Notes under the pieces: generated by a model | What the model was told of the DNA's origin: nothing | Databases searched by the model: none | The model's input: the letters and a program-made list of their open reading frames with translations, nothing else | Position numbers and translations under genes: made by a program | Source: Candidatus Bathyarchaeia archaeon | GTDB lineage: Archaea; Thermoproteota; Bathyarchaeia; TCS64 | NCBI GenBank assembly: GCA_050014495.1 | Contig: JBEKDF010000017.1 | Span: 1 to 59,705, forward strand | DNA: 59,705 nt | Direction of reading: 5' to 3' | In this document: positions 1 to 59,705 of the stretch, piece after piece | Layout of the letters: each line of letters starts with the position of its first letter | Position numbering within the stretch: position 1 is the stretch's first letter

Positions 1-1826
1 TTCGTCGAAGATACAGTTGCCCCCACTATGGGTTTACCACTGCTATCAAGGACAGTGACCTTGATTCCACTGGTTGTGGCGGTGGACTGGGGCTGAAGAG
101 TAATCGATAGCATTGCTGTGGACCCAGCACTAACGCTTATTGTTCCAGAGTTTGTCACGTAGCCGGCGATTGTGGCTCCGAATGTGTAGGAGCCAGGAGT
201 TATGTTGTTAAATGTTATAGATCCATCTGACTCTGATACTCCGCTTAGAGCACTCTGTCCACTCGGTGTACTCGTTGATGACACACTCGCTCCAACTATT
301 AGCATACCATTGCTGTCTGCGACCGTGATTTTGATTCCACCCGTGGTCAAAGGTTGGGTCACGGTGAATGATGCTGCTAGGCTGCTTGCACCGACGTGCT
401 GGGAGTCACCCGCCCATGAGGCCTGTACCGTCCATGACCCAGCTGCCGTCGGGGAATAGGTATCACTGTATTTTCCGTCGCTTCCAGTCGTCGCTATCCT
501 AGTGACGTCGGTTGAGCCCATTTTATACTCTATATTCACGGATGCCGCAGCTACCTGTGGGGTGATCCCTCCCGAGACTGATAGTGTATCCCCAACATTG
601 ATGCTGGTCTGCCCCGGGATGCATGTGATGCTGCTAGGCTGTTTGCTAGTCAGTGGGTTATCTTCACCCATCACCGTGCCCGATATTCTTCCAGACTGTG
701 TTGCGGGGATCTTTGTTAGCTTAAAGTTGACACCTGAAGTAGTGCTCCCCGTTGTGACCGAGACACCTGTCTTATTCTGTGGTTGGTATCCGGTTGCTGA
801 GACGTAGACCGTGTAGCTCCCCGTTGGGATCCCGCTTGAGATCTCATACACGCCATCGGAGCCTGAGGTGGCTTGGCCAGAACCGGCTGAGATGGTTGCT
901 CCGGCTATGGGGTTGTTGTTTGTGTCTGTGATTGTTCCCGTGATGGCTCCAGTTGGCTGAACCGTCACATTCAATGTAAGATTCACGTTAGGTGTCTCAT
1001 GGCCTGCCGTGGCCTCCACGTTTTGAACTTGGTTGAAGCTTGTCCCAGAAAAGGCAGTTACCATATAGGTACCTGAACCGAGGCCGCTCTCAATCTTATA
1101 GCTGCCATCTACCCCCGTTTTAGTGGAACCCAAATAGCCGCCACCGTCCGTGGAGATCGCGGTGACACTCACACCCGGTATCGGTATACCAGATGGACTC
1201 GTTACCTTGCCCGATATTGTTGCGGAGCTGCCAAGGGAGATGTTAACACCACTGGTCTCCACGCCGGCTGTGACGCTAACCCCGCTTATGGTCTTCGTGA
1301 AGTATCCTGTGGCTGAGGCCACTGTGACGTTATATACACCAGATTCTAGGTTGGTGATGATCTTATAGTTACCATTTGAGTCGGTTAAACCGAACCAGCC
1401 ATACCTACCTTTGCTGAAGGCCGTGACTGCTACGTTAGCTATGCCTGATCCCGTTGCAGAATCCGTGACTTTGCCGGATATTCCGCCGGAGCGTTTAAGG
1501 TTGAAGTTTACGTTACCAGTCTCGGCCCCGACAGTTACGGAGATTCCTCCAACATTCTGGCTTATGTAGCCCTCAGCGATCGTGCTTACGTTGTAGATGC
1601 CCGTCTTCAGGCCCTGCGTTATTACGTAGTTTCCATTGGGCATTGTGAAGTTGGAGCCGTTCCCAGCTTGGCTGGTTGCAACCATTATTGCCCCGGAGAC
1701 GGGGGAGTCGGGGTTTGCGATGGCACCGAGCATCATTGGGGAATACCCAATTTGAGCGGTTAAGCCGAGAATCACAAGTAGTGCGATTATGTGAGACCCT
1801 TTTCGTTTATTCGGATTGTCTATCAT
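1..1826 (-). CDS. Secreted/surface protein with repeated carboxypeptidase-regulatory-like (CnaB/Ig) domains; 3' end runs off the window
   Basis: Hand-translated minus frame from ATG 1826: MIDNPNKRKGSHIIALLVILGLTAQIG (signal-like), then repeats such as ISGKVTDSATGSGIANVAV...TDSNGNYKIITNLESGVYNVTV. The frame is still in phase at position 3. It is absent from the ORF track because no stop lies in the window. Confidence 0.85.
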   Translation of the reverse strand, partial: MIDNPNKRKGSHIIALLVILGLTAQIGYSPMMLGAIANPDSPVSGAIMVATSQAGNGSNFTMPNGNYVITQGLKTGIYNVSTIAEGYISQNVGGISVTVGAETGNVNFNLKRSGGISGKVTDSATGSGIANVAVTAFSKGRYGWFGLTDSNGNYKIITNLESGVYNVTVASATGYFTKTISGVSVTAGVETSGVNISLGSSATISGKVTSPSGIPIPGVSVTAISTDGGGYLGSTKTGVDGSYKIESGLGSGTYMVTAFSGTSFNQVQNVEATAGHETPNVNLTLNVTVQPTGAITGTITDTNNNPIAGATISAGSGQATSGSDGVYEISSGIPTGSYTVYVSATGYQPQNKTGVSVTTGSTTSGVNFKLTKIPATQSGRISGTVMGEDNPLTSKQPSSITCIPGQTSINVGDTLSVSGGITPQVAAASVNIEYKMGSTDVTRIATTGSDGKYSDTYSPTAAGSWTVQASWAGDSQHVGASSLAASFTVTQPLTTGGIKITVADSNGMLIVGASVSSTSTPSGQSALSGVSESDGSITFNNITPGSYTFGATIAGYVTNSGTISVSAGSTAMLSITLQPQSTATTSGIKVTVLDSSGKPIVGATVSST

Positions 1827-1945
1827 TACTCATCACTGGGTTCGGGGTGGGAATGGAGAATATTAAATGTATAACTGTTTTTCGTTATCGCGACGTACGC
1901 ACACGCGAGACGACTCGGAAGCTGTTAAGAAGGTTAAGGAATTAT

Positions 1946-2458
1946 TCACGTGCCCAACGGTAGGCGGATCTGCAGTTTTACGTCTTTGTTTACGTCGAAG
2001 CCGCTTACGTCGAGTTTTGCCTTGAGGAACCATTCCGTTCTATTATTATAGCCCGGCCCTAAGGCGTTGATTATGGGTCCGACCGTCTCTATTACATTAA
2101 CAGCTTTCCCCAGAGTACTGTTAGCATCTATCTGTGGTCCCTGATATGCTGGTAAGGTGAATTTGAAGGGATAATCCAATGCCTTACCCGAGGGGTATTC
2201 CTTCTCCGAGTCTAATATGATGGTTTGACTGTTTATTGTGCGTGTTACGGGGACTGTCTGGTTTCCTCTGCGCTCGTGCGTCGTTTCCTGCTCCAGTAGA
2301 GTTATGGAGACCCCCTTGGCCTGTTGTGGCTTTTTAAGCTCTAAAGTCACCGTTCCCTCGATTATCTCCCCAAAGGCGTAGCCCGTTCGGGGTATCAGGA
2401 TCTCCATCTTTCCCTTCATGAAACCAAACATAGAGGATCGATTTTTCTTCAAACCCAC
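1946..2458 (-). CDS. Arrestin/Vps26/SpoOM-like Ig-fold protein (start may be ATG 2431)
   Basis: GYAFGEIIEGTVTLELKKP...YPFKFTLP...WFLKAKLDV matches the arrestin-N-like pattern. Confidence 0.65.
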   Translation of the reverse strand: MGLKKNRSSMFGFMKGKMEILIPRTGYAFGEIIEGTVTLELKKPQQAKGVSITLLEQETTHERRGNQTVPVTRTINSQTIILDSEKEYPSGKALDYPFKFTLPAYQGPQIDANSTLGKAVNVIETVGPIINALGPGYNNRTEWFLKAKLDVSGFDVNKDVKLQIRLPLGT

Positions 2459-2586
2459 CGGATATTAATAATTATGGTCAGATATCATTAAAACAGTTAG
2501 TTGTTTAGGAAAAAAATTTGAAATGTGGTCGTGCTGGCCTCAATTTTCTTATCCTCAGCTTCACCTGACTCTCGCGCGCACATTAT

Positions 2587-2667
2587 TTAGGAATTTACTA
2601 ATACTTTTGGTTTGGAGGATTTACCTCGTCTAATGATAATTGATATGGCTACCATTATGATGATGAT
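2587..2667 (-). pseudogene. Orphan 3' fragment encoding a C-terminal membrane anchor
   Basis: IIIIMVAISIIIRRGKSSKPKVLVNS* lies between tracts CGCGCGC (2573-2579) and TGCGCATGCGCA (2668-2679); the upstream part of the ORF is not protein-like. Confidence 0.45.
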
Positions 2668-2827
2668 TGCGCATGCGCATTGTACGTGAAATTTTTGGGT
2701 TTTCACTTTTCTATTTATGATATAGTATTGGTTTATTTCGGAATTTTTCTTTTGCGTGCTATCTTCCATAAAAACTTAAGAATCAGTTCACAATAAGTTG
2801 AAACTGAGAAAGGAAGGAGAATGAAAT

Positions 2828-4318
2828 ATGAATAAAAGACAAATTGTTAGCTTCACTTTGCTAGCCTCTCTATTGCTTTTCTCTTACATCGCAGTCCCGA
2901 TTACCACAAATGCGCAAAATTTAACCAAAGATAATAGTGGGGGATGGGAATATATTGTAAAACCGATAGCTGTCAACTTCGCCAGATATGGAGGAACAGG
3001 TTTTCTGTACAACACGGTGGTTGAGCTTCGTAATGCCTACGACTTGAACCCACTCTATACAGGAGGATACGATGGAAGCGGCCAGACAGTTGTCATAGTC
3101 GACGCCTATGGAAGCCCCACGATCTATCAAGACTTACTCTCGTTCATACAGTTGCAGAACACCGCCACTTACTACGGGGCAAACCTGCCCTGGACGACCC
3201 TGGCTGATGTGCAAAGCCACTTGCACATAATCTATCCCCTTGGAAAGCCAACCTTCAACATAGTAGCCAAAGAGCTATCCGACCCTGACAGCAGGTCTAA
3301 CAAGTTGATCGGCTGGAGCGAGGAGACCACGCTTGACGTTTGCACGGTGCATGCAATAGCCCCCGGAGCAAACATTGATTTGGTCATTGCTCCAGACGCT
3401 GGCGGAAACAGCCTCAACCTCTGTGTTAACTACGCCATCACCAACCATTTAGGATGCGTGATTTCCCAAAGCTATGGCATACCGGAATACCTGCTGCATG
3501 GCAACAATGGCCAAATAATGCAGGCTGATAAAATCTACCAGTTAGCCGCTCAATCATCTTACAGCATTACCGTGTTTGCCTCTTCGGGAGATGGCGGAGC
3601 CACAAACGGCGGGCCATTCAACAACGCTCTATTCCCAGCTTCAGATCCCTACGTCACAGGAGCCGGAGGAACAAATCTATTCATGACGCGTAACGATGGC
3701 TACGAAGAAGGAACGGGAAAATGGGCCAATCGCGACCCAGGGCGAACACTCCCTGGAGTCACGTACAACTATGAGATCGACGGAAACGATTACGAAGCCA
3801 TGGTTGCTGATGGGTACACACCTCCATATGACGCCGTTACAGCAGGCGGCGCCATGAGTTCGTTATTCGCACTGCCCTCTTGGCAATCCGGAATAACCCT
3901 AACCGACACAAACAAGATTACGACCACTCCCACTGGGCGATGCACATCGGATGTCTCCTATGACAGCGGTGTCTACGGTGGCCTAGGACCCATACCCTAT
4001 ACTGCATATCCCCCATTAGCAGGCGCCTACATCATCGGAGGCACTAGCGCATGCTCACCATTCTGGGCTGCACTGACATCTATCGTTTGCCAATATGCTG
4101 GGCACAACTTGGGATACATCAACCCGAGTCTCTATGCATACTATTTCAGCGGAAAAGCCTACACTTCAGGCGCTTTCCACGACATAACATTAGACGACAA
4201 CACATATCCTACAGGTAACACGATACGGGGCTACAAGGCAACCACAGGCTGGGACGCAGCCACAGGCATAGGCAGCCCTGACGCTAACATCCTTGTTCCA
4301 ATTATGGCAGCCTGGTGA
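2828..4318 (+). CDS. Secreted S53 (sedolisin/kumamolisin) family peptidase
   Basis: Signal peptide; EETTLD (catalytic E/D), ASSGDGG oxyanion motif, GGTSACSP nucleophile, GWDAATGIGSP C-terminal motif. Confidence 0.9.
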   Translation: MNKRQIVSFTLLASLLLFSYIAVPITTNAQNLTKDNSGGWEYIVKPIAVNFARYGGTGFLYNTVVELRNAYDLNPLYTGGYDGSGQTVVIVDAYGSPTIYQDLLSFIQLQNTATYYGANLPWTTLADVQSHLHIIYPLGKPTFNIVAKELSDPDSRSNKLIGWSEETTLDVCTVHAIAPGANIDLVIAPDAGGNSLNLCVNYAITNHLGCVISQSYGIPEYLLHGNNGQIMQADKIYQLAAQSSYSITVFASSGDGGATNGGPFNNALFPASDPYVTGAGGTNLFMTRNDGYEEGTGKWANRDPGRTLPGVTYNYEIDGNDYEAMVADGYTPPYDAVTAGGAMSSLFALPSWQSGITLTDTNKITTTPTGRCTSDVSYDSGVYGGLGPIPYTAYPPLAGAYIIGGTSACSPFWAALTSIVCQYAGHNLGYINPSLYAYYFSGKAYTSGAFHDITLDDNTYPTGNTIRGYKATTGWDAATGIGSPDANILVPIMAAW

Positions 4319-4406
4319 AGGTGTTAGAACCACCCAACCACCTTCCACTTTTTTTGTTCGCGCGCGTGGGGAATAAAACTATGGAGGATCGAGCGCGCGA
4401 TCACGC

Positions 4407-5195
4407 TCATCTACCTTTGAAGACTATGCTCTCTCCCCTTATGACCGCTGCTAGACCCAGCCTAGCGTCCTCGGTGGCATTGACGATCCTCGCCACCTCG
4501 GCTTCCTTCACCCGAGCCTCCGCGAGGTTGATGTAGATTGCGTTGCGGACGCATTCCTTATAGTAGCGTACAGCGATGGGCGCAGCCGTGGACATCTTTT
4601 TTGCTATGGTAAGACCGATCTCATCCACCTGGTCATCGGGTACAACCTTACTCACTAGGCCCAGTTCGTATGCCTGCCTGCCGTTGAAGCCCTCGTTGAG
4701 GAACATGTAGTCCATTACCTTGTTCCTGCCGATCCAGATTGGCAGGCGGAGGCTGCTCATACCCCAGGAGCCGACCATCCCGTAGTATATGTCGCCGTCG
4801 TGGATGTTGAAGTTCTCCCCGACGATCCGTATGTCGAAGGAGCTGAAGACTGCGGTCGAGCCGCCGAGACAGGTGCCGCGGGCTGCGACCAGTGTCGGTT
4901 TGAGGTAGCCATCGATCCTCTCAACGATCCTGCCACCCAGCTCCGAGAATGACGCCTTAACCTCGTTCTCACCGGCGAGGTCCTTCTTGATGTCGTCGAC
5001 GCCTGCGCCAACGGAGAAATCTTTACCGGTGCTTTTGAGCATGACCGCCCGTATTTCGTCGTCCTTCTCGAATTGGTCTAGTACATCCAGGATTTCATAG
5101 ATCATTCTCTTGCTAAACCCATTCCGCGGGGGATCGTCGAGGGTGATAACGCCCACTCGCTCAATCTTCGTCACCTTGATTTTTGTATAATCCAT
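4407..5195 (-). CDS. Enoyl-CoA hydratase/isomerase (crotonase) family protein
   Basis: VITLDDPPRN, FSVGAGV, KPTLVAARG.CLGG, AYELGLVSKVV, TEDARLG crotonase motifs. Confidence 0.9.
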   Translation of the reverse strand: MDYTKIKVTKIERVGVITLDDPPRNGFSKRMIYEILDVLDQFEKDDEIRAVMLKSTGKDFSVGAGVDDIKKDLAGENEVKASFSELGGRIVERIDGYLKPTLVAARGTCLGGSTAVFSSFDIRIVGENFNIHDGDIYYGMVGSWGMSSLRLPIWIGRNKVMDYMFLNEGFNGRQAYELGLVSKVVPDDQVDEIGLTIAKKMSTAAPIAVRYYKECVRNAIYINLAEARVKEAEVARIVNATEDARLGLAAVIRGESIVFKGR

Positions 5196-5292
5196 ACAAT
5201 CACCTACCTAAGTGATCAGTGACCTACTTTTATTTCCAATTTTTCGTCTAATCACGCGTGCGAGTTGGGGATAAGACTATGGTGCGCGCGCG

Positions 5293-5400
5293 AATAGCTG
5301 GGCCTCCTCGTTGATCAGCGTCTCGAGCGTCTGGTGTTCCCCGTTTCTGATCCTCTTGACTTCGACCGTTCTCGAAGAACTCGTTAAGCTCCTCGAGGAA
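5293..5400 (-). pseudogene. Frameshifted gene fragment resembling the C-terminus of archaeal solo Cas1
   Basis: FLEELNEFFE/fs/TVEVKRIRNGEHQTLETLINEEAQLFA, bounded by (CG)n tracts at 5283-5292 and 5401-5407; the Cas1 resemblance is from recall, not a search. Confidence 0.5.
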
Positions 5401-5675
5401 CGCGCGCATTAGCATGATTACCCCGATTGTGCGGAAATATAATGAAGCCGTCGTCGGTTGAGAGTAGCTTGCAATTTATTATTAAATACGTCGCGTGCTG
5501 TAACTAGTTATTGAAGGTACAGGGGTGCTGTTTTGAGGGAAATCTGTCGTGTATCTTTGTGGCGTGTCTTCCATTTGGGAAATGTTTTGGATGTGCCATC
5601 CTCGGGGACGCGTGCGTGGTGGCCTCCAGGGGTTACGCTGGACACGACTAAACATGGTTTGGAGGAGAATTACAG

Positions 5676-8600
5676 ATGAAGGTTGGGGCAGTACTGCTAG
5701 TGACTCTGCTTTTGGTGGGATCTCTAAGCGGGATCGCGCGCGCTGGATACACTCAGCCTCCAGGCTTGGTTGGCTACTGGAATTTTGATCAAGGCTCAGG
5801 TACAATAGCCCAAGACGGCTCCGGCTACAACAATCAAGGAACTATATATGGTGCTTCTTGGACGAGCGGGAAAGTAAATGGCGCCTTGAACTTTAATGGA
5901 CTTAATAATTATGTTGATTGTGGAAATAATGAGATACTCGACCCGGTTCAAGGAGCAACTATCGAGGCGTGGGTTTATTTTAATCAGTTACCATCTGTTG
6001 CAAATCATATCATGGCAATCGCAGGTAGATCTGGCAATGGTAGAGACTTGGACCTACAAACGGAGACTGACAACAGATTCAAATTTTATGTTGGTCCAGG
6101 AGTTCCAAATGTTGCTGTATCGAATACCGTAGTTGAGACTAATAAGTGGTATCACATTGTAGGAACGTACCTAGCTAATAACTATATTAAAATCTACGTT
6201 AATGGTGTATTAGAAAAAACAACTTTAATAAGTATAACCAGAAATACAAATGGAGATAGATTTTTTATAGGACAAAGTTGTGTTTTTCCCGGAAGATTTT
6301 TCAATGGCATAATAGACGAGGTTAAAATTTACAATAGAGCCTTGTCTGCTGAGGAGGTTGTGGCTGAATACACACAATCACACGCGCTATCTCCTCCGAT
6401 ACTTAGTAGCTCCAATGAGGTTACGGGGGAACCCGTTGAGGCGACCGGACCAGCAGGCGCAGTGCCTGCGAATACAACTGTCCAGCTCTACTGGGACACA
6501 ACCACAGGCGCCTGGGATGGCGCTAAGGGCCTCATGAACTCAACCACCGCTGATGCGAGTGGTGCCTACGAGGTCTGGTTCACCGTCCCTGAGGCCACCT
6601 TCGGTACACACCAAGTCTGGGTGAAGGACGCTGACGGCAACACCGCTTCCGCGGCCTTCACTATGCATACTGATAACGAGAACAGCCCCGAAAGTGGAGC
6701 ACCTGGTGACACAATTACAGGAACATTCTACGGGTTCCACGCCACGAAGAACCTCGCAGCCATACTATCAACCGCTAACCCACCTGTGTCGACTGCGGTA
6801 TTCAATGAAGTGCTTGCAATGCCTGACGGTGTGGCGACTGAGTTCAAAGGAACACTCTCACACAGGTATTTAGACCATTATGGCATATTATTCAAAACTA
6901 ATGGTGTGCAACAAGCATATGATGATGGTGGTGGTAACATAGTTGACTCCGGTGGACCATTAACGGCCTCCGGAACCATAGATTACGTGACCGGTGCATA
7001 CGACATCATCTTTACTACTCCACCACCATCCCTGCCAATCGGACTCACTATAGACTACAGATACTATGGCACTAGCTCCGCTCCTGGTTCCACACTGTTC
7101 GATCTTGGATCAGGTGTAACCAACAGTGTTGGATCAGCCGTCATTACTTGGAAGGTCCCAACTAATGTCGCCATCTCAGGCAATAACAACGTCTTCACTG
7201 TAGAATCTGGAGGCTTAATGAACAACATAGACTTCAGGATAATGGGAATCCAATTGAGCTCCAGCTCGGGCCCAACCGGTGAGACCATCACTCTAACAGG
7301 AAATGGTTTTAGTCCAGATGAGGACTGGAACGCCTCAATCGGCTCAAAGACCCTTGGGACTGGCAAGGTCAGCGCCGCTGGCCTGCTTCAGGGTGGAAGC
7401 GGCCTACTTATCCCATACGGCCTCTCCCCAGGAGCATACACGATCACAGTTCTAGACATTGACTCAGATACTGAAACTTCTGCACAGTTTATAGTCACAT
7501 ATGGAACTTCGATTACTGTGAACCCAGACGCTGGGCCAAACAACTATAATGTCACTATTTCTGGAAAGGGTTTTAGCTATCTGGCAATTGGCCCATCTGA
7601 TCTAACCTTCAAACTATACAACAAGACTACCACAGGTGCAACAGACTCCACTTGGGATATGGATGTCAAACAGAACTGGCTGGTTAATGGTCCGATCACT
7701 GCAACGGTGAACAGCCTAGGCATAGTCAGAGCCTACTGGATCGTGCCTGGTTCAGATAAGCTTGGAACCGGAACATACTACATCAACGCTACCGACGCCG
7801 ACGACTACTCAGCTCAAGCCACATTCAAAGTGCTCCCCAAGCACGTTGTTGCGACACCTAGAAATGCGACTTTCGCTAGGGGTGACACGATCACATTCCA
7901 GTTAGAAGACACTTACAAAACTGCACCTGTAGATGGAAGTGTGATTAAGATCTATGATCCTAGTGGTAGTCCGGTCTTCAGCGGCGATAAACTGGATTCT
8001 GCGAAGTGGATCAAGACTGGACTCTGGTACACATTACCATACTCTGCTCAGACGGCAAGCGGCAACCCGATGGTGATCCCAGACGGTGCTCCTCTCGGTA
8101 TATGGTCCTTCAAGTGGGTCGGTACCGATAGCAAGGACATCGCCGCTGGGACCTTCACGGTCGCGCGCGCGAGAGTTGAGACAGCCTATCGGAGTCTTCA
8201 ACCCACTGTAAACAACGAGATTAATTCAGCCAACTATTCGAGCCCAGACGCTAAGGTACTTATAGATCAGGCTCAGAGCGCATATCAGCAAGCTGCAACC
8301 TTAGCCGATCAGGGAAAATTCCAGGACGCGGTAACCGATCTTAACTCTGCCTCTGATTTGCTGAGTAGAGCCCAAACATCGGAGAACACCTATCAAACAG
8401 CATATGATTCCTATCAATCGCTTCTCCAATCCGTTCAGACAAAGCTCAATCAAGCAACGGGTGCGGGTTATAAGAGCACGGATGCGCAATCACTTCTGAG
8501 TCAAGCACAAACCTACATTTCACAAGCAGCTAACTCGACTAAACGTGGTCAGTTGCAGGACGCAAATAATAAATTGACGTCGGCCTCGAACCTTCTCGAT

Positions 8601-8789
8601 CAGGCTGCTGCTGCTGAGAAGTCGTACGTTCCTAACTCAGCGAGTGGGGGCATCCCCGGGTTCCCTATTGAGGTTGTGTTCCTTGGAACAATGCTTGCGA
8701 TTCTCTTGCTTGCTCTATGGAGAAGAAACTCGCGTGCGCGAACCCGATTGAGCTTCCAACCCTATCCCGTTGATGGATCTCAGGGTTAA
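5676..8789 (+). CDS. Mosaic cell-surface protein: signal peptide, LamG/concanavalin-like domain, S-layer-like Ig domains, two helical repeats, PGF-type membrane anchor
   Basis: GLVGYWNFDQGSG...WYHIVGTY...FNGIIDEVKIYNRALS (LamG3); GGIPGFP plus TM helix plus RR at the C-terminus. Confidence 0.9.
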   Translation: MKVGAVLLVTLLLVGSLSGIARAGYTQPPGLVGYWNFDQGSGTIAQDGSGYNNQGTIYGASWTSGKVNGALNFNGLNNYVDCGNNEILDPVQGATIEAWVYFNQLPSVANHIMAIAGRSGNGRDLDLQTETDNRFKFYVGPGVPNVAVSNTVVETNKWYHIVGTYLANNYIKIYVNGVLEKTTLISITRNTNGDRFFIGQSCVFPGRFFNGIIDEVKIYNRALSAEEVVAEYTQSHALSPPILSSSNEVTGEPVEATGPAGAVPANTTVQLYWDTTTGAWDGAKGLMNSTTADASGAYEVWFTVPEATFGTHQVWVKDADGNTASAAFTMHTDNENSPESGAPGDTITGTFYGFHATKNLAAILSTANPPVSTAVFNEVLAMPDGVATEFKGTLSHRYLDHYGILFKTNGVQQAYDDGGGNIVDSGGPLTASGTIDYVTGAYDIIFTTPPPSLPIGLTIDYRYYGTSSAPGSTLFDLGSGVTNSVGSAVITWKVPTNVAISGNNNVFTVESGGLMNNIDFRIMGIQLSSSSGPTGETITLTGNGFSPDEDWNASIGSKTLGTGKVSAAGLLQGGSGLLIPYGLSPGAYTITVLDIDSDTETSAQFIVTYGTSITVNPDAGPNNYNVTISGKGFSYLAIGPSDLTFKLYNKTTTGATDSTWDMDVKQNWLVNGPITATVNSLGIVRAYWIVPGSDKLGTGTYYINATDADDYSAQATFKVLPKHVVATPRNATFARGDTITFQLEDTYKTAPVDGSVIKIYDPSGSPVFSGDKLDSAKWIKTGLWYTLPYSAQTASGNPMVIPDGAPLGIWSFKWVGTDSKDIAAGTFTVARARVETAYRSLQPTVNNEINSANYSSPDAKVLIDQAQSAYQQAATLADQGKFQDAVTDLNSASDLLSRAQTSENTYQTAYDSYQSLLQSVQTKLNQATGAGYKSTDAQSLLSQAQTYISQAANSTKRGQLQDANNKLTSASNLLDQAAAAEKSYVPNSASGGIPGFPIEVVFLGTMLAILLLALWRRNSRARTRLSFQPYPVDGSQG

Positions 8790-8954
8790 TCGCGCGCGCC
8801 TCATGGTAGGTCTGCTGGTTTGAAGCTGCCTCGAAGCAATTCGCTCGCGAAGTCATTGGACTTCACTAGCCAATATTCATGACGGCTAGAAGTCATTTAT
8901 CAAGCGCGCGCTGTTGAGGAAGGGATCTGTAAAAAGAGTTTGAGGAGAGCTTCA

Positions 8955-9194
8955 CTAAAGTAGCCCAAGTAACAATATGCCCAGTCCAAGACCGATAACT
9001 AATCCACTTATAAAACCGCCTAAACTCTTACTCTTAAAAACACCAACAAAGGTGATTACGAGACCACCTATAATTACAATACTAACGTATTGACCGAGAT
9101 CTGTGGGAGTTACGAAATCCATTAAAAGAAAACCGGGGATGGAGCCTATAAATAATCCACTCAAAAAATGTGGCATTTGTATTCTAAACTTCAT
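8955..9194 (-). CDS. Small membrane protein (about 3 TM helices)
   Basis: 79 aa, hydrophobic and Gly-rich, ATG start. Confidence 0.65.
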   Translation of the reverse strand: MKFRIQMPHFLSGLFIGSIPGFLLMDFVTPTDLGQYVSIVIIGGLVITFVGVFKSKSLGGFISGLVIGLGLGILLLGLL

Positions 9195-9285
9195 TTTTAT
9201 AAAGAGTCATATAGGGTTTTCGTGCGAGCGCATGACTGCTTGACTTTTAATAACTGATGGTGGATGGCATAGAATAGGGGTTACT

Positions 9286-11232
9286 TTGGCTAAAAGGAGA
9301 CCAGTTGAGATTAAGGACCTCTTCGGCGTGGTGGCGGTGAGCGACCCCCAGATAAGCCCAGACGGGGGAAGGGTCGCCTTCGTCCGCACCACGATGGACT
9401 ATGAGAAGGACGAGTACCTGAGCGACATATGGTTAGCCGATGATGGTGAAATAAGGCAGTTCACATCGGGGAGGGCTAAGGACAAAGAGCCACGCTGGTC
9501 GCCAGATGGAAGGAAACTACTATTTACTTCGATGCCTCCCGCTAAGGAAGAGGAGAAGAAGAAGCGGCAGCTCTACGTCATCGTGGCCGACGGTGGTGAG
9601 GCGCGGAAGCTGACGGACCTGAAGATGGGGGTAGAGTCACCGAGATGGTCCCCCGATGGGAAGCGTATACTCTTCATCTCACCGACTCAGCCAGAGGAGC
9701 CCAAGGAGGACGTGAAGCGCATCACGAGGCTCAGCTACAGGTTCAACGCCCGCGGCTACTATCCCGGCGTCTACAAGCACGTCTTCTCGGTTCCCTCGAG
9801 GGGAGGAAAGCCGAGGCAGGAGACAAAGGGTGAGTTCGATGTTGACTCAGCCGAGTGGCTCGGACAATCAATTATCTTTGTGAGCAACACTGAGCCGGAC
9901 ACCGACAGGGATGGATACAACCACATCTATAGACTCGACTCGGGGAGTGAGCCTCGCCGCCTCACCGATGGAACGTGGGAGATAACATCAATCACGGCCT
10001 CACCCGACGGGGGCAAGATCGCTTTTGCTGGCCACGACTATCGCAGGGAAGGGGCAACCAAGTCGGATGTGTGGGCCATGCCGGCGGATGGGGGTGTCCC
10101 CGATAAGCTCACTGGCTGCCTCGATGAGGGCCTCGGCGTAGGTCTAAGCTGCGACATCCGCGTCTCCTCACCGGATCCAACACCTCTCTGGCACAGGGAT
10201 GGCCACATCTACTTCACAACCAACTTCGGTGGCTCGAGCTACCTGAACAGGGTCAGGGCCACAGGTAGTAAGATGGAGCGCCTCCTCGGTGGCGTAGATA
10301 AGAGCGTCGAGGCGTGGAGCGTCAGCGAGATGGGTAATATCGCCTATACTACTCTCGGTGTCACTAGTCCGCCAGAGTTATGGCTTAGGACCAAGGGTAA
10401 GGAAACCCAGCTAACTAACATCAATAAAAGGTGGAGAGGGAGCCTCGACCTCCACCCACACGAGCGTTTCGAGTTCGTGTCCAGCGGAGGCCATAACGTG
10501 GAGGGATGGATCATGAAGCCCACGGGTTACCGCAAGGATCAGAGGTACCCCATGGCAGTGGAGATACACGGCGGCCCCCGCGGCGTGTTTGGGAACGCCC
10601 TGATGCATGAGCACCAGCTCCTCGCCGGCAGGGGCTACGCCGTCATGTACGTTAACCCATGGGGGAGCGGTGGGTACACCGAGGACTATCAGGCTGGCCT
10701 CCCCGGCCATTATGGTGAGCAGGACTATGCCGATATCATGGAAGCCGTCGATTACTGCCTGAGGACCTATCAGTGGGTTGACCCTAATCGCCTCGCCTGC
10801 CTCGGGGGGAGCTACGGAGGCTACATGACTAACTGGATCATCACCCACACTGACCGCTTCAGGGCCGCTGTCACGATGAGGAGCATCAGTAACTGGGTCA
10901 GCTTCTTCGGCACATCCGACATTGGCTGGACCTTCGGGAGGAGGGAGATGCTCGGCCTGCCCTGGGAGGATGAGGAGGCCTTCATGTCGAAGAGCCCGAT
11001 AAGGTATGTGAGGAATGTGAAGACGCCGACCCTCATCATCCACAGTGAGGAGGATTATCGCTGCCCGATTGAGCAGGGTGAGCAGTTATTCACGGCTTTG
11101 AAGTACCTGGGGGTGCCAACGGAGATGATTAGGTTCCCCGGTGAAAACCACGAGCTTAGTAGGAGCGGTAAACCGAAGCACAGAGAGATGCGCCTCGAAC
11201 ACATTCTGCGTTGGTTCGAGAAGTATCTCTAG
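9286..11232 (+). CDS. S9 family peptidase (acylaminoacyl/dipeptidyl aminopeptidase)
   Basis: SPDG beta-propeller repeats, IHGGP, GGSYGG nucleophile, EDYRCP, GENHEL. Confidence 0.95.
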   Translation: MAKRRPVEIKDLFGVVAVSDPQISPDGGRVAFVRTTMDYEKDEYLSDIWLADDGEIRQFTSGRAKDKEPRWSPDGRKLLFTSMPPAKEEEKKKRQLYVIVADGGEARKLTDLKMGVESPRWSPDGKRILFISPTQPEEPKEDVKRITRLSYRFNARGYYPGVYKHVFSVPSRGGKPRQETKGEFDVDSAEWLGQSIIFVSNTEPDTDRDGYNHIYRLDSGSEPRRLTDGTWEITSITASPDGGKIAFAGHDYRREGATKSDVWAMPADGGVPDKLTGCLDEGLGVGLSCDIRVSSPDPTPLWHRDGHIYFTTNFGGSSYLNRVRATGSKMERLLGGVDKSVEAWSVSEMGNIAYTTLGVTSPPELWLRTKGKETQLTNINKRWRGSLDLHPHERFEFVSSGGHNVEGWIMKPTGYRKDQRYPMAVEIHGGPRGVFGNALMHEHQLLAGRGYAVMYVNPWGSGGYTEDYQAGLPGHYGEQDYADIMEAVDYCLRTYQWVDPNRLACLGGSYGGYMTNWIITHTDRFRAAVTMRSISNWVSFFGTSDIGWTFGRREMLGLPWEDEEAFMSKSPIRYVRNVKTPTLIIHSEEDYRCPIEQGEQLFTALKYLGVPTEMIRFPGENHELSRSGKPKHREMRLEHILRWFEKYL

Positions 11233-11298
11233 AACTCCATATGAGAAAGCTGAAAATGCGCATGCATTCGCGAGGACATGAATCTTCCTTCTCGTGTG

Positions 11299-12789
11299 CT
11301 ATAGGCGGAAAGTTAGGGCTGCGGCGGAGAGGGGTGGAAGCTCGAGTGTAAACTCACCTCCAGCAAGTTTTCTGGAGTCCGATTCACTGAGGGGGATCGA
11401 TTTCACGAGATTGGGTTGTTCAAACGTGTTAGCAGCTTTGGCATTTGGACCGGTTAGGAGTTCTCCGCTTTCAAGAGCTACAATGTCTCTGTCTACTAAC
11501 CGTAGCTGTACGGTTGTCGGCTTCTCGGTGTGGCGATTGGTCGAGAAGAAGTGTAACCTATCGGTGTCGAGGATGGCGCTTGTGTCGATGAGACATGCGG
11601 GACCATTTGTCTTTCCCTCGTAGGTTGGGCCCTCGATGATTGGTCTCAGCGAGGTGCCGTGTCGGCGCTTGGAGAACATCTCAAATGCGTAGAAGATGGA
11701 TTGGAGGAGAATCTCGTCTCCACGTGTCAGGATTGGGGCTATGACGTTTACGATCTGGGCGATGTTAGCCAGCTTCACAACGTCGGCGTGTCGGATGAAG
11801 CTGTTTATGAAACCTGTCACGACGAGGGCGTCTTCGAGGTTGTATATCTCCTCGACGAGGTGTGGGGCGCGTTGCCATCCGCCGTCCATCTGCCTGTTCT
11901 TGTACCAGACGTTCCACTCGTCGAAGCAGAGGTAGGTGCGAATCACGCTGCGACTCTTCGCTTGAACAAATCGGCAGCACGCGTCTATAACCTCAATCTG
12001 GCGGTCGATAGAGTTTGTTATTGCTAGGTAGTCGGGTGTATCGTTGTTGAGGTTGCCAACGTATCGGTGCAGGCTTATGTAGTCAGCTGCCTCGCCCACG
12101 CCCTCCAGCACTTGCCTATCCCAGTCAGCATAGGTTGCCATCGCGGGGCTGCTGGAGCCGCAGGCCACGAGCTCGATTCCCGGGTCCACGGTCTTCATCA
12201 GCTTAGCGGCCTGCCTGGCCCGTAGAGCGTACTGCTCCGCGGGGAGGTTCCCGATCTGCCATGGACCATCCATCTCGTTACCTAGACACCACAGCTTGAC
12301 GTCGTGAGGCTCGGTGGAGTTTCGTGCTCGAAGATCTGCATCTCTAGTACCGGGGAGGGAGTTGCAGTACTCTACCCAGCTCCGGGCTTCCTCAGGTGAC
12401 CCGGATCCGAGGTTTACGGTGATCATGGGCTTCCAGCCCATCTTTCGGCAGAGCTTGATGTACTCGTCGGTTCCGAATTGGTTGGGCTCGATGCTCTTCC
12501 AAGCGAGTTCCTGGAGCTTGGGACGAAGATGAGTGGGTCCGATGCCGTCTCTCCAGTGGTAGCCTGAGGCGAAGTTGCCACCTGGGTATCGCATGACTGT
12601 CATATTCAGTCTACGAAGTGCTTCAAGCACGTCTTTGCGGAATTCATCCTTATCGGCGTGAATACTAGCTGGATCATAGACTCCTTGGTAGACGGCTCTC
12701 CCTATATGCTCTAGGAAGCCACCGAATATTCTTGGATCCACGTCACCCACTATGTTTTTTGAGTGTAGGGTTACCTTCACCGATTGCAT
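11299..12789 (-). CDS. abfA: Alpha-L-arabinofuranosidase, GH51
   Basis: FLEHIGR, RYPGGNF, WCLGNEMDGPWQ, FDEWNVWY, AQIVNVI motifs. Confidence 0.95.
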   Translation of the reverse strand: MQSVKVTLHSKNIVGDVDPRIFGGFLEHIGRAVYQGVYDPASIHADKDEFRKDVLEALRRLNMTVMRYPGGNFASGYHWRDGIGPTHLRPKLQELAWKSIEPNQFGTDEYIKLCRKMGWKPMITVNLGSGSPEEARSWVEYCNSLPGTRDADLRARNSTEPHDVKLWCLGNEMDGPWQIGNLPAEQYALRARQAAKLMKTVDPGIELVACGSSSPAMATYADWDRQVLEGVGEAADYISLHRYVGNLNNDTPDYLAITNSIDRQIEVIDACCRFVQAKSRSVIRTYLCFDEWNVWYKNRQMDGGWQRAPHLVEEIYNLEDALVVTGFINSFIRHADVVKLANIAQIVNVIAPILTRGDEILLQSIFYAFEMFSKRRHGTSLRPIIEGPTYEGKTNGPACLIDTSAILDTDRLHFFSTNRHTEKPTTVQLRLVDRDIVALESGELLTGPNAKAANTFEQPNLVKSIPLSESDSRKLAGGEFTLELPPLSAAALTFRL

Positions 12790-12860
12790 GATTTAAAAAA
12801 TGGTTATGATAGGTTAATTAAATGCTCAGCTCGAGTGCGATGGGCTAATGTATTGAATCG

Positions 12861-13784
12861 TCATTTTTTAAGGAAGGATTCAAGCCCCACTTGGCTTCTC
12901 GCCCCGCCGGAATTGAACTCAATGCTCCTCCCGAGAAGCGCTGACAGACCCAACACAAACAAGACCTCGCCGCCCTTTAAGAGGAGAACCTGACCCTTGA
13001 CCCCGATTACTTCCCCCACGACGGTGAGGCCATCATCCACCTTGAGGAGAATTGGCTTCTGCTTAACGGTCGGCATGTTGTAGTGCGGAGCTAAAACCCA
13101 GGGATCCTCATCGAAGCGTTGACTAGAGGAGAAGATCTCATGCACTCTCTCCCGATTCTCCACGAGGAGCTTCAGAGCCTGCTTCATATTATCCTCTCCG
13201 CCGAAGGCAGAGGCTTTGACACTCACACGAACCGACCCAGGCACACCTAGCCTTGTACTTATTATGTGCTCGAAGCGCCTGACCTCGGAACCATTTCCCG
13301 TGAGGACTCGGAGGGCAGCGTCGGCTCCTTGCTCGACCCAACGCGTCACGAATCGATTCTCTCGGGTGACCCCCACCTTAAGTCTGCCCCCGAATGCGGC
13401 GAGGTATACAAACGCTCGCGAGCCGAGGCACGCCTCCTGGACTTGATTGTCCGCGGTACAGGCTTCGCCTCTGCAGCGTATACAAGGTGTGGCGGAGTCT
13501 CTGGCCTGGCATGAGGGACACTGGGGTCCACCGCGTGCCAGGGATGATGTGGGACACGGCGTGAGGAGACCCCACCCACCTGGGCCGACTCTACCCCCAT
13601 GCTGGTGGTAACCGATGCAGCGGCGACCCGGTTGGATCCTGAAGTTGAGCGTTGAACCGGGCGTGAGGGGGAGGCTCGTGTAGCCGTGGTCGTGTAGCAT
13701 GAGGTTACAAGTGTAGAGCCCTTTATCCTCCCTCCACTCGACGGCGGATACGAGGCGCGGACTCATGGTATTGATGTTGCTCAC
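12861..13784 (-). CDS. DUF2797-like Cys-rich protein
   Basis: RRCIG, QCPSC, PCIRCRG, VYLA...KVGVTR...RWVEQGA pattern. Confidence 0.8.
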   Translation of the reverse strand: MSNINTMSPRLVSAVEWREDKGLYTCNLMLHDHGYTSLPLTPGSTLNFRIQPGRRCIGYHQHGGRVGPGGWGLLTPCPTSSLARGGPQCPSCQARDSATPCIRCRGEACTADNQVQEACLGSRAFVYLAAFGGRLKVGVTRENRFVTRWVEQGADAALRVLTGNGSEVRRFEHIISTRLGVPGSVRVSVKASAFGGEDNMKQALKLLVENRERVHEIFSSSQRFDEDPWVLAPHYNMPTVKQKPILLKVDDGLTVVGEVIGVKGQVLLLKGGEVLFVLGLSALLGRSIEFNSGGARSQVGLESFLKK

Positions 13785-14009
13785 CGGGTTTTGACCATTA
13801 TGTTCGCGCGCGATGGATTTGTTGTCGCCTTTAGTTTATGGGCTTTGGATTTGTAAATGGAGGGTTCATGTTGTCATCAATGAGGCTACGATGATGAATG
13901 TGAAGCATCTAATTAGTGATTTTCTAAACAAGCCAGCGTGTGATCATGGATTTACTATTTACGTAACCTTATTATCAAACGGTTTCTCCAGAACAAATGG
14001 GTAGTTGCC

Positions 14010-14522
14010 ATGTCTAAGGAGAAAAAGGGAGCCCTAGCCGTTAAGAAGGAAAAGAAGACCTTGCCCGCCGTTAAAGCACCTCAACCTGATGAGATTCAAG
14101 ATTTCAATAAGTTGTTAGACACATTTCGCAATGAGATCGTGTGGGATCCATTCCGGGGATTCGAGTGGCCTGTTGAGTACGATCTTCCAATCAGAATACC
14201 GTATGTTGACGTCATCGACTCCGGTAAAGAATATGTCGTGAAGGCTGAGCTTCCAGGCTTGAAGAAGGAAAACGTGGAGATTGAGATCGGGACGAATGAG
14301 CTATCACTGACCGCTAAATCCGATGGGGAGCATGAGGATAAAGGTAAAAACTATTTGCATAGGGAGAGAGCCTACTCAACGTTCCGTCGACACATTGGAT
14401 TCGCTGAGGCCGTAGATGCAGTGAAGGCATCGGCGAGCATAGCTGATGGCATCCTCGAAGTTAAACTTCCAAAACTCGAACCCGAGCCTGAGAAGAAGAA
14501 AATAAAGTTAAAACCTCAATAA
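14010..14522 (+). CDS. hsp20: Small heat shock protein, Hsp20/alpha-crystallin family
   Basis: PYVDVID...VKAELPGLKKE...RERAY...DGILEVKLPK. Confidence 0.95.
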   Translation: MSKEKKGALAVKKEKKTLPAVKAPQPDEIQDFNKLLDTFRNEIVWDPFRGFEWPVEYDLPIRIPYVDVIDSGKEYVVKAELPGLKKENVEIEIGTNELSLTAKSDGEHEDKGKNYLHRERAYSTFRRHIGFAEAVDAVKASASIADGILEVKLPKLEPEPEKKKIKLKPQ

Positions 14523-14685
14523 ACCTCTTCTTTTTTTACCATTCATGCGCGAGCAGCTGATTATACTCTCTGCGCGTGAGTTAGCTGATATAGTGCATTA
14601 ATGGATGTTATTAGCTGTTAAGAAATCGTATATTGATAGCAGGGTACAATGGAACACGCTTATACTCCAGCGGCTTTGATTGCTT

Positions 14686-14853
14686 TGCCCAGGTGGGAGC
14701 GGACGAAAGGTCCAAGCAGTGGAAGACCTGAAAGCCGCGGAACCGTGAGGAGTGGGCTGCGAAGGAGCTTGGCTGGCTTTGGCTAGTTGAGGGACCTGCA
14801 CTCCCCAGCTGATGATGCGTAAGCGGGGTCAGCGCGGTGATCTTGCCTGGGCA
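14686..14853 (+). ncRNA. Candidate structured non-coding RNA (about 170 nt), family unknown
   Basis: TATA-like CTTATA at 14659-14664; 13-bp closing stem 14686-14698/14841-14853 (3 G-U pairs); internal hairpins such as GGAC-GAAAG-GTCC; no credible ORF. Confidence 0.5.
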
Positions 14854-15047
14854 CCCTTATTCTTCGGGAAAGTTTGTTCTAAAAAAACCCAATGCTAGGT
14901 TCAATTCAGCAAGAAACTGCGCACGCAGCCGGGGACAAAGAGTAACCCACTCAAGGTCTATTCGCACGCTGGTCGCGTGCGTTTGTCTGCAATAACGATT
15001 TTAATCGATTCCCCTCGAGATAGAATGGTTCATATAATGAATCTTTT

Positions 15048-15917
15048 TCATTTGCTACTCTTCGGGAGGCCGCGGACTCTGCGCTCAGCCTCTTCATCGA
15101 GCAGTAGTCCATAGGTGCTTGGCCTTCTCCAATAGGGGTACCTTGTCTTGCACTCCTCTCGCCTCTCCTTGACCCTATCGAGGTCTATGGTCGCGACCAC
15201 AAGTCCCTCGGTGAGGTCGGGTATCCTCGCGACGTAGTTGCGGAGCCAGAAGACGCCGCTGCCTCCGAGTCTGACGGGGTCTTGGCTCATCCTGTTGGAT
15301 ACTACTACGTAGGCGTCGCTGACGCTTGATCCCGCTACACCGTAGGCGAAGACGCAGTCGTGGACGGTTGCTCCCCAGCACATCGGTGAGAAGAGTATCT
15401 CGGCGCCTTTGAGGCCCATTATCCTTGGGACCTCGAGCGCGCAGAGGTCCATGTCGATTGTGACGCCGATGACTCCGATCTCAGTGTCGAAGACTGGGTA
15501 CTCGCCTGGGCCGGGGGCTATTCCGAAGTGGACCTCGGCTTTGCCCGATGCGTTTTCCGGGTGGTCCTTACGGATCTTCGCGATTAGCTTTCCGCTGGGG
15601 GAGATTAGTCCTGAAGTGTTGTAGTATCTGCCATCCTCGCCTCTCTCGATGATGGTGCCAGGAACGATATAGATTCCAAGCTCCTTCGCCTTTTTAGCGA
15701 AGAGGTCGAATGTGGGACCGGGTACCTTCTCTGCGAGTTTGATTAGTTTCGAGTTGTCACCCATTGTGGGGTTGTCGGTCATCCAGAACTCTGCGAAGCA
15801 GATTGCCTGTGCGTCTTTTCGTGCTGCCTCTTCGCAGTACTTCAGTGCCTTCTTCCTGTTCTCTTCGGGGTCCATAGTAGTTTCGAACTGGGCGGTTGCT
15901 ACCCTGACTTCTCTCAT
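15048..15917 (-). CDS. Carbon-nitrogen hydrolase (nitrilase) family protein with atypical nucleophile motif
   Basis: FAEFW (Glu), RKDH (Lys), YNT; GVTIDMDLC in place of the usual ICYD. Confidence 0.9.
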   Translation of the reverse strand: MREVRVATAQFETTMDPEENRKKALKYCEEAARKDAQAICFAEFWMTDNPTMGDNSKLIKLAEKVPGPTFDLFAKKAKELGIYIVPGTIIERGEDGRYYNTSGLISPSGKLIAKIRKDHPENASGKAEVHFGIAPGPGEYPVFDTEIGVIGVTIDMDLCALEVPRIMGLKGAEILFSPMCWGATVHDCVFAYGVAGSSVSDAYVVVSNRMSQDPVRLGGSGVFWLRNYVARIPDLTEGLVVATIDLDRVKERREECKTRYPYWRRPSTYGLLLDEEAERRVRGLPKSSK

Positions 15918-16129
15918 TTTATCAACACCTAATTACTTTGTACACCTGTACAATTAATTACTGTGTACAGAACACTGCGCGCTAACCATTTTAGAAATAA
16001 ATAATACGTGCGGCGTGCAAAGTCATCAAAATGTTGATGTCCTGTTGAACCTTATCAGAGAAGCAAAAGAATCTCGCGTACTGTAAATATATAACTGCGT
16101 GTCTTTAGGTAAACTCTAAGTGAAAAAAG

Positions 16130-18058
16130 ATGCGCCGAGGTTTCCTGATCCTTGTACTTCTCTTGATCCCTAGCCTCACGGTTACTGGGGCGTATGCCTT
16201 TCAAAGCCCCGTCTCGGTCATCGCGTCGGTTTGGGGCACACAGCAGCTCCCAATGGTTGTTGAGCCGGGGACTAAGAGCAACCCACTCACAGTTTATGTC
16301 CAGAACTACGGGACAGCGATCGTCTACAACATGACCGTGAAGCTTACTCTCAGCTACCCCTTCTCCTCCTCGTCTAATGCGTCGAGCCTCACCAACACCG
16401 TCAGTATAATCCCAGCTGGCGTTAACGCCGCGACCACGTTCTACCTCGACATTGTGAGGGGCGCCACGAAGGGGGTCTACGTGCTTAATGTCGAACTCAC
16501 GTACAAGGCCCTAGGTTCCGACTTCGACAAGGTCTTTCCCCTCAGCCTCCCGGTGACTACCTCGGCGGGCCTCACTGTTCAGAGTTCCGTCTGGGGCTCC
16601 CCGACGACGCCTATCGCTGTGACACCGGGAACGAGGAACGCGCCGCTTATCCTCAGCTTCAAGAATGTTGGGGACAACACCGCTTACAACTCAAGTGTCA
16701 CATTGCAGCTGGCTGCGCCGTTCCGCTACGAGGCGATGGGTTCCAATGGCAGCGAAACGGCTCAGCTCGGTGTCATCCCCGCGGGTGGGGTGGCATATGC
16801 CCAGTTCACGGTGAGTGTCGACTCCGGTGTGGCGACGGGCCTCTACCCTCTAACGGCGACCCTCGTCTACAACAGCATCTCAACGAATCAAAAAGTGTAC
16901 GTCCCTGTGAGTGGTTCGGCGAGCCCCACGGTGCAGAGCGTCATCTGGGGATCCATCAATAGCCCGATGCTGATGTCACCTGGCACATCGTCGGCCACAC
17001 TCTTCCTCAACGTCAAGAACGCGGGGGACAGCCCAGCAACCAACGTGACAGCCACAATCAAGCTCACCAAGCCCTTCAGCTACGTAGCCGGTGGATCGAA
17101 CTCGGTGGAGTCGGCCAAACTGGGTGTCATCCCAGCGGGGAGCATCTCCCCAGCCCAGTTCACGGTGAACGTCGACTCCGGCATCTCCACGGGGCTCTAC
17201 CCGCTCAACGTGGACATCACATACAACAACGGTGCATCCGTAAGCCAGGTCGTTTACGTCCCCGTACTCGGGTATCCCAAGGTTGTATTGCAGAGCTACG
17301 GTTTCCAGGCTGGGAACATCTTCCCGGGGGACAACTACGTCACTCTGAGCGTCGGGCTCATAAACTCGGGTAACGCCACAGCGAGGGACGTCAGCACGGA
17401 GCTCAAGTTACCACCACAGCTCATGGCCTCCTACCCAGGGTCGACATCCATGACCCTGGGCCAACTAGCGCCTAGCGTGCCCGCCGCGGTCAAGTTCACG
17501 TTAAACGTGCCAAAGTCCACGCCCACGCCGCTGGACCTCAACTTGACGCTCAGCGTTTCCTACAATGGCATCGCCAAGACCTACTCGATACCCGTGACAG
17601 TGAGCGGCTTCGCCTCCTTCACGGAGTCCCCGACCACAGGGCCCTCGATGCAGCAGGGCGCCACGGACGTCACAATGTCACTGGTCATAGCGAACGATGG
17701 GAACTCGACGGCGAAGTCGGCGCAGGCTCAGCTCCTGCTCCCCAACGAGATATCGGGCAACACATTCACGTACCTTGGCGACATGGCGTCTAATGCCTCA
17801 AACATAGCCACCTATAGCCTCGATGTCGACAGCTATGCGGCTCCCGGCACATATTATGGCACGGTGCAGGTGACCTGGCTTCAGGATAATGCCCCAGGGC
17901 GGCAGTTCACGCAGAACGTACCAATCTCCTTCACAGTCACCAGGAGCCTCACCAATCAGATCGAGAGCGACCTCATGGCACCCATCGCAATCGTCGTCAT
18001 AATCGTGGTTGCGGCTCTCGTGGTAATTAGGATAGTACTTACAAGGCGCAAGAGATGA
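16130..18058 (+). CDS. COG1361 S-layer-like/CARDB-repeat membrane-anchored protein
   Basis: Signal peptide, three ~119-aa repeats starting at SVWG/VIWG, N.G...A motifs, C-terminal TM helix plus RRKR; overlaps the ABC ATPase start. Confidence 0.85.
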   Translation: MRRGFLILVLLLIPSLTVTGAYAFQSPVSVIASVWGTQQLPMVVEPGTKSNPLTVYVQNYGTAIVYNMTVKLTLSYPFSSSSNASSLTNTVSIIPAGVNAATTFYLDIVRGATKGVYVLNVELTYKALGSDFDKVFPLSLPVTTSAGLTVQSSVWGSPTTPIAVTPGTRNAPLILSFKNVGDNTAYNSSVTLQLAAPFRYEAMGSNGSETAQLGVIPAGGVAYAQFTVSVDSGVATGLYPLTATLVYNSISTNQKVYVPVSGSASPTVQSVIWGSINSPMLMSPGTSSATLFLNVKNAGDSPATNVTATIKLTKPFSYVAGGSNSVESAKLGVIPAGSISPAQFTVNVDSGISTGLYPLNVDITYNNGASVSQVVYVPVLGYPKVVLQSYGFQAGNIFPGDNYVTLSVGLINSGNATARDVSTELKLPPQLMASYPGSTSMTLGQLAPSVPAAVKFTLNVPKSTPTPLDLNLTLSVSYNGIAKTYSIPVTVSGFASFTESPTTGPSMQQGATDVTMSLVIANDGNSTAKSAQAQLLLPNEISGNTFTYLGDMASNASNIATYSLDVDSYAAPGTYYGTVQVTWLQDNAPGRQFTQNVPISFTVTRSLTNQIESDLMAPIAIVVIIVVAALVVIRIVLTRRKR

Positions 18059-18825
18059 GCATAAGCATTCAGATCAACGGACTCACCAAGTCCTTCAGCG
18101 GATTCCTGGCTGTCAATAAGGTCTCCCTATCGGTGAAGCGGGGGACCATATTTGGTCTACTCGGCCCCAACGGCGCGGGTAAGAGCACCCTGCTGAGGAT
18201 GCTGTGTACGCTCCTCCAGCCCACCGCGGGGAGCGCGTCAATCGAGGGCTATGACATAGTGAAGCAGACGAATGAGGTTAGGCAAGTGCTCGGCGTGGTC
18301 CAGGAGAAGCTCCTTCTCTGGCCGGCCCTGACTGCGAGGGAGAACCTCGAGCTCTTCGGCCGGCTCTATGGCATGGATGAGAAGATCTTGAAGGAGAGGG
18401 TTAGGTCTCTAATTGAGGAGGTGAAGTTGACTAGTGTTGCCGATAAGCTCGTTGCCACGTATTCGACGGGGATGAGGCAGCGCATCAACATCGTTAGGGC
18501 CCTCATCCATGAGCCGAAGGTCATCCTGCTTGATGAGCCCACGAATGGTCTGGACCCCCAGAGCGTGAGGTGGGTGAGGGACTACATAGTGGACCTGAGG
18601 AAGAGGGGCTACACGGTCGTGCTCACGACCCACGATATGAAGGAGGCGGATGAGTTGACTGAGGAGCTCGCCATCATGGACAGGGGGGAGATATTGGCGG
18701 TTGGGAGGAGCGCGGATCTGAAGGAGAAGTATGGTGTGACGGACATCGAGGAACTGTTTCTGAGCCTTACGGGGAGGGAGCTCAGGGACTCGCTCACGGG
18801 TAAGGTCAAGGGGAGGGGTTGGTGA
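18055..18825 (+). CDS. ABC transporter ATP-binding protein (DrrA-like)
   Basis: GPNGAGKS Walker A, YSTGM signature, LLDEP Walker B, TTH. Confidence 0.95.
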   Translation: MSISIQINGLTKSFSGFLAVNKVSLSVKRGTIFGLLGPNGAGKSTLLRMLCTLLQPTAGSASIEGYDIVKQTNEVRQVLGVVQEKLLLWPALTARENLELFGRLYGMDEKILKERVRSLIEEVKLTSVADKLVATYSTGMRQRINIVRALIHEPKVILLDEPTNGLDPQSVRWVRDYIVDLRKRGYTVVLTTHDMKEADELTEELAIMDRGEILAVGRSADLKEKYGVTDIEELFLSLTGRELRDSLTGKVKGRGW

Positions 18826-18826
18826 A

Positions 18827-19978
18827 TTGGCGATAAAGTTCCCATATCATATCTACCTTATAATGAAGAAGGACCTGACGGAGTTCTACAGGATCAAGGC
18901 CCGCCTCATCTCGATGACGATGCTCCCGATTATACTGATGCTCCTCTTCGGATACATGTTCCCAGCCGGTGGAGGTGTCAACCACATCTCCATAGCCGTG
19001 GTGCAGCAGGATCAGACCCCGGCTGGCCTCCTCCTCTCTGACAACTTCATCTACGCGGCCCAGTCCACGAAGACCTTCGATGTTCAGACGACTACCTCAC
19101 TCGAGTGGGCTGAGAACCAGATTACCCTGGGTAACATCTATGGCGTCGTGGTCTTCCATCAGGGGGTATCCGATCAGCTCAGGTCGGGTAGCGCCCAAGT
19201 TGAGGTGGTACTCGACCAGGTCAACCCGACCCTCGACCAAGAGGTGAAGGGTGGAATCACTCAGATATTCTTGGAGTTGCAGAATAATCTGAGCCCAAGC
19301 TTCACGGATGGGTTGCCCGGCAACACGGGGCCGACCATTAACCTCCAGTTCGAGGGACTCGTCCCAGGGCAGCAGAGCAGCTTCGAGTTCCTAGCCCCCG
19401 GCATGATCGCCATGACGCTGATCATCGGGGGGCTCTCCGGCTTAGCAATGACGTTCTCGAGGGAGAAGGAGCTTGGGACGCTGGATGGGTTCCTCATGAC
19501 CCCCATTTCGAGGGTGTCCATTATATTCGGTAAAGGTCTAGCGCAGATCGTCCGCGGCTTCCTCACCAGCGGACTCGTATTCGCGATATCGATACTCCTC
19601 TTCGGGGTCCACGTCTATGGGAACCCGTTCCTCATGATCCTTGTGCTGATGCTGGGTGTGACAGCATTCACGGGCCTCGGCATCCTCGCGACGACCTTCG
19701 TCAACGATCAGGAATCCGCTCAGCTCATCATAATGATGATTCAGTTCCCGATGATTTTCCTCAGCGGCGTCCTCTACCCGATCCTACAGTTGCCTTGGTT
19801 CCTCAAGGACATCGCCGCCCTCCTCCCACTGACCTACGTCGTCTCCGCGTTCAGGGCCGTGATGATCCTCAACGCCCCATTCCAAGCCATCTACACCCAG
19901 GTGATAGTCCTGATCATATCCACGATTGTTGTCTACTCCATCGCGATACCCCTCTTCAGGAGATCAGTCATGAGGTGA
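18827..19978 (+). CDS. ABC-2 type transporter permease
   Basis: REKELGTL...TPISR, FLSGVLYP...LP, PLTY motifs; 6 TM helices. Confidence 0.95.
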   Translation: MAIKFPYHIYLIMKKDLTEFYRIKARLISMTMLPIILMLLFGYMFPAGGGVNHISIAVVQQDQTPAGLLLSDNFIYAAQSTKTFDVQTTTSLEWAENQITLGNIYGVVVFHQGVSDQLRSGSAQVEVVLDQVNPTLDQEVKGGITQIFLELQNNLSPSFTDGLPGNTGPTINLQFEGLVPGQQSSFEFLAPGMIAMTLIIGGLSGLAMTFSREKELGTLDGFLMTPISRVSIIFGKGLAQIVRGFLTSGLVFAISILLFGVHVYGNPFLMILVLMLGVTAFTGLGILATTFVNDQESAQLIIMMIQFPMIFLSGVLYPILQLPWFLKDIAALLPLTYVVSAFRAVMILNAPFQAIYTQVIVLIISTIVVYSIAIPLFRRSVMR

Positions 19979-20026
19979 CGCGTGCACGGGATAATTGATA
20001 TATCCCCTCCCCCCGGATAGGATGTC

Positions 20027-20296
20027 ATGTCGGCGATTCATAAGCAGAGAAAGAATGTCAGGGATCGACTCGTCAGGGCGGAGGGACACATTCGGGGCAT
20101 CATTAAGATGATCGATGAGGAGAAGGAGTGCCCCGATATCCTCATACAAATCGCAGCTGTAAAAGCCGCGATTGAAAAGGCAGGTGAGATAATCCTCGAG
20201 GACCACATCGAGCACTGCCTCATTGAGGCAGTCAAATCCGGGGACATCGAGCCCCAGTTGGAGGAGCTGAAGACGGCGCTCCAGAAACTGATCTAG
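20027..20296 (+). CDS. csoR: CsoR/RcnR-family metal-sensing repressor
   Basis: RLVRAEGHIRGIIKMI, CPDIL.QIAAV, H...C. Confidence 0.9.
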   Translation: MSAIHKQRKNVRDRLVRAEGHIRGIIKMIDEEKECPDILIQIAAVKAAIEKAGEIILEDHIEHCLIEAVKSGDIEPQLEELKTALQKLI

Positions 20297-20304
20297 GTGA
20301 TGAT

Positions 20305-22140
20305 GTGGCAGCGACGTGGAAGAAGATAATACTGGCAATCAGCGTCACCCTTGCTGCAGTCAGTTGGTTGAGTCAGACGTTCAGCCTCCTGCCACTAGGG
20401 ACCTCCACGTTCCTCGGCATGATCGCGGCGGGTCTCGGGGTCGTATTCATCGGTGACAGCGCCTTCCACGCGCTACGCGAGGGTAACTTCGGCATAGACA
20501 TCCTCGCCACCTTCGCTATTATCGCCTCAATCTACGTCGGGGAATACGTCGCCGCAGCCGTTGTGGTCCTGATGCTTGGTGGGGGTGAGATTCTTGAGGA
20601 CTACACGAGTGGTAGGGCCTCCGTGGCGATCCAGAAGCTCGTGGAGGAGTCGCCAAAGACTGCGATTGTGATACGCGAAGGCAAAGAGAGGGAGGTACCC
20701 ATCTCCGAGGTCACGATTGGGGAGACAGTCGTAGTCAAACCCGGGGGCAAGATCCCGGTCGATGGCATAGTGAAGTCGGGAAAGGCCTCCGTCAACCAGG
20801 CATCGATCACAGGCGAGTCTATGCCGGTGGATCGTAGCGCTGGCGAGGGGGTTTTCGGTGGCACAATCATCGAGCTTGGAAGCCTCGACATCGAGGTGAC
20901 CGCTATCGGTGAGGAGAGCACTTATGGTAAGATAATCAAGATGGTCGAGGAGGCGGAGGAGCATAAGGCACCTATAGAGCGCACAGCCGACAGGTATGCC
21001 AAGTACTTCACACCGGTCATCCTCGGCTTGGGAGTGATAGTCTATATTGTAACGGGTAGCCTGCTCAGGGTCGCGGCGCTTTGGGTAATCGCGTGTCCAT
21101 GTAGTCTGACCCTTGCCACCCCCATGGCTGTTGTCGCGAGTATCGGCAACTCGGCCCGTAAGGGCATCCTGATTCGTAACGGTGAGAGCCTGGAGAGGCT
21201 GAGTGGTATCGACGTCCTTGCCCTCGATAAAACCGGCACAATAACCACCGGTCGCCCCGAGGTTGTGGCCGTCAAGGGCTTCAACACAGAGGTGAACGTT
21301 GTACTCGACGTTGCCGCTACGGCGGAGATGCGATCCGAGCACCCCTTGGCTCAAGCCATTTTGAAGAAAGCTAGTGAGGAAGGCGTTAACCCTGATGATC
21401 CTCAGGGTCTCGTTATGGAGCCGGGTCTAGGCGTCCGAGCTGAGACTAAGTCTGGGATCATCCTCGTCGGAAACGATAAGCTCCTCGCAAAAAACGGCGT
21501 TGAGCTCACTAAGGAGGCTTCGGAGTATTCGTCGTCGGTCGAGTCGAATAGGACGCTGATCTACGTGGCCCGTGGGGGAAGCCTGCTTGGGGCGATTGAG
21601 GTGGCGGATACCGTCCGCGGCGACCTCTCAGGAACCTTCAAGGAAGCCAAGAAGTACGTGAAGAAGACGATTATGCTCACCGGGGACAACGAGTCCGTGG
21701 CGAAGTCGATAGGTGAGCAGGTCGGCGTCGACGAGGTGTTCTTCAACTTGCTGCCGGAGCAGAAGGTTGAGAAGATCAAGGAACTCAAGGCTCAGGGATA
21801 TAAGGTCGCCATGATCGGTGATGGCATAAACGATGCACCTGCTCTGGCCACGAGTGATGTCGGAATAGCGATGGGTCTGAGGGGCACAGACGTAGCCATC
21901 GAGACCGCCGGCGTCGTCCTAGCAACTGACGATCTGAAGAGGATACCCAAGCTTTTGAGGATCGGTGCCTCGACAATGAACGTCATTAAGCAGAACCTCG
22001 TATTCGCGATGACCGTGAACGTGATAGGGATAGGGCTGAGCGTCACCGGGATCATTCCGCCCCTAGTCGCCTCGATCATCCACGAAAGCAATGCAATGAT
22101 AGTTATGTTGAACTCTTTACGCCTTCTAGGGGTTGATTGA
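20305..22140 (+). CDS. Heavy-metal-translocating P1B-type ATPase without N-terminal metal-binding domain
   Basis: TGES, CPC, DKTGT, SEHP, GDGINDAP; HE in the last TM segment. Confidence 0.95.
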   Translation: MAATWKKIILAISVTLAAVSWLSQTFSLLPLGTSTFLGMIAAGLGVVFIGDSAFHALREGNFGIDILATFAIIASIYVGEYVAAAVVVLMLGGGEILEDYTSGRASVAIQKLVEESPKTAIVIREGKEREVPISEVTIGETVVVKPGGKIPVDGIVKSGKASVNQASITGESMPVDRSAGEGVFGGTIIELGSLDIEVTAIGEESTYGKIIKMVEEAEEHKAPIERTADRYAKYFTPVILGLGVIVYIVTGSLLRVAALWVIACPCSLTLATPMAVVASIGNSARKGILIRNGESLERLSGIDVLALDKTGTITTGRPEVVAVKGFNTEVNVVLDVAATAEMRSEHPLAQAILKKASEEGVNPDDPQGLVMEPGLGVRAETKSGIILVGNDKLLAKNGVELTKEASEYSSSVESNRTLIYVARGGSLLGAIEVADTVRGDLSGTFKEAKKYVKKTIMLTGDNESVAKSIGEQVGVDEVFFNLLPEQKVEKIKELKAQGYKVAMIGDGINDAPALATSDVGIAMGLRGTDVAIETAGVVLATDDLKRIPKLLRIGASTMNVIKQNLVFAMTVNVIGIGLSVTGIIPPLVASIIHESNAMIVMLNSLRLLGVD

Positions 22141-22264
22141 GTCCACACAAAATAGTGTGGGTGACATTACATAGCAACGCGTGATCAGAGGTGTAATATC
22201 GTGAATCCCGGGATTATCTGATGAGAAACGTTGAGACCAATCAGGTTAGAAGGTTAGTTGCCAC

Positions 22265-22738
22265 ATGATGAAGATGAAAAACCCCAAACAGAGGATGTAT
22301 ACAAAGGAACTAGAGGAGACCGCCGTGAGACTCCATGGACACGGTGGCCCATTTATGGTCGTCGGCCTCAGAATGGGATTAGAGGCACTGAATATTCTCG
22401 ATGCCCGTGGATGGTTCGACATCAAGTGTGAAGCTGAGCTGAGGTGGGCGCCTCCTGATGCATGCGTTCTAGACGGTATACAGGTCTCAACTGGTTGTAC
22501 CCTGGGTAAGCATAATATTGAGGTTAAGCAGGGCCAGGGCTTGTCAGCTACATTCAAACATGGGGATATGGGAGTCACGTTAAAGGTGAGGCCAAGCGTG
22601 TTAGCAAAGATCAGTGGAAGCCTCGAAGAACACGATCATGATGAGGAGAATCCGGAGCATGAGGCGGAGACGCGGCAACTTATGGATGAGTTGATTGCTA
22701 TGCCTGTCTCGGAGTTATTTGAGATTATAAGAAATTGA
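22265..22738 (+). CDS. fmdE: FmdE-family metal-binding protein
   Basis: LHGHGGP...GLRMG, CVLDGIQVSTGCTLGK; His/Glu-rich tail. Confidence 0.85.
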   Translation: MMKMKNPKQRMYTKELEETAVRLHGHGGPFMVVGLRMGLEALNILDARGWFDIKCEAELRWAPPDACVLDGIQVSTGCTLGKHNIEVKQGQGLSATFKHGDMGVTLKVRPSVLAKISGSLEEHDHDEENPEHEAETRQLMDELIAMPVSELFEIIRN

Positions 22739-22848
22739 CCTTCAATTCAACTCCTTTCGAGCGCGTGCGAAGGTAGCCAACCTTGGAGAACAGATTGTGA
22801 TAAATTAATTCCTCATAAAACTTAATTCTCATCCCATAACCTAGATCC

Positions 22849-23490
22849 ATGGATTCGAGATTCTATCTACTGTTGCTCATCGGTGTGATCGGAGGATTAA
22901 TTGGCGGCTACTTCATTGCATCAACCCTTCTACAGAATCAGATTGGGGCCTATGAGGTCAGAATCCAGAGTCAGGACGCTGTGATAACCACGAAGGATGC
23001 GCTGCTGCAGGTCCAGGATACACAGATTAAGGCCCAGGACACGCAGATTAAGGCTCAAGACACACAGATTAAGGCCCAGGATCAACAGCTTCAGGCTCAG
23101 AGCACACTCATCCAGACTCAGGAGAACCTGCTTCAGCAGCTTAAGGCAAACATTACGAAACTGCAGGAACAAATCCAGTCTATTAGTGATCAATTACAGA
23201 CACGGGTCGGGATAGACTCCGTTACCTGGGGTAGCGATTCGTTCACATTGGATGTCAGGAACACGGGGCTTGTTAACGCTGTAGTTGAATCAGTGTCGAT
23301 CAGAGTCAATCAGGCAGGCAGTTCATCCTCTACGTTTGAGATACCAAGCATCAGATCGTCTATTCCCGTTGGATCGAATGCGACGATTACCTTAACTTAC
23401 CAATGGGCGACGTCAACGTCCTATGTGATTCGAGTGACGACTAACACTGGCTTCTATTATGAAGCGGTGTTCACCAGCCCATCAGCTTAA
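22849..23490 (+). CDS. Membrane-anchored coiled-coil protein with C-terminal pilin/archaellin-like beta domain
   Basis: N-terminal TM helix, Gln-rich heptads, LDVRNTG...YVIRVTTNTG. Confidence 0.75.
   Translation: MDSRFYLLLLIGVIGGLIGGYFIASTLLQNQIGAYEVRIQSQDAVITTKDALLQVQDTQIKAQDTQIKAQDTQIKAQDQQLQAQSTLIQTQENLLQQLKANITKLQEQIQSISDQLQTRVGIDSVTWGSDSFTLDVRNTGLVNAVVESVSIRVNQAGSSSSTFEIPSIRSSIPVGSNATITLTYQWATSTSYVIRVTTNTGFYYEAVFTSPSA
23014..23097 (+). repeat. 21-bp coding tandem repeat (QDTQIKA x3 plus one degenerate copy)
   Basis: caggatacacagattaaggcc / caggacacgcagattaaggct / caagacacacagattaaggcc / caggatcaacagcttcaggct. Confidence 0.9.
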
Positions 23491-23528
23491 CTCAATTGCA
23501 TGCGCGTGCATTCTGCCAGCACCATTTA

Positions 23529-25241
23529 CTAGTTTAGCAAGCGAGTGGTTTTGAGTAGCGTGAGTACGACTGACACTAGCAAAGCGAGTATTATTAGAGC
23601 CGCAACCCAGGCACTCTGAGTGCCCGTTAGACTTGGAAAACTAGCCACAAGTGGGGTACTGCTTAATACACCGAGGGTCATGCTCCGGGTGTCCCCGCCG
23701 TCTCTAACGAGTAGGGTTAGTGTGTTTGTCATGTTATTCGTGTCCACGAGTGGGGGCTGCCCGGGTATGGGGTTCACAACCATGATTCTGCTGAAGGTTA
23801 GGTTGAAGCGCGACTCTCCTAGATAATCTGATGTGCCTCTCCAGATGGTTTCATTGTCTCTCCTCAGTTCGAGGGATGCTGATTGTAGCTGTGCTCCACC
23901 ACGTAGTACTTTGACTTCGAATCCGCGGGTTACCTGATAGAAGAGGTTGTCGACGCCATACGAGTCAAAGCTCTGAAGATCGCCACCATAGACTAGGCCA
24001 CCACTGATGTAGGTTGGCCTTATCTCGTTGAAATCTGGTTGAATCCAGGCATCATTCTTCACGGTCACGTTTCGTAGGCTGTAGACTGTGTGCGAGTTGA
24101 TGGTCATGTTGACGAAGCTGGAGTCTTTTATCGTGACTTGTCGAGTGGAGCCGATCCAGCTGTACCAGCCTGAGTCCCACTTGTCTATCTGTGAGTCTTC
24201 TATCACTGCGTTCTCGCTTAGGGTGAATGTAGTGCTGCCGATTCTGCTCTTCCTTATAGTCAAGCTTTGGATGGTTGCGTCGGAGGCATCGAGCAGCTTA
24301 ATTGAGCTGTTGCTGATGTCAAGCGTAGCGTTTCCCCTTATGTTTAGACTCTGAGTCACACTGTCTTCAACTGAGATTTCGGAGTGGCCTTGACAGACGA
24401 TGAAGTCCGGGTTCGAGTCTCTCAACCGAAGTGTGCAGTTCACAGTGTAGAGGCAATAGGTCTGGGTGATCCCCACGTCGTCGAAGGTGATATTTCCCGG
24501 TATTCCTCCGCCTTCGAGCTTGGAGTCCCAGTTTTTGATGTTGTCGCTGAGTTTGAGCCTACAGGAGTAGTTGCCGTTGTTGAGCATGAATTCTAGGACG
24601 GCGATTGTGGTGTTTCTGAGGTGGAGGCTCGATGAGCACTGCATTAGCTCACCGATGAACGAGTCCGCTATGTTGCTGACTGTGTCCTTTGAGGTGTTTA
24701 ATATTCCTATGCTTGAGTTGTTTGCATAAAGTCTCGACTCATCAAGCAGGTTGATTGCGTAGGTGTAGTGATATGTGAGGTGTATTGTGCACCAGAACTG
24801 TTTGAAGACCTCGGAGTTAAGCAGTTTTATCGATGAATTGTCGTGGGCGCCGATGTTGTAGGGCACGGTCATGTTAATGTCGGAGTGGTCTAGCTCTAGG
24901 TGCCCGCTGTCTAGAAGCTCGAACGTCCAGTTTCCCTGCGTGAAGTCGAGGTGAGAGTTGACGAGTTTTAGCGAGGCGTTGTCTCTGATGATTATGCTGC
25001 CGTTAACAATGTAATCTTGGTTAGTTATAACGAGTGATTGGTTACCGCTGAGGATGAGGCCCTCCGAGCTCTCGGAGACCATAGTTGTCTGCCCGGTAAC
25101 AATACGTGAGTTTGTGAAGGTCAGGCTTAGTAGAACAATTATGAAGATCGCCGGAGCCTTCAGAGGCAAAATTATTCGAGGTAGTAATTGATTCGAGTCG
25201 GAGAAAAGGTTATGCAGATGCGCATGCGCGCGCGTACTCAC
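23529..25241 (-). CDS. Secreted beta-helix-like surface protein with C-terminal TM helix (true start probably downstream of the 25219-25237 tract)
   Basis: Hydrophobic N-terminal segment, repetitive Asn/Ser/Ile strands (NGSIIIRDNASLKLVNS), C-terminal TM helix. Confidence 0.75.
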   Translation of the reverse strand: MSTRAHAHLHNLFSDSNQLLPRIILPLKAPAIFIIVLLSLTFTNSRIVTGQTTMVSESSEGLILSGNQSLVITNQDYIVNGSIIIRDNASLKLVNSHLDFTQGNWTFELLDSGHLELDHSDINMTVPYNIGAHDNSSIKLLNSEVFKQFWCTIHLTYHYTYAINLLDESRLYANNSSIGILNTSKDTVSNIADSFIGELMQCSSSLHLRNTTIAVLEFMLNNGNYSCRLKLSDNIKNWDSKLEGGGIPGNITFDDVGITQTYCLYTVNCTLRLRDSNPDFIVCQGHSEISVEDSVTQSLNIRGNATLDISNSSIKLLDASDATIQSLTIRKSRIGSTTFTLSENAVIEDSQIDKWDSGWYSWIGSTRQVTIKDSSFVNMTINSHTVYSLRNVTVKNDAWIQPDFNEIRPTYISGGLVYGGDLQSFDSYGVDNLFYQVTRGFEVKVLRGGAQLQSASLELRRDNETIWRGTSDYLGESRFNLTFSRIMVVNPIPGQPPLVDTNNMTNTLTLLVRDGGDTRSMTLGVLSSTPLVASFPSLTGTQSAWVAALIILALLVSVVLTLLKTTRLLN

Positions 25242-25335
25242 TTATTAATATTGATCGTCTCCACGATTTTTGCCTACTTCAGTTCTAAACTACTAGTGAG
25301 GAGTTCAGTCATGAGGTAACTCGCAACCTCAGTAA

Positions 25336-26265
25336 CTAGGCCATCTGAGGTTTTCCTGATTCGCAAGCCAGCCAAGCATGAGCAAATTTCTCAGTTGGCA
25401 GCCACGAAGCCGGATGCTCCTTCGCCTTCTCCCAATTATACGGCGAGTATGTTAGGTTCCTAGGCTCTCCGAGATAACCGTCTTCAAGCTTCAGGGTTTG
25501 AAGTGGTTCTCCAGACTCCTCCGGTAAGCGGAGGGGTATGACCTCATCGAAGAATACCTCAGACAGCTCTAGGCTTCTCCCGATCTCGTGCACAGCTCCC
25601 GGTTCCACAGCGAGGGCCCATTGGGCACCCGCCCTTCGGTTCATTGAGAAGATGCCGTTGATGATATCGTTACGAAATGGGGAGTCCTTTGCACCGATGA
25701 ACAGGATCCCCGGGACCCTTCGAGCAGCTGATGATGCCATGGCTGTGTAGTAGATTCCACCCTTGTTGAGGACAAAAGCTATTACGCGGTCGGGCCTCCA
25801 GCATGTGAACTCGTAGTTAAACTGGCCTCCAGCGGAGATTCCCCATAGTGCCAGTGGGGCATTCGCGACCTCGGCGTGTCCCGATAGCGTCGCGAGCTCG
25901 CTGAGGGCGTCGAGGAGGGCTTGTCCGCTGCCCATTCCGACGTTCGTGTACTCCTCTATGAACATGTCCTCGTGGGGCTTGTCTGTGAAGTAGCAGCCTA
26001 GGAGGCCAAATCCAAAGCGTTTTGTGATGTCATGCCAGAAGGATTCTGTTATCTTCAGCTTGTCGTATTGTAGGACCTCACGCCAACCTGAGGTTTCCAC
26101 CCAGGATCGTGCATCCATGTTTGAACCGTGTAAGAGCACGAGGATGCCTCTCAGCGTTTTTCTTTTCTCTGGGATCCAGAGCCTGAACTCCGCTTTATCG
26201 TAGTTCTTGCCTGAGGGCATCTTTACATCGAATATAGTTCCGGGTTCTCTATCGATATTTGCCAA
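25336..26265 (-). CDS. Alpha/beta hydrolase-fold protein
   Basis: LLHGS, WGISAGG nucleophile elbow, GAKD, PGAVH. Confidence 0.75.
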   Translation of the reverse strand: MANIDREPGTIFDVKMPSGKNYDKAEFRLWIPEKRKTLRGILVLLHGSNMDARSWVETSGWREVLQYDKLKITESFWHDITKRFGFGLLGCYFTDKPHEDMFIEEYTNVGMGSGQALLDALSELATLSGHAEVANAPLALWGISAGGQFNYEFTCWRPDRVIAFVLNKGGIYYTAMASSAARRVPGILFIGAKDSPFRNDIINGIFSMNRRAGAQWALAVEPGAVHEIGRSLELSEVFFDEVIPLRLPEESGEPLQTLKLEDGYLGEPRNLTYSPYNWEKAKEHPASWLPTEKFAHAWLACESGKPQMA

Positions 26266-26403
26266 GACGATGCATCTTGTTATAGTAATAGTAACAATGA
26301 AATATTTTTATTTTTAACATTCACGCGCGCAATTTGAAGTAACGGATTGAAAAACTAGATCCCATATCAATTAAGATTTAATATTACCTTAATATTTCGA
26401 AAG

Positions 26404-26517
26404 ATGATGAAGAAGAAAAGCGTAGCACTGGGAATGGTTACACTCGGCTTCCTAGTAGCATTCGCGTCGTTTATCCTCACCTCCTTCTTCACAGTAGCTA
26501 CAAAACTTTTCCACTAA
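26404..26517 (+). CDS. Small single-TM peptide (37 aa)
   Basis: MMKKKSVALGMVTLGFLVAFASFILTSFFTVATKLFH; AT-rich promoter-like region upstream. Confidence 0.5.
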   Translation: MMKKKSVALGMVTLGFLVAFASFILTSFFTVATKLFH

Positions 26518-26583
26518 GAATCGCGTGGGCCTCTAAAACTAACTATTTAGTTTTTATTCAAGACAACACATCACAATGATGTT

Positions 26584-26958
26584 ATGGTCGACAAACCACC
26601 CATCCTCCTCGTCGAGAACAATGAAAAAGAAGCTAACCTGCTGAAGATTATTCTTGAGGGTGAGGGATACATCGTCGACACCGCGTCCAGTGGATGGGCC
26701 GCATCTGAAAAACTCAAGATGAGGAAGTATGCGTCGGTCATCCTTGATTTCAGTTTATCCGACATGAAGGGGGACGAGTTGGCTGAGAGGATCGAGCTTG
26801 AAAATCCGGGGATGAGGATCATCTTATTGACGGGTTTTCTACCTGCTATTGAGGCGAAGAGGCTTGAGAAGTTTAGGTATATTTTCAATAAACCAGCTGA
26901 GCCTAGAAGGATTCTCGAAGCCCTGAGGGTGATAACGAGGGATTACAAGTTTGATTGA
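26584..26958 (+). CDS. Single-domain response regulator receiver
   Basis: ILLVENN, VILDFSLSDMKG, ILLTG, KP. Confidence 0.9.
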   Translation: MVDKPPILLVENNEKEANLLKIILEGEGYIVDTASSGWAASEKLKMRKYASVILDFSLSDMKGDELAERIELENPGMRIILLTGFLPAIEAKRLEKFRYIFNKPAEPRRILEALRVITRDYKFD

Positions 26959-27103
26959 TTGAGATAGTATGTATTTAAATAACTAGCCACTAGGCGGGTC
27001 TTCCCTTAGAAGACTCGGACGCTTCAAGTATTTTACAGGTCTCACCATATTTTTAGCTACTTCAATCCAAGAGGGTTGCGCGCGTTGTGGGGAGATTGGG
27101 TGG

Positions 27104-29848
27104 TCATGGTGCCACGGTTACGTAATAGAACTTGGTTATTCCCTGATCCGATGGAACAAAGACCCCTAAGTTGATGGTGCCCTGGGTGTTATAGACGAAT
27201 ACTGTGCCGCCGATCGCGCTGTCACCATATTTTGCTATGAAGCTCGTGATCTCATTTAGCGACTTATCAAATCCATCATGGCTGAGTGAGTTGGAGCCCA
27301 TGTTGACGAAGACGGTGGGGTTAACCGAGGTCGCGTTCACGACCAGCAACCCACGATCCGCTATCGCCTTGTACATTCCATGGATTAGGGCGCCGGTCGC
27401 GTTACTCGGAGGCGGTGTGAGGCTGAATAGATCGTCGTATGCTGACACGGCGTCGGAGCCCGCTCCGACGCTGCCGGATGTCGGATCGATGGCGGTCATG
27501 AATGCCAACTGGGTCACGACTCCCTGGGTTCCAGGGTTAGTGTAAATCGCTACGAAGTATTCCAGGGTCCCGCCAACGGAGTAGAGGAGGTATGAACCGA
27601 ATCGGTAGTTGGGGAGGAGGGTGAGCTCGGTCCTCACGTGGCTGTTTGTGGTGAGGGCGTTCTCGGCCGCTGAAGGCCCGATGAATGTGGCGTTTGTCGA
27701 TGGCGTCTGGTATAATTCGATCTGGCCGAGCCTGTCACCGTTGTACGCGATGTAGACTCCAGCTAGGTTCTTGCTAGCTGCGCTCTGGAAGTGCGCGAGT
27801 TGCATCCCTACGAAGTAGGTGGAGTTGCCGACTGCCCACGGGATGTACTGCACGGTGTTGTTGTTTGGCCGCTCATAGAACTCGGATCCTGACCGCCAAA
27901 TGAATGGCTGGTTGACGTGGTAGAGGAAGTCGTAGTCGAGTTGGCCGGGTGAGCTGGGTGATCCGAGCAGCTGCTCGGGGTACCTGAGCTGTGGGACGAG
28001 CCAGGCGGGTGCCTTTCCCCAGTCGCTGTAGTACTTGGCATAGTAGTCGGTCAAGAAGTCGTTGCTCCCCATTCCGATGAGGTCGTAGGTCGTGTATCCA
28101 TGTAGGGAACCGTCGCTGATGTCTACGAGTACGACGCCGAAGAACCTCAGGTATGGGCTGGCCGAGAAGCCTGAGTGTATCGGGTAACTCGTGTATAGTT
28201 GGACTACGTAGTAGAGCCTGCTCCCATCAGTCACGAGGTAGGCTGCTGGGTCCATGGTGAGTCCGGATATGAGTACGTCGCCCACCCTCTGGTAGACGTC
28301 TCTGTGCCAGAGCATGTCGATGGGGTAGTTTGAGAAGGCGAATCCCGCCTGCCCTTCGCTGAAGGTGAACCACATGCTCTTCTGCCACCCGCTGAGGGTG
28401 TAGTCGGGCTGACCCACGTAGCTGGCGTTCTGAACCTCTTGGTAACCGGGCACGTGGACGTAGACGTTGGTGTCGAAGCCGCCGCTGGGCGTCGACTGGC
28501 CGTAGTAGATGGACGGTTCCCCGGTTACTCCGAACGCCTGCTGGGGTTGTAGCTCGGCGCCGGTGTGGGTGTTGATTACGAGGGTCCTCGATGCGTGGGT
28601 GTAGATCAGGTGTTCGCTTATCCAATCCGTGGCTGGGTAACTGGGGGTTGTGGGTGAGACCCAGTACTCCTTGTTGTTTAGGAAGACGATCTCTGAGCTG
28701 GCGAGCTGCATCCAGTTGTATGCGCCGATCTCCTTCGTCATCGTGACGGACGCTGACTGTCCATCCCATTGTCTTACTAGTCCAAGTATCGTGCCGGTGT
28801 TGCTTGTGGGGAGGTTTTGAAGTGAGCGGATGTTGATGCCGTTCAAACCAGCCGACCAATCGGTGACTGTTATGGTCTTCTGGGTCTGGGGATACCATTC
28901 ATAGTTGAGGTAGTTGTTGTTCCAGTTTAGTTGAAGGTAGAAGATTACCCCGGTCACCGAGACGAGAACTAGGCCCAACACGAGGGGGACCACAACAAAT
29001 CTGCTCATGGTACCCTGGGAGATCCCTCTTCCCCCACTACGGACAAACTGCTGTCCTGAGAGTGCTAGTAGGAGTAGGGCCCATGCGCCTACGTACCAGT
29101 ACGGTGTCGAGGCGTTCATGGACCAGTAGGGTGCCCTCAGGATCATGAACGCGACTATGGAGGCACCGAGGAGGAATATGTGCTCCACCCATGAATCCTT
29201 CCAACTGAGCCCGCTGGTGATCCTCATCCCCAGACCCGATATTACCCTGAGGAACATCCTGATCGCGAAGACTGATAGGATGAGCCATGCGACGATGTAG
29301 ATGATGCGGTATTGGGCTTCAAGAGTTGGCATGAGGTTTATTAGTTCATCACCCGAAGCGGGCATGAGGGGAAGCAGGATGACCCTTGGGATGTTAAGCC
29401 AGCTGCCGTAACCCATGGCGTTTAGCATCACTGGGTTCATTACGTCGCCCAGTGAGGGGAGGGCCCCGCTGGGGACTACCATCCCGAATACTATCAGCCA
29501 CTTTGTGAACTGCCAGATCACCCAGGCCTTGAGTCCCCCGGGGACCTCGTTTTTGGGGTTAGGGGAAGCGGCTGTGGAGAAGAATCCCCGGGCGACCCTC
29601 CAGAAGTCGCTGTGCCCGATCTCTGGGTTAACCACTAAGAGGGCTATGAGTCCGGCGACCCAGAAGGTCAGGCCGTGGTAGAATTTTATATAGACCCAAT
29701 CTAGGCCTGCCTTGACCCTGTAGACCCACTGGAAGATGTCGAATAGTAGAAACAGCCAAGCGAAGTAAAAGATCGCGACTATGATGAGTATGCTGAGCGA
29801 TATGAGCAGAATGCTTCTGAAATATTTAGGGTCGTTAGAACTCGACAT
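27104..29848 (-). CDS. UPF0182 family membrane protein
   Basis: N-terminal TM helices; VRQWD, WISEHLIYTH, IYYG, QLRYPE motifs. Confidence 0.85.
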   Translation of the reverse strand: MSSSNDPKYFRSILLISLSILIIVAIFYFAWLFLLFDIFQWVYRVKAGLDWVYIKFYHGLTFWVAGLIALLVVNPEIGHSDFWRVARGFFSTAASPNPKNEVPGGLKAWVIWQFTKWLIVFGMVVPSGALPSLGDVMNPVMLNAMGYGSWLNIPRVILLPLMPASGDELINLMPTLEAQYRIIYIVAWLILSVFAIRMFLRVISGLGMRITSGLSWKDSWVEHIFLLGASIVAFMILRAPYWSMNASTPYWYVGAWALLLLALSGQQFVRSGGRGISQGTMSRFVVVPLVLGLVLVSVTGVIFYLQLNWNNNYLNYEWYPQTQKTITVTDWSAGLNGINIRSLQNLPTSNTGTILGLVRQWDGQSASVTMTKEIGAYNWMQLASSEIVFLNNKEYWVSPTTPSYPATDWISEHLIYTHASRTLVINTHTGAELQPQQAFGVTGEPSIYYGQSTPSGGFDTNVYVHVPGYQEVQNASYVGQPDYTLSGWQKSMWFTFSEGQAGFAFSNYPIDMLWHRDVYQRVGDVLISGLTMDPAAYLVTDGSRLYYVVQLYTSYPIHSGFSASPYLRFFGVVLVDISDGSLHGYTTYDLIGMGSNDFLTDYYAKYYSDWGKAPAWLVPQLRYPEQLLGSPSSPGQLDYDFLYHVNQPFIWRSGSEFYERPNNNTVQYIPWAVGNSTYFVGMQLAHFQSAASKNLAGVYIAYNGDRLGQIELYQTPSTNATFIGPSAAENALTTNSHVRTELTLLPNYRFGSYLLYSVGGTLEYFVAIYTNPGTQGVVTQLAFMTAIDPTSGSVGAGSDAVSAYDDLFSLTPPPSNATGALIHGMYKAIADRGLLVVNATSVNPTVFVNMGSNSLSHDGFDKSLNEITSFIAKYGDSAIGGTVFVYNTQGTINLGVFVPSDQGITKFYYVTVAP

Positions 29849-29975
29849 CTAGAACAAATTATAGTTCTGAAACCAATCGATTTAACAGTTCTTATTTGAT
29901 GGTGTTTGTGTCGCGCGAGCGTGTGCTTTCTTTACGCGCGCGAGGCTGGTTTAAATGAAAGGTTTTGTTAGATAA

Positions 29976-30179
29976 ATGCGATATACATTGGAGACGAAAA
30001 ATATAGTGATTTTCGGCGTCTGGACTTTTGTCATCGTCATGATGATTATGCTTTTCTGGAGAGGACAAGCATCCGTGGCCGGTATTGGTGGGCCTTTTGT
30101 GGCTTCATTGTTAGTATTTATAGTTGCGATGGTTTTTAGTTACGGTTTTCTCATGACGAAACCGATCAAGAAGGATTAG
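29976..30179 (+). CDS. Small 2-TM membrane protein
   Basis: Hydrophobic 67-aa ORF between (CG)n tracts at 29935-29942 and 30209-30215. Confidence 0.6.
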   Translation: MRYTLETKNIVIFGVWTFVIVMMIMLFWRGQASVAGIGGPFVASLLVFIVAMVFSYGFLMTKPIKKD

Positions 30180-30245
30180 AGCCTGGAGGTGTTTCCGTTC
30201 GGTTCCTTCGCGCGCAACTATGAAATTGAATTTTGGATTTATTAT

Positions 30246-30575
30246 TCAATCCTTAACTGGATTAGTCTCCTTCCGCCGTTCTAGCTCGGCTTCCATTTCA
30301 CTTCGGTATGTTGCGAGCTGGTCTTTCTGTGGAGCGGTACCTTTTACCCCCATGGCTTTTCCATAGTCGGTGGTGGATATGTCGCTATGACTCTTATATG
30401 CCTCTTCAACCTCGTTGAGTTGTTCTAGCTTGTTGTGAATCACGTCCTCGGGAACAGTCTTAAGCGCGGTCTCGCTGAGGGGCTCGAAAAAGGTTTTTTT
30501 CTTGGGAGGGGAGGGGATTGAATCTTTCCAGGCCTTTTTTCGGGGATCGGGTATGTTTCTACCCATTCGTATCAT
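30246..30575 (-). CDS. Hypothetical protein
   Basis: 109-aa charged ORF with ATG start. Confidence 0.6.
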   Translation of the reverse strand: MIRMGRNIPDPRKKAWKDSIPSPPKKKTFFEPLSETALKTVPEDVIHNKLEQLNEVEEAYKSHSDISTTDYGKAMGVKGTAPQKDQLATYRSEMEAELERRKETNPVKD

Positions 30576-30725
30576 CTTATTATCATTGTTGAGTATTACT
30601 ATATCTTAGTTGCTTCCCTTGCTTCTTCGTGAGCGCGCGGATAGGTGGAATTTCGCGCGCGTACCTGCATCGTTAAATCTTGAGGGCCGTGGTTACTTTA
30701 AGGCGGTTGCCCGGAGGCGTCCAAT

Positions 30726-32270
30726 CTGTCCGATGACTATCATAGTCTTTTAAGGCAGACGGCTCATGGAAGCCTGGTTCTGCTCCTCGGGCAGGTGGCC
30801 TCGACTGCGATTCTCGCGGTCGCCCAGATAATCATCGCTAATCTCCTTGGGCCGGATAGGCTCGGGGATTACACGGTCGTCTTTGTCCCCATCGGTGTGG
30901 CGCTTCTATTCCAGGACCTTGGCGTCAGCGTGGGGTTGACTTCACATATCGCGAGGTATCATCATGTCGAGCTTGAGGAGGAGAGGAAGACCATCCTCCT
31001 AGCGGGGCTGACCTTCAACATCATTGTTTCGCTGCTTGTGGCGTCCTCGGTTTTCCTCTTGTCGCCTCTGATTGCCTCAGATTTTCTGCATAGGCCTGAT
31101 CTTGAGTTACTCCTGAGGATTGCCTCCTTGTCTATCTTCGGGCAGGCGCTTTTCACAACTGCGAACGCCATTTTTGTGGGCCATGGGCGGATGGAGCTGC
31201 AGAGCCTCAGCACTGTCATCTTTGCGGTGATCAAGGGGGTCTTATCCCCACTCCTCGTCATAATAGGTTTCAGTACCCTAGGGGCGGTTCTGGGACACTC
31301 CGTATCTTATTTCCTCACCGGCTTGATCGGTCTCTTCATCATTGCTGCGTTGCTGAGGAACTGGAAGGGGGAGGTAAAGGTCCACCTCATGCTTAGTGAG
31401 GTTGGGCACCTTATCAGATATGGGTTACCAGTCTACCTATCATCGCTGGTGAGTGGGGGTCTTAATCAGGTTTACAATAGCTTGATGGTTCTCTATGTGG
31501 TGAATACGCAGATTGGGAACTACAGCGCGGCTCTATATTTCGCAGTTGTCGTGGGATTCGTGACCACATCGATCTCCATAGCTGTTTTACCGCTATTCTC
31601 CAGACTGAGGAGGGATGACCCAAATCTTGGACTCTATTACAGGGATGCAGTCAAGTACTCCAGCTTCTTTGCCCTCCCAATAGTGGGGGCGCTGATTGCG
31701 TTGAGTGATCCCATAACCAGCGTCGTTTACGGTGGCAGGTTTCCCATATCTGCATTCTATCTCCAGGTTTACATGTTGACGTTTGTCTACATAGGCTTCG
31801 GTAATGTGGTGACTGGGAATATCCTCAACGGGCAGGGTGAAACTCGGATCAATCTAAGGTGCGCCTTGATTAGTCTGTTGACTGGAGTCCCATTAGCGCT
31901 TTTCCTAGTACCGAATTATGGGATGATTGGGCTGATACTCACGTTAATCGTTTCGCCTCTACCCAGTGTGCTTTACGGTTTGTTCTGGGTTAAGAAGAAT
32001 TTATTCATGGGCCCCGACTGGAGTTCGGGTGCAAAGATTTTTTCGAGTGTCTTTCTTTCCACGTTGTTGACTCTATTCTTCGTTGGGGTCCAGTCTAATC
32101 TCTGGGTCATGCTGTTTGGTGGCGCGACGATTTTCCTGGTGTTATATCTGGTTATGATTAGGGTCCTGAGGGTGCTCGATCGTTCCGATTATGAGTTTTT
32201 TAGAGCCATTGTTGGGGAGACGGGTGTACTGGCTCGACTTGTTAATCGAATAATTGATCTAATTGATTAA
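30726..32270 (+). CDS. Oligosaccharide flippase (Wzx/MOP family); probable CTG start at 30726
   Basis: In-frame extension SDDYHSLLRQTAHGSLVLLLGQ upstream of the listed start, GGAGG at 30713; LLGPDRLG.Y, FQDLG, GNYSAA; 12-14 TM helices. Confidence 0.9.
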   Translation: MSDDYHSLLRQTAHGSLVLLLGQVASTAILAVAQIIIANLLGPDRLGDYTVVFVPIGVALLFQDLGVSVGLTSHIARYHHVELEEERKTILLAGLTFNIIVSLLVASSVFLLSPLIASDFLHRPDLELLLRIASLSIFGQALFTTANAIFVGHGRMELQSLSTVIFAVIKGVLSPLLVIIGFSTLGAVLGHSVSYFLTGLIGLFIIAALLRNWKGEVKVHLMLSEVGHLIRYGLPVYLSSLVSGGLNQVYNSLMVLYVVNTQIGNYSAALYFAVVVGFVTTSISIAVLPLFSRLRRDDPNLGLYYRDAVKYSSFFALPIVGALIALSDPITSVVYGGRFPISAFYLQVYMLTFVYIGFGNVVTGNILNGQGETRINLRCALISLLTGVPLALFLVPNYGMIGLILTLIVSPLPSVLYGLFWVKKNLFMGPDWSSGAKIFSSVFLSTLLTLFFVGVQSNLWVMLFGGATIFLVLYLVMIRVLRVLDRSDYEFFRAIVGETGVLARLVNRIIDLID

Positions 32271-32346
32271 GGGAAGGAAAACATCGCTCGCATGCGGGAT
32301 CGAAACCCCTTAATGCGCACACACATATACCCACACAGGGACAAAC

Positions 32347-32580
32347 ATGGGCACAAAGAACATCTCCATATCAGAGGAAGCCTACGAGAGACTAGCCGCA
32401 TTAAAGAGGCCAAACGAGAGCTTCACAGAGGTCGTGAATCGACTTACGAGAAAGAGGTCTATACTCGAGTTGGCGGGTGCCCTAACCGAGAAGGAGGGAA
32501 AAGAGATCAGTGGTGAAATCGCTGAACTCCGAAGAGCAAGCTCGAGGAGAATCATTTCACAAGCAAACAGGGTTGAGTAG
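32347..32580 (+). CDS. vapB: VapB-type antitoxin
   Basis: MGTKNISISEEAYERLAALKRPNESFTEVV, immediately upstream of a PIN toxin. Confidence 0.9.
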   Translation: MGTKNISISEEAYERLAALKRPNESFTEVVNRLTRKRSILELAGALTEKEGKEISGEIAELRRASSRRIISQANRVE

Positions 32581-32582
32581 AG

Positions 32583-32975
32583 ATGCTTGCGGACACATCA
32601 TTTCTCATCGACCTCATGGTTGGGGATAAGGCTGCGGTGGAGAAGGCTAGGGAGATCGAGGCTAAGGGTACACCACTTTTCGTGTCTGCGCCTACCTTGT
32701 TCGAGCTCTATGTGGGTATTTCCCTGAGTCGTAAGGCCGAGGAGGAGATAACTCGAATCCAGGTTGTCCTCGAATCTCTCCCCTTTATACCACTGGACAT
32801 TGAGTCATCAAAGGCTGCTGGACGAATTTTCGGGGAGAAGAAGCAGATGGGCTCCACGATTGACCCTGAGGACGCTATGGTGGCGGGGATCGCTAAGGTT
32901 CACGGTGAGAAGGTTTTGACCAGGAATCTGAAGCATTTTAAGGGTATCGAGGGAGTAAACGTAGAGTCGTACTAA
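32583..32975 (+). CDS. vapC: VapC PIN-domain toxin
   Basis: ADTSFLID, FELYVG, DAMVAG, LTRNLKHF. Confidence 0.95.
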   Translation: MLADTSFLIDLMVGDKAAVEKAREIEAKGTPLFVSAPTLFELYVGISLSRKAEEEITRIQVVLESLPFIPLDIESSKAAGRIFGEKKQMGSTIDPEDAMVAGIAKVHGEKVLTRNLKHFKGIEGVNVESY

Positions 32976-33077
32976 AGCAGCTAGCGCGCGCAGCCCATTG
33001 AACCAATGATTAGTAGCCTACAATTTCTCCATTGTTTTAAGCAGTAGGCTTTCTTGGAGAAAAGATTGTGAAAAATA

Positions 33078-33338
33078 CTATTGTCTCTTGTGTAGTTCTG
33101 TGTGGCACTTCTCACATACTTCGACTGTGTTTTGGTCTGGGTGGGATGGGTCGAGTTTATAGTGGTGTACGTGGGTTGGCGTGGAGACTCCGCATTTCCC
33201 GCATTTATTATTTTTATTAAGTGTTACGAGTGATATGATTTTCCCGAAGTCGGCTACGATGTAGACGTTGTATACGGGGTACTCGTAGACGATCATTGAG
33301 GTGGAGTCGCTGACTTCAACGAATCGGTATTGGTTCAA
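33078..33338 (-). CDS. Small HNH-like/Zn-binding protein
   Basis: CGKCG...HVHH...N.VEVCEKCH resembles the HNH beta-beta-alpha-metal motif. Confidence 0.55.
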   Translation of the reverse strand: MNQYRFVEVSDSTSMIVYEYPVYNVYIVADFGKIISLVTLNKNNKCGKCGVSTPTHVHHYKLDPSHPDQNTVEVCEKCHTELHKRQ

Positions 33339-33580
33339 TCTCTAACCCTCCATAGAGGACTGCGTACTCACCATCTAACTTTTTTGAGGTAAATTACGTC
33401 TAAGTTGAGGTTAGCTTGGTTGTCGATTAGGTAGGAGTCGCTTGTCAATAGTGGTACCTTGTGGAGAATCGATTCTCAGTTTCCAATGCGCGCGCGCACG
33501 CGGGCACAATTCTAATTTCGAATTCCCGAGCCAGTGCGCCCTATAAGTAGGGCATTAAGCGAGGGCGCGAGTGCTACGAG

Positions 33581-34096
33581 CTAGTGGTGCATCCCGTCGT
33601 GGAACCAATCCACGAGTGAGACCTCGTTCGTGTTTCCACTCTTTTCAACGTGGACAATGCCCCGCTCAGAGAGAGCGGCGACGACCCTGTGCGTCTTCAG
33701 CCTCGATAGACCAGATTCCTTCGTGATGAACTTCTGCAGGTAAGTGCCTCCGTGGGCGTCGAGCACACCAACTACCTTCCTCTCCTCGGGCTTGAGAGTT
33801 CGCAGGACTATCGAGACTGCTTCTTTCCCATTTCCCGATACGTAGTTCTTCATCTCGGGGACCACAAGGAAGTAGATGACCCCCACCATGCTGGCGAGAA
33901 CGGTACTTAGGAAGAGCAGGGAAGAAAGCGGTATTATGAAGGGCAGGTCAGATGGGAAGCCGCTTGCCAGAATCCCCGCGAGCACGCTCAGCGGCGACTC
34001 CATGGGAGCTAGGATCATGGCAAGGATGATCATTGAAACTGCAAGCCCGGAGGTCGCTGTCAGGAGCATTATCAGCAGAACCTTGAGCTTATCCAA
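33581..34096 (-). CDS. Membrane-anchored winged-helix transcriptional regulator
   Basis: Two TM helices, then LKPEERKV...LQKFITKESGLSRLKTHRVVAALSERGIV. Confidence 0.85.
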   Translation of the reverse strand: MDKLKVLLIMLLTATSGLAVSMIILAMILAPMESPLSVLAGILASGFPSDLPFIIPLSSLLFLSTVLASMVGVIYFLVVPEMKNYVSGNGKEAVSIVLRTLKPEERKVVGVLDAHGGTYLQKFITKESGLSRLKTHRVVAALSERGIVHVEKSGNTNEVSLVDWFHDGMHH

Positions 34097-34136
34097 CTCG
34101 TCCGCTTCCTCCTACTCCAGAGTTAATCCCTATCCT

Positions 34137-34604
34137 TCATTTTAGCTCACCGGATCGAATTGGTTCTTTCTCAACCGACTCTACCTTGGTCGGAGGTCTC
34201 CATCTTAGGGCCATTATGCCACCCACTATTCCCAGAATCGCCCCCACAAAGAAGCCCCCCGGGCCTAGGAAGCTCAGGACGGAGAAGACCATTATGAGTA
34301 TGCCCCATGTCTCCCGCTGACTCGGTTTCACTCGGAGCATCAACGCCGATGCCAGCACTATGACTCCCGAGATCAGTCCAAACAACCCCATCACTCCAAC
34401 TATGCCGGATACTAATCGTGGCATAGCGTCGGCGGTGAGGTTTGGTGGTGGGCTGAGGTTGGTGTAGTTGATGTACGGGAGGACGAAGGCGGAAACGGCG
34501 ACAAGAAGCATGCCGCCCAACATTATCAGGATACCGCCAATGAGGGCGAGTATCGAAGCGATGTTCGGATAACCGGATGATGTATTTTGTGTCATGTTAG
34601 CCAC
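34137..34604 (-). CDS. 4-TM membrane protein (DUF4064/DUF6114-like)
   Basis: LALIGGILI...WGILIMVFS...GGFFVGAILGIVGG. Confidence 0.75.
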   Translation of the reverse strand: MANMTQNTSSGYPNIASILALIGGILIMLGGMLLVAVSAFVLPYINYTNLSPPPNLTADAMPRLVSGIVGVMGLFGLISGVIVLASALMLRVKPSQRETWGILIMVFSVLSFLGPGGFFVGAILGIVGGIMALRWRPPTKVESVEKEPIRSGELK

Positions 34605-34986
34605 GGATGGGGTATGGATTTGACCGGAGTAAATAGGTTCGGTGAAACGATCTTGATACTGTATTCCACTTGGTTGAAACGATAATGAAACAGTAGTCGT
34701 TTCGCGTGCGCTTGGAGATCTTCGATATATTCAGGGGGGTAGATGCGTAGTCTCGTTAAGGAATAATCATTATTCATGCGTTCGAGATGTCGTATATACT
34801 ATAGGACAATTGGATTTATGTGGAAAACCCTTAAAAGTTCAGCGAACAGTGATTGTGGCGCGGTGAAGGAAATGACCAAGGTGAATGAGGATGTTGATGA
34901 ACCGCCTTGGCGCACCAGCAGCGGTTCATGAGGCTGTTACTAGTTCCCAATTGAGTATGGAGGTGAACCCATAGGGGTGATTCCTG

Positions 34987-35148
34987 ATGAAGGACACCGG
35001 GCAGATGGAGTTCAGCCTATCCAGCCAGAACTTCAAACGGAGCTGTAGAGAACCTCCTGTTAGCTTGACTGATGATTGTAGGAAGTGTAACGAGTATAGA
35101 CGCTGTCTGCATTATTGGAGGCTGGCGGAGCATCTAGAGGATTTCTAA
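34987..35148 (+). CDS. Small Cys-rich protein (53 aa), not in the ORF track
   Basis: MKDTGQMEFSLSSQNFKRSCREPPVSLTDDCRKCNEYRRCLHYWRLAEHLEDF; GGGGTGA 6 nt upstream. Confidence 0.55.
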   Translation: MKDTGQMEFSLSSQNFKRSCREPPVSLTDDCRKCNEYRRCLHYWRLAEHLEDF

Positions 35149-35233
35149 TTCGTGGATACAATTGTAAACATTCCCGATCTTTTTAGCTAAGCGTATGACC
35201 ACTCTTAGGCATCGGGGTTTTTGGGTTTCGTTC

Positions 35234-36445
35234 TCACTGTTTTTTCAGGATCTTCTTCTGTGCTTCGATGAGGTAATCGACGTCTGCCTTCGAGTTAAAG
35301 AAGTGGCAGCACACCCTAAGCCCGATCACTCCGCCGATGCCCCTGTGGCAGAGTTTTATGGGCTTCTCCCCGCTCCACTCCGCGTTAAAGCTCGCCTGAG
35401 TCATTTTATCGGTTTCGTAGCTGCCCGTGGTGTAGATGATGAGCCCGTGTCTCATCTTGGGGTCCTCAGGGGTCAGCACCCTACACCCGATCTCGTTGAG
35501 TCTGTCGATGCAGTAGCTCCCTAGGCTGCGGACGCTGCGTTCAACGTTCTCTATGCCGATTTTCTCGTAGAACTTGAGGGTCTCGTTCCACCCGAAGAGG
35601 ATGGGCGTCACGCAGGCCCCCATGTCGAATCTCGTGGCGTTTGGCAGCAGGGGGTAGTCCCAGCTCTCTAGGTTATCCTGGTCTGGGTGGCTGAAGGGTA
35701 TGCCGTTTGGTAGGCTCGACCAGAGGTAGTTTCGGAAGGTCGGGTCGAACTTCTCTATGAGTTCCTTCTTGATGTAGAAGATGCCGGCTCCCTCGGGGCC
35801 GCATTGCCACTTGTAGCTGCCGGTAACGAGGAAGTCGACGTCGTCTTTCTTCACGTCGACGTCTATGGCTCCGACGGATTGTATTGCGTCGTTCAGCACG
35901 TAGGCTCCGTGTTGGTGGGCGATGTCGCTGATTGCTCGTGTGTCGTACTTGAAGCCGCTCCAGGCCATTGTGTCGTTTAGGACGACGAGTCTGGTCTTGT
36001 CATCGACCGCCTTCTCCATGTCGTTTGTCTGGATGATGTTGTTTACGTTCTTGACTCGGTGGAGTTCAACGCCTTTTCTCTTCGCGAGGTCCATGAGTAT
36101 GTAGGGGATGGAGGGGTAGTCGAGGTCGGTGAAGACGACGTTGTCCCCCTTCTCCCATTTCAGTAGGTCGTTGATTATGAGGTTGGAGGCTGTCATTACT
36201 CTGTAGATGTTCGTGACCTCCTCCTTCTCCGCGTGTATGAGCTTCGCTGCGCGCTTGATGCATTCTTGGAAGCTTGTTGTGAGGAAGGGGTGGTCTGCGT
36301 GGTAGTATGGGTTGGATTCGTAGATGGAGATGCACTCCTTCATGGCGTTGAGCCAGTACCTGCCGGGGATCATCTGGTTCGCTGCGTCGAAGAAGACCCA
36401 ATGCTTGAGCATCGGGTAGACCTCTTCCCAGTCCTGCTTCATCAT
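35234..36445 (-). CDS. Class V PLP-dependent aminotransferase/cysteine desulfurase-like protein
   Basis: FFDAA, DYPS, NDAIQSVG, GSYKWQCGPEG, RVCCHFFN. Confidence 0.9.
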   Translation of the reverse strand: MMKQDWEEVYPMLKHWVFFDAANQMIPGRYWLNAMKECISIYESNPYYHADHPFLTTSFQECIKRAAKLIHAEKEEVTNIYRVMTASNLIINDLLKWEKGDNVVFTDLDYPSIPYILMDLAKRKGVELHRVKNVNNIIQTNDMEKAVDDKTRLVVLNDTMAWSGFKYDTRAISDIAHQHGAYVLNDAIQSVGAIDVDVKKDDVDFLVTGSYKWQCGPEGAGIFYIKKELIEKFDPTFRNYLWSSLPNGIPFSHPDQDNLESWDYPLLPNATRFDMGACVTPILFGWNETLKFYEKIGIENVERSVRSLGSYCIDRLNEIGCRVLTPEDPKMRHGLIIYTTGSYETDKMTQASFNAEWSGEKPIKLCHRGIGGVIGLRVCCHFFNSKADVDYLIEAQKKILKKQ

Positions 36446-36515
36446 GGTGGAACAGGTTGGTTTCAGTGTTATTTATAGGAATCTAGTTGACTCTGATTAT
36501 GCATATGCTGGGGCT

Positions 36516-36665
36516 TTAGAGATCTTCGTGCGCTTGAGCATATTCTGAGAAGCATTTTAGGCACGAATCGCCTCTCCCGGGGATGTAGGCCATGAATGTG
36601 GTGAGTGGTTGATTGCAGTTGACACATCTTATGGTTTGTTGTTTGGCTTTGGGGGAGTTTTCCAT
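36516..36665 (-). CDS. Small Zn-finger protein (49 aa), paralog of 38803-38985; not in the ORF track
   Basis: MENSPKAKQQTIRCVNCNQPLTTFMAYIPGRGDSCLKCFSEYAQAHEDL. Confidence 0.75.
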   Translation of the reverse strand: MENSPKAKQQTIRCVNCNQPLTTFMAYIPGRGDSCLKCFSEYAQAHEDL

Positions 36666-36753
36666 GCGCAGTTATAGTGATGGTCGCTCTTAAGGTCGTT
36701 TAATTTTGAGGCGGAGCTTGCGAATATCATGAATTTGGTTATGCTTGGGGCTT

Positions 36754-38136
36754 CTATGGTGTGGAACTTGTCATGTTGTATGCCAGGGTGAATTGACTAT
36801 TGGCGTCGGTTTCATAGCTGTTCAGGTATGGTGAGTATGTCTTCACGATGATCCTGTTCTCGGCTGGCTGGAAGTCGAGTATCCTGAGCCATCCGTCCCC
36901 GCCGTTTACCCTAGTCTGGTAATCGGCTAGTATCTGGTAGATGGTGTGCCCCCTCACCACGTCTGATCTCATGGCCTCCGCGTGGTTGTGGCCGCAGAGC
37001 ACGAGGAAGATCTGTTCGGCGTGTGGCGCGACGAAGCGGTTCCAGATCCTGTCGCCGACGGTTGACCGGGTGCCATCGGTGTTCATGTAGTCGTGAGTCG
37101 TCACGATCACCCTCCTCGTCGGGTATTTTGCTATCGTGGTGTTGGCCCAGGCCAAGACAGTGTCGTTTGCATTGTATTGGAGGTTGAAGACTAGGTAGTT
37201 ATCGCCTCCACCCGTGAAGAGCTCGAAGCCGTTGACTTTCCCGAAGTAGTGTGTGAAACTACTGAGGTTCTCGTTGGAGTTTCCCACGGATGATCCGTCG
37301 TGGTTACCGGGGAGGACCGCCCAAGGAACAGCTCCGTCGAGTATGCTGAGGCTGTGGTTCGCGTTCTGCCACTGCGTCGTTATGTCGTAGTTGTTGACGA
37401 CGTCCCCCTCGTGGGCGACGAAGAGTATGTTTAGGTTAGCCACGTTTTTGGTGATCCATCTCGTCTGGTTATCGAAGATTGCGGGGTATGACTCAGAGTA
37501 GTACTGTGTATCGGGGAGGACGACGACGGTGAAGTCTTTTTGGGTGACCCCATATATTAGGTTAAACGAACCCACGGCGAAGGATCCTTCTCCAGACGTT
37601 ACCTTGATGACGTTGGTTATTCCGGATCGGCTGGGATCGAGGTCGGAGACGTTTATGACCTCGACACATGTCTCCCCTGGGGGGACCTGAGAAGATCCTT
37701 TGACTTGGTAGGTGATGGGTACATCGTTGATTTGCACCTGCGCGTCTCCGCTTGGATCCAGGTTGACGGATTTTGAGCCGATGTTCTTCACGATGATCTG
37801 GAGTTCTTGGCCGATTAGTGATACGTTTTGTATCTGAATTGCTTCAACTACTCCCGTGGTCTCATTCAGTTGGCTTCGAAGGACGGTTATTTGCTGGTTT
37901 AGGGCGTTGATCTCGGCGGCTGATGCGGCTGCTTCGGCGTTCAGCTTGTCTATCTCCTTGGTCTTGTTGGCAAGGGTCGCGGTGGTGTTTAGGATTCTCG
38001 TATTGGCTATTGTTAGGTCGGTTGTGAGTTGGTTTATCTTCGGTTGGGTGACATAGTATTCGGCAGAGTAGCCGGCAGTGGTCCCGATTATTAGGCTGGC
38101 TATGATTAGTGCTAGGAGTTTATTGTTTGGGTTCAT
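36754..38136 (-). CDS. Membrane-anchored calcineurin-like metallophosphoesterase with N-terminal coiled coil and pilin-like domain
   Basis: LPDTQ, HEGD, PGNHD, TTH, CGHNH motifs. Confidence 0.9.
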   Translation of the reverse strand: MNPNNKLLALIIASLIIGTTAGYSAEYYVTQPKINQLTTDLTIANTRILNTTATLANKTKEIDKLNAEAAASAAEINALNQQITVLRSQLNETTGVVEAIQIQNVSLIGQELQIIVKNIGSKSVNLDPSGDAQVQINDVPITYQVKGSSQVPPGETCVEVINVSDLDPSRSGITNVIKVTSGEGSFAVGSFNLIYGVTQKDFTVVVLPDTQYYSESYPAIFDNQTRWITKNVANLNILFVAHEGDVVNNYDITTQWQNANHSLSILDGAVPWAVLPGNHDGSSVGNSNENLSSFTHYFGKVNGFELFTGGGDNYLVFNLQYNANDTVLAWANTTIAKYPTRRVIVTTHDYMNTDGTRSTVGDRIWNRFVAPHAEQIFLVLCGHNHAEAMRSDVVRGHTIYQILADYQTRVNGGDGWLRILDFQPAENRIIVKTYSPYLNSYETDANSQFTLAYNMTSSTP

Positions 38137-38498
38137 CTCTGAACTTGTATTGGTGTTGCTTGTTGAAAACTCGTTTGATTTCTATTCTGTGGTCTAAAAT
38201 CCCTTTTTTATTCCATCTAGCTGCTGCGAGAGCAAATAACTGGTTACACTTTAGCCGCTTAGAACCCGTCACTCTCATCGGAGGACATGACGTGAGGTGG
38301 CTGAGAGTATGTTTGAGAATTAGGGCCTCTTCGGCCCCCTCTGATGCTCGGTCTGCTCCGCAGATCCTCGCGGTGTACGATTATATTTACACCGCTATGA
38401 TTCATCTATTTTTCCCACAATATAAATGCAAGGGAGCAAATCTAGGCTCATCCACTTGCTCGCGTGAGTACAGATGCTTTCATGGCCTGCGCGCGTTA

Positions 38499-38756
38499 TT
38501 ACCTGGCGGAGTATAGAATATTTTTCGATGCTCCCTCTTTCTTAGATTTTTTGACGATGTATCCTTCGGATGCGAGTTTATCGAGGGACCTTTTAGCCAT
38601 TTGGACGCCGAAGGAATAATCGTTGGGTTTTCCCCGTGATGGAGGGGGACCACGAGTGTCATAGTTTGCTATCTGATATGCTGTATATGATTTGCCGCGA
38701 TTCTCCCTTAGTTGAGTGAGGATTCTCCACTCGTAGGCATTCATCGCTTCGACCAT
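38499..38756 (-). CDS. Small winged-helix-like hypothetical protein
   Basis: WRILTQLREN...TAYQIA...AKRSLDKLASEGYIVK. Confidence 0.55.
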   Translation of the reverse strand: MVEAMNAYEWRILTQLRENRGKSYTAYQIANYDTRGPPPSRGKPNDYSFGVQMAKRSLDKLASEGYIVKKSKKEGASKNILYSAR

Positions 38757-38802
38757 GTGGTCATTGTTCGTGTAAATTAATACGCATGATGGAGTGTTGA
38801 TA

Positions 38803-38985
38803 TTAATTATTACTCGCATGCGTTGGTCTCGTCATTAGTAGATTTTCTTCCGCCTGTGCGTATTCGGCGAAGCATTTGAGGCATACTTCCCCCTTGTCTG
38901 GTATGTAGGCCATGAAGGTTGTGAGTGGTTCGTTGCAGCAGGCGCATTTTACGGTTTTTTCTTTAGATAATTTGGGTTTAGCCAT
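38803..38985 (-). CDS. Small Zn-finger protein (CxxC...CxxC)
   Basis: MAKPKLSKEKTVKCACCNEPLTTFMAYIPDKGEVCLKCFAEYAQAEENL; supported by its paralog at 36516-36665. Confidence 0.75.
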   Translation of the reverse strand: MAKPKLSKEKTVKCACCNEPLTTFMAYIPDKGEVCLKCFAEYAQAEENLLMTRPTHASNN

Positions 38986-39235
38986 GCAATGTACTTCTAT
39001 TATGTTCATTTTAAGATCTTCGAAGTATTGATTCTAACATAATGTAATGGTTATTGGAATTGAATTCTTTTATAGTTCAATTGTTTAATTTGAATTTCAT
39101 TTCTTTTCGATTTGTTAGGTTAGATCTGATTTGCTTTTAAATTTAAATATAGTTGAAACCACTTTATGTTAACTATAGTTTCTGATGATTGATTAGTACA
39201 ATATTCTCGAAGAGGATATAAAGCCCTTAAAGCTA

Positions 39236-39655
39236 TTGTATCTTTCACATAGGAATAATTGGAGTAGGTGGTTTCTTCTCAACTTGTTCACAGGGGAGTT
39301 CCTCTCAGGGGTCCGGCGCCAGGCACTGCGTAGGCGGGTCTGGTATAGCGCGCTGGATGGGTTGGAGAGGGGCATCCTATCGATCTCGGCTAGGATAATA
39401 GACGACGTCAAGAGCAGTCTACTAAACGTTCAGTTAGTGAGGATCATTGCGAAGCTCAGGGACGCCTGCAAGTCGGGGTTTGTTAGGCATCTAGAACGTT
39501 ATGGTGTTGAGAGGGTTCGTGTGGTTCAGGGTGAGGCGTTTAGGCTGGGTTACCTCGGTGCTGGTGTGCTCTCGAAGGACCTGGGGTTCATCAGGTACCT
39601 GATGTTCCTCGACTACAATCAGCCAATTGGTTGGAGGATATACCCTACACATTGA
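39236..39655 (+). CDS. Conserved basic hypothetical protein
   Basis: RRQALRRRVWYSALDGLERGIL; GC-rich coding-like sequence. Confidence 0.7.
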   Translation: MYLSHRNNWSRWFLLNLFTGEFLSGVRRQALRRRVWYSALDGLERGILSISARIIDDVKSSLLNVQLVRIIAKLRDACKSGFVRHLERYGVERVRVVQGEAFRLGYLGAGVLSKDLGFIRYLMFLDYNQPIGWRIYPTH

Positions 39656-40623
39656 ATGCCCCTAACTATAGTATACGCGCGATTAGCGAGACAAATTTCG
39701 TTACTAACTCTGAAAAAGATATTGAGGAAAAGATTAGACCTTACATTGTTGCTTGTATCCCTGCTTATAATGAAGCGCAAACAATAGGCAATGTGGTTCT
39801 CTCGGTCAAGGAGTACGTTGATGAAGTAATTGTATGTGATGATGGATCCAATGATTTAACGTATGAAATCGCTGAAGATTTAGGGGCGACTCTTATTAGA
39901 CATGAGAAAAATCAGGGATATGGAGCATCGATTAACAGCCTTTTTAATCAAGCCATTAAGACGGATGCGGATTATATTATAACCATCGATGGCGACGGCC
40001 AACATCAAGCGTTGGATATATTGACTTTACTAGATAGGATAAAGCAGGGAGATGTCGACATAGTTATTGGATCGAGATTTGTTAAAGGCGGTAAAACTGA
40101 AGCTCCATCCTGGAGGAATATCGGTATTAAAGTAATTTCAACTTTTGCTTCAAAAGGAGGTGCAAAGATTACCGATGCACAATCCGGCCTCAGAGTCTAT
40201 ACTCGGGAAGCGATCATGAGCCTTAACCTTGCCGAACAAGGAATGGGGATAAGTACAGAGATTATCATGAAGTCGAGGGATAAAAATCTAAGAATTGAAG
40301 AAGTCCCAATTTCTGTGCTTTATAGAAAAAAAACTACTACACGTTCTCCATTTTCTCAAGGTTTTAGCGTATTATTTAGTACATTTAAATTTTTATCAAT
40401 AAGAAAGCCGCTTCTATCATACAGTTTACCAGGCTTCGTATCCTTTTGTATATCACTGATTTTTTGGATCTGGGCCCTTGATATATTTGCAAAGACTAGC
40501 AGTTTGGTCACTAACATTACCTTAATAGCGATAGGTACATCTGTGATTGGTTTAATGTTAATGACTGCAGGCCTCATTTTATGGGTTACAATTAGTGTGG
40601 TTAGAGAAAAAAATCCAACTTGA
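39631..40623 (+). CDS. GT2 glycosyltransferase (DPM1-like) with C-terminal TM helices; start uncertain
   Basis: IPAYNE, CDDGSND, NQGYG, DGDGQH, GSRF, DAQSG. Confidence 0.9.
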   Translation: MEDIPYTLNAPNYSIRAISETNFVTNSEKDIEEKIRPYIVACIPAYNEAQTIGNVVLSVKEYVDEVIVCDDGSNDLTYEIAEDLGATLIRHEKNQGYGASINSLFNQAIKTDADYIITIDGDGQHQALDILTLLDRIKQGDVDIVIGSRFVKGGKTEAPSWRNIGIKVISTFASKGGAKITDAQSGLRVYTREAIMSLNLAEQGMGISTEIIMKSRDKNLRIEEVPISVLYRKKTTTRSPFSQGFSVLFSTFKFLSIRKPLLSYSLPGFVSFCISLIFWIWALDIFAKTSSLVTNITLIAIGTSVIGLMLMTAGLILWVTISVVREKNPT

Positions 40624-40782
40624 ATCATACGATTACGCACGCAAGAAAGTAATTGCAATGTCTATTAAAGATAAAGTAAATCAACCATCAAACTGAACCG
40701 GGTTTTGAAAAGAGAGTAGATAATATCAATGAATGGTTTTAAAGTTAACTTCTCTAACATTAAAAAAATCTGTTGATTATTA

Positions 40783-41985
40783 TTGAATGTATTAATTCTC
40801 GCACAATATTACCCACCGGATATGGGTGGGGGGGCAACGAGAGCATCTAACATGTCAAACGCCTTAGTTTCTAATGATTGTAGTGTAACTGTAATAACCT
40901 CATTTCCACATTATCCAAAAGGAAATATACCTAAGAAATATCGATGGAAACCTTTGGTGATAGAAAATGAAAATGAAATTAAAGTGATTAGAACATTTGT
41001 TCCACCCTTAGCCTCGACTGGGTTAATGAGGAGAGTCGTTCTGTTTCTTTCATTTATTATTGGCTGTATTTATGCCATGCCTTTAGTTGGAGAAATTGAC
41101 GTAATTTGGGCAGGGAACCCGAATGTTATTTCGGTTTATCCAAGTATTATTTATAAAATAATAAAGAAAAAGCCCATTATTCAAAATGTAGATGATCTAT
41201 GGCCCGAATCTTTAATTGATTTAAATTGGGCTAATAAAAAAATACTAATTTTTCCGTTGAAAATAATTGCTTTTATTACATACTCTATTTCTTCAGCAAT
41301 TACTTTAATTAGTCCTGCCTATTCTAAAATTTTAATTGATGAATATCACGTTAATCCAGCTAAATTGAGTGTTATTTTTGCTGGTGTTGATCTTAATGTA
41401 TTCAATAATAAGATTGAGGAAAAAAAGTCACCATTTTTTAGGATATTATATATTGGATCGTTTTCTCCAGCCTACGATTTTGATCAAATTCTGAATGCAG
41501 CTGAGTTGCTTTTACCTATTCATAACGTTCAATTTATTTTACAAGGAGGTGGAGAACTTCTTCCAAGCATACAGAAAAAAGTCCAAGAAAGAAAATTATC
41601 AAATGTTAATGTTGTTGATAAAATAGTTGATAGGAAAAAAGTTGCTAAAATTCTGGCTGAAGTGGATGTTTTAATTTTACCACTTGGTGATTTTAAATAC
41701 GTTGAAACAGGGATTTCCACAAAATTATTTGAATATCAGGCAGCTCAGAAAGCTATTATTTGTTGTTCTCGAGGAATGCATAAAGAGTACATTTTATCTA
41801 CTAAATCGGGTATAGCAGTTGATCCTGGGGACTATAAATCTCTAGCAAATGCTATTTTATTTTTAAAAGAACATGAGAATCTATCTGAGGAGTATGGATT
41901 AAATGGTAGAAGATTTGTCGAAAATAATTTGACTTTAAAACATATTGGATTAGAGATGGTTAATATTATAAATAATTTAAAATAA
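40783..41985 (+). CDS. GT4 glycosyltransferase (WbuB-like)
   Basis: QYYPPDMGG, FPHYP, DLWPES, KLFEY. Confidence 0.9.
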   Translation: MNVLILAQYYPPDMGGGATRASNMSNALVSNDCSVTVITSFPHYPKGNIPKKYRWKPLVIENENEIKVIRTFVPPLASTGLMRRVVLFLSFIIGCIYAMPLVGEIDVIWAGNPNVISVYPSIIYKIIKKKPIIQNVDDLWPESLIDLNWANKKILIFPLKIIAFITYSISSAITLISPAYSKILIDEYHVNPAKLSVIFAGVDLNVFNNKIEEKKSPFFRILYIGSFSPAYDFDQILNAAELLLPIHNVQFILQGGGELLPSIQKKVQERKLSNVNVVDKIVDRKKVAKILAEVDVLILPLGDFKYVETGISTKLFEYQAAQKAIICCSRGMHKEYILSTKSGIAVDPGDYKSLANAILFLKEHENLSEEYGLNGRRFVENNLTLKHIGLEMVNIINNLK

Positions 41986-42029
41986 GGTATTTAATTGAAG
42001 AGTACAAAATTAATGCCTAATTTATTCAT

Positions 42030-42467
42030 TTGTCTAAGTATATGATGACTAGTCGATACTTGCCTTTGCTGATGCTACTTCTGCTCGTTGTGCCTCAGGT
42101 TGAAGCTGTTTCGAGATCCGAAACCCGTGCGACGTTTGAGTTGGCTTTCGCTGAGGTTAAGCTCGTTGAGCAGTACGGAGGCGACGTCTCCGCACTCTTG
42201 CCCAAGCTTAACTTGGCTTTGCAGCTGATCAATTCGGGTAGTGATAATGATCTAGTGAAGGCTCAGCTAATCATTGAAGACGTGAGTCTTGAGGCTCATT
42301 CTGCTCAGGCCTCGGGAGTTAGTTCAACGAACACTCAGTATATTATCGTCGGAGTCTCACTCGTCATACTCGGCGCCTCGGCGGTACTCGTCTACATATA
42401 TGGTGGGAGGCTATTCTGGGGCGTCTGGGTGCGGATGAAGAGGGGTTGGGTCGTTAAGGGCCAATGA
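42030..42467 (+). CDS. Membrane protein in the DUF1616 cluster
   Basis: Signal peptide, helical domain and TM helix; overlaps the next gene. Confidence 0.75.
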   Translation: MSKYMMTSRYLPLLMLLLLVVPQVEAVSRSETRATFELAFAEVKLVEQYGGDVSALLPKLNLALQLINSGSDNDLVKAQLIIEDVSLEAHSAQASGVSSTNTQYIIVGVSLVILGASAVLVYIYGGRLFWGVWVRMKRGWVVKGQ

Positions 42468-42943
42468 TTGACGACGAGGTTAAGTTCGTTGCCATCGGCA
42501 TCATACTCGTAATGATGGGTGTGGTCGTGTACCCGGTGCTATCTTCGCATAGGGTTATTGAGCCCTTCTCTGAGCTTGGCGTCCTCGGTCAAGACGGTAA
42601 GCTGGGGGACTACCCGCACCAGGTTACGGCTGGAGGTGTTGTCAAGTTGTTCCTCTATGTGGGCAATGATGAGGGAAGCGTTCAGTATTATCGTGTTGAT
42701 GTCAAGGTTGGGGATCAGGAACAGAACATCAGCGATGTGGTGCCTTTAGATGCCCCTGTGATATCGTCCTACGAGCTTGTCATTTCCAATGGAGCTAATA
42801 CGACGACTCCAATAAGCTTCAGTGTAGACGATGTTGGCTTGAATCGCAGGGTCGTCTTCGAACTCTACAGGTACGACGCAGATTTGGGTGGGTTCAATTA
42901 TCAGCTTTGGGCTCAATTATGGATGAACGTGACGACGACCTAG
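42464..42943 (+). CDS. DUF1616-like protein (soluble domain)
   Basis: EPFSELGVLG.DGKLGDYP...VGNDEG...VFELY...QLWMNV. Confidence 0.8.
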   Translation: MIDDEVKFVAIGIILVMMGVVVYPVLSSHRVIEPFSELGVLGQDGKLGDYPHQVTAGGVVKLFLYVGNDEGSVQYYRVDVKVGDQEQNISDVVPLDAPVISSYELVISNGANTTTPISFSVDDVGLNRRVVFELYRYDADLGGFNYQLWAQLWMNVTTT

Positions 42944-43533
42944 AGGTCGACGAGGCCTCCGAGCGGGTGCTGGAGGCAGTGAGGCCCCATCTTGGGGAGA
43001 CTCTGGGAACAATAGTGAATGAGGCTCCGAAGCTGGGATTCAAGCCCTATGAGGTGGCGAGAGGCATCTACGCGATGGAGACGCAGGGTAGGCTCAGCGT
43101 AGCGGATCCGAATCCTCCATCTGGGTTTGTTGGCTACCTGTTGAGCCTGTACAGCTTGTCGTATTGGTTGCTGCTCGTCTTCATGGCTTTTCAAGCCTAT
43201 GTGATTTGGTGGATGCCCCAGGTCTACCCGCTCACCTACCTCCGCATAATTGTGGCGGTGGTCTTCTTACTCTATATACCGGGTTACACGCTAATTGAGG
43301 CGCTCTACCCAAAGGCGAAGGAGCTGGGGAGGCTGGAGAGGCTTGGACTGAGCGTTGGGCTTAGTCTTGCGCTCGTGCCCCTTGTTGGGCTTATGCTCAA
43401 CTATACTCCATGGGGTATCAGACTGGAGTCATCATTGATTGGCTTGTCTCTCCTGACCGCGATGCTCGGGTTGGTGGCTGTGTATCGTAAGTATGGCTAC
43501 TGGTGTTTGGCTCGAGGTGCGTGGTTTGGCTAG
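42919..43533 (+). CDS. DUF1616-like membrane protein
   Basis: YIPGYTLIEALYP...LERLGLSVGLSLA...LNYTPWGI. Confidence 0.8.
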   Translation: MDERDDDLEVDEASERVLEAVRPHLGETLGTIVNEAPKLGFKPYEVARGIYAMETQGRLSVADPNPPSGFVGYLLSLYSLSYWLLLVFMAFQAYVIWWMPQVYPLTYLRIIVAVVFLLYIPGYTLIEALYPKAKELGRLERLGLSVGLSLALVPLVGLMLNYTPWGIRLESSLIGLSLLTAMLGLVAVYRKYGYWCLARGAWFG

Positions 43534-44251
43534 GAGAATCGACGCTTACGTGTCTGTTGGGCTTGGATTCGTTGGATTTGGGGCACCCTTAGCAGCTTAC
43601 TGCTACTGGATCGTTCATATTGTACCCCTTACGGCGTTGGGTTTGGCTCTTGTTGTACTCGGCGTCTCGGTTGTGTTGATCCCTCAGAACCCAGTTCCCA
43701 CCAGCGTTGTGAGGGGGATGGTGGAAGATGCATGTGCAAATGTGGAGGCTGAGCTTGAGCAGTTCGACGCTCGCGAGAAGGCGTGGTATTTGCCCCCTAG
43801 GGATGGGTGCGTCTTATGCTTCGTACCGCTCGTAGCCGACGTGAAGCCGGCTGTTGTGCAGGCTGCGTCGCGGGCCCCAGTGAAGATGTTGACAGAGTCA
43901 ATGGGCGTCCCTGGGTTGATGGTGTTTCCACCTGGGTCTAAGATCCTGAGGTCCTCACAGCTTGATGGAGATGCGGGGCTCGAGGATGCGATGATAAATG
44001 TGCTCGTTGATTACCTTGAAGGAGCAGAGTCTGTAAAGGTTATCAAAGAGGGAAGCAGAGTCAACGTTTTTATAAAAAAGACTAGGCTGCAAACTGACTT
44101 CTCTAGGTTCAACTATGTGCTCGGCTCGATTACAGTGAGTGTGCTTGGTTGCGTAGCTGCGCAGGTACTTAATGTCCCGGTGAGAGTTTTAGATGAGAGG
44201 ACCGAGGGAAGGAATTTGAGTGCTATCTTCGAGGTGCTTGGGGTTGGATAG
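43526..44251 (+). CDS. Membrane-associated hypothetical protein
   Basis: Two N-terminal TM helices, YLPP and FPPG motifs; GAGGTG ribosome-binding site before the TTG start. Confidence 0.75.
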   Translation: MARRIDAYVSVGLGFVGFGAPLAAYCYWIVHIVPLTALGLALVVLGVSVVLIPQNPVPTSVVRGMVEDACANVEAELEQFDAREKAWYLPPRDGCVLCFVPLVADVKPAVVQAASRAPVKMLTESMGVPGLMVFPPGSKILRSSQLDGDAGLEDAMINVLVDYLEGAESVKVIKEGSRVNVFIKKTRLQTDFSRFNYVLGSITVSVLGCVAAQVLNVPVRVLDERTEGRNLSAIFEVLGVG

Positions 44252-44483
44252 GCACAAGCAGTTCGCGTTAGCCTTGGGTGGGCTGGAGATGGCGACGGTT
44301 GTAAGCCTTTCAGCACAGGGAAATGTGCAGCTTGAGGTCTATGTTGTCAGTTTTGCTATATGTTACTTCACTTCGTCAGCGGTATTTCGGCCAAGACGCC
44401 GATGGTTTGACATCGTGGGTGCAGTGCTATTCCTCGCCTTCTGTTATATCATCGCGTTGAAGGTACTGGAATTCCTATTATAG
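44244..44483 (+). CDS. Small membrane protein
   Basis: GAGGTG site then TTG; 3 TM helices; last gene of the overlapping block. Confidence 0.7.
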   Translation: MDRHKQFALALGGLEMATVVSLSAQGNVQLEVYVVSFAICYFTSSAVFRPRRRWFDIVGAVLFLAFCYIIALKVLEFLL

Positions 44484-44658
44484 ATTGGTATTATGCATAA
44501 GCGATGTTTCACTACTCTTTATTGGCTCAGTTGCGCCAGTGTTAGCTATTACCGATCTGTAATGTGTGCCGAGACAAATCTAAATAACCTCAAAGTTGTT
44601 CTTTCGCGCCTAATCCTCTGCACTATATCGAAGCTGGAGAGCAGCATAAGGGTTTGAA

Positions 44659-45753
44659 TTGAAAGTCGCTGTAATCTTGGGCACTAGACCTGAGATCATC
44701 AAAATGTCTCCCATAATCAGAGAACTTGAAAAGAGGGAGATCGACTTCTTCATACTTCATACTGGGCAGCATTATGACTATGAGATGGATGGGGCCTTCT
44801 TTGATGAGTTGAAGCTTCCTAAACCGAAGTATAATCTTGGCGTCGGTTCTGGAAGTCAAGCCGAGCAGACTGGTCGAATCCTGATCAGTGTCGAGGGTCT
44901 TCTTGTCAAGGAAAGGCCGGATGTGATCCTTGTTCAGGGTGATACTAATACGGTCCTCGCGGGAGCGCTGGCTGGTTCTAAACTTGGTGTAAAAGTTGGT
45001 CATGTTGAGGCTGGTCTTCGAAGTTATGATAAGAGTATGTCCGAGGAAATCAACAGGGTAATTACTGACCACATATCGGATTACCTCTTCGCCCCAACTA
45101 CTACCGCTAAGCAGAATCTCGAGCGTGAGGGTATCGCGGAGAACAAGATCCTAGTTACTGGCAACACAATCGTTGATGCGGTAAACCAAAATCTGGAGCT
45201 ATCTCGGAAGAAGAGTAAGGTTCTGAAGTCATTCAATTTAGAAAATGGAAATTTTTTCCTAGTGACAGCCCATCGAGCTGAGAACGTTGACTCTAAGACT
45301 AATTTCACCGGGATCATAAATGGCCTAAAGGCTATTCGAAAAGAGTACAATATTCCAGTTATATTACCCCTGCATCCCAGATCTCTTAAGATGGTAAAAG
45401 AGTTTAATCTGGATATTTCGGGTCTGATGGTCATTACACCCATGAATTATCTAGATTTCCTAAGTCTAGAATCAAATGCGAAGGTCATCCTCACAGACTC
45501 TGGTGGGGTTCAAGAGGAGTCCTGTATCTTAGGAGTCCCCTGCGTTACCCTCAGGGAGAAAACCGAGCGACCCGAGACTGTTGAGGTTGGTGCTAATCGA
45601 ATTGTTGGTACAAGTGTGGAGAGAATAATTGATGGAGTTAGAGATGCGGTGAGTAATCAGAAAAAGTGGCTTAATCCCTTTGGCGACGGACACGCTGGCG
45701 AACTTATTATAACTTATCTGCGTGAGCTAATGTCAAGACAAAAGCATAATTAA
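44659..45753 (+). CDS. wecB: UDP-N-acetylglucosamine 2-epimerase (non-hydrolysing)
   Basis: GTRPEIIK, HTGQHYD, QGDT, HVEAGLRS, TDSGGVQEE. Confidence 0.95.
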   Translation: MKVAVILGTRPEIIKMSPIIRELEKREIDFFILHTGQHYDYEMDGAFFDELKLPKPKYNLGVGSGSQAEQTGRILISVEGLLVKERPDVILVQGDTNTVLAGALAGSKLGVKVGHVEAGLRSYDKSMSEEINRVITDHISDYLFAPTTTAKQNLEREGIAENKILVTGNTIVDAVNQNLELSRKKSKVLKSFNLENGNFFLVTAHRAENVDSKTNFTGIINGLKAIRKEYNIPVILPLHPRSLKMVKEFNLDISGLMVITPMNYLDFLSLESNAKVILTDSGGVQEESCILGVPCVTLREKTERPETVEVGANRIVGTSVERIIDGVRDAVSNQKKWLNPFGDGHAGELIITYLRELMSRQKHN

Positions 45754-45769
45754 TAATGGAGAGAATAAT

Positions 45770-47032
45770 ATGAAAAATATTTGTGTGATTGGGCTTGGTT
45801 ATATTGGCATACCTACTGCATTAGTTTTTGCAGCTAACAATTTTACAATTTGGGGAGTTGATGTAGATAAAACTAAAGTAGATTCGATTAATAATAAAAT
45901 AATACCATTCCACGAAACAGAAGTGGATACTTTTTCTAAACCAATATTTCAAAATAATATTTTTACTGCAGGAATATCTGTTCGAAAAGCAGATGTTTTT
46001 ATAATCTGTGTTCCTACACCATTAAAAGAAAATAAAAATGAATGTGATTTAAGATATGTTCAAGCAGCTACTGAATCAATTGTTCCTTGTTTACAAAAAG
46101 ATAACTTAGTCATTTTAGAATCAACTGTTCCTCCAAGAACCTGTGAAGATCTAGTTATACCTATATTAGAAAAATCTGGTTTAAAAGTTACTAAAGATTT
46201 CTATTTTGCTCATTGTCCAGAGCGATTATTACCAGGAAATATAATATATGAAATTATATATAACGACAGAATAATTGGTGGCATTGATAAAAAAAGTACC
46301 GATTTAGCATTTGAACTATATTCCTCTTTTGTTAAAGGCTCAATTTTTAAAACTAATACAAGAACTGCAGAGATGTGTAAATTAATGGAAAACACATATC
46401 GTGATGTAAATATTGCATTGGCTAATGAATTATTGTTGATATGTGAAAAACTAGATATAAATATTTATGAAGCGATCAATATAGCTAATAAACATCCTAG
46501 AGTTAAAATTTTACAACCGGGGCCAGGAGTCGGGGGACATTGTCTTCCTAAAGATCCTTGGCTTATTTATGAAATGGCGCCAGAAATATCTAAATTATTG
46601 AAAACCGCTAGATTAATTAATAAAAACATGCCAAATGAAGTCGTCAAAAATATTATTAAAATTGATGAAAAATCTACATTGAGGAAAATCTCTCTTTGGG
46701 GAGTTTCGTATAAGGGAAACGTAGATGATCCTAGGGATTCTCCCTCCTATGATATTTTCTCGAAATTAGTGGAACATGGGTTTACCGTATCTGTATTTGA
46801 TCCAATAGTGAATAATGGAAATTTAAAATTGGATAATCTAGAAAATTCAGTAACTAATGCAGATCTGATTTTAATAATTACTGACCATGATGTATTCAAT
46901 AATCAGGATTTATTTAAAATTAGGAAAAAAATGAATAAATTAATTGTATTTGACACAAGAAATTTTATTTTTGAAGATAAATGGAAGGTTGCTGGGTTCA
47001 AGATTTATAAATTTGGAACAATATCAAGATAG
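45770..47032 (+). CDS. wecC: UDP-N-acetyl-D-mannosamine dehydrogenase
   Basis: GLGYIG, CVPTP, ESTVPP, CPER, KLMEN, PGPGVGGHC; adjacent to wecB. Confidence 0.9.
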   Translation: MKNICVIGLGYIGIPTALVFAANNFTIWGVDVDKTKVDSINNKIIPFHETEVDTFSKPIFQNNIFTAGISVRKADVFIICVPTPLKENKNECDLRYVQAATESIVPCLQKDNLVILESTVPPRTCEDLVIPILEKSGLKVTKDFYFAHCPERLLPGNIIYEIIYNDRIIGGIDKKSTDLAFELYSSFVKGSIFKTNTRTAEMCKLMENTYRDVNIALANELLLICEKLDINIYEAINIANKHPRVKILQPGPGVGGHCLPKDPWLIYEMAPEISKLLKTARLINKNMPNEVVKNIIKIDEKSTLRKISLWGVSYKGNVDDPRDSPSYDIFSKLVEHGFTVSVFDPIVNNGNLKLDNLENSVTNADLILIITDHDVFNNQDLFKIRKKMNKLIVFDTRNFIFEDKWKVAGFKIYKFGTISR

Positions 47033-47042
47033 GTGTGATCGT

Positions 47043-47960
47043 ATGAAAATTCTTGTAACTGGAGGACTTGGTGCTGTTGGAAGTCCTTTAGTAAAAATTT
47101 TACGGCAAAGAAATAATGATGTATGGGTAATTGATAAACCTCATAATCATGATTCCAAGTATTTTAGATGCGATATTGGGGAATATAGACAACTTGAATC
47201 TGTGTTTGAGAAGGAACATTTCGATTTAATATATAATCTAGCCGCAGAGTTTGGCCGTTATAATGGCGAGGATTTCTATGAGACTCTTTGGAAGTCAAAT
47301 GTTATAGGTACAAAAAATATGATAAAAATGCAGGAAAAATATCGTTTTAAATTAGTTCATTTTAGTAGTTCGGAAGTGTATGGAGATTATAAAGGTGAAA
47401 TGATTGAAGATGTTTTAGAAAAGTATCCAATTCGTCAGTTAAATGATTATGCTATTTCAAAATGGGTGAATGAAATGCAAATCTTAAATTCTATAGATCG
47501 CTTTAATACAGAAACTGTTATAACTAGATTGTTTAATACTTATGGACCAGGAGAATATTATGCTCCATATAGATCAATGGTATGTATTTTTACTTATTGT
47601 GCTTTACATAATCTAACTTATCAAGTTTATTTAAACCATCATAGAACCTCAACTTATATTGATGATTGTGTTAATGCTTTAGCAAATATATCAGATAATT
47701 TTAAACCAGGTGAAGTATATAATATATGTGGTGATGAATATCATGATATTAAAACTATTTCAGATATAATCTTAAATTATCTAGGAAAAGATGATTCATT
47801 AGTAAAATATTCTTCAATTGAAAAATATAATACGTTGGACAAAAAAGGTAATAATGAAAAAGCAAAAAGAGATTTAAACTATAAAACAACGGTACCGTTA
47901 AAATTAGGTATAACCAAGACAATCGAATGGCAAAAGAAAATTTATTTCTCATCAAATTAA
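47043..47960 (+). CDS. NAD-dependent epimerase/dehydratase (extended SDR)
   Basis: MKILVTGGLGAVG, SSSEVYG, YAISK; GGTGTG before ATG 47043. Confidence 0.9.
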   Translation: MKILVTGGLGAVGSPLVKILRQRNNDVWVIDKPHNHDSKYFRCDIGEYRQLESVFEKEHFDLIYNLAAEFGRYNGEDFYETLWKSNVIGTKNMIKMQEKYRFKLVHFSSSEVYGDYKGEMIEDVLEKYPIRQLNDYAISKWVNEMQILNSIDRFNTETVITRLFNTYGPGEYYAPYRSMVCIFTYCALHNLTYQVYLNHHRTSTYIDDCVNALANISDNFKPGEVYNICGDEYHDIKTISDIILNYLGKDDSLVKYSSIEKYNTLDKKGNNEKAKRDLNYKTTVPLKLGITKTIEWQKKIYFSSN

Positions 47961-48002
47961 CTTAAAATATATCCGATTTACAACTGAGTGAGAGTTGAAT
48001 TT

Positions 48003-48095
48003 TTGAGAATATTATTAGTTCAAGAATCAGATTGGCTTACACGAGACCCTAATCAACAGCATCATTTGATTGAGAGAACGCGCGCGCATACATAA
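48003..48095 (+). pseudogene. Truncated GT4-like glycosyltransferase N-terminus
   Basis: MRILLVQESDWLTRDPNQQHHLIER ends at the (CG)n tract 48079-48087, followed by a stop. Confidence 0.65.
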
Positions 48096-48201
48096 ACAGT
48101 GTTTCGGCGTAATCTTACTCCTCTTGATTAGCTCAGTTGCGCTGGTACTAGCTGCTACGGCATCTGCAGCGCGCGTAAAGTTATAAATTAATAAATTCTA
48201 T

Positions 48202-49053
48202 ATGATATTAATGAAGCAGGTTCCTATTACAGTTATTATTTTAACATTAAATGAGGAGTTAAATATTGATACATGTCTTAAGAGCATTTACAAATGGTCC
48301 GATGATATTTTTATTCTAGATTCATATAGTAAAGATAAAACTATTGAAATTTCAAAAAAATATGTAAATAATATTATCTCAGTTGATCAAAATCATTGGT
48401 CTAGTATTCGTAACTGGGCCTTAAGAAATTTACCAATAAAATATGATTGGGTGTTATTTTTAGATGCCGATGAAAGGTTAACTTATGAATTGAAGACTGA
48501 AATTGAAGAAGTTACACAAGATAATTCAGATATAAATGGTTATTATATTAATAGGAGATTTATTTTTTTAGGCAGATGGTTAAAACACGGAGGATTATAT
48601 ACTAAAATATTAAGACTTTTTAGATATAAATTTACTTATTATATTGCAGATGGAGATGTAGAATATGCAATTGTTAAAGGTAAATCTAGTTATTTAAAAA
48701 ATGATATAATTCATGAAGATAAAAAAGGTATATTTAATTGGATAGAAAAACATAATAAAATTTCTGAAAGAGCTGCAATTCAATTTAATAAAAAACATGA
48801 TATATTATTAACTACTAAAAATAAAGAAATTGAAGTTGAAGGAGGTAAATTAACTTATTTTAAATATAAATTATGGGACAAAATACCACTTATTTTGAGA
48901 CCAATTATTACCTTTTTTTATCAATATGTAATAATGTTAGGTTTTCTAGATGGCATCGAAGGTTTAACCTATCATTTTTTACAGGCATTTTGGTATAGAG
49001 TTTTAATATACGTAAAAGTAAAAGAATTACAATATTATAAATCATTTAAATAA
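48202..49053 (+). CDS. GT2 glycosyltransferase
   Basis: ILTLNEE, LDSYSKD, WVLFLDADE, GFLDG. Confidence 0.9.
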   Translation: MILMKQVPITVIILTLNEELNIDTCLKSIYKWSDDIFILDSYSKDKTIEISKKYVNNIISVDQNHWSSIRNWALRNLPIKYDWVLFLDADERLTYELKTEIEEVTQDNSDINGYYINRRFIFLGRWLKHGGLYTKILRLFRYKFTYYIADGDVEYAIVKGKSSYLKNDIIHEDKKGIFNWIEKHNKISERAAIQFNKKHDILLTTKNKEIEVEGGKLTYFKYKLWDKIPLILRPIITFFYQYVIMLGFLDGIEGLTYHFLQAFWYRVLIYVKVKELQYYKSFK

Positions 49054-49191
49054 GACTAAAAAACAAAACTTTTAAATGTATTTAAATTTTCTACCAAATT
49101 TAAACGCACACGAAAACTTGTTTACATATTATAAATTTATATTTTATATAATATTGTCTATACATCAAAGAAATAAAAATGAATAGTTAGC

Positions 49192-50373
49192 ATGAAAATT
49201 CTTCAAGTAATACCAGTTTTCTCAGATATATTTGGGGGGCCAGTATCCGTAGTACGCTCTTTATCAAAAGAACTAGCGAAGAGACATGAAGTTACTATAT
49301 ATACAACAACCGCCTTAGATCTAAAACACGATATCGAACCTAAAGAAGAAGTAAGAAATAATTATCGAGTTATTTATTTTCCTAGAACATTCCAATCTCT
49401 GAACTATAGCTACCTGTTTGGCCAGCTCAATTTTTCATTAAGCATGATGAATGCTGTAAAAAAGAACCTAACTAACTTTGACATTATTCATCTTCATTCA
49501 TATCGACAGTTTCCAGACCTTTTAGTTCATTATTATGCCACAAAATATAATGTTCCTTACATTTTGCAGGCTCATGGTTCGCTTCCCAGGATGATGACGA
49601 AACAAAGCCTGAAATGGATTTATGATGAATTGTTTGGATATAAATTATTAAAAGATGCGGCTAAGATTATTGCCCTAAATACCGTAGAGTTTGAACAGTA
49701 TAGAGATTTTTCTGTACCTACTGATAAAATAGTTATTGTACCCAATGGAATTGATTTATCGGATTTTACTAATATGCCAGAAAAAGGCGAATTTAAGAAA
49801 AAATATGGTTTAAATGAAGATGAAAAAATAATTCTATATCTTGGGAGAATACATAAAATAAAAGGAATCGATATTCTTATTAAAGCATTCAAAGAGGTTA
49901 TCGATACTTTAGATTGTGTCAAACTAGTTTTAGTTGGTCCTGATGATGGTTATCTCAATGAAATTAAGGATTTAATAAAAAAACTTGGTTTAGAAAAAAA
50001 TATTATAATTACAGGCGCATTGTTTGGAAAAGAAAAATTTATGGCGTATGTAGATGCAGATATATTTGTATTACCTTCAAGATATGAAATTTTTCCTGTG
50101 AGTGTTCTTGAGGCATTTTCATGTGGTATACCTGTGATTGCCTCAAATGTTGGTGGTTTAAGAGGTTTAATATTAGATGGTGAAACGGGTTTATTATTTG
50201 AATCAGAAAATATAGAACAATTAGCTAATAATATTTTATCACTAATTAATGATAAAGAAAAAAATAGGATAATCAGCATTAATGGAAAACAATTTATTAA
50301 TGATAACCTTTCAATAGAAAGAGTTACAGAAGTTCTTGAAAATTGTTACAAAGAAATTATAAAAAGTAATTAA
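49192..50373 (+). CDS. GT4 glycosyltransferase
   Basis: GGP, VPNGID, LGRIHKIKG, LPSRYEIF..SVLEA. Confidence 0.95.
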   Translation: MKILQVIPVFSDIFGGPVSVVRSLSKELAKRHEVTIYTTTALDLKHDIEPKEEVRNNYRVIYFPRTFQSLNYSYLFGQLNFSLSMMNAVKKNLTNFDIIHLHSYRQFPDLLVHYYATKYNVPYILQAHGSLPRMMTKQSLKWIYDELFGYKLLKDAAKIIALNTVEFEQYRDFSVPTDKIVIVPNGIDLSDFTNMPEKGEFKKKYGLNEDEKIILYLGRIHKIKGIDILIKAFKEVIDTLDCVKLVLVGPDDGYLNEIKDLIKKLGLEKNIIITGALFGKEKFMAYVDADIFVLPSRYEIFPVSVLEAFSCGIPVIASNVGGLRGLILDGETGLLFESENIEQLANNILSLINDKEKNRIISINGKQFINDNLSIERVTEVLENCYKEIIKSN

Positions 50374-50583
50374 AATTGGATGTTTATTAATCTCTTGAAA
50401 ATAATGCATGTGTGTATTATTGCTCAAAGATCGGTTCGCGTGCATAAATATCCAAATTATATATACAACGGAAAATTTATACTAATTTGGCTGTGCTTAC
50501 GCGCGCGACTCAATGTTTAAAAGAAAATTAGAAAATAAAATAATTTAAATGGGATCTTACGAGCGAGTGAGGTTGTAACATTA

Positions 50584-52254
50584 TTGTCAAGCTATAGACT
50601 ACCATTTTTTAGATTAAATTTTAGTAATATAAAATTATCAATATGTTTAATATCTAATGTTATCCTTATTATGAGTTTATATTATAATTTATCTTCTTTA
50701 ATCTTTCCTTTAAGTCTTACTTTATCAATATTATTCGGAGTTATGTTTATTTTTAATAAAGATAAGATAAAACCTGTTGAAATTTTTATGATTTTTTTGC
50801 CTTTAGCTGTTACACGGTATATTTTTACTATTAGATTTGGATTACCTAGTGGTTATGATGATATTCATGCGCATATAATTTGGACTGAAAATGCTATTAT
50901 TAATGGAAATATTAATTTTGCATATCTTGCACAATCTTCAGATAATTTTGTCGGCTTATATGTTTACTACAATATAGTAAAATTATTTACTAATATTGAT
51001 ATTCCCTATTTAGCCATCTATTTACAGCCTATTGTAGATATAGCTTCTTTTATTGTTTTTTATAAATTTGTCAGATTATTTTCAAGAGAAAAAATAGCTT
51101 TAATAGCCCTGGTTTTATTTGGGTGGGAACCGGTTATCTTTGATTTCGGTGAATATCGAACCCAATCCTTTTGCCTAATATTTTTATTAACATTTTTATA
51201 TTTTATAGTAAAAAATAAAAATAATTATAATAAATCCGAAATAATTTTATCTATTTTATTAATGATGGATATTACCATTACATCTTTTGTGACTTTCTTT
51301 ATTTGTTACATACTTATATTTGTTGCAATTTTTACTAATATATTTTCAAAAATAATAATAAAGACAAAAGAAAAAGAATTATTTCCTCTAAACAAATTTC
51401 ATTTATTAACTTTTACTATATTATTTATCGGATATATTTCTTATATAGGTAATAGTATTAACAATTTACTACCTGCTATAATTAAAGAAATTAACAATAC
51501 TTTCTTTTTTAAATATTCAACACCAAATATTATGTCTTCTATCTTTATTGATTATGGAATTGGGACATTTTATATACAATGGATAGTTAAAGCAGTAATA
51601 TTCATTTTCACCATGGTTCTATTTTTACATCAATTATATTATAAAAAAAATATAACGTTATCTATTTTAACATTTACTTTAGGTTTTTTAACTTTACTAG
51701 GTTTATTAGGTTCTTTTGAATTAAATTCAAATCGAATATATTATTTTTTTATAATTTTTGCTTCAATCACTATGGCGAAAGGTTACGAAGTAATTAATAA
51801 TTATTTATCGATTAATTATGCCAAATTTTTAAGGGTCTTTCTTTTCTTTTTAATATTATTTTTTGCAATATTTTCAATAATACGTTTACCCAATTATATA
51901 ATCGGAAATACATATCCATTTAGAACAAATTCAACTATAGACAAACTTACATATTATGATGTCACAAATAAGGATATTAATATAGGAAAATTTCTTAATC
52001 AGTATGGTATAAATAAATATATATATTTTAATACCCTGGAAAATATATTTTCCTATTACTACCCATTCACACGAACTATACCTCTTTATGAATATAATAT
52101 AAATAACTTTAACAATAGTTTAATAATTTTTTTGCATGATAATTATAATGGAAATAGAGATTATTATGGCCGAGATCAATTCCCGACTGTTAAAGATCTA
52201 TCTGATCTAAATTTAGTTTTCCAAAACAGAGACATGTTTTTATTTTATAAATAA
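50584..52254 (+). CDS. Multi-TM membrane protein of the glycan locus (polymerase/GT-C-like, uncertain)
   Basis: Very AT-rich, more than 10 TM helices, GYDDIHAH loop. Confidence 0.65.
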   Translation: MSSYRLPFFRLNFSNIKLSICLISNVILIMSLYYNLSSLIFPLSLTLSILFGVMFIFNKDKIKPVEIFMIFLPLAVTRYIFTIRFGLPSGYDDIHAHIIWTENAIINGNINFAYLAQSSDNFVGLYVYYNIVKLFTNIDIPYLAIYLQPIVDIASFIVFYKFVRLFSREKIALIALVLFGWEPVIFDFGEYRTQSFCLIFLLTFLYFIVKNKNNYNKSEIILSILLMMDITITSFVTFFICYILIFVAIFTNIFSKIIIKTKEKELFPLNKFHLLTFTILFIGYISYIGNSINNLLPAIIKEINNTFFFKYSTPNIMSSIFIDYGIGTFYIQWIVKAVIFIFTMVLFLHQLYYKKNITLSILTFTLGFLTLLGLLGSFELNSNRIYYFFIIFASITMAKGYEVINNYLSINYAKFLRVFLFFLILFFAIFSIIRLPNYIIGNTYPFRTNSTIDKLTYYDVTNKDINIGKFLNQYGINKYIYFNTLENIFSYYYPFTRTIPLYEYNINNFNNSLIIFLHDNYNGNRDYYGRDQFPTVKDLSDLNLVFQNRDMFLFYK

Positions 52255-52266
52255 GAATAAGATAAA

Positions 52267-52959
52267 ATGAAAAAATTTATAGTCACAACAAGCTGGGATG
52301 ATGGAAATAAGTTTGACCTTCAGATTGCTAGATTATTGGATAAATATCAGTTAAAAGGGACATTTTATGTTAGTCCAAAATTAAGTAACGGATTAAGTAA
52401 TATAGAGTTAAAAAAAATTGAATTAAATCATGAGATTGGTGCTCACACAATCACACATCCAGTTTTAACAGATATCCCAATAGATCGTGCTGAAGCGGAA
52501 ATAAAAGACTCTAAAAAATATTTAGAAAATTTATTAAAACGTGATATCTCCATGTTTTGTTATCCCAAAGGATATTATAATCAACAAATAAAAGAAATAG
52601 TTAAAAACAGTGGTTTTTTAGGTGCTCGAACATGCGTTCATGGTAATTTTGAAAAACCAAAAGATCCATATCAATGGCAGATTACTCTGCATGCATCCAA
52701 TGGTTCGCCATTAATGACAACGAGGATTTGGATTAGATCAAAAATATCAGTGTTATCTTTATTTGATTGGGAATATCGTGCGAAAAACCTTTTTGATCTA
52801 TTTCTTGAGAAGGGTGGTATATATCATATATGGGGGCATTCTTGGGAAATTGAAAATAATAACGAATGGGATAAGCTTGAAAGAGTTTTTAAATATATTT
52901 CTCAAAAAAAAGATATTAACTATTTGACAAACAAAGAGATATTTGAAAAAGATTTTTAA
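52267..52959 (+). CDS. Polysaccharide deacetylase (CE4/NodB)
   Basis: TSWDDG, HEIGAHTITHP, FCYPKG, WGHSWE. Confidence 0.9.
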   Translation: MKKFIVTTSWDDGNKFDLQIARLLDKYQLKGTFYVSPKLSNGLSNIELKKIELNHEIGAHTITHPVLTDIPIDRAEAEIKDSKKYLENLLKRDISMFCYPKGYYNQQIKEIVKNSGFLGARTCVHGNFEKPKDPYQWQITLHASNGSPLMTTRIWIRSKISVLSLFDWEYRAKNLFDLFLEKGGIYHIWGHSWEIENNNEWDKLERVFKYISQKKDINYLTNKEIFEKDF

Positions 52960-53031
52960 CTTTTATTAAATAGATAATTTATCTTAAAAAATATGATTAG
53001 ATTCCACTGATGAACGTGTGCTGAATATATC

Positions 53032-54195
53032 ATGAGGATTGTAATTACTGTTGAAGAATTTGATCCTGAAAAAGGATACCTAGAATATAACTTAGCAAGA
53101 GAACTATCAAAGTTGGGGCATAAGGTATATGTATTTACGTATGGTTGGAGCAAAGAGACTATAATGAAAATCAATTGTGAAGGGTTCGTGATCATTTATT
53201 TACCATATATTATTTCGATCAATTCTTATCATTTTCCGAGTCCTTCAGGACTTTTCTATATTAATAATTTCCTTAGAAAGGAAAGACCTCATATAGTTCA
53301 CTGTATTCCAGTTTTCTCTCCTTTATCTTTAATTTTTATTTCATGGTCAAAATTATATGGTTATAAAATTGTAGGAGATATAATGACTCAGCTGAATTTA
53401 ATATTCTCACCTTGGAACATCAAACAAAAATTACTATTTTACATTTCAAAAATTGTCGTTACTAAATATATAGCACGGAAATCTGCAGCTTTTACTGCTA
53501 AAACCAATGAACTTGTGAAAATACTTTCACGAAGTTATAATGTACCTGAAAATAAGTTTAGAATCGTTCCCTTAGGCACAGATCCTCAACTGTTCAAGTT
53601 TAACCCGGTTGCAAGAGTGAATATAAGAAAAGAGTTGAGCATTTCTGAAAAAGATATTATAATAGTTTATAGTGGTAAGATAGATTATACAAAAGGAATC
53701 GACTTACTAATAAAAGCATTATCACCACTAATGAATGAAAATGGTAAAATAAAACTATTAATTATAGGTAGCGCTGAATTAATTTATGTTGAGTATCTTA
53801 AAATACTGATTTCTGAACTTGGAATTTCAAAAAATGTTATTTTTCACCAATGGGTCAAAAAATATGAGCTTCCTGACCTTTATAGTGCTAGCGACATTGC
53901 TGTTTGGCCCGGCCTTTCCTCAATTTCTGCAGTTGATGCAGCTTCTGTAGGTTTACCTTTAATACTTGCAGACGTCCCAATTGAAAATTTTGTTGTTAAT
54001 AACAACAATGGATTCGTATTCAGTTTAGGTAACGTGAACGAACTCCGAAAGTACCTAAGAATATTGGTGGATAATGAGGATATGCGCAGAGAGATGGGCT
54101 ATAGATCAAGAGAATTTGTTGAAAGAAAATTGAACTGGGAGGCAATCACTCTACAGTATCTTAATGTTTATAGAGAAGTTTTAAACGTTAAATGA
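53032..54195 (+). CDS. GT4 glycosyltransferase
   Basis: LARELSKLGHKV, YSGKI...KG, YSASDIAVWP. Confidence 0.9.
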   Translation: MRIVITVEEFDPEKGYLEYNLARELSKLGHKVYVFTYGWSKETIMKINCEGFVIIYLPYIISINSYHFPSPSGLFYINNFLRKERPHIVHCIPVFSPLSLIFISWSKLYGYKIVGDIMTQLNLIFSPWNIKQKLLFYISKIVVTKYIARKSAAFTAKTNELVKILSRSYNVPENKFRIVPLGTDPQLFKFNPVARVNIRKELSISEKDIIIVYSGKIDYTKGIDLLIKALSPLMNENGKIKLLIIGSAELIYVEYLKILISELGISKNVIFHQWVKKYELPDLYSASDIAVWPGLSSISAVDAASVGLPLILADVPIENFVVNNNNGFVFSLGNVNELRKYLRILVDNEDMRREMGYRSREFVERKLNWEAITLQYLNVYREVLNVK

Positions 54196-54233
54196 CGTTC
54201 CATATAAGGTAATAGAGATGTGGATCTATTATT

Positions 54234-55109
54234 ATGATTAAAGTTGTGATTACAGCTGCTGGTATTGGGACGCGTTTGCTTACTGTGACAAAAGAGCAAC
54301 CCAAGGAAATGTTACCTCTATTCACAGATAATAAGGATGGCTGTCTCTCTGTTAAGCCATTGCTACAAATAATATTCGAGCAACTTTACCAGAGTCAATT
54401 CCGAGAGTTTTGTTTCATTACCGGACGGGGTAAAAGAGTTATAGAAGATCACTTCACAATCGACCTCAATTTCATCAAGCAACTCAAAAACAAGGGAAAA
54501 TATGACCTAGTTTTTCCATTGGAAGAATTCTACAACAAACTTGAGGACTCCCTAATTATGTGGATAAACCAACCTGAACCAAAAGGCTTTGGCCACGCAG
54601 TCTTAATGGCAAAACCTTATGTTAAAAATGAAACTTTTCTAGTTCACGCTGGTGACACCTATATAATGTCTTCTCATGAGGACATACCTCTAAAAAGGAT
54701 GCTAGAAACTCACAACAAAAACAAATCCGATGCAACTCTACTTCTAAAAAAAATAAAAAATCCAAAGCAATACGGCATAGCCGATGTCCAGGAAAATAAA
54801 GATACTCTTATAGTAAGACGAGTTATAGAGAAACCAGAAAAACCTTCAACAGATCTCGCTATCATGCCCATCTACATATTCAACAATACGATATTAACTG
54901 CTTTAGAAAAAACCTCACCAGGCTTAGGAGGAGAAATCCAATTAACTGACGCTATACAACATTTAATAAATGACGGATTAAAAGTTCAAGCCATAAAACT
55001 GAGAGACGATGAAATTCGATTAGACGTAGGTAATCCCGAAACTTACTGGGAGGCAATAAATGAATCCTATAAAAATATTCAAAAACATATGACACTGCAT
55101 AAGAAATAA
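54234..55109 (+). CDS. galU: UTP--glucose-1-phosphate uridylyltransferase / sugar-phosphate nucleotidyltransferase
   Basis: AAGIGTRL...KEMLP, QPEPKGFGHAV, EKP, EIQLTDAI. Confidence 0.85.
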   Translation: MIKVVITAAGIGTRLLTVTKEQPKEMLPLFTDNKDGCLSVKPLLQIIFEQLYQSQFREFCFITGRGKRVIEDHFTIDLNFIKQLKNKGKYDLVFPLEEFYNKLEDSLIMWINQPEPKGFGHAVLMAKPYVKNETFLVHAGDTYIMSSHEDIPLKRMLETHNKNKSDATLLLKKIKNPKQYGIADVQENKDTLIVRRVIEKPEKPSTDLAIMPIYIFNNTILTALEKTSPGLGGEIQLTDAIQHLINDGLKVQAIKLRDDEIRLDVGNPETYWEAINESYKNIQKHMTLHKK

Positions 55110-55156
55110 CTACAATTTTATACTCAAAAGAATATATAGAAAAAGAGAAATACTAT

Positions 55157-56512
55157 ATGAACCAGCGCCGCATCTCCGTTATCGGCACAGGCTATGTTGG
55201 CTTATCAACAGCACTCGGCTTCACAAGCAAAGACTTCACTGTCATCGCGTCAGACCCTGACAAAACTAAGATAAAAATGATAAACGAAGGTAATCTTCCA
55301 TTTCACGAACCAAACTTACAAGAACCACTCACAAAAGCTATTCAAAATGGTAACCTCAGTATTACAAAATGCGAAGAAGCCATAGCAAGCACTGACATCA
55401 CTTTTATAGCTGTCGGTACTCCTAGTCGACCTGATGGAAGCATTAATTTAAAATTCATCGAAAAAGCTACAGGCGAAATTGGAAATGCCCTAAAGAAAAA
55501 GAGAGCCTACCACCTAATAGTGATTAAAAGCACAGTTACACCTACAACAACAGAAAAAAGACTTAAACCAATTATTGAAGCCCAATCGGACAAAAATTGC
55601 GGTATAGACTTTGGTTTATGTATGAACCCAGAATTCCTACGCGAAGGTTCAGCGTTTCACGATGTCTTACATCCTGACCGCCTAATCATAGGTGAATACG
55701 ACATTAAATCTGGCGATTACTTAGAGGCTCTTTACCAAGAATTCTATATGGACAACATTCCGCCTATCTTAAGGACAAATATTCCTACAGCTGAACTCAT
55801 CAAATACGCCAGTAATGCCTTTTTGGCAACAAAAATAAGTTACATTAACACGATAGCAAATATTTGTGAAAAAATTCCAAACGTAGATGTTACTCTGGTA
55901 GCTAAGGGTATGGGTTTAGACAAAAGAATAGGCTCTCAATTTTTAAATGCTGGATTAGGATATGGTGGTTCATGCTTTCCAAAAGATACTAAGGCGCTTA
56001 TTTTCTATTCAAAGTCTGTAGGTTATAATCCTGATCTTCTAAAATCCGTCGAAGTTGTAAATAAACTCCAGCCTCATATTACTATTAAAAAAATAAAAAA
56101 TCTTATCGTCGATCTAAAGGGCAAAAATATTGCCATCCTAGGATTATCGTTTAAACCAAACACAGACGATATGAGAGAAGCCGTATCAATACCAATAATA
56201 AAACTACTTTTAGAAGAAAACGCAAATGTAACTGCTTATGATCCTATAGCCATTAACAATGCAAAAACTATTTTTAATGAGAATATTAGCTATGCTTCAT
56301 CAGCTATTCAATGCATAAAAAATGCTGACTGCTGTATAATAGTAACTGAATGCGAAGAATTTAAAAATTTAAAACCAGAAGATTTTATAAAAAATATGAA
56401 ACAACCTTTTCTTATAGATGGAAGAAGAATCTATAATCAAAAAGAATTCTGTCAGAAAATGAAGTTTGTAGCTATTGGACTTGGCCAAATTTATGATAGT
56501 CCATTAAAATAA
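55157..56512 (+). CDS. ugd: UDP-glucose 6-dehydrogenase
   Basis: GTGYVG, AVGTP, NPEFLREG, GYGGSCFPKD, FKPNTDD.RE. Confidence 0.95.
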   Translation: MNQRRISVIGTGYVGLSTALGFTSKDFTVIASDPDKTKIKMINEGNLPFHEPNLQEPLTKAIQNGNLSITKCEEAIASTDITFIAVGTPSRPDGSINLKFIEKATGEIGNALKKKRAYHLIVIKSTVTPTTTEKRLKPIIEAQSDKNCGIDFGLCMNPEFLREGSAFHDVLHPDRLIIGEYDIKSGDYLEALYQEFYMDNIPPILRTNIPTAELIKYASNAFLATKISYINTIANICEKIPNVDVTLVAKGMGLDKRIGSQFLNAGLGYGGSCFPKDTKALIFYSKSVGYNPDLLKSVEVVNKLQPHITIKKIKNLIVDLKGKNIAILGLSFKPNTDDMREAVSIPIIKLLLEENANVTAYDPIAINNAKTIFNENISYASSAIQCIKNADCCIIVTECEEFKNLKPEDFIKNMKQPFLIDGRRIYNQKEFCQKMKFVAIGLGQIYDSPLK

Positions 56513-56651
56513 ACAAATTTTAGATATAAGCGCTATTACATTAAAATCATGATTATGAAATCTGCGTTTTTAACCATTGTGCGCGCGATTGATGTAAAAA
56601 AGGGGTGAGACACTAATCCAACGCGCCCAGTTAATCTTATGGAGTTAAAGA

Positions 56652-57437
56652 TTATTGTAAATCATTATAAACTGGATGGTATATTCCAATCTTACTCTCT
56701 TTTTTGATTTCGGAGATATCCCATTTTTTGTTAAGTTGAACCATAGGGAAATCCAAACATGAACAGGAGAATCCAAGACCCGTTATTACTGAGGGTAATC
56801 GGAGTTCACAATATCCAAATGGTAGTTCTATTTTACTTATTTTTTCAAGGACTTTTTTAGATATTATGAATCCCGGAAAAAAACCTTTAAATAAAGTTGG
56901 GTTTAATTTTTTTCTCTTTAACCAGTTTTTTACTGAATTTTTCCCTGTAAAAGGAAGCCTTACCCAACTCCATTGTGATTCATTATGTATTTTTTCATAG
57001 CGATTAAATGCCGCATCAAATTTCGTATATTTTCCATATACATCATTAATTAATCCTTTAATGTATAAATCATACTTATTAAAGATAAGAAAATCAAAAT
57101 TTAAACATTTACCTCGATTTACGTACCAATTTAATATTGAAATATCTTGGTTAAGATATCCTAAAGGCGTACAATCTACATATAAATTCATATCATTCTC
57201 TTTTAGTAATTTATTTAATTCACCTATTTCTACTCTTCTTAATCTACTTTCCATAATTGAGTTAATTTTGGAATTTATATTATAAATTGTTTTATCTCTA
57301 TAAAACATAAAATCTATAAGACGTTCAGTACCATATTTTGAAAACGTTGGTGGAAAAAAAGATCTACCACCAATTCCATATACAGGAGCTATTATTATAT
57401 TTGGATTCATTTCCATTAATTTATGAATTCTTTTCAA
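56652..57437 (-). CDS. AT-rich hypothetical protein, possibly glycan-related
   Basis: 261-aa ORF ending in IYHPV, bounded by (CG)n tracts at 56580-56587 and 57458-57466. Confidence 0.6.
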   Translation of the reverse strand: MKRIHKLMEMNPNIIIAPVYGIGGRSFFPPTFSKYGTERLIDFMFYRDKTIYNINSKINSIMESRLRRVEIGELNKLLKENDMNLYVDCTPLGYLNQDISILNWYVNRGKCLNFDFLIFNKYDLYIKGLINDVYGKYTKFDAAFNRYEKIHNESQWSWVRLPFTGKNSVKNWLKRKKLNPTLFKGFFPGFIISKKVLEKISKIELPFGYCELRLPSVITGLGFSCSCLDFPMVQLNKKWDISEIKKESKIGIYHPVYNDLQ

Positions 57438-57513
57438 ATAAACTAAATTAGGGCGATCGCGCGCGCTCCTATGATAAACGCCTCAGGAGCCCCGGCGTCC
57501 GGGCAGCACCCCA

Positions 57514-58590
57514 CTAGTTCCGCAGACCATCAAACGCTTTCTTACTCATACTCTTAAGTTTTCTCTCAACCAACCCCCTGTTCTCACCCCTATACGGCTC
57601 ACCCCTCACCAACATGAAGTACATGATCCGGGCCATCTCGTGAGCCACAGCCACAATAGCGCACCCGGAGCCCCTACGCCTCGACACCCGCTCATACATG
57701 CCCCCGAGCCTAGAATCATGCCTGACAGCCGTCTGAGCAGACTCCACCAACGCCCACCGGAGCCTCTTATTACCGGGACCCGAGATACCACCCATCCGGG
57801 TCCTCTCACCCGACTGGTGCACTGAAGGCACCAGACCCATCCACGAGGCGAACTCCTTGTCGCCTCGGAACCGGCCGACGTCACCGACCTCCGATACGAC
57901 GAGCATCGCGGTGAAGTAGCCGACGCCCGTCATTGTCATCAACAGCCGCACACTCCGGTCCTCCGCCGCGAGGACCGCGATCTTCTCCTCGATGAGCGTG
58001 ACCTGGCTGTCGACTGCCTCCAGGACCACGAGGTCGCTTCGCAGTATGGCGTCATCCATGAACCCGAAGTTCTGCTCCCGGAGCCAGGCGATGTTCTCCT
58101 TACTGAAGGGCGTCGTTCCCGGCATGCGGAGGCCGTGCTTGTCGAGGAGTCCGTGGATACGGTTCTTAACCTCGGTCCTGTTCTTCACCAGGTTCAGGCG
58201 GTGGCGGAGGAGCTCTCGGCGGCTTCTCAACTCCTCTCCTGGCACGTAGCAGGTCGGTATCATGTCGGCTCGGAGCAGTCCTGCGAGGGTTCTGGCGTCG
58301 ACCTTATCCGTCTTCACCTTCGCCTCCGCGATGAGGCGGGTCTTTGATGGATTTGAGAGAGCCACGTCGACTCCACGTTCCTCGAGCCTGTCATGGATCG
58401 GGATCCAGAGGTTCCCCGTCGACTCGACGACGGCTCTGACCTCGTCGTGGAGGGTGGTGAGCTTACCGGAGAACTCTTCTATCTCTTCAGGGTCATTCGC
58501 GAATCGGATCTCATCCAATAGTGTTCCATCCTCGTCTAGGACGGCGGCTTGACACATCTTTTTATGGACGTCTATTCCCACGTACTTCAC
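57514..58590 (-). CDS. IS110-family DEDD transposase/recombinase (GTG start probably at 58590)
   Basis: GIDVHK, VVES, KTDKVDA, MTGVG, GLVPSVHQSG, AVAHEMAR; GAGGTGA site upstream. Confidence 0.95.
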   Translation of the reverse strand: MKYVGIDVHKKMCQAAVLDEDGTLLDEIRFANDPEEIEEFSGKLTTLHDEVRAVVESTGNLWIPIHDRLEERGVDVALSNPSKTRLIAEAKVKTDKVDARTLAGLLRADMIPTCYVPGEELRSRRELLRHRLNLVKNRTEVKNRIHGLLDKHGLRMPGTTPFSKENIAWLREQNFGFMDDAILRSDLVVLEAVDSQVTLIEEKIAVLAAEDRSVRLLMTMTGVGYFTAMLVVSEVGDVGRFRGDKEFASWMGLVPSVHQSGERTRMGGISGPGNKRLRWALVESAQTAVRHDSRLGGMYERVSRRRGSGCAIVAVAHEMARIMYFMLVRGEPYRGENRGLVERKLKSMSKKAFDGLRN

Positions 58591-58745
58591 GGGTGTCACC
58601 TCGGGTGGCCTGCGGGCGGCACGCTCCTATCGGGTCTCCCCTACGGACCAGTCGGGTAGCCGCTCGGGTCTGGCCCAATCTGCCTTAAGGGTCTCGCTTG
58701 GACCAAGCGCGCGGCGGGCCTAGGCCACCCGCGACACCCTCATGG
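58591..58745 (-). ncRNA. Putative IS110 bridge/seek RNA in the upstream non-coding end
   Basis: Closing stems 58602-58611/58722-58731 and 58591-58597/58733-58739; internal segments match the element ends and the (CG)n target. Confidence 0.6.
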
Positions 58746-58775
58746 TCTCTCCTGAAAACGTTTCTCATACCGTCT

Positions 58776-59705
58776 GGCTTGTCCCTAAATTCCAGATCAG
58801 TTAGAATAACCTTATCTTGACAGTTGGGGTCTCGTCCCCCAACGGTCTGTCCCACCACAGGAGGTGAGTTCACTTAGGACAGGACGAACACGAGACCCTT
58901 GAAACACTCTTCAAAAACGTCGACTTAAGCATTGCCCAACAGCAAATCATCGGCTGCTACCACACAACCGGACCAGGAAGACATCCGAGAAACCCACTCG
59001 GCATCCTCAGAGCCCTCCTCATCATGAGGTTGAAAGGCATCCGCAGCCTACGGGAGCTCACAAGGATCCTCGACATAGACCTCCGCCTCAGAAGGCTCTG
59101 CCTGATAAAGAGGAATGAGAGAGGCTACACCAGATCAGTCATCAGCCGCTTCACCAAGAGAGTCGGAGCAGAGACGCTTCAACTCATCATCGAGGAGAAG
59201 GTCATCTGGCTCCTACGGAGGAGCAAAGTGGAGGATGTGGATGTGCTTTTGGACGCCAGCTTCATCAAGGCCCGAAGCATCAGACACCCCGACAACGGCA
59301 GACGAGGCTTCTCCGACGCGGACGCCATGGTTGGGAGGAACGGGCGCTTCTACGGCCTCGGATACAAGCTCCACGTTGCCGTGGACCACCGCAGCGTTCT
59401 GCCTCTCGCCACCCTGCTGGCTCCAGCTAATGACAACGAGAAGAAGCATGGGCCAGCGCTGATTGAGAGGACTCGGGTGGTTTTGGGGAGGGCTGGTGCT
59501 AGGCTGAGGAGCCTTGTGGCGGACAGCCAGTATAGCAGTAGGAGGGTGAGGGGTCTCGTCGAGGACTCGGTGATCCCTTACACGTCTAATCAGTCGGCTG
59601 GTGGGGACGCGCTGCGGGTTGACAGGAGGTTCAGGACACATGGCCCCGCTGGGCTGGTGGTTGAGTATCATAAGCGGCCGTTGGTGGAGTCGGTTTTCAG
59701 CTTCC
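58776..59705 (+). mobile_element. IS4/IS5-superfamily insertion sequence, left part (runs off the window)
   Basis: Candidate end GGCTTGTCCCTAAATT at 58776, followed by a DDE transposase frame. Confidence 0.65.
58874..59705 (+). CDS. DDE transposase (IS4/IS5-like), partial; no canonical start codon after the ribosome-binding site
   Basis: Hand translation: GPGRHPRNPLGILRALL...SLREL...LLDASF...SDADA...GYKLH...VADSQY...YHKRPLVESVF. Confidence 0.85.

Follow-up and report, generated by a model that had tools for sequence, protein, structure and literature searches.

The tracts of alternating G and C that punctuate the analyzed window, i.e. the whole stretch of 59,705 nucleotides from one Bathyarchaeia contig, are scars, a reading supported by comparison with uninterrupted relatives: their letters were newly added where DNA had been cut and rejoined. 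These new letters were likely written by a stand-alone PriS-like enzyme copying the core of its own RNA, in a telomerase-like manner. A broader reading, which we hold with moderate confidence, is that a mobile archaeal ribonucleoprotein analogous to telomerase, with a primase-fold enzyme and a pseudoknot template RNA, puts self-complementary tails on any broken or incoming DNA, making any two ends joinable, is the driving force behind captured genes, deletions and shuffled domains in Bathyarchaeia, leaves letters that identify the writing RNA, and created a transposon landing pad. If true, broken DNA would be glued here in a manner not yet described, by an end-joining route whose homology is itself made from an RNA template, and telomerase-like repeat addition would have arisen a second time, with a bearing on break repair and foreign gene uptake in Ku-less archaea. 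The natural variation of the core and the small parts (a 270-aa protein and a 90-nt RNA) make the idea directly testable, and a re-programmable end-tailing enzyme is a possible tool. The scars alone constitute a base-resolution record of past breakpoints across a widespread uncultured class. Searches of open-access papers turned up no account of either the scars or the pair of enzyme and RNA.

By employing one fixed definition, we found 57 tracts in the window, which derives from a peat archaeon; intergenic DNA, 7.8 kb in all, holds 41 of these, and the 51.9 kb of ORFs hold the other 16. An alternating tract was present at every coordinate named in the preliminary description of this DNA. Its claim that tracts mark nearly every junction is slightly too strong: a tract is present in 23 out of 32 spacers of at least 60 bp and at 2 out of 19 short or overlapping junctions, and there is a weak 7-mer at 22177, inside the 20027-22738 block. 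The enrichment over a Markov background was borne out, with 26 pure (CG)n runs of at least 7 nt in the window against a mean of 3.65 and a maximum of 7 in 40 local order-2 Markov simulations, and with GCGCGCGC and CGCGCGCG enriched genome-wide 17.6-fold and 13.1-fold, respectively, over an order-2 Markov model. Throughout the genome, pure runs of 8, 9 and 10 nt numbered 192, 144 and 111, while five were of 11 nt and seven were longer; the mechanism proposed below gives no account of this stop at about 10 nt. Runs of 8-10 nt and up were 21-42 times denser outside ORFs, and the 10-mers comprised 78 of the form G..C and 33 of the form C..G. Among Bathyarchaeia genomes the number of GCGCGCGC copies ranged from 0 to 601, and the 27 genomes with at least 40 were considered tract-rich. 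The many runs of G194 sit in ORFs of about 60% GC and do not represent this trait. High GC as the cause was rejected on the scarcity of the control GGCCGGCC in tract-rich genomes (601 vs 2 in G098), a control count possibly depressed by restriction avoidance. Iterated palindromes of the HIP1 type, in which a fixed palindrome recurs across coding and non-coding DNA, were rejected as well, since the tracts vary in length and phase and are concentrated outside ORFs.

Table 1. Tracts, modules and mobile elements located in the window.
Position	Strand	Feature	Basis or remark
2573..2583	.	Tract, left border of 1.8-kb module	
2580..4358	+	Module with 496-aa gene	No Pfam match
4359..4399	.	Tract pair, right border of 1.8-kb module	
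5253..5618	.	Five tracts	Fragment 5289-5400, flanked by two tracts, has copies elsewhere in the source and related genomes
8162..8171	+	In-frame 10-nt tract inside 1037-aa ORF	
9004..9054	.	51 bp free of CG runs, intact parent of a scar	Sister-strain joint and window letters
13805..13812	.	Tract	Homology to G016, G013 and G009 stops here
16075..16081	.	Tract, left edge of ABC operon block	Comparison with G016
19978..19988	.	Tract, right edge of ABC operon block	Comparison with G016; block common to both is 16084-19976
25218..25237	.	Longest alternating tract, 20 nt	Adjoined by 72-nt fragment 25252-25323, which resembles the 3' end of an ABC permease gene
33486..33502	.	17-nt tract beginning ATGCGCGCGCGC	Type predicted from the RNA core of the source genome
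48078..56587	.	Five tracts (48078, 48169, 50437, 50498, 56578)	Glycosylation DNA of 22-37% GC
57458..57466	.	Tract serving as landing site	Junction comparison
57467..58774	-	IS110-family element	Pfam; transposase 57514-58599
58775..59705	+	DDE IS, DDE_Tnp_1 + DUF772 type	Cut by contig end

Of the two readings that the preliminary description had offered, the one in which tracts are scars written at junctions is directly supported by intact parents. In a sister strain about 97% alike to the source (runs X13 and X15), the 51 bp at 9004-9054 are exchanged for exactly GCGCGCGCGC, i.e. ten alternating G/C letters. The joint, 9003->9055 in both runs, has no letters in common, the flanks ending in AAT and starting with ATT. 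More generally, at 79 out of 181 testable tract edges (homologue of at least 88%, overlapping loci included) the intact homologue was without any GCGC or CGCG, and 67 of these 79 had 0-2 letters in common; a second edge set, at 82%, comprised 174 unique edges. Seven two-sided junctions had fillers of 5-10 nt, an eighth being left out as it turned out to be an IS end. An unbiased indel census placed, by test, a tract on the shorter allele in 11 out of 62 cases and on the longer allele in none. The other 51 of the 62 indels had no tract, so that further joining routes operate as well. Edges reading T then C, none of which is predicted by a simple register, made up 10 out of 108, in register counts that are partly forced by the overlap-assignment rule. 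A self-comparison with 73 out of 109 ends at tracts was discarded, being inflated by IS ends at contig ends. Homologues of the 1037-aa ORF in G011 and G013 have another C-terminal part from the position of its in-frame tract onward, and no tract, and the G002 homologue has the same fusion with a non-tract 10-mer. At the tract 13805..13812, a 95-for-80-nt replacement begins in the sister strain.

The putative writer is encoded by an operon on contig C53, outside the window, with an archaeo-eukaryotic primase (AEP) gene, two small ORFs and an RNA; in the source genome a 1.6-kb insert lies between the AEP gene and the other parts, which leaves present activity of the operon in some doubt. DxD, SGxxGxHxH and a third Asp are invariant in 46 sequences of this family of PriS-like proteins (about 270 aa), which also matches solved PriS (E 3e-13), and on these motifs and this likeness the C53 protein is a predicted member of the AEP superfamily. 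According to Pfam, full-length members carry no nuclease or recombinase domain, and a single-protein query found no AEP relatives in viral contigs. A conserved RNA of about 90 nt was found at or near the AEP 3' end in 56 out of 80 metagenome loci, 41 by pattern and another 15 at E<0.01. A variable, short, self-complementary core is framed by two stems that cross and show compensatory changes, which predicts a pseudoknot: stem P1 has a mean of 6.9 out of 7 pairs, and stem P3 has 7 out of 7 in 24 of 40, compared with 14% for swapped partners. This RNA had no Rfam match, nor were any Rfam families found within the window. The source genome has eight copies, on C53 and six further contigs, all of which read G(C/U)GCAU. 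When this genome alone was searched for conserved or strongly folded tracts, the RNA was missed, because its core is GCGC only.

The core of the RNA corresponds to the type of scar found locally, GCGCAU going with AT-flanked and GCGCUA with TA-flanked scars. In genomes with an xCGCAU core (G000, G005 and G016) a run is followed by AT 327 times and by TA 104 times, while the numbers are 5 and 31 in partial stretches of six genomes with a GCGCUA core. Non-GC variants of the core, represented by three loci and one locus, respectively, behave likewise: TAGCTAGC occurs at 8.4 per 10 kb near UAGCUAGCU cores, compared with 0-1.3, and TGCA runs at 47.6 per 10 kb near the GCAUGCA core, compared with 0-1.4. 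Telomerase synthesizes DNA complementary to its template, and the match of core and scar, which is correlational, agrees with this. No T enrichment was seen 5' of the AT flank, and pairing with the A-run of the RNA is therefore unsupported.

The suggestion that a primase-polymerase might track the trait led to the best candidate, although the associated RNA tracks better than the AEP itself. RNA matches were found in 15 out of 27 tract-rich and 4 out of 123 tract-poor Bathyarchaeia, and AEP matches in 6 out of 27 and, below the threshold, 4 out of 124. With 25 RNA candidates scored per genome, in drafts of 76-96% completeness, the RNA was not found in 12 and the AEP not in 21 of the 27 tract-rich genomes. 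RNA presence follows tract abundance across several families; as kin genomes are not independent, the association and flank tests overstate. The single-contig genome G098 has an RNA truncated at its 5' end and no AEP was found there, and in three tract-rich genomes from a different class no match to the RNA was obtained. Other candidates for the cause of the trait were rejected, namely PolX (45 out of 151 genomes; 13 out of 27 tract-rich vs 32 out of 124), the DDE transposase (28 out of 151) and a 439-aa AEP on C20, with matches in 3 out of 151 genomes at E 1e-25 and no GC core beside it in the source genome. The source genome gave no match to PolY or RVT_1, and no Prim-Pol (PF09250) was found in the 5 genomes searched. 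As in Ku-LigD NHEJ, it has genes for Ku and a LigD polymerase, together with a ligase/phosphoesterase gene on C3, and these might seal some of its joints; as the writer, Ku/LigD was rejected, being found in 27 out of 151 genomes, with Ku not tracking the trait (7 out of 27 vs 20 out of 124).

In the mechanism that we propose, a broken end would pair through its final one or two bases with the RNA core (GGCGCAU in the source genome), and the enzyme would add (AT)GCGC, slip back two bases and add GC again. Two ends tailed in this way would be complementary whatever their origin, and could anneal and be sealed with a filler of 5-10 nt. In this way deletions would be closed and imported genes or pieces of genes joined on, at times with the reading frame kept. 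We infer such telomerase-like writing by the C53 enzyme and its RNA from genome comparisons, and know of no case of RNA-to-DNA copying by PriS-like proteins or the primase fold. Telomerase can heal internal breaks, and the operon of the prokaryotic system DRT10 is of the SLATT type, while that of C53 holds an AEP, two small ORFs and an RNA, in a genome without an RT. As summarized in a preprint (bioRxiv 10.1101/2025.10.16.682844), telomerase combines TERT with a telomerase RNA that has a short template, an alignment part and a stem/pseudoknot frame, and DRT10 combines an RT with an ncRNA whose variable template loop dictates a tandem repeat, making protein-primed free cDNA for phage defence. 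As far as that portion goes, the C53 system resembles telomerase in the short putative template within a stem/pseudoknot frame of its predicted RNA structure and in the predicted repeated addition to a DNA 3' end, and it resembles DRT10 as a prokaryotic enzyme with an ncRNA with a variable template loop; it differs from DRT10 in that the enzyme is an AEP and the product lies in chromosomal junctions. Unlike telomerase, it has a PriS-like protein instead of a TERT-type reverse transcriptase, would add 5-10 nt only, and has a self-complementary repeat that seems to serve in joining ends and not in capping them.

It is improbable that the filler is instead written untemplated by the replicative PriSL, through terminal transfer and repeated annealing of GC ends (primase-mediated microhomology end joining), even though PriS-type genes occur in 147 out of 151 genomes of the class and are hence usable by every tract-rich one. 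In the parts of the reports available (PMC12019639, PMC3333859), PriSL in Saccharolobus anneals ends with as few as two GC pairs and promotes small C insertions at breaks, and this MMEJ/PADT (Saccharolobus/Sulfolobus) shares with the C53 system an archaeal primase fold at breaks and G/C pairing between ends. As described there, however, PriSL has no RNA template and yields mostly 1-2-bp indels, whereas the C53 AEP is patchy, mobile and accompanied by an RNA, and the filler is patterned and 5-10 nt long; with 0-2 letters in common, the junctions do not fit the PriSL type of 1-2-bp indels with GC microhomology. Near-universal PriS also contrasts with 0-601 GCGCGCGC copies among genomes, and this explanation accounts neither for the lineage-specific AT or TA flank nor for TAGC and TGCA runs beside RNAs with matching cores.

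We also find it unlikely that some host enzyme makes the tracts and that the RNA serves as a guide directing its mobile element there. Covariation by itself has no direction, scar-matching RNAs can evolve as guides, and the IS110 of the window, with a conserved GCGCGC segment, does land on tracts. Writing by the C53 enzyme and its RNA is favored over this by the polymerase motifs of the partner protein, its lack of Pfam nuclease or recombinase domains, and the presence of the RNA following tract abundance across families.

Old scars were later reused as borders of module gain and loss and as landing sites of DDE IS and IS110 elements. In the source genome a tract in fixed phase follows about 58 IS ends (41 + 17), with GCGCG after those of the DDE IS family, and IS matches are commoner in tract-rich genomes (12 out of 27 vs 16 out of 124). 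It is nevertheless very doubtful that the DDE IS (IS5/IS1182-like) left the tracts as footprints or as duplications of their targets: the target motif is not present in uninterrupted parents, including that of the 9004-9054 event, and homologues extending beyond IS-adjacent tracts have no GCGC there (C14:3913, C6:94999, C29:121, C24:45825). Moreover, no match to the transposase was obtained in the tract-rich genomes G098, G105, G123, G013, G097, G134 and G128, and the excess of G..C over C..G 10-mers contradicts a 4-bp duplication of cGCGCg.

The 1.8-kb module, which in the window lies between direct repeats of CGCGCGC, is missing from the sister strain, where one tract is left (joint 2579->4368; X13, X15). 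At 43 out of 181 edges, some of them IS ends, the same tract has a different partner, and the gene order of the window is not preserved in relatives. The other early reading, of tracts as universal cassette sites, thus stands as secondary use; as intact parents are without tracts, the tracts were products before they were sites. A cassette system that has a recombinase of its own and uses the tracts as its primary sites is highly improbable, given also that many tracts break genes and that their length and phase vary. An integron cassette array has attC sites and an IntI integrase; the tracts, for their part, are no fixed sites.

IS4321/IS5075 are cited in PMC11187229 as targeting Tn21 inverted repeats, and the IS110 of the window similarly inserts where another transposon ends, at 11 out of 11 clean left-end junctions, its target including the GC scar as well. 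It was inserted between the end of the DDE IS at 58775 and the tract 57458..57466, the former flank of that IS. Its non-coding end has a GCGCGC segment (58707-58713), conserved in 11 loci and predicted to be the target guide. Such landing follows from the scars and did not give rise to them.

An assembly or binning artefact, which 92 contigs and 7.5% contamination might suggest, is refuted, because contigs of the independent runs X3 and X7 cross many tracts without mismatch, those of X3 covering 2557-5655 and 9605-14276 of the window, tracts included. Two further genomes, one assembled into a single contig and one into five, show the trait as well.

All tracts (short alternating G/C runs of the GCGCGC type) named in the preliminary description were present at their coordinates, and pure runs of at least 7 nt occur 26 times in the window, against 3.65 expected. 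Out of 57 window tracts, 41 are intergenic, in a window with only 13% intergenic DNA, and a tract was found in 23 of 32 spacers of at least 60 bp vs 2 of 19 tight junctions. Genome-wide, GCGCGCGC is 17.6-fold enriched in G000, the draft genome (3.1 Mb, 92 contigs) of which the window is contig C17. Its pure runs number 192 at 8 nt, 144 at 9 nt, 111 at 10 nt and 12 beyond, i.e. they stop at about 10 nt. As to assembly chimeras, sequencing runs other than the possible source runs assemble across the tracts with zero mismatch. Among 151 genomes of the class the GCGCGCGC count ranges from 0 to 601 and differs even inside the genus (1 in G001, 512 in G000), and a control 8-mer does not track these counts. 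The window DNA is present in peat and wetland runs, its genes lie at scattered positions in same-genus genomes, and it is accessory DNA.

The preliminary description had left two readings of the tracts: recombination sites that make genes behave like cassettes, or scars written at junctions. In a sister strain (runs X13 and X15, both from 2025 and possibly from one campaign), which is about 97% alike over window 1-9003, positions 9004-9054 are swapped for exactly GCGCGCGCGC. The 51 bp of the intact allele are without a CG run, and the two sides of the 9003/9055 joint have zero letters in common. Tract flanks (edges) were compared with homologues of at least 88% identity in G000 and in stretches of its relatives, overlapping loci included. 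In 79 of 181 edges so counted the parent, i.e. a homologue intact across that place, continues without GCGC or CGCG, while the others comprise 47 with the tract kept in place, 43 with the tract and a different partner, and 12 insertion sequence (IS) ends; at 82% identity, unique edges with a tract-free parent number 174. The 29 length-changing sites include within-gene deletions closed by a tract (50, 169, 186, 210, 320, 455, 974 and 2258 bp). Both parents are known for seven junctions, with a filler of 5-10 nt (an eighth, an IS end, was excluded). In an unbiased census, 62 indels were counted against 1.40 Mb of DNA from relatives. The shorter allele carries a tract in 11 of them (10 of the 40 where G000 is the shorter), the longer allele in none by the test, one parent showing a tract on inspection; most indels are therefore tract-free. 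The 51-bp replacement and the tract-free parents bear out the second reading, and we are highly confident that the tracts are scars, i.e. new letters at joints. Pure tracts of at least 8 nt also occur in frame, deep inside long ORFs, at C3:76677 and 12 other places in G000, one of them in an 816-aa protein, with 9 nt replaced by 12.

The cassette reading holds in part: a 1.8-kb module (window 2580-4358) was gained or lost between tracts, being missing in the sister strain, where a single tract remains, but the tracts themselves were new letters first. The in-frame tract at 8162 marks the point where the G011 and G013 homologues go over to a different C-terminal part; G002 has the same fusion with another 10-mer, so either form of the joint may be the older. 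In a DDE IS family of G000, about 58 ends run into GCGCG at a constant phase, and some of the otherwise identical copies have GTGC there instead, a pattern that points to a target. The DNA beyond IS-adjacent tracts has tract-free homologues; the DDE IS therefore landed on earlier scars, and transposons are very unlikely as the source of the tracts. The IS110 of the window inserts at ends of this DDE family, and 11 of 11 clean left ends of the IS110 family are situated likewise. In its non-coding end, GCCUAG is predicted to match the left and GCGCGCU the right half of the target, the two lying in the order expected of a bridge RNA. A second repeated element, with a conserved internal GC core, always ends before CGCGCGC and is probably another tract-targeting IS.

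As candidate writers, neither Ku, PolX, the DDE IS nor the AEP (archaeo-eukaryotic primase superfamily protein) on contig C20, which has 320 relatives and occurs in 3 of 151 class genomes, accounts for the spread of GCGCGCGC. Host PriSL was considered as a further candidate, after PMC12019639 and PMC3333859. The polymerase search proposed in the preliminary description did yield a trait that tracks the tracts, namely an RNA beside a stand-alone AEP on contig C53. This 268-aa protein has 91 relatives and invariant catalytic motifs, and its nearest solved kin is PriS. The best 80 of 237 confirmed metagenome loci were compared. In 41 of these 80 a pattern search places a conserved non-coding element across or just after the AEP gene end, and a further 15 match the RNA at E below 0.01. 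In this element stem P1 (7 bp) comes first, then a variable hairpin, the word GAUGA, a short core that is self-complementary, a run of A and finally stem P3; in the predicted structure P3 crosses P1, with compensatory changes in both stems. Rfam gave zero matches to it, and its CUGA and GAUGA words presumably resemble box C/D kink-turns. On C53, a 1.6-kb insert separates the AEP from two small ORFs that resemble the pair in L266, a compared locus where the operon is intact. Besides the two RNA copies on C53, six lie on C56, C21, C16, C40, C62 and C15. Each of the eight has the core G(C/U)GCAU, and none is in the window.

Positions of features in the window and in G000
Feature	Position	Location	Context
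Stand-alone AEP	C53 7058-7864	G000 operon	then 1.6-kb insert
RNA copy 1	C53 10220	G000	then another ORF and second RNA
C20 AEP	C20:26050-27366	G000	439 aa, long C-terminal part, behind 114-aa ORF
Ku, LigD polymerase and ligase-phosphoesterase cluster	C3:64.2-67.5 kb	G000	complete
IS110	57467-58774	window	between DDE IS end and its tract (junction comparison)
Second repeated element	C63:7897-8100, C9:103, C33:206	G000	also in loci L077, L102, L103
Glycosylation cluster	39236-57437	window	GC down to 22-37%; 51-55% GC block at 42030-44483
Folded non-coding element	14640-14860	window	about 230 nt
Decayed copies of ~30-nt repeat	2548-2570, 4369-4385, 5266-5282, 26484	window	

A sequence-only model from 29 RNAs, with 25 candidates scored per genome, was run on 150 genomes of the class and had matches in 19, namely in 15 of the 27 with at least 40 GCGCGCGC vs 4 of the 123 with fewer, kin among the genomes inflating such statistics. 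Two of the four weak low-count matches were read (G108, G132) and are without a GC core. At this depth of scoring 12 of the 27 tract-rich genomes had no RNA match, and in 21 of the 27 the AEP was not found; in the single-contig genome G098 the RNA is truncated and the AEP was not found, nor was the RNA in three tract-rich genomes from outside the class, whose 10-mers are intergenic. Such gaps could reflect a mobile writer lost after scarring, or shallow scoring. Covariation alone cannot separate a template from a guide.

The letters of core and scar were also compared. The complement of GCGCAU is ATGCGC and that of GCGCUA is TAGCGC, so AT- and TA-flanked scars, respectively, are expected. After C-ending runs, xCGCAU genomes (G000, G005, G016) have AT in 327 cases and TA in 104; the counts are 5 and 31 in stretches of genomes with mainly GCGCUA (G098, G105, G123, G103, G111, G092), and 47 and 31 in G002 (GUGCAU core). 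In the metagenome loci, TAGCTAGC runs lie near the three UAGCUAGCU cores and TGCA runs near the one GCAUGCA core, and both kinds of run are rare elsewhere. The 9003/9055 joint (AAT, ten G/C, ATT) would be the expected product of two AT-ended ends tailed from a GCGCAU core. Four predicted registers fit 75 of 108 edges, although overlap assignment forces part of the fit; 10 of the 108 read T then C, and the bases 5' of AT show zero T bias.

From these sequence comparisons, an RNA-templated AEP is the probable writer of the scars. The RNA would be made and bound, and a broken end would pair with the core via one or two bases; the AEP would then copy the core, slip by two and repeat, until tailed ends anneal and host enzymes ligate them. 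The mode of working would be like that of telomerase and DRT10, but the system belongs to neither, because the enzyme is not a reverse transcriptase. Searches of open-access literature yielded zero descriptions of the scars or of the AEP-RNA pair. RNA cores of CACACAU and GCACAU were found in G096 (loci L369, L370), and would predict (TG)n-type scars there.

Lastly, the strongly folded, conserved non-coding element of the window is 80-88% alike in many same-genus genomes with varying neighbors. Its closing stem is conserved, with few compensatory pairs among 6 sequences; it had zero Rfam match, and a search of 5 genomes from other genera did not detect it. It often lies between copies of a dispersed repeat of about 30 nt (core GGAAGTGAGGATAAG), which matches 182 places in G000 when up to 2 mismatches are allowed (C15, C16, C24, C50, C53 and others). 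These copies often line up on one strand at intervals of 500-1200 bp, as in a cassette array, and GGATAA plus 6 bp in the repeat resembles what we take to be a dif-like half site. Five of seven AEP-RNA places checked are within 600 bp of this repeat.

Follow-up and report, generated by a model that had tools for sequence, protein, structure and literature searches.

Near one end of the window, by which we mean the whole stretch of 59,705 nucleotides analysed here, lies an intact IS110-family element with an upstream non-coding end of about 176 bp and a downstream one of about 52 bp (Table 1). Its open reading frame carries the domains PF01548 and PF02371 and scores 268.6 bits with NF033542, the model for IS110 transposases (cut-off, 140), which bears out the identity proposed in a preliminary description of this DNA. 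The protein is distantly similar to those of IS621 and ISCro4 (phmmer E value of about 1e-15), and the IS1111-type motif GL-P----SG is found in it. The motifs of the preliminary description are all where it had placed them, namely CGCGCGCGC at 57458-57466, GCGCGCG at 58707-58713 and GTCTCGCT, CGCTCCTAT and GTCTC at the positions given in Table 1. It had put the element inside a CG tract. It does not lie inside one. Only the downstream end touches a tract, and on the upstream side a DDE insertion sequence (DDE IS) follows directly, beginning with its terminal repeat. That neighbor had been overlooked, as had the right target guide of the predicted RNA.

A 261-amino-acid frame on the minus strand (56652-57482), whose Pfam match is below threshold, runs open through the tract into the end of the element. 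The neighboring gene thus looks truncated at its 5' side at the insertion site.

Table 1. Positions of the element, its predicted RNA and the two halves of its insertion site in the window
Feature	Position	Strand	Remarks
Left half of target (CG tract)	57458..57465	+	57460-57465 is the part read by the predicted left guide; relatives' flanks
CT core, downstream copy	57466..57467	+	Empty targets in the host genome; natural junction in L105
Short downstream end	57468..57513	-	Right donor CCTAT, 57468-57472; sub-terminal inverted repeat from 57470
IS110-family DEDD recombinase, 361 aa	57514..58599	-	D10, E59, D98, D101 and S263 present
Predicted bridge/seek RNA body	58603..58730	-	Closed by an outer stem, 58722-58730 with 58603-58611
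Predicted right donor guide + core (58624-58630) and handshake CG (58622-58623)	58622..58630	-	Equals CGCTCCTAT
Predicted donor-loop hairpin	58633..58649	-	Contains GTCTC (58634-58638)
Predicted left donor guide, RNA CCGACU	58650..58655	-	5/6 match to donor 58770-58775
Predicted right target guide + core (58680-58686) and handshake (58678-58679)	58678..58686	-	RNA AAGGCAG, predicts GCCTT
Predicted target-loop hairpin, GGUC / variable loop / GAGACC	58690..58704	-	Contains GTCTCGCT (58691-58698)
Predicted left target guide + core, RNA CGCGCGCU	58706..58713	-	Identical to 57460-57467; covariation
Upstream element end	58759..58775	-	Sub-terminal inverted repeat; left donor 58767-58773; CT core 58774-58775
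Adjoining DDE IS (IS5/IS1182-like)	58775..59705	+	Cut by the contig edge; right half of the target formed by its first bases

Element ends, core and adjoining insertion sequence

The same DDE IS is complete in a related locus (L031), where it measures 1280 bp and has its far end flanked by GCGCGCGC. Its transposase scores 85.8 bits with NF033551 and 63.5 bits with NF033581, against cut-offs of 270 and 140. The family, with members of about 1.27 kb and miniatures of 0.4 to 0.47 kb, stays below all NCBIfam cut-offs and is found in the genome that holds the window (host genome; C5, C34, C43, C61 and C79). Its free ends read GC tract, CT and then G[GC]CYYGTCCC. All five complete elements or miniatures in the host genome have GC runs on both sides, with direct repeats of 4 to 8 bp, and the CG tract beside the IS110 element is probably the target-site duplication of the adjoining DDE IS. 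A second DDE repeat type (TGTTTAG) likewise sits in GC tracts with direct repeats.

IS110 loci (134 in all, one of the contributing searches giving the best 80 of 223) were gathered for comparison. In the preliminary description the two ends had been joined through a CGC core, giving the junction gtct-cgc-tcct. This form was found at none of the 134 loci listed and is also absent from the host genome, whereas an end-to-end junction with a CT core occurs naturally in one of the listed relatives (L105). The core is therefore CT. In L105, two copies may lie in tandem, or reads from a circle and from the integrated element may have been assembled together; the accessible part of one report gives tandem repeats as by-products of another IS110 (10.1101/2025.10.25.684509). 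Whichever its origin, the sequence of the junction is fixed. Removal of the IS110 element in silico through the CT core restores exactly the seam of a free DDE end, and the host genome contains 40 such exact tract-CT-repeat seams, i.e., empty targets. A short core common to target and donor junction and the absence of terminal inverted repeats are both IS110 features, and this element has them. In 50 of 53 complete elements, at least 11 of 16 positions agree between the sub-terminal inverted repeats. The host genome contains two full copies and three or four fragments, and all five of its downstream IS110 ends lie on GC runs.

Predicted bridge RNA and its guides

We aligned 70 distinct left ends and parsed 69 of them, using a guide layout modelled on the accessible text of PMC11208160 and handshakes modelled on that of PMC11208158. 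Their architecture is an outer stem with two copies of one unit. The unit reads guide and CT, a GGUC hairpin with a variable loop, GAGACC, guide and AG, and two handshake bases. GAGACC is present twice in 61 of the 69. The alignment and the covariation of the guides make it likely that a bridge RNA is encoded in the upstream non-coding end, with the donor and target loops that had been proposed for it. L004, which was left out, has lost the stretch between the two GAGAC arms by deletion, so that its left target guide and its right donor guide now stand fused in a single loop.

The structural model, which was drawn from these same sequences, pairs 98.5% of cells over 48 left ends compared with 28 to 53% in slid controls, and compensatory changes on both sides affect only 3 of its 27 pairs. 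RNAalifold recovered the outer stem and the donor arm, and it paired the target arm differently from the model. There was no Rfam match within the window. An RNA from the plus strand was considered and set aside, as its fold is weaker (z of -2.17 compared with -3.00) and one-sided stem changes form G-U pairs on the minus strand. Likewise, positions 58634-58638 had been a candidate GNRA tetraloop and CCGU at 58643-58646 a candidate left donor guide; the alignment shows a variable loop there.

The RNA had been thought to encode the junction of the element's own ends. This is right for CGCTCCTAT, which comprises the predicted right donor guide, the core and the handshake and is kept in 56 of the 69 left ends. 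GTCTCGCT is instead a hairpin arm with part of its loop, and it is kept in only 9 of the 69 because its CGCT part is the variable hairpin loop. GTCTC corresponds to the conserved GAGAC arm. In the window element, the right donor guide matches its donor at 7 of 7 positions; the left one, imperfect here, matches at 6 of 6 in two relatives (L024 and L044). Covariation on the donor side is weak, as donor ends barely vary. Agreement with the donor was seen for the target-loop handshake in 57 of 67 cases. For the donor loop, the handshake is identical to the final two bases of the target in 46 of 55, and it becomes TA in the four members of the L061 group, which represents one event.

On the target side, guides and flanks vary together. 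Left guides match their left flanks at a mean of 5.25 of 6 positions compared with 4.61 after shuffling (52 distinct pairs), and right guides match their right flanks at 3.18 of 4 compared with 1.86 (51 pairs), or at 3.02 compared with 2.11 within the CG-guided elements only (43 pairs). None of 20000 shuffles reached any of the observed values, which overstates significance, as the homologs are related and come from metagenome assemblies. The right guide agrees in 57 of 65 cases with the base at position +1, tracking repeats that start with G or with A. Its match is only 1 or 2 of 4 in 11 of the 51 pairs, and in the window element it fits the flank GGCTT at 4 of 5 positions.

Ten elements have a left guide that is not CG. 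Their own left flank is matched at 5 or 6 of 6 positions in seven of the nine that have one, and the right flank at 4 of 4 in all eight that have one. The exceptions, L081 and L107, have CG-like flanks matched at 2 of 6; the flank that the guide of L081 does fit is that of L008, suggestive of a chimera or of mobilisation in trans. A quick tree of 53 of the 69 elements (the other 16 are without a 300-amino-acid frame) separates the lineages of the L061 group, L078 and L091/L126 and nests the L061 group within CG-guided elements; in L122 it is the right guide that has changed. As judged from this tree, retargeting occurred independently at least three times, with GCGCGCG, the predicted left guide, changing along with the flank. 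These events are stronger evidence for guide function than the shuffle statistics, and they uphold the earlier proposal that GCGCGCG is a target guide. A point against this is that the minimum-energy fold of the single sequence pairs the segment; RNAalifold leaves it unpaired.

Some of the new targets can be named. L061, L065, L069 and L071 form a sister clade whose new target is a conserved segment at the 5' side of the coding region in a large family of tandem genes, for which nhmmer gave 107 matches on 40 contigs, often about 600 bp apart (C74, C84, C50, C24 and others in the host genome). L078 is retargeted to a CT inside the TGTTTAG-type DDE repeat and not at the edge of that repeat.

Probable target site and its relation to the CG tracts

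The 134 loci listed gave 78 distinct downstream flanks, of which 77 are long enough to score against CGCGCG. Sixty-two match at 5 or 6 of 6 positions, six at 4 and nine at 3 or fewer. Seven of these nine belong to elements with retargeted guides, L008 is without a left end in hand and L127 is degenerate. The tract does not continue in any of the 59 upstream flanks of CG-guided elements. A strict DDE terminal-repeat motif, set after the data had been seen, starts 44 of these 59 flanks (15 fail it) compared with 51 of 418 genomic GCGCG-CT sites. A looser pattern takes in 55 of the 59, and we use the strict figure because this pattern was fitted after the fact. A motif-free test, based on a DDE open reading frame or on a far inverted repeat with a GC run, is passed by 26 of the 43 upstream flanks of at least 500 nt (27 of 59 in all) compared with 28 of the 418 sites. 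The expectation that other copies would be flanked by CG tracts is thus borne out downstream and fails upstream. By the refuting conditions that the preliminary description had itself set, both these upstream flanks and the differing junction count against its model. As none of the upstream flanks continues the tract and 44 start with the DDE repeat, the target appears to be the seam between a tract and a transposon end.

Forty-one genomic sites lie within one mismatch of the right guide of the window element and 32 of them are DDE ends, so that the guide by itself would account for the preference for such ends. The seam pattern occurs in all nine genomes with a close IS110 match (at least 70%) and in 8 of 52 others, kin among them not being independent.

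Two arrangements of DDE elements are of note. At L039 (94-596), both termini of one miniature DDE element carry the upstream end of an IS110 element in a head-to-head arrangement, which speaks for the seam as target. L037 and L041 share the same miniature element and far flank and differ in their IS110 alleles and downstream flanks, a pattern of flank exchange or assembly chimera.

Given the ends, the CT core, the empty targets, the junction of a relative and the covariation of guide and flank on both halves, all of which were observed, we consider it highly probable that the predicted bridge RNA steers the recombinase of this intact element to CGCGCG-CT-G[GC]CTT, the seam of a DDE IS and a CG tract. 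The tract would come first. A DDE IS would then insert and duplicate part of it, and the IS110 element would next insert at the C|T boundary with duplication of CT. The DDE terminal repeat would thereby remain whole, the IS110 element staying outside it at an already disrupted site, and the clade would have been retargeted several times to other sequences. By analogy with IS621 and ISEc11, insertion may involve excision as a circle, RNA-guided synapsis of the circle junction with the target and handshake-assisted exchange. That the IS110 element came first and the DDE IS then inserted at its end, an order that their almost constant adjacency might suggest, is scarcely credible, given the GC runs and direct repeats on both sides of free DDE elements (5/5), and with no GC run lying between the IS110 end and the DDE end. 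The matching GC run at the far DDE end, present in 17 of 59 cases and seen in L031 for the window element, argues for the order tract, DDE IS, IS110. It is also improbable that the RNA reads mainly the CG half and CT, the link with the DDE IS reflecting abundance, or recruitment by an end-bound DDE transposase with later adaptation of the right guide. DDE ends are indeed the commonest repeated class among GCGCG-CT sites; nevertheless, they make up about 12% of those sites and about 75% of the insertions. Right-guide matches are imperfect in many copies, yet this guide tracks the +1 base and matches at 4 of 4 positions at the retargeted non-DDE sites.

The preliminary description had the element target plain (CG)n through a CGC core and recombine tract with tract, making the genome-wide pattern. 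It was correct that CG tracts exceed chance, as GCGCGCGC occurs in the host genome at 16.9 times its third-order Markov expectation. Together with the CG run that the left guide does encode, this 17-fold enrichment speaks for plain tracts as targets; yet with CT as the core, bases for the right guide are needed too, and among the 32 tracts of the window none of the 14 tract-CT contexts fits that guide above 2 of 5. Upstream flanks are never CG (0/59) and the donor loop is without a CG guide. The few full and fragmentary copies in the host genome also contrast with its more than 1000 tracts of 6 bp or longer. A further point for tract-to-tract exchange comes from truncated copies, in which 10 of the 44 internal ends of alignments adjoin (CG)3; three of these ten, however, are DDE seams, and some internal ends reflect divergence and not breaks. 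As the intact element of the window has no internal (CG)3 apart from the guide, a tract seems to have been joined at such breaks to DNA without one, with IS110 as the victim.

The tracts of relatives point the same way. GCGCGCGC-type tracts reach 512 per genome in G002 to G033 and are patchy within the genus (1 in G001 and G010). Five tract-rich genomes were searched for PF01548. There was no match in G021 (250 GCGCGCGC; one contig, 92% complete), G015 (177), G008 (140) or G032 (106), and one match in G013 (351). The seam pattern, searched with one repeat type, was not found in G021, G015 or G008. Tract-to-tract catalysis is unsupported, since tracts are abundant in relatives in which no IS110 was found, and we regard plain-tract targeting with such rearrangement as very improbable. 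The IS110 literature passages searched, which come from partial texts, have no mention of target-target or donor-donor recombination, and exchange between two seams may occur. A search on GCGCGC repeats in archaea gave nothing relevant among the matches listed. The IS110 element appears to use the tracts and to be broken at them, and not to be needed for them, which removes it as the explanation of the CG tracts of this genome. The fallback of the preliminary description, the use of pre-existing sites, comes closer, except that the site is the seam of tract and DDE end and not the tract alone.

If the predicted RNA does read this seam, the clade might be a dedicated parasite of transposition events. 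Its address would exist only once a CG tract had received a DDE IS, the right guide would track the diverging repeats of several DDE lineages, and the element would act as an RNA-programmed regulator of archaeal transposon load. We find this rather doubtful. Were it true, replacing the GC flank could lock DDE transposons in place, and pairing of distant transposon ends could rearrange the chromosome.

Comparison with known systems

On all features that can be judged from sequence, the element is a member of the IS110 family. Its position within the family seems mixed. Sub-terminal repeats in the range of 7 to 17 bp, the top-strand-first order (the first predicted guide complements the transposase-sense strand) and GL-P----SG are those of the IS1111 group, except for the long non-coding region, which that group has downstream. 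The upstream position of this region is that of the IS110 group, in which sub-terminal repeats are absent or of 2 to 3 bp and the order is bottom strand first. This combination of IS1111-type features with an upstream RNA bears on how the two groups split.

The accessible text on IS621 and ISCro4 (PMC11208160 and PMC11208158; PDB 8wt6 and 9t56) describes a similar system, with a DEDD and serine recombinase, a CT core, a long upstream end with the target loop before the donor loop, left guides with the sequence of one strand and right guides complementary to it, handshake dinucleotides and ATA/TAT flanking the donor. Unlike those, the element described here is archaeal, its CT-core strand is opposite to the transposase strand, its sub-terminal repeat is long (about 11 to 16 bp) and its predicted loops are near-tandem copies of a GGUC-GAGACC unit. 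Its target is a transposon/host seam, compared with REP for IS621 and ISCro4. With the IS1111 seekRNA elements ISEc11, ISKpn4 and ISPa11, as described in the accessible text of PMC11187229, it shares sub-terminal inverted repeats with asymmetric extensions, a top-strand match before the bottom-strand match, GL-P----SG and natural reprogramming. It differs in the upstream location of its non-coding region, which the same text lists as an exception in a few cases of that group, and in its protein of 361 amino acids compared with 330 to 350.

A literature search that covered few subscription papers gave, among the matches listed, general bridge and seek papers only and nothing on this clade. Mapped here, from about 70 left ends, is a naturally reprogrammed archaeal system with a predicted bridge RNA, including core, four guides, handshakes, junction, empty targets and several switches. 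Like this element, IS4321/IS5075 and ISEc21 aim at other mobile elements. IS4321 and IS5075, said to have been described by Partridge and Hall in 2003, are reportedly IS110-family elements aimed at the terminal repeats of Tn21, and IS4321 is said to land inside the repeat. ISEc21 is an IS110-family element aimed at the transposase codons of the IS3 family, according to the accessible text of PMC11187229. Compared with IS4321 and ISEc21, the predicted address here is a chimera, of which one half is host tract and the other the end of a transposon, and insertion occurs at the outer edge of the repeat, which remains whole. New here are this chimeric address, a right guide that follows several repeat types and the series of retargeting events. 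An address that spans host DNA and the end of another transposon would amount to layered dependence of one mobile element on another.
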